A stretch of DNA of 64,000 nucleotides from Chiloscyllium plagiosum (lineage: Eukaryota), in NCBI RefSeq assembly GCF_004010195.1, contig NC_057758.1, positions 9,868,031 through 9,932,030 of the forward strand, given 5' to 3'. Below the pieces are notes generated by a model. It had not been told where the DNA came from, made no database searches, and worked only from the letters and a program-made list of their open reading frames with translations. This document shows, piece after piece, positions 1-64,000 of this stretch. Position 1 is the stretch's first letter; each line of letters begins with the position of its first letter. Position numbers and translations under genes: made by a program.

Positions 1-481
1 CGGCCCCACCCCGTGACAGATCCCCCACTTCCCCACAACACCCCTCCCCACTGACCTCCGGGACAGACCCCCTCATCCCCAAACACCACACCTCCATTGC
101 CCCCAGGACAGACTAAGGGTACAACTTAATACCAGGGGTTGGAATATGAGTTTGTCTACTAGGGTTTGCAATGTCTCTCAGCACATGTGCCATGTTTATC
201 AAATACCTTTTTATGTTATAATCATAGCATCATTAACAAGGGCGGGAGTAGGCCATTCAGCCCCTTGAGCCTGCTCTGCAATCAACAATGATCTTTACCC
301 CAAAAAATCTTAAATCCCTTGGCAGTTAAATTTTTCTAGCTCAGCCTGAATAAATCACATGACCCAGCCACCACTGCTGTCGAAGCAAGTATTATTACAA
401 TGAAACTTCCCCAAACACTTTTCAAAAGACTATTTAAAACAATGTCTGGGAACCCAGGCACAAAACAAAATATAGGGTTTG

Positions 482-770
482 ATTGAGGTGACAGAGATAG
501 GGAGGGGGTGTAGGGGCTGGAGGAGCATACAGAAATCGGGAGGGGGTGTAGGGCTGGAGGAGATGACAGAGATAGGGAGGGCTGTAGGATCTGGAGGAGG
601 GTAGAGATATAGGGAAAGGGTGGAGGGGCTGGATGGGGTGACAGAGATAGGGAGGGGCATAGGTGCTGGAGGAGGTGACTGATATAATAGGGGTGGGGTG
701 TAGATGCTGGAGGAGATGACTGAGATTGGACGGTGGGTTGCAGGGGGCCGGAGGTATCACTGATGTTGGG
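482..770. repeat. G-rich minisatellite (~38-bp unit ggtgacagagatagggagggggtgtaggggctggagga)
   Basis: Several diverged tandem units. Confidence 0.7.
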
Positions 771-1589
771 CATGTTGTTGAGGCTAAGAACATGGATGAG
801 AAATTTAAAATCAACACATTGCTTGACTGGTAGATAATGTGGTGAACAAGTACTGAAGTGATTGATGAACTGAATATGTTGTGAGATAATACATAAACTG
901 TACAGTTGTAGCTGACCTCAAATGTATGTAAGATTGTATTCCAGAGATCATCCAGGGTGTGTGTTAGAATAGATGATTGTTGAAGGAATGAAATGTGGTG
1001 AGACATTGCTGTGTCCGGGTGATGTTCTGAAGGTGGGAAAAGAAAATCTTAGTGACACCCAAATATAACATCATCTCAGGGTCAAGGGTAACATTGAGGT
1101 GGGAAACAAATTGGCTTCACCTCAGACTGTTGCCAGGAAGAGGAATGAAACCAGTAGTAGGAAATGGGGTATGGAATAGGGACCAAAAATAGTGTTTGCA
1201 GAATTCCCAACATTAACTGGAAGGAATTTCTGCTCATCCAGTTCTAGAAATCAGATAACCAATCTGCTAATTTAATAACAGTGGAAGAGTCAAGAGAGAG
1301 GTGGTCGTGAGGTCAAGATGGGAATCATGGGAAAAAAAACACCATGACTTCAGATAATATCATGGAGAGACAGCACGTTGGTGAGAAATAGGAGCCAAGA
1401 TCAGATGCTTGAAGGGATACCGAGGATAGTAAAAGGGAGCAGGAGGAGATGCCATGGCTGTGATTCTCTGGCTGCTATTAGATAACAAGGGAACTGACCA
1501 AGAGCTGTCCCATCCAGGTGGACAACAAGTGGACAGAGGTTGCAGGATGATGACATGATTGTCTGTGTCACAGGCTGCAGACATAACAA

Positions 1590-2148
1590 GTACCAGGAAT
1601 TGTAATATCTCAGCCCTGCATACCTGGGACTACAATATCACTGTGTACCAGGGACTGTAATATCTCAGCCCTAATTACTGGGAATTACAATATCATTCTG
1701 TACCAGTGATTGAAATATCTCAGGGCTGATTAACTGGGATTACAATATCACTGTGTACCAGGGACTGTAATATCTCAGCCCCGATTACTTGGGATTACAA
1801 AACCATTCTGTACCAGCGATTGTAATATCTCAGGCCTGATTACCTGGGATTAGAATTTCACTCTGTACCAGGGATTGTAATATCCCAGCTCTGCTTACAC
1901 AGGATTACAATATCACTGTATACCAGGGATTGTAATATCTCAGCCCTGTGTACCTGAGATTACTATATCACTGTGTACCACTCTGTACTAGGGATTGTAA
2001 TATTCAGCCATGCTGGGATTACAATATCACTCTGTATCAGTGATTGCAATATCACATCCCTGTATGCCTGGGATTACAATATCGCTCTGAACCAGAGGAT
2101 TTAATACCTCAGCTCTGTTTTCCTGGGATTACAATATCACTCTGTACT
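1590..2148. repeat. ~60-bp tandem repeat with alternating ATTGTAAT/ATTACAAT; related remnants at ~3685-3730 and ~5100-5580
   Basis: Repeated gtaccagggattgtaatatctcag...ctgggattacaatatcactct. Confidence 0.8.
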
Positions 2149-2149
2149 C

Positions 2150-3680
2150 CTAGGAACTTGAAGCTCTTGACCATCTCCACCTCAGCACCATTGATACAGA
2201 CAGGGGCATATCCTCCACTCCACTTCCTGAAGTCAATGTCCAACTCCTTCATTTTGCTGATATTAAGGGAAAGGCCTTACACCATACCACTAAGCTCTTT
2301 ACCTCTTTCCTGTACTCTGTCTCATCGCTGTTTGTGATCTGAACCATTATGGTGGTGTCATCAGCAAATTTGTAAATGGAGTTAGAGCAGAATTTGGCCA
2401 CACAGTTGTGTAGTGTATATGAAGTGTAGTAGGGCTGAGTACTAGCCTCATGGGGCACTGATGTTGAGGATCGTGGAGAAGGTATTGTCACCTGTCCTTA
2501 CTGATTGCGGTCTGTGGGTTGTGTGTCGTAGAGGGAGGAGCAGAGTTCTAGGTCTCGGAGCTTGGAGATGAATTTGGTTGGAATTATGATGTTGAAGGTA
2601 GAGCCAAAGTCAATAAATACGAATCTGATGTAGGTGTCCTTGTTATCCAGGTGTTCCAGGGGTGTAGGGCTAGGGAGATGGCATCTGCCATGGACCTGTT
2701 GCAATGATAGTTGAAGGATAGTAGATAAAGATAATCTGGGAGGCTGGAGCTGGTATGTGCCGTTGCTAACCTCTTGAAGCCGCTGACGGTAGTCATTAAG
2801 GCATGCTGCCTGATTTTGCTTTGGCATCAGAATGATAGTGGTCTTCTTTGGTCAAAGCAAGGAGAGGTTAAAGATGTCAGCGAATATGCCCACCAGCTGA
2901 TCTGTGCAGGATCTGTGCGCATGGTTGGGGACTTCATCTGGGCCAGTCTCTTTCTGTGAGTTAACTCTCAAGAACGCCGACCTGATGTCTGTGGCAGTGA
3001 CAGTGGGTACAGGGGCATCTGAAGCTGTCAGAGCAGGTGACAATGTTTCCCTTCTGCTAAACTGAAATAATTTCATCCACTGTATGCCTGTGGACAGGGG
3101 AGGCTGAATAGGCTGGGGCTGTTTTCCCTGGAGTTCGGTGTCCCAAAGGGTCTGTTTCCATGCTGAACATCTGTATGACTCAGTAACTCTAGGACTCATG
3201 GACCTTCTGCTCAAGAAGGGCGTAGAGTGCAATGAGCTCATCGAGGAGGAGATGTATTGTTGCCATGATTCTAATTGACTTGGCTTTGTAGCCAGTGAAA
3301 TGTGTAAGCCTTGCCACAATGGAAGTGTGTTTGTGTCCTTGATCTGGGACTCAAGTCTGTTTTTTTTTCCTCTTGGCATCCCTGATGGCTTTGTGAAGGT
3401 TGTATCTGCATCCTGTGTAGGTCAGGGTCACCTGACTTGAATGGTTTTGGGGTATAGTGGTGCTGGAAAAGCACAGCAGTTCAGGCAGCATCCGAGGAGC
3501 AGGTCTGAATGGTTCAGACCTGGACTTCAATAGTGAGTGGATCTCCGGGTTCATCTAGGTTCCTAGTTGGGGAACACTTGGATTAACTTCTTTGACATGC
3601 AGTCCTCTACGGACTTACTGATGAAGTGGCGCACTCATTTAGGCTGGCTGCTGAGTTCTTGAATATGGAACAGTCCACCA
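2150..3680 (-). mobile_element. Degenerate Rex1/Babar-type non-LTR retrotransposon (RT region) with small nested insertions
   Basis: Minus-strand fragments ADAISLALH, LEHLDNKDTYIRFVFIDFGSTFN, NSIYKFADDTT, DETEYRKEV; frameshifts and stops. Confidence 0.8.
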
Positions 3681-3737
3681 ATTCCATACCTGGATTTACA
3701 ATATTACTATAAACCAGGGGATATAATATGTCAGAAG

Positions 3738-5100
3738 GGAGAAAGTGAGGACTGCAGATGCTGGAGATCAGAGTCAAGAGTGTGGTGCTGGAAAAGCACA
3801 GCAGGTCAGGCAGCATCTGAGCAGCAGGAAAATCAACATTTTGGGCATAAGTCCTTCATCAGGAATGAGGCTTGTGGGTCAGGGCTGAGAGATAAATGGG
3901 AGGGGGTGGGGTTTGGTGGAAGGAACCTCAGAAAATGATAGGTGGATGAAGGTAAGGGAGAAGGTAATAGGTCAGAGGGGGGAGTGATGGACAGGTCCGG
4001 AGGGTGTTGCTGAGTTGAAGGCTTAGGACGGTGATAATGGGGGGGAGGGGAAATGAGGAAGCTGTTGAAATCCACATTTATCCCAAGTGTCCCAAGGCGG
4101 ATTATGAGGCATTCCTTCTCCAGGCATTGGGTGGTAATGGTTTGGCAGTGGAGCATGTCCTTGATGGAGTGGGAGGGGGAGTGGGGTTGGTGGGTGCGAG
4201 TGTCCCAGAGATGTTTTCTGGAACGATCTGCAAGAAGGCATCCTCTCTCCCCTATGTAGATGAGACCACACCAGGTGCAATGGATACAGTAAATGACATT
4301 GGTAGAGGTACAGGGAAATTTCTGACGGATGTGGAAGGATCCCTTGGGGCCTTGGACAGAGGTGAGTGGAGTGGTGTGGGCGCAGGTTTTGCACTTCTTG
4401 CGGTGACGGGAAAGGTGCCAGGAGTGGGATGTGGGCTGATGGGGGCGTGGACCTGATGAGGGAATCGCAGAGGGAATGGTCTTTTCGGAACGCTGATAGG
4501 GGTGGGGAGGGAAATATGTCTCTGGTGGCAGAGTCCATTTGGAGGTGGCAGAAATGGTGGAGGATAATGCGTTGTATGCGGAGGTTGGTGGGGTAGAAGA
4601 TGAGGACCGGGGGGGTGTTCTGTCCTTGTTGTGTCAGGAGGGGTGGGGTTCGAGGGTGGCGGTGCATGAAGTGGAGGAGATACGCTGGAGGGCATCGTCA
4701 ACCACGAGGGAAGGGAAGTTGTGATCGTGGGGAAGAAGGAGGCAATCTGGTACTTTCTGAGGTGTAATTGGTCATCCTGATAACAGGTGCAGCAGAGGCA
4801 AAGAAATTGGGATTAAGGGATGGCGTTTTTACAGGAGGTAGGGTGTGAGGAGGTGTAGTCTAGGTAGGTGTGGGTGTCGGTGGGCTTGTAGTAGATGTCT
4901 ATGGTTACTCAGTCGTCAGAGACAGTGATGGAGAGATCCAGGAAGGGGAGGGAGGTTTCTGAGATGGTCCAGGTAAATTTGAGTTTGGGGTGGAAGATGT
5001 TGGTAACGTTGATGAACTGTTCAACCTCCTTGTGGGAGCATGAGGGAGTGCTGATACAGTCATCGATGTAGTAGAGGGACAGGTATGGGAGGGTCCCGGT
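3738..5100 (-). mobile_element. Penelope-like retroelement fragment (RT C-terminus, GIY-YIG region, terminal repeat)
   Basis: YIDDC...LKFTWTISETSLPFLDLSI; terminal segment shared with the other PLE ends in the window. Confidence 0.8.
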
Positions 5101-5813
5101 ATAATGCAATATAATATGTCAGATCTGCATACCTAGAATTATATCTCAGCAGGTATCATTCTGTATCAGGGATTATATCTCAGCAGGTCTGGCAGCATCT
5201 GTGGAGAGAAAGTAGAGCTAATATTTTGGATCCAATGTGGACCTGACCTACTGAATTTCTCCAGCAATTTCTATTTTTGTTTCAGATGTCTTTGTTTTCC
5301 TTTGTAATATTTCAGTGTCTGCATACCTGGGGTTGTAATATGACAATGTGCCGAAGGGTTGTAATATCTCAGCTGTGTGTACCAGTGTTGCAATATTTCG
5401 GCTCAGTCCCAGTCCTGGGATTGTAATATCGTCATGTACCAGAGTTGTAGTATCTCGGTTCAGCATACATGGAATTGTAAGGTAGGCCTGCATTTCGTGG
5501 GATGGTAATATTTTGGCTGCATGCAGCAGAAGTCATGATATCTTAGCCCTGTATGTTTTGGGTTTGTAATATCTCAATTATCCACAACTGCTGACTTATC
5601 TTCAGGTGAGCTGATTCAAATCAGGGAAGTGTGAAGCTAGACCTCTTTACAGCCGATCAGAAAATAAACTCTTAAAAGGGCGTGAAAGGGTTAATGCAGC
5701 AAAGTGCCTGAAACACCACTGACTACCTTGACATCATGTGGGCTGACTGGGAGACTAGCTGAGGATCTGAGAGGTAACCCCAGTACCTGAGTCTTTCTAC
5801 AATCTGGGTAACA

Positions 5814-6039
5814 ATGTCTATTATGTTAATGTCTATCATTCAAAGAACTTCAGCTTGCTCAAGACAAAAGCCTCTTCCCATTAGTCTATCAGGAGATTTT
5901 CCTCCACCACACGAGAAAGGCAGGCCCTGTAGATCCCAACTGGAAAAGAGAATAGTGGTAGCAAACCTGCTGGATAGTTCATACAACGCAATGAGCAGGA
6001 ATGAGGATTCACCTTCACCTATTCTACCGCCAGCAAAAA
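5814..6039 (+). CDS. Possible upstream coding exon of the LBH-family gene
   Basis: ATG-initiated ORF in non-repeat DNA ending at AAAA|gtgagt in phase 1, which joins the 16643 acceptor in frame. Confidence 0.35.
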
Positions 6040-6569
6040 GTGAGTGGTATTGCTGACCTTAGTCTCTCTTTGCCTCATAGCTCAGGGACATTTGAAGTCA
6101 AACATTCTTTTCACTTTCAATTTAACTTTCCCACATAACATGCTGCAAGTGATGCTCTGGACTTTACAAGTTCCTACAAGACTGATATTTTGGAAAAGGA
6201 CTTGCCTTTTATATAGGATCTTTTACACCCTAGAGACTTTCCCAAAGTTCTTCCCATTTTTATATGTGATTACTATTGTAATGACAAAAACCACAAGTAA
6301 TGACTGCACAGCAAGCTCACAAAACAGCACAATGATTCTGAGAATCTTCTAACAAGGAAGCCATCTGCAGCATTTTTTGTCTCTTTCACCACAGTATGTC
6401 AGTGCTGTGCATTTGAAAAACCTCTCTGAATAGTTACCCCACCTGCTTTTTCTAGTGGCCATACAATTAACTTGGTTTCTATCAATGCAGTTTGTGAGAC
6501 AAGTTCCAGGATAAAATTAATTCTCTGATGATGCAGCATTCCCTCAGCACTTAAACTACAAAAATTCAC

Positions 6570-6892
6570 CAGTCTGACAGTGCCCACTCCCTCAGTACCT
6601 ACCCTCCAATAGTGCCCACTCCCTCATCACTGACCCTACACAGTGTGGTGGTCCCTCAGCGCTGACCCTCCAACAGTGCCCACAGCCTCAGCACTGACCC
6701 TCCGACACTGCAGCACTCCCTCATCACTGACCCTCCGACAGTGCAGCACTCCCTTAGCACTGACCCTCCGATAGTGCAGCACTCCCTTAGCACTGATCCT
6801 CCGACAGTGCGGCACTCCCTTAGCACTGACCCTCCGACAGTGCGACACTCCCTCAGCATTGACCCTCCGACAGTGCAGCACTCCCTCAGCAC
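6570..6892. repeat. 33-bp minisatellite (ctcagcactgaccctccgacagtgcagcactcc)
   Basis: Tandem units; same family at 37030-38398, 41270-41760 and 42705-43295 in the opposite orientation. Confidence 0.9.
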
Positions 6893-8866
6893 TTATGTAA
6901 GAAAATTTCTGTATAAGAGTACATACGTGCGTGTGAACATGTGTGAGAGAGATTCGGAGTGTGCAAGAGTGCGTGTGTGTGCACGCATATGTAAGAAAAT
7001 TTCTGTATAAGAGTACATACGTGCGTGTGAACATGTGTGAGAGAGATTCGGAGTGTGCAAGAGTGCGTGTGTGTGCACGCATATGTAAGAAAATTTCTGT
7101 ATAAGAGTACATACGTGCGTGTGAACATGTGTGAGAGAGATTCGGAGTGTGCAAGAGTGCGTGTGTGTGCACGCATATGTAAGAAAATTTCTGTATAAGA
7201 GTACATACGTGCGTGTGAACATGTGTGAGAGAGATTCGGAGTGTGCAAGAGTGCGTGTGTGTGCACGCATATGTAAGAAAATTTCTGTATAAGAGTACAT
7301 ACGTGCGTGTGAACATGTGTGAGAGAGATTCGGAGTGTGCAAGAGTGCGTGTGTGTGCACGCATATGTAAGAAAATTTCTGTATAAGAGTACATACGTGC
7401 GTGTGAACATGTGTGAGAGAGATTCGGAGTGTGCAAGAGTGCGTGTGTGTGCACGCATATGTAAGAAAATTTCTGTATAAGAGTACATACGTGCGTGTGA
7501 ACATGTGTGAGAGAGATTCGGAGTGTGCAAGAGTGCGTGTGTGTGCACGCATATGTAAGAAAATTTCTGTATAAGAGTACATACGTGCGTGTGAACATGT
7601 GTGAGAGAGATTCGGAGTGTGCAAGAGTGCGTGTGTGTGCACGCATATGTAAGAAAATTTCTGTATAAGAGTACATACGTGCGTGTGAACATGTGTGAGA
7701 GAGATTCGGAGTGTGCAAGAGTGCGTGTGTGTGCACGCATATGTAAGAAAATTTCTGTATAAGAGTACATACGTGCGTGTGAACATGTGTGAGAGAGATT
7801 CGGAGTGTGCAAGAGTGCGTGTGTGTGCACGCATATGTAAGAAAATTTCTGTATAAGAGTACATACGTGCGTGTGAACATGTGTGAGAGAGATTCGGAGT
7901 GTGCAAGAGTGCGTGTGTGTGCACGCATATGTAAGAAAATTTCTGTATAAGAGTACATACGTGCGTGTGAACATGTGTGAGAGAGATTCGGAGTGTGCAA
8001 GAGTGCGTGTGTGTGCACGCATATGTAAGAAAATTTCTGTATAAGAGTACATACGTGCGTGTGAACATGTGTGAGAGAGATTCGGAGTGTGCAAGAGTGC
8101 GTGTGTGTGCACGCATATGTAAGAAAATTTCTGTATAAGAGTACATACGTGCGTGTGAACATGTGTGAGAGAGATTCGGAGTGTGCAAGAGTGCGTGTGT
8201 GTGCACGCATATGTAAGAAAATTTCTGTATAAGAGTACATACGTGCGTGTGAACATGTGTGAGAGAGATTCGGAGTGTGCAAGAGTGCGTGTGTGTGCAC
8301 GCATATGTAAGAAAATTTCTGTATAAGAGTACATACGTGCGTGTGAACATGTGTGAGAGAGATTCGGAGTGTGCAAGAGTGCGTGTGTGTGCACGCATAT
8401 GTAAGAAAATTTCTGTATAAGAGTACATACGTGCGTGTGAACATGTGTGAGAGAGATTCGGAGTGTGCAAGAGTGCGTGTGTGTGCACGCATATGTAAGA
8501 AAATTTCTGTATAAGAGTACATACGTGCGTGTGAACATGTGTGAGAGAGATTCGGAGTGTGCAAGAGTGCGTGTGTGTGCACGCATATGTAAGAAAATTT
8601 CTGTATAAGAGTACATACGTGCGTGTGAACATGTGTGAGAGAGATTCGGAGTGTGCAAGAGTGCGTGTGTGTGCACGCATATGTAAGAAAATTTCTGTAT
8701 AAGAGTACATACGTGCGTGTGAACATGTGTGAGAGAGATTCGGAGTGTGCAAGAGTGCGTGTGTGTGCACGCATATGTAAGAAAATTTCTGTATAAGAGT
8801 ACATACGTGCGTGTGAACATGTGTGAGAGAGATTCGGAGTGTGCAAGAGTGCGTGTGTGTGTGTGC
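6893..8866. repeat. Perfect tandem array, 94-bp unit x ~21, followed by degenerate (GT)n-rich DNA to ~9135
   Basis: Unit atatgtaagaaaatttctgtataagagtacatacgtgcgtgtgaacatgtgtgagagagattcggagtgtgcaagagtgcgtgtgtgtgcacgc starts at 6987, 7081, 7175 ... 8773. Confidence 0.95.
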
Positions 8867-9924
8867 ATGTGTGCGAGAAATTCTGTGTTTGCAAGAGTGT
8901 ATGTGTGTGTGAATGCGCATGTATGAGAGTCTGTGTATGTGTGTCTGCATTTATGTGTGTGTGTCTGTATGTCAGAGTGTGTTCATTTGTGTGTGAGTGA
9001 GCGTGTGCGCATGTGTGAATGAAACTGTGTGTTTGTGTGTGAGTCTGTACGTGTGTGAGAGTGTGTGTGTGTGTGTGAGTGAGTGAAACTTTATGTTTGT
9101 GCGTGTCTGTCTGTGTGTGAGCGAGAGTGTGTGCTTGTAGGGAAGAGTTCAAACTACATTTGAAAAGGTGTCAGACTCTCCTCCACTCTACTGTGAACTC
9201 CCCAACTACGCAACACACTTCAGACCTGAAGTGGAATTTTCTCAGCTGCTCAAGTGAAGGTCAATGGAACTAACTCTACTTCTGAAACCAGCAGTATGTC
9301 ACCACCAGTTCAAGCTTGCATCAGTGTGTAGCTGGACTCCTCGCAAAAGTAGTGACTCTGTTACATTCTGAACAATGTGCAGCAGCTGAGAGGGAGCCCA
9401 AACCTCACAGTCTTCACATGGAGTGACACCTGCTGAGCTCTAGATTACCATCAAGTATGTTTGTCTGATGTGGTGGCTTAGAAACATCCTTGTCACTGCT
9501 TTAATAACATGCAATGCGCACATTCGTTTCTATAACAAGTTTGGTGGTTGGTGGGGGGAGGGGTGTGTGTGTGTGTGTGTGAGATTGTAACTGTGGGAGT
9601 GTTGGGGGGGGAGGTGTACCCCACATGGTCGGAGGGGTGGGTAAGAGACTGTAACCTGAGGGGGTGAGGAGAGGTTATGTAACAAAAAAATACTTTCACT
9701 ACCTCAGAATATTGGCAAGTTCCTTCAGAGTTCTTCTCAAAATGTAAGTTGCAAACAGAGCCAATAGTTTGCACACAGCATAGCTAAGTCAAGGGTGTTG
9801 GCTTCTCCTTATCTCGAAAGCTTCATGTTTAGAAATCATGTAGAATCATCAATACTGTCTGAAAGATTGAGAGAAAATTACTGAATAATAAATTTAATTT
9901 TGTTTTATTTCTAAAATATCTCCT

Positions 9925-12900
9925 CCTGCCTGACATACTCATTCTCACAGAATTATACCTTACAGATAGCATCCCAGACACCACCATTACCATCTCTGGA
10001 TATGTCCTGTCCCACCAGCAGCACAGACCCAGCAGAGGGGCCAGCACAGTGGGATACAGTCAGGAGGGAGTTGTCCTGGGAGCCCTTGATAACAACTCTG
10101 TACCTCATGAAGTCTCATGGCTTCACGTTAAACATGGGCAAGGGAAACCTCTTACTGGTTACCACATACCATCCTCCTTATGCTGATGAATCCACCATGT
10201 TGAACAACATTTGGAGGTACTGAGGGTGACAAGGGCACAACATGTCCTCTGGGTGGGGGATTTCAATGTCCCCCACCAAGAGTGGCTCGGCAGCAGCATT
10301 ACTGATGGAGGTGGTTGGGTCCTAAAGGACATAGCTGCTAGACAGGGTCTGCAGCAGGTAGTGAAGGAACCAACAAGAGGGAAAAACATACTTGACCTCA
10401 TCCTTACTAATCTGCCAGCTGCAGATATATCTGTCCATGACGGTCGGTAAGAGTAACCACCACACCTTGTGCAGACGAAGTCCCATCTTCACATTGAGAA
10501 TAACCTCCATCGTGTTGTGTGACACTGTCACTGTGCTAAATGGGACTGACTTTGAACCGATCTAGCAGCTCAAGACTAGGCATCCATGAGGTGCTGTGGG
10601 CCATCAACAGCAGCAGAACTGTACTCCAGCATCATCTGTAACCTCATGGTCTGGCATATCGCGCCCCTCCCCCCCCAACCATAACCATCAGGCCAGGGGA
10701 TCAACCCTGGTTCAATAGAAAGTGCAGGAGGGCATGTCAGGAGCAGCATCAGGCATACCTGAAAATGAGGTGTCAACCTGCTGAAGCTACCAACCAGGAC
10801 TACTTGCATGCCAAACGGCATAAACAGTAAGTGATAGACAGAGCTCTTCGATCCCTCAACCAACGCATCAGATTTAAGCTCTGCAGTCCTTCCACATCCA
10901 GTCGGGAACGTGATGGACAATTAAACAACTCACTGGAGGAAGAAGCTCCACAAATATCCCAATTCTCAGTGATGGAGGAGCCCAGCACATCAGTGCAAAA
11001 GATAAGGCTGATGCAATAGCAATAATCTTCAGTCAGAAGTGCCAATGGATGATCCATCTCGGGCTCCTTCAGTGGTCCCCAGCATCACAGATACCAGTCT
11101 CCAGCCAATTCGATTCACTCCACGTGATATCAAGAACTGACTGGAGGCACTGCATACTGTAAAGGCAACGGACCCTGATAACATTCCGACAATAGCTCTA
11201 AAGACGTGTGCTCCAGAAGTTGCCGCTCCCCTAGCCAAGCTCTTCCAATCCAGTTACAACACTGGCATCTACCCGACAATGTGGAAAATTGCTCAGGTAT
11301 GTCCTGTACACAAAAAGCAGGACAAATCCAACCCGGCCAATTACCGTCCACTCAGTCTCCTCTCCATCATCAGTAAAGTGATGGAAGGACTCAGTAACAG
11401 TGCTCTCAAGTAGCACCTGCTCAGTGACACCCAGTTTGGGATCCCCCAGGGTCACTCAACTCCTGATCTCATTACAGCCTTGGTTCAAACAAGGACAAAA
11501 GACCTGAATTCCAGAGGTGAGAGTGACAGCCCTTGACATCAAGGCCACATTTGACCGAGTATGACATCAAGGAGCCCTGGCAAAAGTGAAATCAATGGGT
11601 ATCAGGAGCAAACATTCACTGGTTAGAGTCATACCTGACACAAAGGAAGATGGTTGTAGTTGTGGAGGGTCAGTCATCTCAGCTCCAAGACATCTCTGCA
11701 GGAGTCCCTCAGGATAGTGTCCTAGGCCCACCAATCTTCAGCTGCTTCATCAATGACCTTCCCTCTGTCAGAAGGTCCGAAGTAGGGGATGTTCCCCGAG
11801 GATTGTACAGTGTTCAGCACCATTCATGACTCCTCAGATACTGAAGCAGTCCATGCTCAAGTGCAACAAGACCTAAACAATATTCAGGCTTGGGCTGACA
11901 ACTGGCAAGTAACATTCGCACCACACAAATGCCAGGCAATGACCATCACCAATAAGAGACACTCTAATCACTGCCCCTTGACATTCAATGGTATTACCAT
12001 CACTGAATCCCCCACTGTCAACATCCTTGAGGTTACCATTGACCAGAAACTCAACTGGACTCACTACATGAACACAGTGGCTGCAAGAGCAGGTCAGAGA
12101 CTAGGGATACTGCAGCGAGTAATTCACCTCCTGACACCCCAAAGTCTATCCACCATCTACAGGCACAAGTCAGGAGTGTGATGGAATCCTCCCCACTTGC
12201 CCTGGATGGGTGCAGCTCCAACAACACTCAAGAAGCTTGACACCATCCAGGACAAAGCAATCCGCTTGATTGGCACCACATCTACAAACATTCAATCTCT
12301 CCACCACCGACGCTCAGTCACAGCAATTTGTACTATCTACAAAATGCACTGCAGTCATCCACCAAAGATCCTCAGACAACACCTTCCAAACCCATGACCA
12401 CTTCCATCTAGAAGGACAAGGGCAGCAGGTACTTGGGAACACCACCCTCTGCAAGTTCTATTCCAAACCTTCGGATTTGTGAAGGGTAGGTCTTGCCTTA
12501 CAAGTCTGATTGAATTCTTTGAGAAGGTGACCAAGCATGTGGATGAGGGTAGAGCAGTGGATGTAGTATACATGGATTTTAGTAAGGCATTTGATAAGGT
12601 TCCCCATGGTAGGCTTATGCGGAAAGTCAGNNNNNNNNNNNNNNNNNNNNNNNNNNNNNNNNNNNNNNNNNNNNNNNNNNNNNNNNNNNNNNNNNNNNNN
12701 NNNNNNNNNNNNNNNNNNNNNNNNNNNNNNNNNNNNNNNNNNNNNNNNNNNNNNNNNNNNNNNNNNNNNNNNNNNNNNNNNNNNNNNNNNNNNNNNNNNN
12801 NNNNNNNNNNNNNNNNNNNNNNNNNNNNNNNNNNNNNNNNNNNNNNNNNNNNNNNNNNNNNNNNNNNNNNNNNNNNNNNNNNNNNNNNNNNNNNNNNNNN

Positions 12901-13665
12901 NNNNNNNNNNNNNNNNNNNNNNNNNNNNNNNNNNNNNNNNNNNNNNNNNNNNNNNNNNNNNNNNNNNNNNNNNNNNNNNNNNNNNNNNNNNNNNNNNNNN
13001 NNNNNNNNNNNNNNNNNNNNNNNNNNNNNNNNNNNNNNNNNNNNNNNNNNNNNNNNNNNNNNNNNNNNNNNNNNNNNNNNNNNNNNNNNNNNNNNNNNNN
13101 NNNNNNNNNNNNNNNNNNNNNNNNNNNNGAGGGGTGACTTGATAGAGGTGTATAAGATGATCAGAGGACTAGATAGAGTAGACAGTCAGAAACTTTTTCC
13201 CCGGGTGCAACAGAGTGTTACAAGGGGCATAAATTTAAGGTGAAGGGTGGAAAGTATGGGTTCTTTACCCAGAGAGTGGTGGGGGCATGGAATGCGCTGC
13301 CTGTGGGAGTGGTAGAGTCAGAATCTTTGGTGACCTTTAAGCGGCAATTGGATAAGTACATGGATAGGTGCTTAAGCTAGGACAAATGTTCGGCACAACA
13401 TCGTGGGCCGAAGGGCCTGTTCTGTGCTGTATTGTTCTATGTTCTATGTTCTAAACCTGACTTGGAAATATACCGCGGTTCCTTCACAGTCGTTGGATCA
13501 AAATCCTGGAAATCCCTCCCTACCAGCATTGTTGGTCAACCCAAGTAAGTGGACTGCAGCGACTCAAGAAGGCAGCTCACCACCACCTTCTCAAAGGCAA
13601 ATAGGGATGGGCTATCAATGCTGTCCAGCCAGCGACGCCAAAGTCCCCCAAATGAATAAAATGAA
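9925..13665 (+). mobile_element. CR1/L2-group LINE copy A (APE + RT, disrupted), interrupted by a younger CR1 at 12471-13452
   Basis: [23 protein letters not shown], degenerate FADD (MFPEDCT); 3' tail resumes at ~13453. Confidence 0.85.
12471..13452 (+). mobile_element. CR1/HER1-like LINE 3' part spanning the N-gap
   Basis: GRSCLTSLIEFFE...[23 protein letters not shown]; (TTCTATG)n tail. Confidence 0.85.
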
Positions 13666-13699
13666 GCCACACAAAACCTTCCTTTTGTTAAAAAGAAAT

Positions 13700-14820
13700 G
13701 AATTCATGGGATGTGGGAGCTGCTGGCCAGCATTTATTGCCCATTTTGAGTTTCCCTTGAAAAGATGGGGGTTGAACCGTTGCAGTCCATATGTTGCAGG
13801 GGACACCCACAATGCTGTAAGGGAGAGAGTTCCTGGATTTTTGACCTGGTGACACTGAAGAAATGGTCAACATTTAAAGTCAGGATGGTGAGTGGCTTGG
13901 AGGGAAACTTGTCTTTTCTTTACACATAGAGTTGTGAGAGCATGGAATGCGTTGCCAGCGGTGGTGGTGGAAGCAGAGTCATTAGGGACGTTTAAGAGAC
14001 TGCTGGACATGCACATGGACAGCAGTGAATTGAGGGGTGCGTAGGTTTAGTTATTTTATTTTACATTAGGATTAATGCTCAGCACTGTTCTGTGCTGTAC
14101 TTTTTGATGTTCTACATTCTATAGTATAGGGGATGGTGTCTCCATTTATTTCCTGTCCTTCTCCTTCTAGATAGAAGTGTTTCATGGGTTTGGAAGGTGC
14201 TGCCTGAGGATCTTTGGTGAATTTCTGCAGTGCATCTTGTAAACAGTACGCACTGCTGCTACTGAGTGTCAGTGGGGGGAGGGAGGGAGTGGGTGTTTGT
14301 GGGTGTGGGGCCAATCCAGCGGGGGTGCTTTGTCCCTGGATGGTGTCGAGCTTCTTGAGTGTTGTTGGAGCTGCCCCCATCCAGGGGCAAGTGGGGAGTA
14401 TTCCCTCACCCTCCTGCCTTGTGCCTTGTAGATGGTGGGACAGGCTTTGGGGGGAGTCAGGAGGGGAGTTACTCGCTGCAGGATTCCCAGCCTCTGACCT
14501 GCTCTTATAGCCACTGTGTTTACATGGTGAGCCTAGTTCAGTTTCTAGTCAATGGTAACCCCAAGAGTGTTGATGGTGGAGGAATTCAATGATGGTAATT
14601 ACCTTGAGGTTAGATTCTGTCTTTTTAGAGATGATCATAGTCTGTTACTTGTGCGGTGTAAACGTTACTTGCCACTTGTCAGCTTGGACCTGGATATTGT
14701 CCAATTTTTGCTTCATTTGGACATGGACTGCTTCAGTATCTGAGGGGTTGCAAATTGTATTGAACACTGTGCAATCATCAGTGAGCATCCTCACTTCTGA
14801 GCTTGTGATGGAGGGAAGCC
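13700..14820 (-). mobile_element. Degenerate LINE fragments (same family as copy A, plus a CR1 3' piece)
   Basis: [14 protein letters not shown] and [12 protein letters not shown] on the minus strand. Confidence 0.7.
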
Positions 14821-15734
14821 TCTAATTCTGAACTTTTGAGCTTCTCGTAATTCCCATTGCTCCACTGTTGGTGGTCTTGCCTTCGCCTGCCTGGAGACCT
14901 GATCTCTGGAATTCCATCACGAATCCCTCTTGAATGATGCGTCGTGAAATCTACCCATTTGACTGAAGGTTTAGTCAGCTATCCCTGATATTTCCTTATG
15001 TGACTCGATGTTGAAGTATATCTGATTATACTCCTGTGATGCCCTTTGGATCATTTTACCACTTCCAGGTTGCTATATAAGTGCACGTTATTGTTACAAT
15101 GGGCTATTGTCCTTATTTTTGAAGGTTTAAAAGAATTTCAGAAACCCAGATCATTATTTTATAGGGAGAACTAGCTGACGTCAGGGGAGGATTGGATTTC
15201 GTTTTGGCTGGGCCTATCCCTTTGAAATAAGGAGTCTGTCCATCGCAGATGCCTTCCATAGTTGAAGAGGTGCACCTTTGAGCCAAGGGCGAATAGGTGG
15301 CCAGACGCCTGTTTTTGAGAAGAGGCGATGAGGTCCCAGAGAGATACACCATGGACTCACTGGTTCACAATAACTTGGTTATTTGGGTTGCGAGCTATGC
15401 AGTCTCAGGTCTCAGGTCTCTCGTAGTTGACTTAGTGTCAATGAATGAAGCAGATTCATTCATGGAGATGCTCCCATGTTGAAGTGAGTCAGAACTTTCA
15501 GCAGTCAGACCGCCCCAACAGTGACACATTAATGCATCCCATCCTGCCATTAACATGTAAATGAGGGGAGAGTGGGAAGGAGAGAGGTCTCTTTCTGCTT
15601 TATCTGATGCACCAAATCTCTCAAAAAACCATGTGATCTGTTTGACAACATGGGCTGGTATCGTACCAAGTAACTGAATGCCCGTGTTCCTGTGACACCA
15701 GGCTACATTCCAGCAATTCATAAATCAGAGTGTC

Positions 15735-16340
15735 AGTCATAGAGATGTACAGCATGGAAATAGACCCTTCGGTCAACCTGTCCATGCCGACCAGATATCC
15801 TAACCTAATCTAGTCCCATTTTCCAGCACTTGGCCTATATCCCTCTAAACCCATCCTGTTCATATACCCTTCCGGATGCCTTTTAAATGCTGTAATTGTA
15901 CCAGCCTCCACCACTTCCTCTGGCAGCTCATTCCATACACGCACCATCCTCCGCATGAAAAATTGCTCCTTTGGTCTCTTTTATATCTTCCTCCTCTCAC
16001 CCTAACCTATGCCCTCTAGTTCTGCACTCCCCCACTCCTGGGAAAAGTCCTTGTCTATTTATCCTACCCATGCCCTTCATGAATTTATAAACCTCTATTA
16101 GGTCACCTCTCAGCCTCTGATGCTTCAGGGAAAACAGCTCCAACCTGTTCAGCCTCTCTCCATACTGCAAATCCTCCAACCCTGACAACATCCTTGTAAA
16201 TCTTTTCTGAATCTTTTCAAGTTTCACAACGTCCTTCCGATAGGAGGGAGACCAGAATTGCATGTAATATTCCAAAAGTGGCCCAACCAATGTCTTGTAC
16301 ATGACCTCCCATAATCAATGCACTGACCAATAAAGGCAAG
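15735..16340 (-). mobile_element. CR1/HER1-like LINE 3' fragment
   Basis: [29 protein letters not shown]...[11 protein letters not shown]. Confidence 0.85.
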
Positions 16341-16665
16341 CATAGCAAATGGCTTCCTCACTCCTTCACTCTGCTCCACCCGGACAGACCCCTCACTCTG
16401 CTCTACCCAGAGAGACCCCTCACCCCCTTTCAGTGAGGGAGTTGCTGGGGTGGATGGGAGGTGGAGTGGGTATTAGGGTGCAGTGAAAGGTTTGAGCAGG
16501 TCTGGAGCTGAGAAGCAGAGCTCAGAGTGTACTTGATGAGTGGGGAGGAGGGTCGAGGCCAGGAGCCAGTGCAGAGTTCAGTGAGTGGGTAAGTGGCACA
16601 GCACATTGATGGAATATTCTTTCCTGAATTTGTTGTCCTTAGGACCCTGTGAGCAAAGTGTCACC

Positions 16666-16749
16666 ATGACTGATGTGATGATCAACAGCTGTAAAGCCTC
16701 TGCTGAAGAAATGGGTCTCAAACATGATGACAACAGGCTACCCTTCCAG
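16666..16749 (+). CDS. LBH-family protein (LBH-like/LBHD1 candidate), first secure coding exon (exon starts at 16643)
   Basis: ccttag|GA acceptor; Kozak-like gtcaccATGa; MTDVMINSCKASAEEMGLKHDDNRLPFQ|gtacag aligns to LBH MTEVMMN...GLSYQ. Confidence 0.88.
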
Positions 16750-17318
16750 GTACAGATATCCGGAACGGGGATGAGAACTACAGGGGCACTGACTGGGGAG
16801 TGGATGGGGACAGGGTGGGAGATGGAAAGTTGTGTGAGAGGCAGGTGGAGACAGGGAGTCTGTGTGCGTAATGATGGGGAGAGGTGGGAGATGGGGAGAC
16901 GATGAACTCCAAGAGCTTTTTCTCTGCCAATCTAGAAGCAATTTATTTTTATATAAATGTATAAATAACTTGTTGAATCCGTGCTTTTGAGTTCCTGAGA
17001 AATCAGAGAATTCTTGGCACAGAATCAACTGGATTGTTTGGGAAATGGTTGTCTGCCAAGTCAATGTGATTTACTGAGTTGCCTCCTCCTGTGCCCAATT
17101 CTCTAGTTTTCCGCTGCCATTAAATCTGTTAGTGACCGAGGTACCTTCTCATTCACACTGATTCTGCAGCTGTGACATACCTGACAAAGATTCATCTGAA
17201 TTCAGCCTCCCTCAAACCTGCTCTGCCATGCTATAGGGTAATGGCTGATCTGATTGCTCATCATTCCCATTCATGCTTGATTCATTCCCTTGTTAATCAG
17301 GAGTCTCTTTAGATCTGC

Positions 17319-18198
17319 TGTTATGATCCCAGCTGATGGTACAACTGGACAAGTCAGATCCCAGAATGAAATCTAGTCTGACAGGTCTTTTTGGAAATTT
17401 TAGTTATGTGGTGCTAGTCACTGAAACACAGTTACACAAGGCAACAACAAAACAGATCCTTATAGCACAAGCTTTGAAATGGAAAATAAATTTAAAAATC
17501 AGCTATCTAGATTTACCACACTAAGAAAAATCTCAAAACAAACAGCAGAACAGAATTTCAACCTATTGTTCAACACCATTACTTCATAGCAAGTCTATAG
17601 AAGTTCCATTTTGGTTTAAAAATCTTTAGCATTCATTTTAACTGATATTTCCCAGTTTGTGTCCTTGTGAACTGTGGTGGCATCTCATATAAACATACAA
17701 CACTGAAAGTTTAGGCTCCCTCAGCTTCTAATCATTGCAAATTCCTTTTCTACATATTGCACAAATTAAACATTTCTACTTTCTTGAAGGCTCTGAAAAT
17801 AATTTTCCAGAAAAACATATTTCTGCTTCTGACCCTGGTCAGGTCCCCTCTGAATAGCCCTAAAACTTTGTAAACTCTAAGCAAAGAAATCTCCAACTCA
17901 AAGTAAAACTGGAAGACAACATTTTCTGCCTTGAACGATAGATGTTTCCTCTAAGCTTAAAAGGCCGATGTTTATAAATTTCTAACAGACCTTAAAGCAT
18001 AATGGTTTACTTCAACCTTAAAGGATAATGGTTTACTTTACTAAGTCATAAGGTAAACAATGGCTACAGAAATACTCACAAGGTAGTTATTAACTTCAGT
18101 TGCACAGAAAGGCCACATGTCACTATTTCAAAATCCAAAAATCTACACGTGACACAAATGATATTAAAACACATATAAATCACATAAGCTACATCACA
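17319..18198. mobile_element. Possible solo LTR-like element
   Basis: Begins TGTTATGA, ends ...CATCACA; AT-rich and non-coding; no clear TSD. Confidence 0.3.
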
Positions 18199-20127
18199 AT
18201 ATAAATCTTGGCCTTGTTAAGTTGTAACCTGACCATCTTGTGCAGGTTTGACCCACCCTGAAATCTAAAGCTCTCCCTGCTGTACCATTTTCCTGGGCAC
18301 ATTTTCATTCTCTCAACCTTCCTATTTCTAGAGTCAACAACACATCATACTAGGAGCATTCCTGAGGTGACAGGTCCTGCTTTTTGACCTCCTGCCTCGC
18401 TCCTTATATTTGAATTTCAGGACCAACTCCCTCCGTTACTGACATCGTTGCTGTCAGAATGGACAAACTCCATGACATTCTTGATTCTGGCATCAGAGAG
18501 GAAACATACTTTGACAAGGGCCACAGAAATGCCTGTCTGCTCCCCTACCAAAAGGCCTTTCATCTGAGAGGGTGGGGAGACATTGTGAGAGAGGGTGGGG
18601 AGAGAGTGGGGGGGGTGGGNNNNNNNNNNNNNNNNNNNNNNNNNNNNNNNNNNNNNNNNNNNNNNNNNNNNNNNNNNNNNNNNNNNNNNNNNNNNNNNNN
18701 NNNNNNNNNNNNNNNNNNNNNNNNNNNNNNNNNNNNNNNNNNNNNNNNNNNNNNNNNNNNNNNNNNNNNNNNNNNNNNNNNNNNNNNNNNNNNNNNNNNN
18801 NNNNNNNNNNNNNNNNNNNNNNNNNNNNNNNNNNNNNNNNNNNNNNNNNNNNNNNNNNNNNNNNNNNNNNNNNNNNNNNNNNNNNNNNNNNNNNNNNNNN
18901 NNNNNNNNNNNNNNNNNNNNNNNNNNNNNNNNNNNNNNNNNNNNNNNNNNNNNNNNNNNNNNNNNNNNNNNNNNNNNNNNNNNNNNNNNNNNNNNNNNNN
19001 NNNNNNNNNNNNNNNNNNNNNNNNGTGAGGTGGGGAGAAAATGGGGGTAGGATGGGGAGAGAGTGAGGGGGGATGGTGGGAAGACTGAGGGGACTGGGAG
19101 AGAGTGGTGGGGGAGAGTGAGGGGGAGGGAGTGCTTGTCCAATTTACAGGTAAGTGAGGGTTGGCTGTTCCCACGCTGGACTGTTTCCAGACTGGTATGT
19201 TGCTTCTCTGTTCCACGGTTCAGATTTACTCTGGCTGAATGGAATGTCTTTTTTTTTAAGTGCCCTGCTATGACCTGTTAAACTCACTGGCTTGTAGTTG
19301 TTTGCTTTCTGTCTCCAGAGTCCAGGGAATTTTGGAAAAATTAAAACTAATGCTTCAACTACCATTTCTCACACCAGAGAATGAAGTCCGTGAGGCTATG
19401 GGGATTTGTCAGATTTCAGTTGTAATGATGTTCTCCCTCTCCCTGGTGGTGACTTTTCAAGTCCCTCACTCTCTTTCAGCCTATGATTCATAATTATTTC
19501 TGGAATGTTATTTGTATCCGTTACACAGAAAACACATGCAAGTTATCTGTCAAATTTATCTACTATTTCCTTACTTTAGATGATTTGTCTCCGGACACTG
19601 CCTCGAGAGGTCTAGCTTGGCAGTAGTTACATTTTTCCTTTTTGAACATTGGTAAATGCCTGTATTACTTGTTTATGTTTCTGGCAAACAATCTTTACCT
19701 GGAATTGTTCCTTCCTTATTAAGCTTTTGGTCTTTTTTTTGTGTCCGTTTACACTCTCCAATCTTCTGACCTGTCATTCAATTTTGTAGAATCATATGCT
19801 CCTGCTTTCAACTCCACCCAATCTTAACCTCCTCACTTAGAGAAAAACCACACAACACCAGGTTATAGTCCAACAAGTTTATTTGGAAGCACTAGCTTTC
19901 GGTACCCTGCTCCTTTGTCAGGTAGCTAGTATCACTGGCCTCCTCACTCAGCTTGTTCTATCACTAGAATCCTCCTTTCTCTGCATATATCTTTTCTGAG
20001 TAATCTGAAATATCTTTTTTAATGTCTGCCATTATATTTCTACCTTTTTCCCCTAAACTGGTTTTCCAGTTTAACTTTCCTCTCTTTGTGGCCTTTGTGG
20101 TCTCCAATCCAAACTTTTCTCACTCAA

Positions 20128-21565
20128 TCACTCCTGCATTGACTCCTGATGTACTCCCCAATCACTCCTGGATTCACACCTGATGTACTCCCCGATCACT
20201 CCTGGATTGACTCCTGATGTACTCCCCAATCACTCCTGGACTCACACCTGATATACTCCCCGATCACTCCTGGATTCACACCTGATGTACTCCCCGATCA
20301 CTCCTGGATTGACTCCTGATGTACTCCCCGATCACTCCTGGACTCACACCTGATGTACTCCCCGATCACTCCTGAATTCACACCTGATGTACTCCCCGAT
20401 CACTCCTGGATTGACTCCTGATGTACTCTCCGATCACTCCTGGACTCACACCTGATGTACTCCCCGATCACTCCTGGATTCAAATCTGATGTACTCCCCG
20501 ATCACTCCTGGATTCACACCTGATGTACTCCGCAATCACTCCTGGATTTACTCCTAATGTACTCCACGATCACTCCTGGATTGACTCCTGATGTAATCCT
20601 CAATCACTCCTGCATTCACTCCTGATGTAATCCTCAATCACACCTGATGTAATCCTCAATCACTGCTGATGGAATCCTCGATCACTACTGATGGAATCCT
20701 TGATCACTGCTGATGTAATCCTCAATCACTACTGATGGAATCCTCAATCACTGCTGATGTAATCCTCGATCACTGCTGATGTAATCCTCAATCACACCTG
20801 ATGTACTCCCCGATCACTCCTGAATTCACACCTGATGTAATCCTCGATCACTGCTGATGGAATCCTCGATCACTGCTGATGTAATCCTCAATCACACCTG
20901 ATGTAATCCTCGATCACTGCTGATGGAATCCTCGATCACTGCTGATGTAATCCTCAATCACACCTGATGTAATCCTTGATCACTGCTGATATAATCCTCG
21001 ATCACTGCTGATGTAATCCTCAATCACACCTGATGTAATCCTCGATCACTGCTGATGTAATCCTCAATCACACCTGATGTAATCCTCGACTACTGCTGAT
21101 GTAATCCTCGATCACTGCCGATGTAATCCTCAATCACACCTGATGTAATCCTCGACTACTGCTGATGTAATCCTCGATCACTGCTGATGTAATCCTCGAT
21201 CACTACTGATGTAATCCTCGACTACTGCTGATGTATTCCTCGATCACTGCTGATGGAATCCTCGATAACTGCTGATGTAATCCTCGATCACTGCTGATGT
21301 AATCCTCAATCATTGCTGATGTAATCCTCGACTACTGCTGATGTAATCCTCGATCACTCCTGATGTAATCCTCAATCACTGCTGATGTAATCTTCGATCA
21401 CTGCTGATGTAATCCTCGATCACTGCTGATGTAATCCTCGATCACTACTGATGTAATCCTCGATCACTGTTGATGTAATCCTCAATCACTGCTGATGGAA
21501 TCCCCGATCACTCCTGATGTACTCCTAGATTCACTCCTGATGTATTCCTTGATCACTCCTGGATT
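20128..21565. repeat. Compound minisatellite: 34-bp unit grading into a 22-bp unit (cactgctgatgtaatcctcgat)
   Basis: Directly visible tandem units inside the LBH-family intron. Confidence 0.9.
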
Positions 21566-23498
21566 CATTTCTGCCAATCCTGCGGGTGGGGGGGTTGTCA
21601 AATTCCTGTCCCATTCTCTTGGTGGAGGGGAAGGGCAGAGATTGTGGGTCCTTCTTTATCCCCTGGGGGGAAGGGGAGATGGAGGGAAGACTGTGGGTCT
21701 CTGTTCCACTCCCCAGGGGAGGGGGGTCCAGTATCAGCTCCAACCCCCTCCCCCATGGAAAGTCTATGGGTCCTGTCCACCCCTCCTCACTCCAAGGAGA
21801 GTCTATGGGACCTCCACCACCCTCCCCCCATGGAGAGTGTATGGGTCCTGTCCCTGCTTCCCCTCCCCCAGGAGAGACTGTGGGCCTTTTTCACATTTTA
21901 TATAAACATTGCGGTCAAAGGAGGAATAGGGCTGAATACAAACCAACTCCATTTAGATCAAAGCAAAATATTTCAACAAACTCCACTGGGCTTTTCAAAA
22001 AGCTGAACTGAGAGTGGAAGACTAGCCCTGAGTTACTATGGTAACTATATCTGCAACAACAGGACAATAAAGAGAAGTAGTTTGTTTTAACTGAGACTCC
22101 CCCATATCAGTGTTCAGTGCTCTACTGACCAAAACCTCATGATCTGCTCCTCAAAGTGACAACCCGATATTTAGGAACAATTTGTAAGAGAGTACTGAGT
22201 TTGGACTGATAAGAGAGAAGCTTTACCTGGAGACTGCTGTTTACCATCCTTCTCACATTTGCAGTTTTTTCCATTCTCTCACATTCTTTGTGGTTGCTCC
22301 CAGTGGCCTGCTGTGAGAAAGATACATTCCAGCTCGAACTTGTGCAACTCCTTGGCCTCATTCCAGCTTCAAATGTTCCTGTAAGTTCTCTTCAATTATC
22401 TGCCCTTTCAATATCACTGTGTGACCTCACTAATACGTTAACACGTTTATCGCAAGCATCTTGCATCTCACAGAGGCCTCCTCTCTCCCTCATTACACTT
22501 CAGGTATCTCCTGAGTTCCTCCTGAAGGAAGACACAATGATAGGGCTCCTGAGGGAGGGGCTCATGGGAGCAGGAACTACAAAGTGGTACCAAGAAGGGT
22601 CAGTACAAATGAGCTGTCAGATGACCCTTGGTTTAGGGTATCAGTCAATTTGTCTTTTGGGTCTTGCCATAGACGACGTGGGGTTGTCAGAGCTGTCAGT
22701 TTTGAACTTGGTGAATGGTTTTACAGACAATGCCCGTCCTGTGACTAAACCTCGCATTTTCTCAGGCAGTGGACCAAGCAGCAATATACATTTTCCTTGG
22801 ATAAGCACATGGATGATGATGGAATAGTGTAGAGGGAATGAGCTTAGATGAGTTCACAGGTCGGCGCAACATTGAGGACCGAAGGGCCTGTTCTGCGCTG
22901 TATTGTTCTATGTTCATTGATCTACGCTAGCACCTAGGCTCCTTCCTACTTTGGAGGTAAAGTTAACTGGGCCTTTGGGCTGCAAGCCAGTCCAGATCCA
23001 CTAAATCAAAATTCAGCATTTTAATAAAAAGACTAAGCATTAATAAAGTTATAACTGGCAAGTAATTCTTAATAATTCTAAGTTGCTCTCTCCTCTCTTT
23101 CTCCCATTTACCTCTCATCGTCTCCTCTCCCTTATCTCCAATCATCTCTTTCGTTTCCTCCCACACTCTCAAACTGTCTTCACATCTCCTTTCTTCTCCT
23201 ATACTGTCCCTCCCTCACTTTCTCTATCCATCTCTGCCTCCCATGTCTCTTTATGTCCCTTTCTCTCTCCCTCACTCTGTTTCCATGTCATTCTCTCCCA
23301 TCCTGACTCTCTATGTCCCTTTCTCTCTCTCCCCCAACATTATCTTTCCACGTCTCTCTCACCTTGACACTCCATGTCCCTGACTTTCTCTCTCTCCCCC
23401 ACACTGTCTTTTCATGTTGCTCTCTCTCCCACCCTGAGTCTCTATGTCCCTTTCTCCCTCTTCCTGTTTTGTCTCTCCAAATCCCACTCTCTCCCTAG

Positions 23499-23709
23499 AT
23501 CTTCCCTGATCCCTGTGATTCTTACGAAGGTCAGTGCAAACTCAAGGACCGCCTGCCATCCATTGTGGTGGAGCCGACTGATGTGAGTGAGGTGGAGAGC
23601 GGTGAGCTGCGCTGGCCCCCAGAGGAGTTTCTCATGGCAGAGCAGGGGGGTGAGGGAGAGGGTCTGGTCCCTCAGGCTGGGGAGCTGGCCCAGATTGATA
23701 CAGAACCAG
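23499..23709 (+). CDS. LBH-family protein, LBH-domain exon
   Basis: ccctag|ATC; IFPDPCDSYEGQCKLKDRLPSIVVEPTDVSEVESGELRWPPEEFL is close to the LBH core; donor CCAG|gtaagt. Confidence 0.95.
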
Positions 23710-24212
23710 GTAAGTTGGCAGAGGGAAGGAGGAAGGGAGTGATTGAGGGACAGAGTGAGATGAAGTATGGGGCATGGGAGGTTATTGAAGAGAATATTGG
23801 TGGGCTGGGCTGGGCTGGGCTGGGGAGAAATAGGTTTTAAGCTATCCAGGGATATGGGCGTCGCTGGTTTGACCAACATTCATTGCCTGCCCCTAGTTGC
23901 CCCTTGAGGAGGTGGGGGTGAGCTGCCTTCTGCTGCAGTCCATGTGCTGTAGGTTGACCCACAATGCCCAGAGGGAGGGAGTTCCAGGAATTTGACCCTG
24001 AAACACTGAAGGAACAGGGATATATTTCCAAGACAGAATGGTGAGTGGCTTATTGGAGGCAGGAACTAAATGTGGAAATATTGAATGAGGAGTGTGGGGA
24101 TTATTGGGAGCAACGTAAAGGGTACTTGTGGGTGTGATGAAGGGGTGTTTGGTGTGCAATGGGGGAGGGGTATTGTTGTATATAACTGACCTAATGCCCT
24201 GTTTTTGTGCAG

Positions 24213-24325
24213 TGTCACAGGAGATGAAGACCCAGAAGAATGTGGAGCCAGGACAGAGTCTGAGCTCCAACACCCAATTGTTCAGCTCTACACTCATCCA
24301 ACCTGGTCAGACTTTTACAAAATGA
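24213..24325 (+). CDS. LBH-family protein, probable last coding exon (alternative acceptor at 24221 would read to 24459)
   Basis: gtttttgtgcag|TG, phase 1, gives VSQEMKTQKN...QTFTK*; a second AG 8 nt downstream gives GDEDPEEC...AGL*. Confidence 0.55.
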
Positions 24326-25410
24326 ACTCAATTGGTGGTCTACTTGGTCGAACTTTGAAGAGTTTTTATACAGCACAGGCCTGTTCATCTGTAACAGGCA
24401 CCCACCCCCCCCCCGCCAAGCCACCCTCCCCCACCTTCTCCCCCAGAGCAGGACTCTGAAGTTTTTCCAGTTGAAGATAGCTCCTCCAGTTGCTGAGAGC
24501 AGTCCTCACAGCCTGACGTCCTTCACAAAGGATGAGATGAAGCTTCAATTTTGTATGTTGTTTTTAAGTTTGATTTTAATTCTCTGTAAAACTTGATCCT
24601 TGATTATCATCTTCCGGTGTGTCAGGATTAGTTACAGCATTTTAACCAGAAGAATCTTACTTTTGTTTTTATTAGTTACCTTTCTTGCTGTGCAGCCTGT
24701 GCACTGTGATCGACACGGAGTTAGAGCACTGTGGTTAGACAGTTTCCACCACCACTGCTTTCAGACTCAGCCTAGAAAACAAGCCTCACGCTTGAGGAGC
24801 TGCGAGCTCCACACACCATCTCTGAATCACATACCACCCCCAATTTCCCACAGAGTCCTCCTCATGGCTACCAACTCTCAAATGTGACAGTTACCAGGGC
24901 AGATTTCAGCAGTCATACTTGTGGCTGCTGTCTGTCACCCCTCCTCATTGTAACATCAATGGGTTTCCAAGGAGAAGGAAGCTCCGTATTCAGGATATCT
25001 CCACATGCCCTCATTCCCTTGCCCTCTGCTCCCAGTCTCTACCCTTCTTCTGCGCTCACCAGTAGACACTGCCAGACCTGCTGAGCACCACCAGCATTTT
25101 CTATTTTTATTTCAGATTTCCAACATCTGTAGAATTTTACATCAACACCATGTCTCCCAAACCTCAGAAATATTCACCAGTTGTTATTCCATTTGTTTCT
25201 GTTAAGTGAGGAAGGATCCTGAAAAGGGGTCATTATGTTGAAAAGAGAATGAAAATATTTTGATATCTCTGCTGCTCCAGCTGCACCCAGAGTTTGTATA
25301 TAGTTTTACCAGCGATTTCATTATCCTCACCCTTGCTTTCTCTTGTTCCACCCTCCCATCCCCTTGTCAACATTGTCATGTCACAGTTTTTGCTGTAAAG
25401 TTAATGATTT

Positions 25411-25416
25411 AATAAA
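25411..25416 (+). promoter_or_regulatory. Polyadenylation signal of the LBH-family gene
   Basis: AATAAA followed by a T/GT-rich tract, ~1.1 kb after the stop. Confidence 0.6.
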
Positions 25417-25972
25417 GTTTTTTTGTTGGTTTTTACTCAAAATTCTGTCTGAGCATTCCCCTCTCCCCACTGTACCATCTACATCCCACACTGCTGACTC
25501 CGTCTGGCCCAGCATTTATTGATTACCAAGCCCTAAACGGCCAAAGGGCAGTCACGTTGCTATGGGCCTGGAAATACATTCAGGACAGACCAGGTAAGGA
25601 CAGCAGATTTCCCTTTAAAGGGCATTAGCATCCGAAACAACAATTGATGATAATTTAATGATTAGTAGCATGACTAAGTCTAGCTTCTCATTTCATACTT
25701 TATGAATGGAACTCATGTTGCAGCAGCTGCTGTGGTACAATCTATCCAGTATGTCTACAGTACTAGCCTGACTGTCTGGGTTATTGGTCTAGCCCCAGTT
25801 CCATACAAGCTGACTGAAGCTCACTGAGCTTTGGTTATCAGCTGCCCAGAGCACATTCTCCACCATTCTCTTTTCAAGGAGCTGACTGAATATTGTCTGA
25901 TTCGCTGTCATCACCTGGGGAAAATTCTCAAAAGTGTTACTGCATCAGACAAGCTCATTATAAATCACCAAT

Positions 25973-25978
25973 TTTATT
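25973..25978 (-). promoter_or_regulatory. Candidate CSKMT polyadenylation signal
   Basis: AATAAA on the minus strand ~370 nt past the stop codon. Confidence 0.45.
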
Positions 25979-26348
25979 TAAAGCAAATTGAGGCTGTTTC
26001 GAGAGGTGTTCCTTTTTTTTCCTGCATGTTCACTCCCCTCCTGTTCTGTCACCACAGGCTTGGGGTGTGGGGTGCGGTGAAGACTTTAGAGATGAGATGT
26101 GAAGGGAGGGTGTCAGTGACAGCCCATCCCGGTCTATGCCCATTCACCAGTTATTTGACTGTAGAAGGCATCACTGTTTGTCAACACTATACAGGCACCT
26201 GGCAGGGAAGGGGTTGTCACAGCCTAGAAGAACAACAGGCTGGTTACCTCCAATCCTAGCTTCAGAGATCTGTCCTGGTCATAGGACGTGGAGTTGGAGC
26301 AGGACAGTTTCATTACAAAGAACAGAGACCTTGTGAGGTCAGAGGGAG

Positions 26349-26569
26349 TCAACGCCATGTACTCATCGAGGTTGGTTTGATAATGTAAGCAAAATAACCA
26401 GCATTTTTCTCAGTATCCACTTCGAGTGCAGTAACAGTCGCAAGACAGAGACTCTCCAACCAAACAATCCTTACATCAGGATCCTCGTCTGATATCTGCA
26501 GCATCGAACCACCAGGTCTCAACATTCCAAGTGACTGTGTCAGGGCACAGCGAGCTGCCTCACCACCAT
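26349..26569 (-). CDS. CSKMT: CSKMT last coding exon
   Basis: ttttgtacag|AT, phase 1 compatible; LRPGGSMLQISDEDPDVR...YFAYII match the CSKMT C-terminus; stop at 26349-26351. Confidence 0.92.
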
Positions 26570-26589
26570 CTGTACAAAAAAACATCCTG

Positions 26590-27050
26590 CAGTCAGAGAG
26601 TATTAGACAGGTGCTTCCCCTCCGTCCCAGCAGCATCAGAGAGTATTAAACAGGCGCTTCCCCCTCCCTCCCAGCACGATCAGAGAGTATTAGGCAGGCG
26701 CTCCCCCCTTCCTCCCAACAGAGGCAGAGTGTATTAGACAGGCACTTCCCCATCCCTCCCAGCAGGGGCAGAGTGTGTTAGACAGGTGCTCCCCCCTCTG
26801 TCCCAGCAAGGTCAGAGAGTATTAGATAGGCACTTCCCCTCTGTCCCAGCAGGGTCAGAGAGTACTAGACAGATGCTTTCCCCTACCTCCCAGTAGGGTC
26901 AGAGTGTACTGGACAGGTGCTCCCCCCATCCCTCCCAGCAGGGCTAGAGGGTACTAGACACATGCTCCCCCCTCCCTCCCAGCAGGGTCAGAGAGTACTA
27001 GACAGGCTAACCCCATCCCCGAAAGGGTCACAGAGTATTAGACAGCACCC
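26590..27050. repeat. ~42-bp minisatellite filling most of the CSKMT intron
   Basis: Repeated cagagagtattagacagg...ccctcccagcagggt. Confidence 0.85.
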
Positions 27051-27197
27051 CCAGTATGGTCAAGGAAGAACAACAAGCCCTCACAGCAGAATCAGGAAGT
27101 ACTGATGCCCACCACAGGTGGTGGTTGTGAAGGAACAGAGTCCTGTGAGCAATCTCACTGTTAGCCAGCTTTCCCATGCTCTGCAAGTGCAACTCAC

Positions 27198-27629
27198 CAT
27201 CTGCTCGGAGCAGCGCGTCCAGTGTTCCCTTGTCTAGAATGAGATCGAAGCTCTGCTGCTGGAAGCCTGAGAGATTCCCGATGTCCATTTGTACAAAATG
27301 CAGTTGGGAAGCTGGGCTCACAGGCAGAGGCAGCAGTGAAAACTGTGCACGCATTATGGCGAGTGCGATGGGAGAGAAATCCACACAGTAGACATGGAGT
27401 GGGAATGGACACTCACAGTACAGGCGGGGGCCCAGCTCCGAGGTGCCACAGCCAATATCTAGCAGCTTGAGTGGAGCCTCACTCTCCATGTCCTGCAGTA
27501 GCTGCAGGATCAGCCCCCTCAGTGAGGAGTATCCCAGGAACCAGTCAAAGTACTGGAATGGCTGACCTTGGCTCCTCTGGTAGATTGTGTCCCAGGTCGT
27601 TTGTTTCTGTAGGTCAGTGAACAAGTAAT
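27198..27629 (-). CDS. CSKMT: Citrate synthase lysine N-methyltransferase (METTL12), internal coding exon
   Basis: ttgcag|AT...GATG|gtgagt on the minus strand; FDWFLGY, LLDIGCGTS (motif I), VDFSP, LILDKGTLDALLR match CSKMT. Confidence 0.92.
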
Positions 27630-27994
27630 CTGCAAGAACAATACTGACTGAGTTTTCAGACACACACAACCCTGACACCTTAAGGAGGCCATTCAGCCCA
27701 TCAGACCTACACTGACACTTGGAAAGAATACTGAAATCCTCTTGTCCAATACTCTTTGGGACAATCACTTTCCTCCCATACTCTCAATTTTCCAAGATCT
27801 GTGTCACCCACATACAGACTGGGTGGTGAAGTAGGCATTTAGCTCACTTGCGTTCATTGCTCAGTCCTTTGAGTATAGGAGCTGGGGTTGTACAGGATGT
27901 TGGTGAGGCCTGTTCTGGAGTACTGTGTCCGGTTCTGGTTGCCCTGTTATAGGAAGGATGTTAATAACCTGGAAAGGGCTCAGGAGAGATTTAC

Positions 27995-28086
27995 CAGTAT
28001 CCACTTCGAGTGCAATAACAGTCGCAACACAGACTCTCCAACCAAACAATCCTTACATCAGGATCCTCGTCTGATACCTGCAGCAT
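27995..28086 (-). pseudogene. Duplicated fragment of the CSKMT last exon
   Basis: Matches 26411-26504 with about 3 substitutions and a 2-nt deletion; abuts a CR1 fragment on the left and the N-gap on the right. Confidence 0.85.
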
Positions 28087-28586
28087 NNNNNNNNNNNNNN
28101 NNNNNNNNNNNNNNNNNNNNNNNNNNNNNNNNNNNNNNNNNNNNNNNNNNNNNNNNNNNNNNNNNNNNNNNNNNNNNNNNNNNNNNNNNNNNNNNNNNNN
28201 NNNNNNNNNNNNNNNNNNNNNNNNNNNNNNNNNNNNNNNNNNNNNNNNNNNNNNNNNNNNNNNNNNNNNNNNNNNNNNNNNNNNNNNNNNNNNNNNNNNN
28301 NNNNNNNNNNNNNNNNNNNNNNNNNNNNNNNNNNNNNNNNNNNNNNNNNNNNNNNNNNNNNNNNNNNNNNNNNNNNNNNNNNNNNNNNNNNNNNNNNNNN
28401 NNNNNNNNNNNNNNNNNNNNNNNNNNNNNNNNNNNNNNNNNNNNNNNNNNNNNNNNNNNNNNNNNNNNNNNNNNNNNNNNNNNNNNNNNNNNNNNNNNNN
28501 NNNNNNNNNNNNNNNNNNNNNNNNNNNNNNNNNNNNNNNNNNNNNNNNNNNNNNNNNNNNNNNNNNNNNNNNNNNNNNNNNNNNNN
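28087..28586. other. Assembly gap (500 N); other gaps at 12631-13128, 18620-19024, 30473-31048
   Basis: Runs of N. Confidence 1.
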
Positions 28587-29089
28587 AGCATTAGATACAG
28601 AGTAAAGTTCCTTCTACTCTTTTAAATTGAAAGCAAAGCTTCCTCTATTCTTTTAAACTGCAAGTAAAGCTTACTCAACATTGTCCACATCAAATACTTG
28701 CAGGTCAGGATAGTACGGGGTTAGATTCAGAGTGAAGCTTCCTCCATACACCATATAAAATTAGATTCCAGAACTTGGTTTTTAAAAGTTAAAAATCACA
28801 CAACACCAGGTTATAGTCCAACAGGTCCCTTTGGAAGCATTGGCTTTCGGAGCGCTGCTCCTTCGTCGGGTAATCATTTTGTCCACCCCAGTCCAATACC
28901 GGCATCTCCTCATCATTGTTTTTAAAAGTGCAGCAATTCATTCCATGGTTTCTAAACCAGTTCTTTTTCCATATCAGTCCCAACACAAAAACAGAAAATG
29001 AAACTAGGCAGACTTTACAACTGGAATAATCCTGTGGTTTTGTGATAAAAGGGATGATGCTGGAGGAGAGGGGATCTGGAGCTCACTCA

Positions 29090-29685
29090 GAGTATTGAGT
29101 ATAGGAGTTGTGAGGTCATGTTCCAGCTGTACAGGACATTGGTTAGGCCACTGTTGGAATATTGCATGCAATTCTGGTCTCCTTCGTATTGGAAAGATGT
29201 TGCAAAACTTGAAAGGGTTCAGAAAGGATTTACAAGGATGTTGCCAGGGTTTGAGGTTTGAGTTGTAGAGAGAGTTGAATAGGCTGGGGCTGTTTTCCCT
29301 GGAGCATCGGAGGCTGAGGGGTGACCTTATAGAGGTTTATAAAATTATGAGGGGCATGGATAGGATAAATCGGCAAAGTCTTTTCCCAAGGGTGGGGCAG
29401 TCCAGAACTAGAGGGCATAGGTTTAGGGTGAGAGGGGAAAGATAAAAAAAGGCACCTAGGGGGTGGCATGTGTATGAAATGAGCTGCCAGAGGAAGTGGT
29501 GGAGGCTGGTACAATTGCAACATTTAAAAGGCATCTGGATGGGTATATGAATAGGAAGGATTTGGAGGGATATGGGCTGAGTGCTGGCAGGTGGGACTAG
29601 ATTAGGTTGGGATATCTGGTCGGCATGGACAAGTTGAACTGAAAGGTCTATTTCCGTGCTGTACATCTCTATGACTCTATGACTT
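29090..29685 (+). mobile_element. CR1/HER1-like LINE 3' fragment
   Basis: RT 3' end followed by a (CTATGACT)n tail. Confidence 0.85.
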
Positions 29686-29786
29686 TTTGAGAAGGGTCAG
29701 TGTCTTCAGGAGGGAAAGTGAGAAACGAAGGTCTACATTCATCAATATAACCATCTGTTTATTTATTACTTCCACTGTTTCCCCAG

Positions 29787-29977
29787 AAGCAGCTCAGAGG
29801 CCCAGAAGGTGAGATGCAGGGAGGCTGCACGATATCGACGTGACCAGGAGAGGGAGCTATTTGCTGAGCTTGCCTGTCAGCTACCCCTGCCACACCACAT
29901 CACCATTCACCTACAAAAAGCATCAGTCCTGAGACTGACCATCAGTCTCCTACACTTGCGGCACCTCTTACTTACAG
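29787..29977 (+). CDS. HIF-alpha exon 2 (bHLH)
   Basis: ccccag|A...ACAG|gtgagc; [63 protein letters not shown] aligns to the HIF bHLH; 191 nt. Confidence 0.95.
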
Positions 29978-32900
29978 GTGAGCCAGTCATGGTGATCACT
30001 AGCATTATCAGAGTCAGTGATTCAGATCAACTTCGTGTTGCTGTTCAAGTCTTACTCTGCGCAAACACACCCTCCTGAATAAGAAGTCTCACCCTTTCTC
30101 CCAATCCTGGGGGTATTTGTTTACAACATGCTTCAGTCCTGCTTTCGAGAATTGAGAAACGTCTCCAACGTTTCCTGTGTTTGCAGAAGCTTCAGCTTCA
30201 GTTTTATGAAAACCTTCAGGAATTTAAAGTCAGGCACAGCAGATAAGAGCTGAAAATGTGTTGCTGGAAAAGCGCAGCAGGTCAGGCAGCATCCAGGGAA
30301 CAGGAGAATCGACGTTTCGGGCATAAGCCCTTCTTCAGGAATGAGGAACGTTTGTCCAGCAGGCTAAGATAAAAGGTAGGGAGGAGGGACTTGGGGGGAG
30401 GAGCGTCGGAATGTGATCGGTGGAAAGAGGTCAAGGTGAGGGTGATAGGTCAGACTGGAGTGGGGGCGGAGANNNNNNNNNNNNNNNNNNNNNNNNNNNN
30501 NNNNNNNNNNNNNNNNNNNNNNNNNNNNNNNNNNNNNNNNNNNNNNNNNNNNNNNNNNNNNNNNNNNNNNNNNNNNNNNNNNNNNNNNNNNNNNNNNNNN
30601 NNNNNNNNNNNNNNNNNNNNNNNNNNNNNNNNNNNNNNNNNNNNNNNNNNNNNNNNNNNNNNNNNNNNNNNNNNNNNNNNNNNNNNNNNNNNNNNNNNNN
30701 NNNNNNNNNNNNNNNNNNNNNNNNNNNNNNNNNNNNNNNNNNNNNNNNNNNNNNNNNNNNNNNNNNNNNNNNNNNNNNNNNNNNNNNNNNNNNNNNNNNN
30801 NNNNNNNNNNNNNNNNNNNNNNNNNNNNNNNNNNNNNNNNNNNNNNNNNNNNNNNNNNNNNNNNNNNNNNNNNNNNNNNNNNNNNNNNNNNNNNNNNNNN
30901 NNNNNNNNNNNNNNNNNNNNNNNNNNNNNNNNNNNNNNNNNNNNNNNNNNNNNNNNNNNNNNNNNNNNNNNNNNNNNNNNNNNNNNNNNNNNNNNNNNNN
31001 NNNNNNNNNNNNNNNNNNNNNNNNNNNNNNNNNNNNNNNNNNNNNNNNCTAGAAGATTGGGAAAACTTTAAAGGTCAACAGAAAGGCACAAAAAGAGCTA
31101 TAAGGAAAAGTAAGATAGAACATGAGAAAAAACTGGCACAGAATATAAAGACAGATAACAAAATTTTCTATCAGCACATAAAACGAAAAAGAGTGGCTAA
31201 AGTAAATGTCGGTACTTTAGAGGATGAGAAGGGGCATTTTGTTATGGGATATGATGAAATGGCTGAGGTATTGAATAGATATTTTGTTATTGGTCTTCAC
31301 ACTGGAGGAAATAAATAACATGCCAGTAGTTGACAAAGAGACAAAGACAGGTGAGTACCTGGAAACAATCATTATCACAGAAGAAGTCATGTTGGGCAAA
31401 TTAATGGAGGTAAGGATAGATAAGTCTCCTGGCCCTGATAGAATGCATCCAAGGGTACTAAAGAGATGGCAGGAGAAATAGCAGGTGCACTGGTGGTAAT
31501 TTTCCAAAATTCGCTGGGGCAGTTCCAGCAGATTAGAAAATAGCAAATGTGATGCCACAGTTTAAAAAGGGAGATACACCAAAGATGGGAAGTTATAGAC
31601 TGGTTAGCTTAACCTCTGTAGTGGCAAAGATGTTTGAGTCTATTATCAAGTAAGATATAGCAAGGAATCTCGATAGAAATTGTGCCATTGGGCAGACACT
31701 ACATGGGTTCATGAAGGGCAGGTTGTGCTTAACAAATCTTTTGGAATTCTATGAAGACATTATGAGCAAGGTAGACAATGGGGACCCAGTGGATGTTGTG
31801 TACCTAGATTTCCAAAAGGTCTTTGACAATGTGCTGCACAAGAAGCTGCTGCATAAGATAAGGATGCATGGCGTTACGGGTAAAGTCTTAGCATGGATAG
31901 AGGATTGGTTGACTATTGGTCGGAATAGGTTGGAATTTAGAAGAATGAGGGGGGATCTTATGGAAACAAATAAAATTATGAAGGGGATAGAAGTAGGAAG
32001 GATGTTTTCAGTGGCAGGTGAAACTGGGACAAGAGGACATAGCCTCAAGATTAGAGGGAGCAGATTTACGACTGATTGGAAAGGAACTTCTTCACCCAGA
32101 GGGTTGTTAATCCATAGAATTCCCTGCCCAGTGAAGTAATTGATGCTACTTCAGTAAACATTTTTAAAGCTAAGGTAGAATCTTTTGAACAATAAAAAAT
32201 TTAAGGGATACAGTGAGAGCGCAGTAAGTGGAGCCGAGTCCATGAAAAGATCAACCATGAATTTATTGAATGGCAGAGCAGGACCGAAGGGCCGATGGAT
32301 GACTTCTGCTCCTAGGTCTTATCTTCTAAATGGGCTGAAAAAATAGCAAATGGAGTTCAATCTGGATAAATGCGAGGTATTGCAATTTGGGACAACAAAC
32401 AAGGGTACGGTTTTTACAATTTCAGCACCGCCTTCCTAACCTGCAATCTTCTTCCCGACCTCTCCGCCCCCCCCCCAGTCTGACCTATCACCCTCACCTT
32501 GACCTCTTTCCACCTATCACATTTCCGACACCCCTCCCCCAAGTCCCTCCTCCCTACCTTTTATCTTAGCCTGCTGGACAAACCTTCCTCATTCCTGAAG
32601 AAGGGCTTATGCCCGAAACGTCGATTCTCCTGTTCCCTGGATGCTGCCTGACCTGCTGCGCTTTTCCAGCAACACATTTTCAGCTCTGATCTCCAGCATC
32701 TGCAGACCTCACTTTCTCTCCACAGCAGATAAGAGGACAACTATGAGGAGAGGACTTGTCAACGCAGGACTGAGTGCATTGCACTTAAATGTGCACTGTA
32801 TATGACACAAAGTAAATGGGCTTGTAGCGCAAATTGAATTTAGTGGGTACGATAATGTGGGCATCACAGAGATGTGGCTGCAAGGTGGTCAGGGCTGGGA

Positions 32901-35900
32901 ACTAAATATTTAAGAATTTGCATCCTAGCGAAAGGACAGGCAGATGGATGGACAGGGAAGGTTGTATTGTTCATAAGAAATGAAACTAAATTGATAGCAA
33001 GAAGTGATAGGGTGGGAAGGTTTAGAATCCATGTGGGTAGAGTTGAGGAACCACAAAGGAAATCAAGACCACAATGGGAGTTATGCATAGGCCTCCTTCA
33101 ATATGTTGGTGAACTGGGAAAATCAGGTTAGCAGATACCCTGGGAAAGGAATTTGTGGAACGTCTATTGAGATGGCTTTTTGGAGGAGTTTGTGGTAAGC
33201 CCACTGGGGAGCAGGCAGTTCTGGATTTGGTGATGTGTAATGAGGCTGACTTGACTCAGGACCTCAACATGAAGGGACACTTAGGGGACAGTGACCATAA
33301 TATGATAGAATTCACCATTCAGTTTGAAAGGGAAAAGATTGGATCATAATGCCATTACAATTGGGCAAAGATAACTATAAAGACACAGGGCAGGAACTGG
33401 TCAGAGTTGATTGGAAGGGGACCCTAGCAAGGAAGATGCCAGAGCAGCAATGGCAGGAGGTTCTAGGAGTATTTTAAGAGGGCACGATAAGTCAACCATG
33501 GCTTACAAGGGAAGTCAGGGACAGCATGAAAGCAAAAGGAAAAGCATACAATGTGATGAAGATTAGTAGGAAGTCAGAGGATCATGAAGCCTTTAGAAAC
33601 CAGCAGAGGATAACTAAAAGAGCAATAAATGGGGAGAAGATGATACGTCAGGATAAGCTAGCTAGTACAAAGAAGAACAAAGAATAAAGACAACACAGCA
33701 CAGGAACACGCCCTTCAAGCCTGCACCAATACATTTTGCCCTTCCATAGTAAAACTGTCTTCACGTTTAGGATCCATATCCTTGTATTCCCTTCCTATTC
33801 ATGTATCCATCCAGGTGCTTCTTGAATGCTGCTATTGTGTCTGCTTCCATCATCTCCTCTGGCACTGCGTTCCACGCACTCACCATCCTTTGTGTGAAAA
33901 ACTTAGCTCACACATTTCTTTTAAACTAGACCAGCTACGTTTTCTTGCAAATCATTTATGCAGACCATGAACAGCAGACATCCAAGCACTGATCCCATTC
34001 CATTCCAAAAAGCATCCTTCCAGTACTACCCTCTGTCTCCAGTGACTAAGCCAGTTCTGTAGCTGTCTCACCCAAATACCATGTGACTTCACCTTTTGTA
34101 CTGTCCATGTAGACAACATCAACTGCTTTTTCCTCATCAATCATCTTCGTCACCTCCTCAAAAAACTTGATTAAGTTAGTAAGGCACGACCTCCCCCATA
34201 CAAAACCACACTGTCGATCACTAATAAGTCCATTTGCTTCTAAGTGCATATACAGAGGAACCTCAATTATTCGATTATCCAAACATCGGGTTATCCAGCA
34301 ATGTCCCAATGCTTGGCTAAACTATGTTATCCAGCATTTGACTATCCAGAATTCGATTAACTGAACAAAATACTCGTTGCCCGTGTCCTTTCAATAATCG
34401 AGGTTCCTCTGTAAATCTTATCCCTGAGAATCTTTTCCAATAATTTCCCTACCACCGATCTGAGGCTCACAGGCCTGTCATTTCCAGGATTATCCCTGCT
34501 ACCCTTCTTAAACAGTGGGACAACATTGGCTATTCGCCACTCCTCTGAGACCTCACCAGTGGCCAAAGAGAATACAAAGCTGTCTGTCAATGCTGCAGCA
34601 ATTTGTTCTCTTCCTTCCCTCAATATTCTGGGATGGATCCCACCAGGACATGGGGGTTTATCTACCTTAAGACGCACAACAGATTTTCGTTTTATTAGCA
34701 ACTTGGCTTAGAAATTAACACTCCCTTCCCTGAGATCATCCTCCAGCAATTCCTTCTCTTTGGTGACAAATAGTATTCGTTTCAGACCTCACCTACCTCC
34801 TCTGGCTCCACACGCAGATTCCCTCCTTTGACCTTGAGGGGGCTTTGTCCTTTCCCCGGTTACCCTCTTGCTTTTTATACGTTTCACATAAAGTACTACA
34901 AAACTAGGTTGCAAGACGTTTTTAGATACATAAAAGTGGATCTCAGACCGCTGGAAAAGTAGTAATGGGGAACAAAGAAATGGAAGAAGAGTTGAACAGA
35001 TACTTGGCATCACTCTTCATGGTGGAAGACACCAACTGCCTACCAGAACTTCAAGAGAGTCGGACAGCAGAGGTGTTGTAGTAGTTATCACTAAGGAGGT
35101 GCTGGGAAAGCTAAAACGTCTGAAGGTGCATAAATCACCTGGACTGAATTAATTACACCCTAGGGTTCTGAAGAAGATAGCCAAGGAGATTGTAGAGGCA
35201 TTGGTGGTGATCTTTCAGGAATCACAAGAGTCAGGGAAGGTTTCAGAGGACTGGAAAATGGCTAACATGACAGCCCTGATTAACAAGGAGGGGAAGCAGA
35301 AGACAGGAAACTATGAGCCAGTTTGCCTGACCTCATTCTTTGGTAAGAGTTTAGAGTCCATTGTTAAGGATGAGATTGGAAATGCATGTTAAAATAGGGC
35401 TGAGATCAGCATGGCTTCATCAAAGAGATATCACGTCTGACAAATCTGTTTGAATTCTTTGAGGAGGTAATGAGCAAGTTAGAGAAGGGAGAGCCAGTGG
35501 ACATGATCCATTTGGATTTCCAGAAGGCCTTTGACAAGGTGCTGCATAGGAGATTGTTAAAAAAGACGAGATCCAATGGTGTTAGGGGCAAGGAACTGGC
35601 ATGGATAGACGGTTGACTGACTGGCAAAAGGCAGAGAGTAGGGATAAAGGGATCTTTTTCAGGATGGCAGCCAGTGACCAGTGGAGTTCTGCAAAGGTCA
35701 GTCTTGGGATCATGTTATACATCAATGATCTGATGTGGAGAAGCCGATGTTGGACTGGGGTGGAAGGAGTCAAAAGTCACGCAACACCAGGTTATAGTAC
35801 AACAGGTTTATTTGAAATCACAAGCTTTCGAAGCACTGCTTCTTCGTCAGGTGAAGTGATTTGGATGAAGCAACCAAGGGCATTGTTGCTAAGTTTGCAG

Positions 35901-38900
35901 ACAGCACAAAAATAGGCAGAGGGAAGGTAGTGGATGTAGGTTTGCTCACTGAGCTGGGAAGCTGGACAGGTAGTGTTGAGGAAGCTGCAGAAGGACTTGG
36001 ACAGGCTAGGAGAGTGGACCAAAACGCGGCACATGGAATGCAATTTAAGAAAGTTTGAAGTTATCTACATTGATTTGAAGATGAGAAACATAGACTGTTT
36101 TTGAAATGGGGAAGCGCTTCAAAAACGTTTCAGGCCATGATCGAATAGTGCAGCTGGCTTGATGGGCTAAATTTCTTAATTCTACTCCTACATCTTATGA
36201 TTTGAGGTTTTATAGATAAAAAACCTTTCAATCTCTCAGTTACCCCAAGTCTGTACTTCTGCACTCATAGCCATGTTTAGCTCCAGTCTCTTACTTACTG
36301 TTACAGCTACAATCTGATCCGTGACATTTTCCATTTAAATTCCTTTTTTGGACTCAATCCTACAATAACTTCAGTGAGTTTCCCAATCAACTTCCGCATT
36401 CTGAATGAACATGTCCCACCTTATGAGAATGGAAACACATCAGCTTCTGATTTTCACCCTCAGTAATTTCCCTTCTGATATCAGAAAGAGACTTGGGCAT
36501 TCCCAGCTCTCCATTTCATGCCTTGGCTACTTAACTTCCTTTACTGTCACACAGCCTGCCCCAGGAGTGTTTGATAGGGACTGTGTAGAGGCAGCATTAC
36601 TGTGTATTTAACCCCTGTGTTGTCCCTGCCTTGGGAGTATTAGAGATGGACAGTGTAGAGAAACCTTTACTCTGTATCTGACCTTAATCTGTACCTGTCT
36701 TTAGGGTGTTTTAAGGGGACAGTGTCAAGGGTGCTTTGAAAATGAAAGCTACCATAGTTGCAGTGGACTGCTTTCTTGTTGGAGAGAGAGAAGCCTGGTG
36801 GTGAGCTAAATCTGAGGATCACCAAGCCTCCGGTGAGGGATAAGGTTGATAGAAGATGTTAGGTCTTCATAGAACCCTTAGCTATTAGAGGAATTTAAAC
36901 TACACTGTTAGCATCATTCTGCATGACAAACCAACCATCCAGCCAGCTGAGCTAACTACCTGACCTTACTCTGCTCTGAATGTGCTCTGAGATTGTCTGA
37001 TGGTGATAGCACTGAGGAGAGCCCCAGTCAGAGGGTCAGTGCTGATGCAGTGCTGAACTATCAGAGGGTCAGCGCTGAGGGGCCACTGCACTGTTGGAGA
37101 ATTAGAGCTGTGGAGCACCGTACTGTTGGGGGGTCAGTGCTGAGGGAATGCCACACTGTCAGAGGTTCAGTGCTGAGAGAGCGCCTCACTGTCGGAGGTT
37201 CAGTGCTGAGGGAGTGCCACACTGTCAGAGGGTCAGTGCTGAGGGAGTGCTGCACTGACGGAGGGTCAGTGCTGACAGAGTGCCGCACTGTCGGAGGATC
37301 AGAGCAGAGGGAGCTCCACACTGTCAGAGGGTCACTGCTGAGGGAGTGCTGCACTGTTGAGGGTCTGTGTTGAGGGAGCGCCATACTGTCAGAGGGTCAG
37401 TGCTGAGGGAGCGCCACACTGTTGGAGGGTCAGTGCTAGGGAGTGCCGTACTGTCGGAGGGTCAGTGCTGAGGGAGCACCGCACCGTTTGAGGGTCAGTA
37501 TTGAGGGAGAGTCGCACTGTTGGAGGTTCAGTACTGAGGGAGTGGGCACTGTCGGAGGGTCAGTACTGAGGGAATGCTGCACTGTTGAATTGTCAGTACC
37601 AAGGGAATGCTGAACTGTTGGAGGGTCAGTGCTGAGGGAGCACCATACTGTTGGAGGGTCAGTGATGAGGGAGTGCTGCTCAGTTGGAGGGTCAGTGCTG
37701 AGGGAGCACCATACTGTTGGAGGGTCAATGCTGAGGGAGCACCATACTGTCGGAGGGTCAATGCTGAGGGAGTGCTGCACAGTTGGAGGGTCAGTGCTGA
37801 GGGAGCACCATACTGTTGGAGGGTCAGTGCTGAGGGAGCACCGCACCGTTGGAGGGTCAGTGCTGAGGGAGTGCTGCACAGTTGGAGGTTCAGTACTGAG
37901 GGAGTGGGCACTGTCAAAGAGTCAGTACCGAAGGAGTGCTGAACTCTTGAAGGGTCAGTACTGGGGCTGCACCACACTCTTGGAGGGTCAGTATCGAGGG
38001 AGCGCCACACTATCAGAGGATCAGTGCTGAGGGAGTGTCATACTGTCGGAGGGTCAGTCTGATACAGCACTGCACTGTCAGAGGGCTAATAGTGATGGAG
38101 TGTTGCACTGTTGGAGAGTCAGTGCTGAGGGAGTGTTGCACTGTTGGAGGGTCAGTGCTGAGGGAGCGCCACACTATTGGAGGGTCAGTGCTGAGGGAGT
38201 ACCGTACTGTCAGAGGGTCAATGCTGAGGGAACGCCATACTGTTGGAGTGTCAGTGCTGAGGGAGTGCCGTACTGTCGGAGGGTCAGTGCTGAATGAGCG
38301 CTGCACTGTCACAGGGTGAATACTGGAGGAGTGCTGCACTGTTGGAGAGTCAGTGCTGAGGGAGCACCACATTGTCAGAGGGTCTGTGCTGAGGGAGTTT
38401 TTAAAATTCTTTTTATTCATTTGGGGGACTTTGGCGTCACTGGCTGGCCAGCATTGATAGCCCATCCCTATTTGTCCTTGAGAAGGTGCTGGTGAGCTGC
38501 CTTCTTGAATTGCTGCAGTTCACTTGCTGTGGTAGGGAGGGATTTCCAGGATTTTGACACAACGACTGTTAAGGAATGGAGGTATATTTCCAAGTCAGGG
38601 TGGTGAGTGGTTTGGAGTTGAACTTGCAGGGGGTGGTGTTCCCAAGTACCTGCTGCCCTTGACCTTCTAGATGGAAGTGGTCGTGGGTTTGGAAGATGCT
38701 GTCTAAGGATCTTTGGTGAATTTCTGCAGTGCATCTTGTAGATAGTACACACTACAGCTACTGAGTGTCGGTGGTGAATGTTTGTAGATGTGGTGCCAGT
38801 CAAGCAAGTTGCTTTGTCCTGGATGGTGTCAAGCTTCTTGAGTGTTGTTGGAGCTGCACCCATCCAGGGCAAATGGGGAGGATTCCATCACACTCCTGAC

Positions 38901-41900
38901 TTGTGCCTTGTATATGGTAGATAGACTTTGGGGTGTCAGGAGGTGAGTTACTTGCCGCAGTATTCCTAGTCTCTGACCTGCTGTTACAGCCACTGTGTTC
39001 ATGTAGTGTGTCCAGTTGAGTTTCTAGTCAATGGTAACTCCAAGGATGTTGACAGTAGTGGATTCAGTGATGGTAATAACGTTGAATGTCAAGGGATGGT
39101 GGTTTGAGTGTCGCATTGGTGATGGTCATTGCCTGGCATTTGTGTGGTGCGAATGTTACTTGCCAGTTGTCGGCCAAAGCCTGAATATTGTCCAGATCCT
39201 GTTGCACTTCAGCACAGACTGCTTCAGTATCTGAGGAGTCGCTGAACACTGTGCAATCCTCAGGGAACATCCCCACTTCTGATCTTCTGACAGAGGGCAG
39301 GTCATTGATGAAGCAGCTGAAGATTGTTAGGCCTAGGACACTATCCTGAAGGACTCCTGCAGAGATGCCCTGGAGTCGAGATGACTGACCCTCCACAACT
39401 ACAACCATCTTCCTTTGTGTCAGGTATGACTCTAACCAGTGAATGTTAGCCCGATACCCATTGGTTCCAGTTTTGCCAGGGCTCCTTGATGTCATACTCG
39501 GTCAAATATGGCCTTGATGTCAAGGGCTGTCACTCTCACCTCTGGGATTCAGCTCTTTTGTTCATGTTTGAACCAAGGCTGTAATGAGATCAGGAGTTGA
39601 GTGACCCTGGGGGATCCCAAACTGGGTGTCACTGAGCAGGTGCTACTTGATAGCACTGTTACTGAGCCCTTCCATCACTTTACTGATGATGGAGAGGAGA
39701 CTGAGTGGACGGTAATTGGCCGGGTTGGATTTGTCCTGCTTTTTGTGTACAGGACATACCTAAGCAATTTTCCACATTGTCGGGTAGATGCCAGTGTTGT
39801 AACTGGACTGGAAGAGCTTGGCTAGGGGAGCGGCAACTTCTGGAGCACACGTCTTTAGAGCTATTGTCGGAATATTATCAGGGTCCGTTGCCTTTACAAT
39901 ATGCAGTGCCTCCAGTCAGTTCTTGATATCACGTGGGGTGAATCGAATTGGCTGGAGACTGGTATCTGTGATGCTGGGGACCACTGAAGGAGCCCGAGAT
40001 GGATCATCCATTGGCACTTCTGACTGAAGATTATTGCTATTGCATCAGCCTTATCTTTTGCACTGATGTGCTGGGCTCCTCCATCACTGAGAATTGGGAT
40101 ATTTGTGGAGCTTCTTCCTCCAGTGAGTTGTTTAATTGTCCATCACGTTCCCGACTGGATGTGGAAGGACTGCAGAGCTTAAATCTGATGCGTTGGTTGA
40201 GGGATCGAAGAGCTCTGTCTATCACTTACTGTTTATGCCGTTTGGCATGCAAGTAGTCCTGGTTGGTAGCTTCAGCAGGTTGACACCTCATTTTCAGGTA
40301 TGCCTGATGCTGCTCCTGACATGCCCTCCTGCACTTTCTATTGAACCAGGGTTGATCCCCTGGCCTGATGGTTATGGTTGGGGGGGGGGATATGCCAGAC
40401 CATGAGGTTACAGATGATGCTGGAGTACAGTTCTGCTGCTGTTGATGGCCCACAGCACCTCATGGATGCTTAGTCTTGAGCTGCTAGATCGGTTCGAAGT
40501 TTGTCCCATTTAGCACAGTGACAGTGTCACACAACACGATGGAGGTTATTCTCAATGTGAAGATGGGACTTCGTCTGCACAAGGTGTGGTGGTTACTCTT
40601 ACCGACCGTCATGGACAGATATATCTGCAGCTGGCAGATTAGTAAGGATGAGGTCAAGTATGTTTTTTCCTCTCGTTGGTTCGTTCATCACCTGCTGCAG
40701 ACCCAGTCTAGCAGTTTTCTCCTTTAGGACTTGACCAGCTTGATCAGTGATGCTGCTGCCGAGCCACTCTTGGTGGTGGGACATTGAAATCCCCCACCCA
40801 GAGGACATGTTGCGCCCTAGTCATCCTCAGTGCTTCCTGCAAGTATTGTTCATCATGGAGGATAATGATTCATCAGCCGAAGGAGGACGGTACGTGGTAA
40901 CCAGTAAGAGGTTTCTTTGCCCATGTTTAACCTGAAGCCAAGAGACATCATGGGATCCAGAGTCGATGTCAAGGGCTCCCAGGACAACACCCTCCTGACT
41001 GTATCCCACTGTGCTGGCCCCTCTGGCCTGTGCTGCCGGTGGGACAGGACATATCCAGGGATGGTAATGGTAGTGTCTGGGATGTTATCTGTAAAGTATG
41101 ATTCCATGGATTCATGGTCATCAGCCGACCTTTAATTCCAGGTTTTTAAAAATTGAATTCAAATTCCATCATTTGCCCTGGTGGGATTCGAACCCAGGTC
41201 CCCAGAACATTATTCTGGGTTTTTGGATTAATAGTTGAGCGATAATACGACGAGGCCATCATCTCCCCTTCAGTGCTGTGCTGACAGAGCATCAGTGCTG
41301 AGGGAGCACCACACTGTTGGAGGGTCAGTGTTGAGAGAGCACCACACTCTCAGCAGGTCAGTGCTGAGGGAGTGCTGCATTGTTGGAGGGTCAGTGCTGA
41401 GGGAGTGTCGCACTGTCGGACAGTCAGTGCTGAGGGAGTGCTGCACTGTTGGACGGTCAGTGCTGAGGGAGCTCCGCACTGTCAGTGGGTCAGTGCTGAG
41501 GGAGTGCTGCACTGTTGGAGGGTCAGTGCTGAGGGAGTGCCGTACTGTTGGAGGGTCAGTGCTGAGGGAATGCTGCATTGTTGGAGGGTCAGTGCTGAGG
41601 GAGTGCTGCACTCTCGGAGAGTCAGTGCTAAGGGAGTGCTGCACTGTTGGACGGTCAGTGCTGAGGGAGAGTTGCACTGTCACAAGGTCAATACTAAGGG
41701 AATGCTGCCCTGACGGAGGGTCAGTGCTGAGGGAGTGGCGTGCTGTTGGAAGTTCAGTGCTGTGTTTATCAAAGTGTGCTATATAAATGCAAGTGTTTCT
41801 CCCTGTTTCAGGGGACAATGAGCAGGGGCCTGGCTGCCTGTTGGGATTGAGCAGTGAATTGGATTCACTGCTGGATGGGTTCCTGCTGCTACTGAGCCAA

Positions 41901-44900
41901 AGTGGGAAAGTAACCTTTACCGGAGAAAATGTCCATCGATACCTGGGACTGACACAGGTAAAGCAGGCCTGGGTAAGGTGAGGGCACGGTGTGGGTTCAT
42001 GGTATGGGGGAACAGTGTAGGGCGAAGGGAGAGGGGGCAATGTGAGGGAGGGTNNGGAATGTGAGGGGGAAGGGTGAGGGGGTACAATCAGGGGAAGGCT
42101 GTGGGAGAAAGACAGAGTGAGGGGCAGGACGAAGAGGCATGTTTAGGTGAGAATGGGATTAGTGAACCAGATGAATTTTATGAGAATTCATGACAGTTTG
42201 ATGGTCCCCATCACTGAGACGACTCTTAATCCCTGTGTCCCTGAGCATCAGTCTGGTCCTCAGGATGACTCCTGCAGTCCTACAGTAATGAGAGCCTGGG
42301 AGGGGTAGAGAATGGGGGGCTTGGGGGGAATTGGTGGTGAACTTGGGGGAGGCAATAGAGTGATAGAAGTTCTGGAAGAGCTATGGGGTTCAGATTAGGG
42401 ACATGTTTGGGACCAACAGAGGATAAGAGGCCGTGGGTATGGACTGGGGATGTGGAAGCAGATACGATGAATTTCAGATGGTGATACAAGTAAAAGGAAC
42501 TCATTATTCGGGATTCAGAAGGCATGGCTTTTCACTGTTATCAGAAGTTGGTGTAATTTAGGATTTGTCTGTTTCTGAAACAGCTGGAGCTGATGGGACA
42601 GAATATTTTTGATTTCGTTCATCCCTATGACCAGAGGGAACTTCAGGAAGCTCTGATGTTTAAACAAGGTGAGAATATTCTGGCAAACCCATTTAAAATG
42701 AGGTGCGCCACACTGTCAGAGAATCAGTACTTAGGGAGCACTGCACTATCAGACGGTCAATGCTTAGGAGTGCAGCACTGTCAGAGGCTCAGGGCTGAGG
42801 GAGTGCCACACTGTCACAGGGTCAGCACTTAGGGAGCACTGCACTGTCAGAGGGTCAGTGCTTAGGGAGTGCAGCACTGTCAGAGGGTCAATGCTTAGGG
42901 AGCACTGCTTGTCAGAGGGTCAGTGCTGAGGGAGTGCCACACTGTCACAGGGTCAGCACTTAGGGAGCACTGCACTGTCAGAAGGTCAGAGCTGAGGGAG
43001 TACCGCACTTAGGGACTGCAGCACTGTCAGAGGGGCAGTGCTGAGGGAGTGCCACACTGTCAGAGGATCAACGCTTAGGGAGTACCGCACTGTCAGAGGG
43101 TCAGTGCTTAGGGAGCACTGCACTGTTAGGCAATCAGTGCTTAGGGAGCACCACACTGTCAGAGTGTCAGTGTTTAGGGAGTGCAGCACTGTCAGAGGGT
43201 CAATGCTCAGCGAGCACTGCTTGTCAGAGGGTCAGCACTTAGGGAGTGCCGCACTGTCAGAGGGTCTGCACTTAGGGAACACCACACTGTCAGAGATCAA
43301 GCTGTGTCACCTTTCCTGCTGACTTGGAGACATAGTGCTGTACGTAATTCTCCTGAATATAACCTCAGAAGATCTGTTCCTCACTGTCCCCTGCACTAAC
43401 ACTATCCCGGTCCATATATAGGTACTTAATGTTTCCCATTATAATTACTCCATGGTTGTTACATCTCTGTCTGTAATAATCCTTTCAGATTTGTTCCTGT
43501 ACATCCTTCCCACTAGTTGTCCGTCTCTAGATTACACTGAGCAAATTAACTACATTCTTCTTATTCCCTAGCTCTAAGCAAATTGATTCTGTACTTGAAT
43601 CCTCGAAAACATCCTCTTCCTCGAGTACTCAACACTTTCCTTATCCAAAAACACCATTCCTCCTCCTTTCTCTTTACTAGCCCATCTTTCTGAGCACCTG
43701 GCGACCAGGAATATGAACTCCCAGACCAGTCTCTGCTATTGTCACAGCATCATAATCCCACAGGACAATCTGTGCCTGTAACTCCCCCATCTTTTCTGCA
43801 CTTTCATATGTATACAGTTGAACTCTGATGGAGGTTTCAAAACAAAAATCTGAATTAAGAATCTATTACTGATTGTTGAAAAAACCCATCTGGTTCACTA
43901 ATGTCCTTCAGGAAGGAAATTACCATCCTTCTCTGGTCTGGCCTACATGTGACTCCAGACCCCAGCAATTTGGTTGACTCTTAACTGTCCTCTAGGCAAT
44001 TAGGGATGAAAAATAAATATTGGCCTAGCCTGCATCACCCAAATTCCCGTAAATGAATAGAAAAAGGAAATTACTTTCTCCCTTACTCTGACTTTACCTA
44101 TTCACTTACTATTCTCTGTTCTAGTGTTATCATTTCATTTCTTGCTACCTGCTATTACTGTCTAATATTACTGCCCACTCCCATGGAAAGTTAATTTAAA
44201 CTCTCCTCAATGATACTAGCTAAATGCCGCATAAGGAACTCAGTCCCAATTCTTTACAGACACCATCTGTCCAGACTGTACAGGCACCATCTCCACCAGA
44301 ACCAGTCCCAGAAAAGAAATCCCTCCCATCTTTCCAGCTATAGCTTCTTCTGTCTTATCCTTCTATTCCTGTACTCACTTATTCCTGACACCAGGAGTCA
44401 TCTGGGGATTACTGCTTTAGAAGCTCCACTTGTCAATTTTCTACTTAGCTCCCTAAATTCCACATCCTCATTTCAACTTATGTTATTAATACCAATGTGG
44501 ACCACAATCTCCAACAGCTCACCCAGAATAGTGTCCTGTAGCCACTCAGTGACATCCGTGACTACAGAGACAATAACCCATCCTGAATTCATGTTGGCAA
44601 CCACTAATAGTCCTGACTGTTCCATATGTTTATAACTGAGCTAATAAATCAAAGTTTCCAGGAGTGCTGATCCAGAAAAACAGACTGTAAAATTAAATTT
44701 GTTCAATTTCTTGACTTCTGGGCTGCCTCTAGAAAATGAAGCTGAACATTGCCAGAATATGGTAATAACACAAGTAGCGTCATTCAGAGAGAAGGCAACT
44801 TGGCTGTGTCATTTACCCTTCCCCAACAGTACATAGTGAGCAATTCACCATAGGAATTTATCGGGGAGAAATTACCAGAAATTGTGACATAGAGTCATAG

Positions 44901-47900
44901 AGATGTACAGCATGGAAACAGACCCTTTGGTCAAACCCGTCCATGCCGACCACATATCCCAACCCAATCTAGTCCCACCTGCCAGCACCCAGCCCATATT
45001 CCTCCAAACCCTCCCTATTCATCCAAATGCCTCTTAAATGTTGCAATTGTACCAGCCTCCACCACTTCCTCTGGCAGCTCATTCCATACCCGTACCACCC
45101 TCTGTGTGAATAAGTTGCCCCTTAGGTTTCTTTTATATCTTTCCCCTCTCATCCTAAACCTATGCCCTCTAGTTCTGGACTCCCCAATCCCAGGGAAAAG
45201 ACTTTGCCTATTTATCCTATCCATGCCCCTCATAATTTTGTAAACCTCTATAAGGTCACCCCTCAGTCTCCAGGGAAAACAGCCCCAGCCTGTTCAGCCT
45301 CTCCCTATAGCTCAAATCCTCCAACCCTGGCAACATCCTTGTAAATCTTTTCTGAACCCTTTCAAGTTTCACAACATCTTTTGCAACATGACCCCCCAAC
45401 TCCTGTACTCAATATTCTGACCAATAAAGGAAAGCATACCAAATGCCTTCTTCACTATTCTATCTACCTGTGACTCCACTTTCAAAGAGCTATGAACCTG
45501 CACTCCAAGGTCTCTTTGTTCAGCAACACTCCTTAGGACCTTACCATTAAGTGTATGAGTCCTGCTAAGATTTGCTTTCCCAAAATGCAGTACCTCGCAT
45601 TTATCCGAATTAAACTCCATCTGCCACTTCTCAGCCCATTGGCCCATCTGGTCCAGATCCTGCTGTAATCTGAGGTAACCCTCTTCACTTACTGGTTTTG
45701 TGAAATGAATAGAGTGGCTAATCCACTATGTAGTCATTCACTTGAAAGATTATTTCAAAATCTGCCTTTTTTGCCCCAACAGTGGATGGTCAGAAAACTA
45801 ATCGGAGAGAATCACGTGATTTCTTCATTCGGGTCAAGTGCACTGTCACCAATGACAGCAAGATGGTGAATTTGAGATTAGCGTCTTGGAAGGTGCGAAC
45901 TGCAAAACTCGAGATCCAAAAAAGAAACAATGTATAGGGGCCCAAAAAGCATCAGGATATACAGCCACATTGTCTAACTCCATGGCACTATCTAGTATTC
46001 CCTCTGTTCTCACTCCCGTATGTGTACATGCTTACTGTGCAAGCCTCCCATAGTTGAATAGTCCATCACCATTTATATGATATTCGCTGCAGGGGAATTA
46101 AAGGTTGACAAGTTTCTTTAGCCCAAATATTCACTCACCTTCCCCAAGAAACAGATAAGTAAAATTTAGCTTGGGTTCTCAATTTCCAATGGTCCCTCTT
46201 TAATTCTGCCTCTCTCCCTCCTCTCTGCCTGTTTCTCTCCCTCCTCTCTGCCCCTCATTCTCCTCTTTGCCTGTCTCTCTGTTCCTCCTCTTTGCCTCTC
46301 ACCTTTCTGCTTCTCTCTCTTCCTCCTTTCTATCGCTGTTAATTTTCCTCCAGATCAATGACCAGTATCTCTCTCTCCACCATCAGCCCTCACCAGTTCC
46401 AAGCCTGCAGTTGTCAATACATTCACAGAAGTAATGGCCAGTTCAGAGGTTCAAAGGGGAAAGTCTAAGGTGGGATGAGACTCTTTTATTGTGGCAAGTC
46501 ATTTGGGGAAGGGCAGCAGTGGCAAAGAGAAGGTCATGGAAAGAGGGATTGGGAGAAGGGTTGGGAGGGAAGGAGACATCAGGAGCTGGCCAACAGCGGA
46601 TTGGGGGCAGAGGGCAGAAAGAGATCTGGAGCAGGGTCTCAGATGGGAACAGCAAGACAAGTGACAAGCAGAACTAGGCAATGTCAGGGGGAGAGGGGGT
46701 GTCATTATCTGGGTAGGGGAGAGCTGGGGAGAGGCCAAAAGAGATCAAAGGAGATGATTGCTGGTCAGAGGAGCTAGAAAGGAAGATGCTGAGGTTGTGG
46801 CAGCTGGGCAGGGGGAGCTGGGGAGATTTAATCAGGAAGCTAGATGAATTCCTGTGCTTTCCTTTTCTATTTCAGGTGCTGCACTGCAGTGGGTTTTTCT
46901 GGACTCCCCAGGGTAACAGGCGTGTGGATACCAGACCCTATCTGATCCTTATCTGTGATCCCATTCCCTTCCCTCTCAATCTCGAGCCATCAGCAAAAGG
47001 TCAAAGTTTCCTCACCTATCACAGCTTGGACATGAAATTCATCTACTGTGATAGCAGGTCAGTCTCAGTTCAGCACCAACAATGGCTTTACAACATACTT
47101 GCTCTGAACCCTCAATACCTCTAACTCTGGATGTAGGTTTGCTCACTGAGCTGGAAGGTTCATTTCAGACATTTTGTCACCATACTAAGTAACATCATCA
47201 GTGAGCCTCTGGATGAAGCATTGGTGGTGTAGCCCACTTTCTATTTATATGTTTAGGTTTCCATGGGTTGGTGATGTCATTTCCTGTGATGTAATTTCCT
47301 GTTCTTTTTCTCAGGGGGTTAGTTGATGGGATCTAACTCGATGTGTTTGTTGATAGAGTTCCAGTTGGAATGCCATGCTTCTAGGAATTCTCATGCATGT
47401 CTCCGTTTGGCTTGTCCTAAGATGCATGTGTTGTCCCAGTCAAAGAGGTGTCCTTCCTCATCCATATGTAAGGAGAGAGGGTCATGTCATTTTGTGGCTA
47501 GTTGATGTTCATGTATCCTGGTGGCTAGTTTTCTGCCTGTTTGTCCAATGTAGTGTTCGTTACAGTTCTTGCAAGGTATTTTGTAAATGATATTAGTTTT
47601 GTTTGTTGTCTGTCTGAAAACAAACCTTCCAGCTCAGCGAGCAACCTACATCTAGAACCTCAATTTGAGCTACAAATCTCAAAAACTCGCTAACCTCTAA
47701 CTCTCGATTGAACTGCACTTGCTCACCCCTGAATTTCCCAAACCTCCTCAGAAACCCCTCTGATTCACTTCCCCTCAAACTCGCAGTTACTTTTTATTAA
47801 TTCATAGCTTGTGGACATCGCTGGCTGGGCCTGCATTTATTGGCCGTCTTTGAGAAGGTGGTGGTGAGCTGCCTTCTCAAACCACTACAGCCCATGGTTT

Positions 47901-50900
47901 TGCCATGTATCTGTTGTCTATGTCAGTCTAGATTGAAGTGGTTGCAGGTTCGAAATGTGCCAACTTTAATGAGTCATTGTGGTGAATCTTGTAGATGGTA
48001 CTCACTGCTCCCCATGTGTTTTGGTAGTGGAGAGGGTGGATGTTGAAGGCAGTGGATGAGGTAACAATAAGGATTGCATTATTCTGGATGGTGTTATCTT
48101 CCTTCAGTATTGTTGAAGCTGGTGTCATTCAATAATCCAGGAGTCTTAGTGAGTTGCTGCAATGTGTTTCTGGTCAATGGTAACCCCCCCAGGATGCTGA
48201 TCATGGGGTTACCAGTGACTGTAATGCTGTTGAATACCAAGGGGAGATGCTAACATTCCTTTTATTGGAGATGGTCACTGCCTCTGCCTCACACTGAGGT
48301 TGCACATATGTTACATTCCACTTATCAAAGCAAGCCTGGGGGTGGTTCAGATCTTTCTGTATGGGCTCTGAATCTCCCTCTGTACAGGTGTGGCTATGTA
48401 TGTCTATAAAAGCCTCTCCCTCTCCTCCTTCTCCCTTTGTCCCCTTCTCTCTACATCTCAAATACTGTTTCGGTGGTAGCAGGATATTTTGATCATGAAC
48501 TCTGGGTCACTGAGATTCCACTCCACTGGCTTAAATGCTGATGTCAATCAACAGATTCTGCTGTTTTGTCACAGAGTTAAAGATCTGATCGGCTTTGATG
48601 CAGACCAACTGGTCGGCCACTCCATCTACAGCTTCATTCACACATTTGACCTGAGTCACATCTGGAAAAGGCACTTCAGCTGTAAGTAAATCACTACCAT
48701 ATTAACACTGAATAAGCTTCTGATGGACAATCACTAATCCTCCATTTGTACAGCTGAAGGTAGTTTCAGAATGAGACAGTAAGAAATGGCAAGTTTAAAA
48801 AAATAGAAAATTGCCAAAAAGGAAGCTCTGTTGATCATCTGGAGTGTTGGAGTGATGGGTTTGTGATTTTAAAAATGTTTTTACAGGGCTGTATTGGTGC
48901 AGTGGTAATGTTCCTATCTCTGAGCCAGAGAGCTTGGTTCAAGTCCCACCTGTTACAGAGGTGTGTAATAACATGTCTAAGAACAAGTTGACTCAAAAAT
49001 ATCTAGAAAATGGAAAGCCCCAAACATGTGGTGAGCTCAGAACTGAGGCTCAGAGCAGTGTCTGGGATTATAGAGTGATGTGATTGTCCCCTCCTCCAGT
49101 GAGTTATTTAATTGTCCACTGCCATTCACGACTGGATGTCGCAGGACTGCAAGCCTTAGTTCTGATCCATTGGTTGTGGTATTGGCTAGCTCTGAATTTC
49201 ACTTGTTGCTTATGCTGTTTGGTACACAAACAGTCCTGGTTGGTAGCTTCACCAAGTTGACATCTCATTTTTCGGTATGCCTGGTGCTGCTCCTGGCGTG
49301 CTGACCAGCACTCATCATTGATCCAGGGTTGATCCCCTGGCTCGAAGGTATTGGTTGAATGGGGAAATGCCAGGCCATGAGATTGCAGATTGTGTTGAAG
49401 TATAATTCTGCTGCTGTTGATGGCCCACAGTGCCTCGTGGATCTCCAGCCTTGAATTGCTGGATCTGTATAAAGTCTGCTCCATTTAGCATGGTGATATT
49501 GCTACACATGATGGAGGGTATTCTTAATGCAAAGACAGGACTTCCTTACCACAAATACTGTGTGGTGGTCACTTACCAATGCTGTTATGGCTAGACACTA
49601 ATTTGCCTGCTGCAGATGTAAGGATGAGGTCAAGTATGCTTTTCCCTTTTGTTGGTTCCTTCATCACCTGCTGTAGACATCTAGTAGCTATGTCTTTAGG
49701 ACCAGACCAGCTTGATCAGTTGTGCCAAGCCACTTTTGGTGAAATGCCCCGCCCAGAGGACATTTGGGTCCTTTGCCACTCTCAGTGCTTCCTCCAAGTG
49801 CTGTTCAACATGAAGGAGTACTTTGTCATCAGCTGAGGGAGGATGGTACGTGGTAATCCACAGGAGGTTTCCCTGCCCATGTTTAATCTGAAGCCATGAG
49901 AATTCATGGGGCTCGGAGTCAATATTGGGGCAACTCCCTCCCAGCTGTATACCACTGTGCTACCACTTCCTGCCAGTGTGACACAACATACCCAAGATTG
50001 TTAATGGTGTTGTCTGGGAATTGCCTCTAAAGTTTGATTCCGTATGACTATGTCAGGCTGCTGCTTGACTAGTCTGTCAGACAGCTATCCCAATGTTGGC
50101 ACTAGCCCCCAGCTGATAGTCAGGAATATTTTGCAGGGTCAACAGGACTCTGTTTGCCTTTGCAAATTCTGGTGCCTAGGTCAATGCCAGCTGGTCCAAG
50201 TGGTTTCATTTCTTTGAGACGTTTTAGCAAATGGTACAACTGAGTGTCTTGCTCAACCATTTCAGACTGCAGTTCAGAGTCAACCACATTGTTGTGGGTC
50301 AGAAGTTGTATTTAGGCTGTATAGGTAAGGAATTGATGATGGTTTTTTGGTCATCATTAGACTTTTAATTCTGGATTTTTAAAATGCAAATTCTACCATC
50401 TGCTATGGTCAGGATAGAAACTGTGTTCCCACAGCATTTTCGGGGTTTCTGGATTACTAGTCCAGAGATAATATGCCATCAATTTCCTTGAACTTTGCCC
50501 AACCATCAGCGAGCATCGTCATTTCTGACCTTATGAAGATAGGAGGGTTGCTGATGAAGAACTGAAGATGGTTGGGCCTAGCACACTACTCAACAAACTG
50601 CAGTGATATCCATGGACTGAGTTGACTGACCTCTAACAACCATCTTCCCTTGTGCCTGCTTAATATTCCAATCAGCAGAAAGTTTTCCCCTTGGTTCTCA
50701 CTGACTCCTGTTGTGCTAGAGTTTATTTATGCCACACTTGGTTAAATGCTGCCTTGATGCTTACAGTTTTCCTTTGGAGTTCAGCTCTTCTGTCCACGTT
50801 TTGACCAAAGCTGTAATGAATGGAGTGTCCCTGACAGAATCCAAACTAGGTATCAGTGAGCAGGTTATTGCTGAGCAAGTATCACATTCTATCACTTTGC

Positions 50901-53900
50901 TGATGATTGAGAGTAGACAGACAGGCAGCGATTTGATGGACAGAATTGTCCTGTATATTTACAGATGGTTGTCCCCTTTGTTTCCTGGCAGTGTTGAAGA
51001 TGGGTCAGATATCCAGTGGGTTATACAGAATGCTGCACTACTTCGGGGGTTACATCTGGGTGAAAACAGAAGCGACTTTGGTCTATGAGAACCAGAATAC
51101 ACGATCACCTTTTGTCATCTGCAATAATTATATATTGAGGTAAAATTAACATGTCTATATCCCACTAAATAGAAATGTCTTTCCTCTATTTCCCCTTCTC
51201 AATTCCCAGCCATGCTGTCAAATAAAGCATTTAATAATGAGGGGTTGGGAGTTAGTAAATAGAATCATACAGCACAGAAACAGACCCTTCAGCCCAATTC
51301 AATCATGCCAATCAGATTTCCTAAACTGATCTAGTGCCATTTGCCTGGGTTTAGTTCATATCCCTCTAAGATGGAAATGTGTTGCTGGAAAAGCGCAGCA
51401 GGTCAGGCAGCATCTAGGGAACAGGAGAATCGACGTTTCGGGCATTAGCCCTTCTTCAGGAAACGCTAATGCCCGAAACGTCGATTCTCCTGTTCCCTAG
51501 ATGCTGCCTGACCTGCTGCGCTTTTCCAGCAACACATTTCCATCTCTGATCTCCAGCATCTGCAGACCTCACTTTCTCCTCCATATCCCTCTAAACCTTT
51601 CCTATTCATGTACCTGTCCAAATGTCTTTTAAAAATTGTAATTGTACCTGTTTCTACCACTTTCGCTGGAAAATCATTCCATATACACACCACCTTGTGT
51701 GTTAAAAAGTTGCCCTTCATATTCCTTTCAAATCTTTCTCTGTTCAACCTTAAACAAATGCCCTCTACTTTTGAATTCCCCTACCCTGGGGAAAAGATCT
51801 TGGCTATTCACCTTATGTATGACCCACATAATCTTATAAATCTCAAAAAGGTAATCCCTTAGCCTCCTATGCTACAGGGAAACAAGTCCTGGCCTATCCT
51901 GCCTCTCCTTTAACTGAAACCTTCCAGTTTCAGTAACATCCTTGTAAATCGTTTTTTGCACCTTTTCCAGTTTAATAACATCCTTCCAATAGCAGGGCGA
52001 CCAGAATTGTATGCAATACTCCAAATGTGACCTTCCCAATGTCTTGTACAGCCATCACATGATGTCCCAACTTCTGAACTCATTGCTCTGACTGACGAAG
52101 GCAAGCGTGTCAAACGCCTTCTTCATCAGCCTGTCAAACTGTGACACCACTTTCAAGAAAATATGTACTCCTAAGTCTCTCTACTCAACATCACTCCTAA
52201 GAGCCCCAGCATCCTCACTTCTGACCTTATGAAGATCGGAGGGTTGCTGATGAAGAACTGAAGATGGTTGGGCCTAGGACACTACCCAACAACCTGCAGT
52301 GATATCCCAGGACTGAGAAGACTGACCTCTAACAACCATCTTCCTTTGTGCCAGGTTAAGATTCCAACCAGCAGAAAGTTTTCCCCTTCATTCTCATTGA
52401 TTCCTGTTGTGCTAGGGTTCATTAATGCCACACTTGGTTAAATGCTGCCTTGATGCTCACAGTTCTCCTTTGGAGTTCAGCTCTTCTGTGCACGTTTTGA
52501 CCAAAGCTGTAATGAATCGAGTGTCCCTGGCAGAATCCAAACTAAGTGTCAGTGAGCAGGTTATTAATTATGTAAGTCCTATCCTGGTTTGTCTCCCCAA
52601 AATGCAACACCGCACATTTATCTGCATTAACCTCCATATGCTAGTCCTCAGTCCACTGGCCCAGTTGATCAAGACCACATTGTATCCTTCGGTAACTTCT
52701 TCACTGTTCGCCACAACACCACTTTGGTGTCATCTGCAAATTTACTAACCAAGCTTCCTATATTCTCATTCAAAATGTTTACATAAATGATGAACAACAG
52801 TGGACCCCGCACTAGTTCTTGTGGCACACCTCTGGTCACAGGCCTCCAGTAGATAAAACAACCTTCTACCACCACTGTCTGTCTCCTACCGTCAAGCCAG
52901 TTTTGTATCCAATTGGCTAGCTCTCCCTGGATCATGTGATCTAACTTTACGAACCTGTCTACCATGTGGAACTTTGTCGAAGGCTTTGCTAAAGTCTACT
53001 TAGACTTTGTGTACTACTCTGTCTTCATCTATCTTCTTGGTCACTTCTTCAAAAAACTCAATCAGGTTTGTGAGACACAATTTCCCACACATAAAGCCAT
53101 GCTGACTATCCCTAGTCCTTGCCTTTTCAGATGCACGGAGATCCTGCCTCTCAGAATCCCCTCCATAAACTTACTCACCACTGATCTCAGGGTCACTGGT
53201 CTGTAGTTCTTTGCATAGAGGTGAGTAGGCTCAATTGTACGGGCATGGGATTAACAATATAGAAATTGGGGTTGTAATGGGGGTGTTATTAATGGGGTTT
53301 AAAGATTAATGATATGGAGTGGGGCTTAATGGTGAGGGGATTCAATTATTGATGGGAACTGGGGTTAATAATGGAGAAACTGGGATTAATGATGGACACT
53401 GGGGATTAAAAGTGGAGGAGCAGGAACTTATAGAATCACATATAGTGTGGAAGCAGGCCATTTGGCCCATCAAATCCATACTGACCATCCAAACAGCAAC
53501 CCACCCTGACCCACCTCTGTACCCCATAACCCTACATTTTGCATGGCTAATCCACCTGGCCTGCACATCCCTGATTACTACGGGGGAATTTAGCATGGTC
53601 AATCCACCTAACCTGTACATCTTTGTACTGTGGGGAGGGAACCCATACAGACACAAGGAAAATGTGCAATCTCCACACAAACAGTTGCCAGTGGGTGGAC
53701 TCGAACTCAGGTTCCAGGCAGCAGTGCTAACCACTGAGCCACCATGATGGGGAGTTGGGGTTTATGATGCAGCACGAGGAGTTAAGAACCCAAGAAATAG
53801 GAGCAGGAGGAAAGCACTTGGCTGCTTAAACGGCTGCTTAAACCTGCTCTGCCTTCTTTGAGATCGAGGCAGATTTACTCAAGCCTCAACTTTTCTTTTG

Positions 53901-56900
53901 TGTCAGCTCAGTTTAACACTCAACTCACAAATGTTTCCACCTCTACTTAAAATAGTTTCAGTGATCTAGCCTCTATAATCTTCTGCAGTAAAGAATTCCA
54001 CATATTCACTACCTTATGGTAGAAACAGCCAGTTTGGAGGGCTACAAGAGTCAATGAAGATCATCGTTAGTCAAGCTGTTAACTCCAGACTGATCAATTA
54101 CAATCACTTTTTAACCATCTGTTATGGTGGTATTTGAACCATGATCTCTAGATCTCCACTCTGGATCTCTGGAATACTGGTCCAGTGACATTATCATGAC
54201 ACTACCGCCACCTCTAATGATGAGGCTTAAAGAACAAAGAACAATATAGTACAGGACAGGCCCTTCACCAATACATTTTGCCCCTCCATACTAAAACTTA
54301 TCACTTACAGGATCTGCATCCCTCTATTCCCTTCCTATTTATGTATTCATCCAGTTGCTTCTTGAATGCTGCTATTGTGTCTGTTTTTACCACCTCCTCT
54401 GGCAGTGCGTTTGTGTGAAAAACTTACCTCGCATATCTCTTTTAAACATCCCCCCTTGAACCTGTTTCCCTTGGTAAGTGATTTGTCTACCCTGGGAAAA
54501 CGTCTCATACTTCTCACTCTATCCATGCTATACACATTCTTATAAACTTCTATCAGGTCGCCCCTCAACCTGCTGTCTTCCAGTGAAAGCAAACCCAATT
54601 TATCCAACCTTTCTTCATAGCTAAAATTCCCCTTACCAGGCAACACACTGGTAAGCCTTTTCTGTACCTTCTCCAAAGCATCTACATCTTTTTGGTAATG
54701 TGGTGTCCAGAACTGTACGCAATATTCCAAGTCTGACCTGAATAAAATTCTGTAAAGCTGCAGCATTAATTGTTTATCCTTATAGTCAATGCTCCTTCCA
54801 ACGAAGGCAAGCATGCCTTAGACCTTTTGTACTACCTTATCTACCTGCGCTGCCACCTTCGGTGATCTGTAGATCTGCACACCTAGATTCCTCTGCATAT
54901 CAATACTCCTAAGGGTTCTGCCATTCACTGTATAATTTCCACCTGTACTTCACCTTCCAAAATGCATCACCTCACATTTGTCCAGGTTAAACACTTTTGT
55001 CCAGATTTCTACTTATGCCTCCAACTGATCTATATCCTGCTGTATCCTCTGACAATTCTCCTCACAATCTACAACTCCGCCAATCTTTGTATCGTCCGCA
55101 AGCTCACAAATTAAACCAGCTACATTTTCCTCCAAATCATTTATGTGGATCACGAACAGTGGAGGTCCTATCACTGATCTCGATGGAACACCACTAGTCA
55201 TAGTCTTCCATTCTGTAAAGCGTCCTTCCACCACTACCCTCTGTCTCCTATGACTTAGCCAGTTCTGCATCCATCTTGTCAACTCACCCCTGAGACTATG
55301 TGACCTCACCTTTTGTACCTGTCTGCTGTGAGGGACCTTGTCAAAGTCCATGTAGATACATCAACTACTTTTCCTTCATCAATCATCTTGGTCACCTCCT
55401 CAAAAAACTCGATCAAGTTATTGAGGCATGACCTCCCCCACACAATCATGCTGTCTATCGCTAATTGGTCCTTTTGCTTCGAAATGCATGTAGATTTTGT
55501 TCCTGAGAATCTTTTCCAGTATTTCCCTACCACCGATTTGATGCTCATAGGCCTGTAATTTCCAGGATTATCCCTGCTACCCTTCTTAAACAGTGGGACA
55601 ACATTGGCTATTCACCACTCCTCTGAGACCTCACCAGTGGCCAAAGAGGATACAAAGCTGTCTGTCAATGCTGCAGCAATTTGTTCTCTTCATTTCCTCA
55701 ATATTCTGGGATAGATCCCATCAGGACATTGGCGGGGGGGTGGGGGGTGGGGTGATAGAGGAAATGGGGTTAATGCAGGATTCATATTTTGAGGAACGGG
55801 AGGTAATCTTATTGAGACCTGCAAAATACTTTTAAGATTTAGACAGGGTAGATGCTGGTGAAGTATATCCCCTGGTTGGGGAGTCGAGAACAAGGAAACA
55901 CAATTTCGAAACAAGCGGAGGACACTTTGGACTAAGATAAGGAGATTTTTTTAATGTATATTTTTGCAATACCCCAGATGACTGTGAAGTTTAGTCACTG
56001 AGTATGTTTAAAGTGGAGATTAACATCGTTCTAAATACCAGAGACATAAAGTGGAAATAGCATGGAGGAAAAGGTATCAAAGTAGATACTCAACGTTATA
56101 CTGAATGACAGAGCAGGCTTGATGGGCAAGGCCTACTCCTGTTCACATGTTCCAAGCTGAAAATTGACAATTTGTACTCCCTTTACAGTAGGCCTGAGCA
56201 AGAAGAGATACTATTCTCCATTGAGCAGACTAAATCTGACACAGGAGGAAGGGGACTTCCCACAGCCACAGTGTTACCCAGGGATGCTAAATGTGCTCAC
56301 ATAGGACCAAGACACAGACTGGAGCAGCAAGGCCATCAACCATGTGAAGTCAGCGAAACTGAAGCTCTCGAAGTTGGAATCTCAGGTAAGGAGGTGTCAG
56401 TGGGACAGGGAACAGTCTAGTGTGCATTGATCCTTCACAGGCATTTCTCACAATCAGACTCGAGTGTGGTGTTGGAAAAGCACAGTCAGTTAGGCAGCAT
56501 CCCAGGAGCAGGAGAGTCAACGTTTCAAGTATAATGACTGACACATTCCTGATGAAGAGCTTATGCTCGAAACATCGACTCTCCTACTCCTAGGATGCTG
56601 CCTGACTGGCTGTGCTTTTCCAACACCACACTCTTGACTCTGATCTCCACGATCTGCAGTCCTTACTTTCTCCCAATTGCTCACAATTAGTCAACTACAC
56701 TCGTGATAGGCAACAACCATTCCAACAAGCCAATCTAACCATTGCCCTTTGACATTCAATGATACTACCATCACTGAATCCTCCACTATCACCATCCTGG
56801 GGGCTACTATTGATCAGAAACTAAACTGGACCAGCCATATAGAGTGGCTACAAGAGCAGCTCTGAGTAAAGATTGGTAATTTCTGTGGTTAGGGTGAGCT

Positions 56901-59900
56901 AGAGTTTGGATCAGGGTTAGGAGAATTTGGGAAAGTGGGAAGTCTGGTTAGGGCTAAGGAACAGGGTTAAAGATTGGGAAGAGCTGAATTTGGAGGCAGC
57001 CAGCTTTGGGTGATCATAGTTAGAATTAGGACTAAGGTTCTAGAGTGGGGGGTTAGGAGGAGTCAGTGTTAGGGTTACAGTTGGGGGTTTGGGAAACAAC
57101 ATTAGGTATTAGGGTTTTGGGTTTTAACTTTGGAATTAGGGTTTAGAGATAAGGTTCGGGGTTGGGTGGAGATGAAGATTTAGGAAGAAACAGTTGTAAA
57201 TAGGGTTAGGGTAATATTTAATGACTGGGAGGGCTGGGATTAGTTTAAGGGATTGGGCAGTGGGGTTAGGTCTAGCGGGTGCATTAATTGCCATAGACAT
57301 TGGAAGGAGTTAGATTAAGGTTTGAGTTGGGATTTGGGTTTGGTGTTTAGAGTATCAGGACTTTAGTCGAGTTGGAATTTTTGAAAATTGATTTCTGGGA
57401 TGTGGACATCGAAGCAGGGCCAGTGTTTGTTGACTGTCCCTAGTCCCCAGGGGTACTGAGAAGGTGGTGATGATCTGTGTTCTTGAACTGCTGCAGTCCA
57501 TGTCTGGTAGATTGACCCACAATGCTGTTAGGGAGATTGTTCCAGGATTTTGACCCAGTGACACTGAAGAAATAATGATATATTTCCAAGTCAGGATGGT
57601 GCGTGGCTTGAAGTGGAACTTGTTCCCATGTATCTGCTGTACTTGTGGTGATTGTGGGTTTAAAAGGCGCTCTCTAAGGAGCCTTCGTAAGTTATTGTGG
57701 TGTATCTTGTAGATGGTATACTCTGCTACCTCTATGCATTAATAGTGGAGGGTTTGGATGTTTGTGGATGTGATGCCAATCAAGTGGGCTGCTTTGACAT
57801 GGATGGTGTCAAGTTTCTTGAGTGTCATTGGAGCTGCACTCATCCAGACAGGTAGGGAGTATTATCTCACAGTTCTGACTTGTGCCTTGTCATGGTGGGA
57901 CAGGCTTTGGAGAGTCAGCAAGTTGAGTTATTTGCTGCAGGATTCCCAGCCTGTGACCTGCTCTTTTGGCTGCAGTATTTATATGGTTAGGTTAGCTCAG
58001 TTCTGGTTAATTGTAATATTAAGGATGTTGACAGAGGGGCATTCAGTGGTGGGAAAAGCTTTCAATGTTAGACTCAGGCTTGGTCTTAGGCTTTGTGAAT
58101 ACATGGGATTTGGGGACTTAAATGTAAGTTTGGGATTAGGGGCTGGGAGGACCCTGGATTAAGGGTAGTGAGGCATCAGGTCTGCATTAAGATTGGTGTT
58201 AGTTTTTGTTCGGAGTTGGGTCTGCTGTTAATTGCAGTGTTTCTTGTTCAGGGATGCAGTGGTCTTATCAACATCACAACCTTCAACATCCACTTTCGTC
58301 AACCGATGCTGTGCCCCAGTCCCAAAGGCTGGCATTTGAGAATTCTCGACTCCTGGGCCTTGCAAGTGGAGCTGCCCTGACTAACCCCACATTAACTTCC
58401 TTTAGAAACATGACCCTTAGACCGAGCACCTTGTTCTCAGCAGCCAGCAGCAGCAACCTAACTGAGGTAAGTCAAAGCTTGTAGACCTTCAAAGAATTTA
58501 TCTGACAAGGGAGGGTTTGGGGAGGTGGCTTGAGAAGTTCAGGGAGAAGCTGAAAGGATACAGCATAAATCTCTCAGAGCCCCTGATGCTGATCAGTGGC
58601 CAATGAGTTGCCCAATCAATGCCCAACTAAGTACTGGTAACAGTTGGATAGTGGTACTTTGCAAGGTCAAACTGCCTGCCAGTGAGGGCTCAGGTGAGGA
58701 GCAAAAGGACTTGACACCACAATGAAACTGAGCACCTCTTGGGCAGATGATGAGTTACTACTAGAGGATCAAGAAAGCACTGTTGAGAGGGTGGAAGCAG
58801 GTTCAAAAGATACATTTAAAAGGGAATTGGATGGTAATTTGAAAAGGAAGGAAGTACAGAGTGTTATGAAGATGTGAGTGAACTATACCTTTTAAGAGAG
58901 TTAAAAGCTAGCAGTGACAGCACAGTGTTCTCAATAAGACACAATGTAACAGGTGCTCCAGCTAGCGGGGTAGCAGGTTGCCTGGAAATGACAAAAAACA
59001 GATTTGAATTAGGCCAATCAGTTTAAATTATACTCCGAAAAATACCAAACTCCAATCAAGTTTGAATTGAGTTTGTTGACAATCTGAAAAGCCAATGACA
59101 TAATCCGATGCTTTGAGGATATAACACAGGGGAAAATTGAACAGTTGGGAGGAGAACTGCCAAACTACCAGTATGTAAACAAACTGCCTGAAAAATAGCT
59201 CTCTTATTGATCAGTAAACTGGGAAGCAGAAATCCCTAAGAAGAAAAGAAGACACAGGAAGGTCCAAATAGAAGAACCAAAAGCTGCCTGGTTTTGAGAT
59301 AAGTTTTTTTTTGTAAATCTTAATTGGGAGTTTTGTCAGACTTGTATTATAGAAGGGAAAGCAAACAATAGGTTAGAGTAAGGACTTGTGAATAGTTGTT
59401 GGTTAATTAGTCTCTGTTATACTTTAAGAAATAAAGTTGTTAATTTTTACTTTAAATAGTTCTTGACCACTTGAATTTTTACAGATTACTGCACGGGATA
59501 ACTCTTTTCTGTGTTGCTGGTTTTACATTAAGGAGAGTTTACCTCATGTCATAACCACAGAGCAAGACAGGAAAATGGCATTAAGTGAGATGCTGATTTG
59601 GAGAGCTGGCACAGAGATAGTGGACTGAATGGTCTACTTCTACACTGTAACAATTGTGTGTTTGAGAGATTCCGCACTCAAAACCGCTAGATCCAGGAAC
59701 TCTCAGGGAAACCCATTACCATCAGCAGGTCAGGACTGAACAGAGCTCCAGTGAGATGGCTAATGTGGATCCATGAGCTTGGTTGGGTACCAGAGTCAGT
59801 GCAGTGCCTGAAGCATTTGAGGCTCAGAATTGAGACGAGTCAACAAAACCCCTTGTGCAGGTTCTGCCCTCACGGAGATGTGTTTTCTTCTGAGTGTAGG

Positions 59901-62900
59901 AATGGTTTGCCGATCACAATCTTGAGAACTTGGCCCCATTTATTCCAATGGAGGATGAAGAATTTCAGATGATTCCTGTGGAGAATTCGTGGCTCCGAGC
60001 TGTCCCAGGATATCAGACCCTGCATCACAGGGGCAACTGTGAGACTGCCAGGTAGAGCAAACCCCAGCAACATCTAGACTCCCAGCCGATACCCCAGGAA
60101 TACCTAGACGCCCAGCTGATATCCCAGCAGCACCTAGACTCCTAGCCCAAGACCCAGCAGTACCTAGACTCCCAGCTGATACTTCAGGAACATTCACCTC
60201 TCAGCCGATACCCCAGGAACACCCATCTCCCAGCCCGAGACCCCAGCATCACCTAGACTCCCAGCCGATACCCCAGGAACATCCATCTCCCAACCCGAGA
60301 CCCCAGCATCACCTAGATTCCCAACCCGAAACCCCAGGAACACCCACTCTCAGCCCAAGACCCCAGAACCATCCAGTCCCTCAACCCAAGACTCAGCAGC
60401 ACCTTATGCCTTCTTGACCTTGATACTCTTTAGAGAGGGAACAGCTTCTCCCAATCTACTCCATCCAGCCTGCTCATGATTTTGAAACACTTTATCAAAT
60501 CTCCTCTCATGCTTCTTCCTAATGTCATCAATCCATCCTCACAAGTGAACTTTCTCAATCAGAACCATTCTTCTAAATTGCTTCTGCATTCTTTCCTATG
60601 CATTCACATCTTTCCTATAAGATGGAGACCACAATTATACACAATACTGCAGTTGAGGTTCTAACAAGTATCTTAAACAAGTTCAACATCACCTCCTTCC
60701 TCTTGTAGTCTATGCTCCTATTAATAAAGCTAAGAAACACTGTGTGCTTATGAGCTGCTTTCTCTACCTGTCCAGTCACCTTCAATGATCTATGCAGAAA
60801 TACAGTCAGGTCCTCTGCTCCTGCCCCCCCCCCCCCCCTTTAGAATTGTACCCTCTATTTTATATTGTCTTTCAATGTTCTTCCATCCAAACTGAATCAC
60901 TTCACACTTTTCTGAATTGAACTTCATCTACCACTTCTCTGTCCATTCCACCAACCTGTCAATGTCTGATCGGAGTTCAAAGTTAAAAATCACACAACAC
61001 CAGGTTATAGTCCAACAGGTTTAATTGGAAGCACACTAGCTTTCGGAGCGTCGCTCCTTCATCAGGTGATTGTGGAGGGCTCCGAAAGCGTCGCTCCGAA
61101 AGCTAGTGTGCTTCCAATTAAACCTGTTGGACTATAAACTGGTGTTGTGTGATTTTTAACTTTGTACACCCCAGTCCAACACCGGCATCTCCAAATCATG
61201 ACTATTATCGGAGTTCCACACTGACCTCCTCACAGTTTGCAGTTCTTCCAAGTTTCATATAATCTGCAAACTTTGAAATTGTCTTCAGCACACCAAAGAG
61301 CTTGTCCTATCATGGATCCACCATCACTCGTATCCAGATTCAGCCCCACCTTGTGACCAAGTTACAGCCCTGAGTGTTCTGACCAATGGTCACAGGGGAT
61401 ATTATGCAATGTTGGAGGTGCCAGCATTCATTGTTATTTTGGGGAGCTGCTGGTGAGTTACTGGCTGTGACAGTGTTGGTAACATGCAGGTTGTGTCTCT
61501 GGTTACTGACACTGGTCCCTCTTGCAGGTTCTCTTCGAGCAGTGTCTGTGAGCTGAGCCTCCGCCGTGGCATCAAGAGGAACCATCAGACCGATTTGACC
61601 TGTGACTTGGCAGTGGTGAGTTGCAGGAAAAGGTTGCACTGAGCCCTTGTTGCAATAAGAAGCAATGCTGTGTTTGATGAGGATATTGTCATGGGAAATT
61701 TACTCTGTATCAATCCTGTGCTGTCCCTGTCCTGGGAATGTTTGAGGGGACAGTGTAGAGAGATCTTTACTCTGTATTTAACATGGTGCTGACCCTGTCC
61801 TGGGAATGTCTGATAGGGACAGTGTATGGAGAGCTTTACTCCATATTTAACCCTCTGCTTTTCATATCCTGGAAGTATTTGATGGGGACAGTGTAGGGGA
61901 AGGTTTACTCTATATCTAACACTGTGCTCTACCTGTCCTGGGAATGTTTGATGGGGAAAGTGTCGAGGGGAGTTTACTCTGTATCCAATTCAGCACTGTC
62001 ATTGTCCTTGGATTGTTTGATGGGAACAATGTTAAGAGAGCTTTGTACGATATCTAACACTGTTTTGAACCTGGATGGTATGTTTCAGTGTCTATGCAAG
62101 GACGGTTGTTGTGATGCTGAATGGCAGGGTCCCTTTCAGCAGAAGAGATTGAAGACTTTGAATGTATTGGATACAGAGGAGCAAAGCTGCCACAGAGAGA
62201 ATCTGAGCCTGTGGGATTGGAGAACAGGTAGGGGAAACAAAGCTCAGAATTTCATGGCTAGCTGTTTTTGGAAATGCAATTCTTTTGCCCTGTCGATCAC
62301 TCAGGCAGCCAATTGGTTCACCACTTGGAGGCTCACTGCCCAATCTTCATTAGATCCACGTTCACAAATGGATTTCCAGCTGTTTGGAAGACTGAGTAAG
62401 CAGTGATTAGGGATTGGAAATCTTATGGAGTTCTACGTAATCCCCACCTACCCACCAAAAAAACATGCAGACAAAGTGGTTTAGAAGGCATATGGAACAC
62501 TTTCCTTTATTAGTTGAGGTGTGGAGTTTAAGAAATGGGAGACTTTGGTGGAACTGTATAAAATGTTAGTAAGGCCACAACTACAGTATTGCATACAGTT
62601 CTAGAACCCACATTATAGCAGGGATGTGATAGCACTGGGCAGCATACAGAGGAATTTTTTCAGGATATTATCAGTTATGAAATTGAGCAGACTGAGATTG
62701 TTTTCCTTGGGACAGAGGAGATATAGAAAGTACATGATTAAAATGTATAATGTTAAGAGGGATTATAGATAGGGTAAACAGAAAAAAACTTTCCCCTTGA
62801 TGAAGGGATCAATGATCAGGGAACATAGTTTGAAAGTAAGGAGAGGAGGTTCAAGGATATGTAAGGAAAGTGTTGGGATCTGGAACTCTCTGCCTGCAAA

Positions 62901-63862
62901 GCTGGTAAAAAACCTTCCAACATTTAAGAAGTACAAGTTATTCTGCATGTGTCCTCAACGTGGACTCATTGTGACACGATTAACAAATTGGGCACACTAT
63001 CTGTAAAGCCCGTGAAATTTTAAAACATGTGTTGGCTGTAACACAATTTCATCGCCAACACTTTAAGCACTGTTTGTAAAGTACAATTTTTCTATAACAT
63101 GCAGTTGCACAAGAACGCAACCATCGGGTTTTAGAAGAATTGACTGTATTTAGATTTGCACTTGGGATGCCAAGGTATACAAGGCTATGGACAGTGCTGG
63201 AAAATCGAATTAGAATGATTAGGTGATTGTTTTCGACAAGCTATTACAAGGGGGCATAGCTTTAAATTAAGGGGGGGTAGGTATAGGACAGATGTTAGGG
63301 GTAGGTTCTTTACTCAGCGAGTCGTGAGTTCATGGAATGCCCTGCCAGTAGCAGTGGTGGACTCTCCCTCATTATGGGCATTTAAGCGGGCATTGGATAG
63401 GTATATGGAGGATAGTGGGCTAGTGTAGGTTAGGTGGGCTTGGATCGGCGCAACATCGAGGGCCGAAGGGCCTGTACTGCGCTGTATTCTTCTATGTTCT
63501 AAGCACAGACAGCTTGGGCTGAAGGGCCCTTTTCTCTGCCTTAGACGTCTATGACTGCATGACTTTTGGTGGGTGATTGGAGTAGTGGTGGCAATATCTG
63601 AAGGTCTTGAAATTACAGATTGTCCAGTTTTCTTGCTTTAAAGATGCTTCTGACTTTGCTTCCTCTAGATCTGTCCAGCTGCCTGCAGGGGCCGTGCTCT
63701 TCACTCAAGGTGTTACCAATTCTCAGTCCCATTGACTGTGAGGTCAATGCTCCACTCCATGGGGCAAGGCTCCTTCACGGGACAGACCTGCTGCAGGTTC
63801 TGGATCAGGCCAGCTTATACCAGGAGAGCAAGGATTTACCAAACCCCAGCCACATGAAGTGA
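29787..63862 (+). CDS. Hypoxia-inducible factor alpha family gene (HIF-4alpha-like, divergent), multi-exon; 13 visible coding exons, first exon not visible
   Basis: Exons 29787-29977, 41812-41957, 42584-42668, 45783-45892, 46876-47057, 48575-48681, 50992-51139, 56189-56385, 58252-58466, 59900-60051, 61528-61615, 62089-62227 and 63669-63862 all have AG/GT ends and compatible phases (1954 nt, one open frame to TGA). Several exon sizes (191, 146, 85, 107, 148) match those I recall for HIF1A. Confidence 0.93.
30247..32720. mobile_element. Penelope-like inverted terminal arms enclosing an N-gap and CR1 sequence, flanked by a direct repeat
   Basis: 30247-30472 is the reverse complement of ~32460-32690; cacagcagataagag at 30235 and 32721. 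Confidence 0.75.
32740..36200. mobile_element. Cluster of nested, degenerate CR1-like LINE fragments (both strands)
   Basis: APE-like LDLVMCNE...[13 protein letters not shown]-like [15 protein letters not shown] and [18 protein letters not shown]. Confidence 0.8.
34253..34411. mobile_element. Tigger/pogo-like MITE
   Basis: TIRs CAGAGGAACCTC(A/G)ATTAT ... ATAATCGAGGTTCCTCTG with TA on both sides; interrupts a CR1. Confidence 0.85.
37030..38398. repeat. 33-bp minisatellite array
   Basis: Tandem cactgttggagggtcagtgctgagggagtgctg. Confidence 0.9.
38405..41105 (-). mobile_element. CR1/L2-group LINE copy B, inverted near-identical partner of copy A
   Basis: ORF-track peptides identical or nearly so between 10576-11455 and 39601-40405. 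Confidence 0.88.
41270..41760. repeat. 33-bp minisatellite array
   Basis: Same unit, ending ~50 nt before HIF exon 3. Confidence 0.9.
41812..41957 (+). CDS. HIF-alpha exon 3 (PAS-A start)
   Basis: tttcag|GG...ACACAG|gtaaag; [33 protein letters not shown]; 146 nt. Confidence 0.93.
42584..42668 (+). CDS. HIF-alpha exon 4 (PAS-A)
   Basis: aaacag|CTG...CAAG|gtgaga; [28 protein letters not shown]; 85 nt. Confidence 0.94.
42705..43295. repeat. 33-bp minisatellite array (variant unit)
   Basis: cactgtcagagggtcagtgcttagggag units. Confidence 0.88.
44888..45690 (-). mobile_element. CR1/HER1-like LINE 3' fragment
   Basis: [32 protein letters not shown]. Confidence 0.88.
45783..45892 (+). CDS. HIF-alpha exon 5 (PAS-A)
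   Basis: caacag|TG...TGGAAG|gtgcga; [37 protein letters not shown] (cf. EPAS1 [26 protein letters not shown]); not in the ORF track. Confidence 0.93.
46876..47057 (+). CDS. HIF-alpha exon 6 (PAS-A end, PAS-B start)
   Basis: tttcag|GTG...AGCAG|gtcagt; VLHCSG...[39 protein letters not shown]. Confidence 0.94.
47129..47692 (-). mobile_element. Penelope-like element 3' fragment (GIY-YIG endonuclease) with a 12-bp TSD
   Basis: Minus-strand [28 protein letters not shown]; acctctaactct at 47117 and 47693; short inverted terminal piece. Confidence 0.85.
48575..48681 (+). CDS. HIF-alpha exon 7 (PAS-B)
   Basis: tcacag|A...AGCT|gtaagt; [36 protein letters not shown]; 107 nt. Confidence 0.94.
48893..49005 (+). 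mobile_element. tRNA-derived SINE head
   Basis: A-box-like TGGTGCAGTGG and B-box GGTTCAAGTCC. Confidence 0.6.
49075..50280 (-). mobile_element. Degenerate LINE 5' part (family of copies A/B)
   Basis: [22 protein letters not shown]; tRNA-like and APE-like remnants. Confidence 0.7.
50992..51139 (+). CDS. HIF-alpha exon 8 (PAS-B/PAC)
   Basis: tggcag|TG...TTGAG|gtaaaa; [49 protein letters not shown]; 148 nt. Confidence 0.94.
51369..51581. mobile_element. Short palindromic Penelope-like insertion with TSD
   Basis: 81-bp inverted arms 51369-51449 and 51465-51545; catatccctcta(a) at 51357 and 51582; inserted in a CR1 3' fragment (~51260-52200, -). Confidence 0.88.
52570..53215 (-). mobile_element. 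CR1-like LINE RT fragment
   Basis: [16 protein letters not shown]...GVPQ...SKFADDTK. Confidence 0.85.
53430..53746 (-). mobile_element. tRNA-derived SINE (HE1-like) with a CR1-type tail
   Basis: Minus strand ATGGTGGCTCAGTGGTTAGCACTGCTGCC...GAGTTCGAGTCC. Confidence 0.7.
54230..55730 (-). mobile_element. CR1-like LINE RT fragment
   Basis: [34 protein letters not shown]. Confidence 0.85.
56189..56385 (+). CDS. HIF-alpha exon 9 (post-PAS; lacks N-ODD LxxLAP)
   Basis: ttacag|T...TCAG|gtaagg; [15 protein letters not shown] matches the HIF 'IFSLQQTE' segment; phases 2->1. Confidence 0.88.
56455..56674. mobile_element. Short palindromic Penelope-like insertion
   Basis: Imperfect inverted arms; ctcacaat on both sides; CTGATGA...GAAAC core at 56549-56576. 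Confidence 0.75.
58252..58466 (+). CDS. HIF-alpha exon 10 (low-conservation linker)
   Basis: gttcag|GG...ACTGAG|gtaagt; open, non-repetitive; phases 1->0 bridge exon 9 to the C-ODD exon. Confidence 0.75.
58945..59556. mobile_element. Possible solo LTR
   Basis: Starts TGTAAC, ends TCATAAC(C), internal AATAAA; imperfect acaa/acag flanks. Confidence 0.4.
59900..60051 (+). CDS. HIF-alpha C-ODD/N-TAD exon
   Basis: gtgtag|[27 protein letters not shown] (cf. HIF1A LEMLAPYIPMDDDFQL); donor CCAG|gtagag, phase 2; not in the ORF track. Confidence 0.9.
60060..60402. repeat. 30-bp minisatellite (ccccaggaatacctagactcccagccgata)
   Basis: ~11 diverged tandem units directly after the C-ODD exon. Confidence 0.85.
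60979..61206. mobile_element. Palindromic Penelope-like insertion (second family) with a 10-bp TSD
   Basis: Inverted arms; atcggagttc at 60969 and 61207; related fragments at ~19843-19930, ~28787-28912 and ~35737-35855. Confidence 0.85.
61528..61615 (+). CDS. HIF-alpha exon (first basic NLS-like cluster)
   Basis: ttgcag|G...GCAGTG|gtgagt; [30 protein letters not shown]; phases 2->0. Confidence 0.75.
61695..62075. repeat. ~68-bp tandem repeat (ctttactctgtatctaac...gtcctgggaatgtttgatggggacagtgtagag); same family at ~36555-36735
   Basis: Diverged tandem units. Confidence 0.75.
62089..62227 (+). CDS. HIF-alpha penultimate exon (KRLK NLS-like)
   Basis: tttcag|TGT...ACAG|gtaggg; [25 protein letters not shown]... 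(cf. HIF1A WKRVK); phases 0->1. Confidence 0.8.
62465..63560 (+). mobile_element. Nested CR1 3' fragments containing a degenerate Tigger-like MITE (62934-63146)
   Basis: CR1 3' motifs and tails; MITE bounded by TA with imperfect TIRs. Confidence 0.65.
63669..63862 (+). CDS. HIF-alpha last exon (C-terminal transactivation domain)
   Basis: ctctag|[66 protein letters not shown]; contains the FIH-target CEVNAP motif. Confidence 0.95.
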
Positions 63863-64000
63863 GTGGACTGCCAGACTTAAGTTATGAGGAATGACTGGAC
63901 TTCGCCCGGAGGGAGTGAGCTCCGATTCCGGGACAGTGGGGACAGCTCGGACAGCGGGGGTCAGTCCCAAAGGCCACAGTTACTGGTGACATCTAAGCCC

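What the first reader, a model, noticed from the sequence alone, without database searches (positions are those of the whole stretch)
29787..63862. Intact, divergent HIF-alpha gene that looks like the fourth vertebrate ohnologue (HIF-4alpha-like) in a probable shark
Seen: 13 phase-compatible exons give ~650 codons of bHLH-PAS-A-PAS-B-(no N-ODD)-C-ODD-NLS-C-TAD, next to CSKMT and an LBH-family gene. Known: HIF1A and EPAS1 have two ODD prolines plus a C-TAD, while mammalian HIF3A lacks the CEVNAP C-TAD. Human CSKMT and LBHD1 lie together at 11q12.3, which has no HIF-alpha gene. I recall, but have not verified, a HIF-4alpha/hif1al2 lineage reported in ray-finned fishes. Inference: this is the 2R paralogue lost in mammals and retained in chondrichthyans, an oxygen-sensing branch with a domain set unlike the three human paralogues.
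Basis: partly seen in the sequence, partly recalled or inferred. Interest (0 to 1): 0.85.

Follow-up and report, generated by a model that had tools for sequence, protein, structure and literature searches.

The report
Shark keeps fourth oxygen-sensor gene HIF4A
This bamboo-shark DNA holds an unbroken copy of HIF4A, the fourth vertebrate oxygen-sensing transcription factor gene that mammals lack; the gene is already known from bony fishes, salamanders and the elephant shark, so it is a new shark member of a known kind that likely still responds to low oxygen.

Summary
Confirmed. Thirteen GT-AG exons (29787-63862) splice into a stop-free frame of 650 codons: bHLH, PAS-A, PAS-B, one ODD proline, KRLK and a CEVNAP C-TAD; exon 1 was not found. 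The genome has four C-TAD loci; the other three are HIF1A, EPAS1 and HIF3A. In ML trees the gene groups with gar HIF4A, fish hif1al2, and coelacanth, lungfish and axolotl proteins (100/99); joining it to HIF1A, EPAS1 or HIF3A is rejected (AU p 0.0075, 7e-8, 0.0045). It lies among LBH-family, CSKMT-like and UQCC3 genes (human 11q12.3). Not found in my searches of print: a shark HIF4A with C-ODD and C-TAD (the elephant-shark model was said to lack both); N-ODD kept in 3 of 14 HIF4A proteins, so its loss is recurrent; and this shark's HIF3A also keeps a C-TAD. No splice junction was seen in RNA, and gar's direct neighbours are not adjacent here.

The parts
29787..29977 (+). HIF4A exon 2, bHLH domain (191 nt, phase 2 to 1)
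   Evidence: (bHLH_HIF1A E 2.7e-19)
41812..41957 (+). exon 3, start of PAS-A (146 nt)
42584..42668 (+). exon 4, PAS-A (85 nt)
45783..45892 (+). exon 5, PAS-A (110 nt)
46876..47057 (+). exon 6, end of PAS-A, linker, start of PAS-B (182 nt)
48575..48681 (+). exon 7, PAS-B (107 nt)
50992..51139 (+). exon 8, end of PAS-B (148 nt)
56189..56385 (+). exon 9 (197 nt); the exon that carries the N-ODD in this genome's HIF1A and EPAS1; no LxxLAP here
58252..58466 (+). exon 10, linker (215 nt)
59900..60051 (+). exon 11, C-ODD; LxxLAP with the target proline codon at 59936-59938, followed by Phe where bony-vertebrate HIF4A has Tyr
61528..61615 (+). exon 12 (88 nt)
62089..62227 (+). exon 13 (139 nt) with KRLK at 62143-62154, a likely nuclear-localisation motif (role recalled, not tested)
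63669..63862 (+). exon 14, C-TAD with CEVNAP (Asn codon 63746-63748) and the stop codon
23499..23710 (+). neighbour: core exon of an LBH-family gene (LBHD1-like by position)
26349..27629 (-). neighbour: CSKMT-like methyltransferase, two exons (27198-27629 and 26349-26569) in one open frame of 216 residues; first exon not found
28087..28586 (.). assembly gap between the CSKMT-like gene and HIF4A exon 2; likely hides the first exons of both genes (inferred)

Best explanation
The window holds 13 in-frame exons of the shark orthologue of HIF4A (fish hif1al2), the fourth HIF-alpha gene of jawed vertebrates, which likely works as a low-abundance, oxygen-labile transcription factor with one degradation proline. 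Shown: the open frame, domain order, placement in the HIF4A clade, and three other HIF-alpha genes elsewhere in the genome. Inferred from HIF1A/EPAS1 biochemistry (as summarised in PMC13760070, passages): in normal oxygen a PHD enzyme would hydroxylate the single C-ODD proline, VHL would destroy the protein, and FIH would hydroxylate the C-TAD asparagine to keep p300/CBP off; in low oxygen the protein would persist, pair with ARNT through bHLH-PAS, bind hypoxia response elements and activate genes. With no N-ODD it would have one PHD site, not two. Its basic region is eroded (6 Lys/Arg against 9 over the same 17 residues of HIF-1alpha), so DNA binding is probably weaker than for HIF1A. Origin in the early vertebrate genome duplications is inferred from the tree, the shared exon plan and neighbouring gene families.
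For: Open frame and exon plan shared with HIF1A and EPAS1. Four C-TAD loci in the genome, on contigs C10, C9, C41 and C49. HIF4A clade of 12 rows, window included, at 100/99 under LG+C20+F+G4 (33 rows, 317 columns) and 99.7/100 under JTT+F+G4 (41 rows, 318 columns). The gar member shares a 90% cluster with XP_069036561.1, listed as gar HIF4A in PMC12923738. AU tests reject union with HIF3A, EPAS1 and HIF1A. Constraint against Hemiscyllium: C-ODD 30 of 30, PAS core 253 of 259, linker 127 of 137 identical. Neighbours: LBH family and CSKMT-like upstream, the genome's only UQCC3 match 5.9 kb downstream; LBHD1, UQCC3 and METTL12 are listed at human 11q12.3. LBH-family genes also lie on the HIF1A and HIF3A contigs.
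Against: All HIF4A branches are long (window end branch 0.64 plus a 0.60 stem), so attraction between long branches cannot be fully excluded. Only 4 HIF1A rows were in the tree. None of the 20 genes flanking gar HIF4A was found in about 285 kb examined around the gene, by a rough exon screen of which 44 candidates were scanned; DPP3, a PELI gene, an EML gene and INTS5 lie on C45, not C49. Exon 1 is missing. All three elasmobranch database loci (Chiloscyllium punctatum, Hemiscyllium, Narcine) have models that start after the bHLH. Every step of the mechanism is untested in this protein.
Confidence: 0.82

Rival explanations
1. It is HIF4A, but elasmobranchs mostly make it without the bHLH exon, giving an oxygen-labile PAS + C-TAD protein that cannot bind DNA and would dampen HIF1/HIF2 by tying up ARNT or p300.
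For: 3 of 3 elasmobranch database loci have models that begin after the bHLH. The basic region is the most eroded part. Intron 2 is 11.8 kb and no exon 1 was found.
Against: Exon 2 is open, exactly 191 nt, with canonical splice sites and the right phases. The first 'exon' of the Hemiscyllium model matches a repeat present twice in this window, so it looks like a prediction artefact. Elephant shark, coelacanth, lungfish, axolotl and gar HIF4A have the bHLH, and gar and coelacanth also have short models beside full ones.
Confidence: 0.1
2. It is a fast-evolving chondrichthyan duplicate of EPAS1, HIF1A or HIF3A, drawn to bony-vertebrate HIF4A by long-branch attraction.
For: Long branches; core identity to HIF4A proteins (143-155 of 311-318) is little above that to HIF1A or EPAS1 (145 of 321, 144 of 318). 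Databases name its orthologues EPAS1-like or HIF1A-like. Direct gar neighbours are not adjacent.
Against: AU p 0.0045, 7e-8 and 0.0075 under a site-mixture model. The C-TAD begins with the (V/L)LP(V/I)L pattern of HIF4A, not the LPEL/LPQL pattern of the others. Neighbours map to human 11q12.3, the same human arm region as the gar HIF4A neighbours (11q12-13 placement of those is recalled), not to the HIF1A, EPAS1 or HIF3A contigs.
Confidence: 0.04
3. It is a decaying HIF4A on its way to loss, open by recency and no longer under much selection.
For: It changes far faster than EPAS1 (253 of 259 vs 329 of 330 identical to Hemiscyllium in the core). HIF4A is the least expressed paralogue in ray-finned fishes and was lost repeatedly (PMC9789988).
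Against: Exons 3-14 are open in two shark genera with one in-frame gap; C-ODD and C-TAD motifs are also kept in the ray Narcine; motifs are better conserved than linkers.
Confidence: 0.04

Closest known systems
HIF4A / hif1al2 of ray-finned fishes (Townley et al. 2022, PMC9789988)
   Same: Same clade; bHLH-PAS-PAS, C-ODD and CEVN C-TAD; no N-ODD; long branch.
   Different: Shark lineage; Phe after the ODD proline and a C-TAD one residue shorter (both shared with the ray Narcine); flanked by LBH-family, CSKMT-like and UQCC3 genes rather than dpp3 and six6l.
Elephant shark HIF-alpha-like / fourth HIF gene (PMC5470732; PMC10958119)
   Same: Sister to the elasmobranch sequences in the tree (91/89); intact bHLH-PAS.
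   Different: The published model was said to lack both transactivation domains and the database models stop after PAS-B; the shark gene here has both C-ODD and C-TAD.
HIF4A of coelacanth, lungfish, axolotl, Polypterus and sturgeon
   Same: Same clade, C-ODD and C-TAD.
   Different: Axolotl, Polypterus and sturgeon keep an N-ODD LxxLAP and coelacanth has a near copy (Ala to Ser); the shark has none.
HIF1A and EPAS1 (HIF-1alpha, HIF-2alpha)
   Same: Same exon sizes and phases over bHLH-PAS, same C-ODD and C-TAD motifs; the model for its mechanism.
   Different: Two ODD prolines, about 45% identity in the core, separate loci on C10 and C9 in this genome.
HIF3A
   Same: One canonical ODD; in this shark HIF3A also carries a C-TAD.
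   Different: Separate clade and locus (C41); mammalian and teleost HIF3A lack the C-TAD.

Membership tests
HIF-alpha (class I bHLH-PAS) | bHLH followed by two PAS domains | tested here: met
   Pfam bHLH_HIF1A on exon 2; PAS families on the 94-98% identical P0001; best PDB matches are HIF-1alpha and HIF-2alpha
HIF-alpha (class I bHLH-PAS) | LxxLAP oxygen-dependent degradation motif | tested here: met
   one motif, exon 11
HIF-alpha (class I bHLH-PAS) | Oxygen-dependent stability, ARNT pairing, HRE activation | not testable with these tools
   needs bench assays
HIF4A (hif1al2) | One clade with gar HIF4A and fish hif1al2 | tested here: met
   100/99; 99.7/100
HIF4A (hif1al2) | Fourth gene beside separate HIF1A, EPAS1 and HIF3A in one genome | tested here: met
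   HIF3A recovered only from exon 6 on (15,565 N in 70,000 bases) and placed through its Hemiscyllium match
HIF4A (hif1al2) | C-TAD with CEVN present, N-ODD absent (as published for ray-finned fishes) | tested here: met
   absence of N-ODD is not clade-wide: 3 of 14 HIF4A proteins examined keep it
HIF4A (hif1al2) | Shared flanking genes with gar HIF4A (dpp3, ccs, actn3, six6l, b4gat1, peli3l and others) | tested here: inconclusive
   none seen next to the gene; DPP3 and a PELI gene are on C45; neighbours here map to human 11q12.3; the gene is about 50 kb from the contig end and the assembly is fragmented
HIF4A (hif1al2) | Expressed, spliced transcript | tested here: inconclusive
   no RNA holder listed; the lay was swamped by repeats
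HIF1A | Clade membership and two ODD prolines | tested here: not met
   AU p 0.0075; one ODD
EPAS1 (HIF2A) | Clade membership and two ODD prolines | tested here: not met
   AU p 7e-8; one ODD
HIF3A | Clade membership | tested here: not met
   AU p 0.0045

The most novel reading that the evidence does not exclude
Sharks keep the full ancestral jawed-vertebrate set of four HIF-alpha genes, all with an FIH-controlled C-TAD, and elasmobranch HIF4A has been reshaped into a mostly bHLH-less, oxygen-labile competitor for ARNT and p300: a hypoxia brake with a C-TAD that mammals have no counterpart for. The four C-TADs are shown in this genome; the brake role is the untested part.
Probability: 0.1. Interest if true: 0.65.

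Novelty: new member of a known kind. Interest (0 to 1): 0.33.

Why it matters
It fills in the shark branch of a gene that databases mislabel (EPAS1-like, HIF1A-like, hypothetical) and gives a model with the bHLH exon that the three elasmobranch database loci lack. With the C-TAD-bearing shark HIF3A it implies that all four HIF-alpha genes started with two ODDs and a C-TAD, and that modules were shed later and repeatedly: C-TAD from bony-vertebrate HIF3A, N-ODD several times in HIF4A. It matters in practice for hypoxia work on bamboo and epaulette sharks, where HIF primers and annotations should count four genes. It does not reveal a new pathway.

Tried and rejected
RNA evidence: no RNA holder listed among 24 runs. 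Four contig runs guessed to be RNA were laid on 29400-49000; repeats swamped the tables (15 joints shown, 2555 hidden) and none shown was an exon junction. This is no evidence either way. Exon 1: a scan of 24600-29730 for ATG to a phase-2 GT(A/G)AG donor gave 2 candidates, both beyond the far end of the CSKMT-like gene and unlike the Lys/Arg-rich N-termini of relatives; rejected. The first residues of the Hemiscyllium model match a repeat at 39381 and 11677; rejected as a real exon. SIX7/six6l next to the gene: the SIX domain search gave 5 matches, all on C9 and C10; not found, which may reflect the assembly. Neighbour screen: a home-made exon scorer over 22 fetched stretches and the window gave 387 candidates, 170 printed, 44 scanned with Pfam, 5 with hits (2 actin, 7tm, UQCC3, LRR). 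Eight stretches of C45 near INTS5 and DPP3 were read for long frames; output was cut and no HIF piece was seen in the part shown. Rfam: 0 matches in the window. A paper giving HIF base-contact residues was not found, so no residue-level DNA-binding claim is made. Cyclostome placement differed between trees; no claim. No structure or complex prediction was run: a HIF-ARNT pair would pass by likeness to solved structures. The supplement search of PMC10958119 read one file and found no shark name; its Table S1, which I could not see, may list further chondrichthyans.
Full report
OBSERVATION. Motif scans found a C-ODD-like LAPFI at 59930 and CEVNAP at 63737. Reading splice sites and aligning a Chiloscyllium punctatum protein found with exon 6 gave 13 exons from 29787 to 63862. 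All 13 have AG acceptors, the 12 internal ends have GT donors, phases match, and the 1954 nt translate to 650 residues with only the terminal stop. Five of the seven bHLH-PAS exons have exactly the sizes of those in this genome's HIF1A and EPAS1. Exons 3-14 match RefSeq XP_060711471.1 of Hemiscyllium ocellatum at 562 of 590 residues with one gap. Exon 1 was not found; a 500-base gap lies 1.2 kb upstream of exon 2.

FOUR GENES IN ONE GENOME. The C-TAD family matches 4 places: C10, C9, C41 and this window on C49. C10 carries a complete HIF1A, C9 plus unplaced C101952 carry complementary halves of EPAS1, and C41 carries HIF3A from exon 6 on, mostly 78-96% identical per exon to Hemiscyllium HIF3A-like P0022. 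SIX clusters sit 1-1.7 Mb from the C10 and C9 genes, as for gar HIF1A and HIF2A.

TREE. References came from three homologue searches, one representative search and two name look-ups. A quick tree of 159 rows put the window with elephant shark, Narcine and Hemiscyllium proteins inside a group with gar, bichir, sturgeon, coelacanth, lungfish, axolotl and hif1al2 proteins. IQ-TREE on 41 rows x 318 columns of bHLH-PAS gave that group 99.7/100. With the site-mixture model on 33 rows (8 left out for time: eel HIF4A, Myripristis, Heterocephalus and Carcharodon HIF3A, Polypterus and Stegostoma EPAS1, one lamprey, hagfish) it had 100/99, and HIF1A, EPAS1 and HIF3A were each one group. Forcing the three chondrichthyan rows into HIF3A, EPAS1 or HIF1A lowered the log-likelihood by about 40 (AU p 0.0045, 7e-8, 0.0075). 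The gar row shares its cluster with the accession that PMC12923738 lists as gar HIF4A; the HIF4A labels on lungfish, axolotl and coelacanth rows come from my tree, not from checked accessions. Caveats: long branches, only 4 HIF1A rows, and row labels were set after the quick tree was seen.

NEIGHBOURS. Upstream are an LBH-family gene and a CSKMT-like methyltransferase on the opposite strand; 5.9 kb past the stop codon is the genome's only UQCC3 match; about 40 kb upstream of the window is a muscle-type actin. Tables in two papers place LBHD1, UQCC3 and METTL12 at human 11q12.3, with EML3 and INTS5 (passages). LBH-family genes also lie on the HIF1A and HIF3A contigs, and EML and PELI genes on C9 and C10, the pattern expected of duplicated chromosomes. 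Against: none of gar HIF4A's 20 flanking genes was seen nearby, and DPP3, INTS5, an EML and a PELI gene are on C45. The block is either moved in this lineage or mis-placed at a contig end; I could not tell which.

MOTIFS. Of 14 HIF4A proteins examined, window included, 13 have the C-ODD and 13 the C-TAD (the elephant-shark model is truncated); 3 (axolotl, Polypterus, sturgeon) have an N-ODD LxxLAP and coelacanth a near copy. So the published statement that HIF4alpha lacks the N-ODD (PMC9789988) holds for part of the clade only, and loss in elasmobranchs is likely independent (inference from the tree). Shark and ray share Phe after the target proline and a C-TAD one residue shorter. Of 4 database elasmobranch HIF3A proteins examined, 2 have CEVNAP, 1 has the domain with Asn replaced by Glu and 1 has none; this genome's HIF3A has it too; the teleost and marsupial HIF3A examined have none. 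This genome's HIF3A has LGP at the N-ODD place, so HIF3A and HIF4A have the same module set here.

MECHANISM. By analogy with HIF1A/EPAS1 (PMC13760070, passages): PHD acts on the one proline, VHL destroys the protein, FIH blocks the C-TAD; hypoxia lifts both and the protein pairs with ARNT to activate HRE genes. All of this is inferred. The basic region differs from HIF-1alpha at several positions and has 6 against 9 basic residues, so binding may be weak. Database models of all three elasmobranch loci lack the bHLH, which leaves a bHLH-less form open, but exon 2 is intact here and the Hemiscyllium start is repeat-derived. RNA could not settle it.

WHAT IS KNOWN. PMC9789988 (part 1 of 9, passages, Supplementary Table S2) named HIF4A in ray-finned fishes and has no mention of shark, chondrichthyan or cartilaginous. 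PMC10958119 (section 4 and passages) reports four HIF genes in elephant shark. PMC5470732 (passages) saw a fourth 'HIF-alpha-like' group, said the Callorhinchus sequence lacked both transactivation domains, and found C-TADs only outside HIF-3alpha. PMC12923738 (passages) lists HIF4A in axolotl, newt, lungfish, bichir and gar, expressed in red cells and endothelium. Searches for a shark or ray HIF4A, or a shark HIF3A C-TAD, found no such paper in this library; most subscription papers are not searched. The scan's index returned one note, on a different fourth ohnologue (Pitx) in this genome; I did not use it.

VERDICT. Real, correctly identified, and a new shark member of a published lineage. 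Orthology about 0.95, functional gene about 0.9, the whole reading with mechanism 0.82. Interest 0.33: specialists expect it, and the side results (full module set in a shark HIF4A, recurrent N-ODD loss, C-TAD in shark HIF3A) are useful but modest.

Noticed in passing
L003 (G000:C41:2212276-2212374) and L044-L047: This shark's HIF3A keeps a full CEVNAP C-TAD, as does the Heptranchias protein, although HIF3A is described as lacking one; it suggests loss on the bony-vertebrate side. My paper searches found no report of it.
   Followed up: partly
proteins P0157, P0091, P0089: Axolotl, Polypterus and sturgeon HIF4A keep an N-ODD LxxLAP, against the published statement that HIF4alpha lacks it.
   Followed up: partly
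L055 (G000:C41:6665495-6665611): An LBH-family gene lies on the HIF3A contig; humans have three LBH genes by my recall (none at 19q13), so this may be another retained fourth copy.
   Followed up: no
L063:7237 to L062:1784 (G000:C49:about 9.825-9.830 Mb): A muscle-type alpha-actin gene about 40 kb upstream of the window; one exon is 99% identical in protein to an actin on the HIF1A contig C10.
   Followed up: partly
window 27995-28086: A 94-base copy (95% identical) of part of the last CSKMT-like exon sits against the N gap; local duplication or assembly artefact.
   Followed up: partly
G000 C49 end versus C45:0.8-1.43 Mb: Genes that are neighbours at human 11q12-13 are split: LBH-like, CSKMT-like and UQCC3 on C49; EML, INTS5, DPP3, PELI and a muscarinic-receptor-like frame on C45, which is richer in GC and CpG.
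   Followed up: partly
window 6894-8861: A 94-base tandem repeat of 20.9 copies, 100% identical, giving long spurious open frames.
   Followed up: no
L073-L074 (G000:C49:about 9.71-9.72 Mb): NACHT-LRR (NLR-like) exons about 150 kb upstream of the window.
   Followed up: no
G000 C9 and C101952: EPAS1 is split in the assembly: exons 2-7 on an unplaced contig, exon 8 onward on C9.
   Followed up: yes
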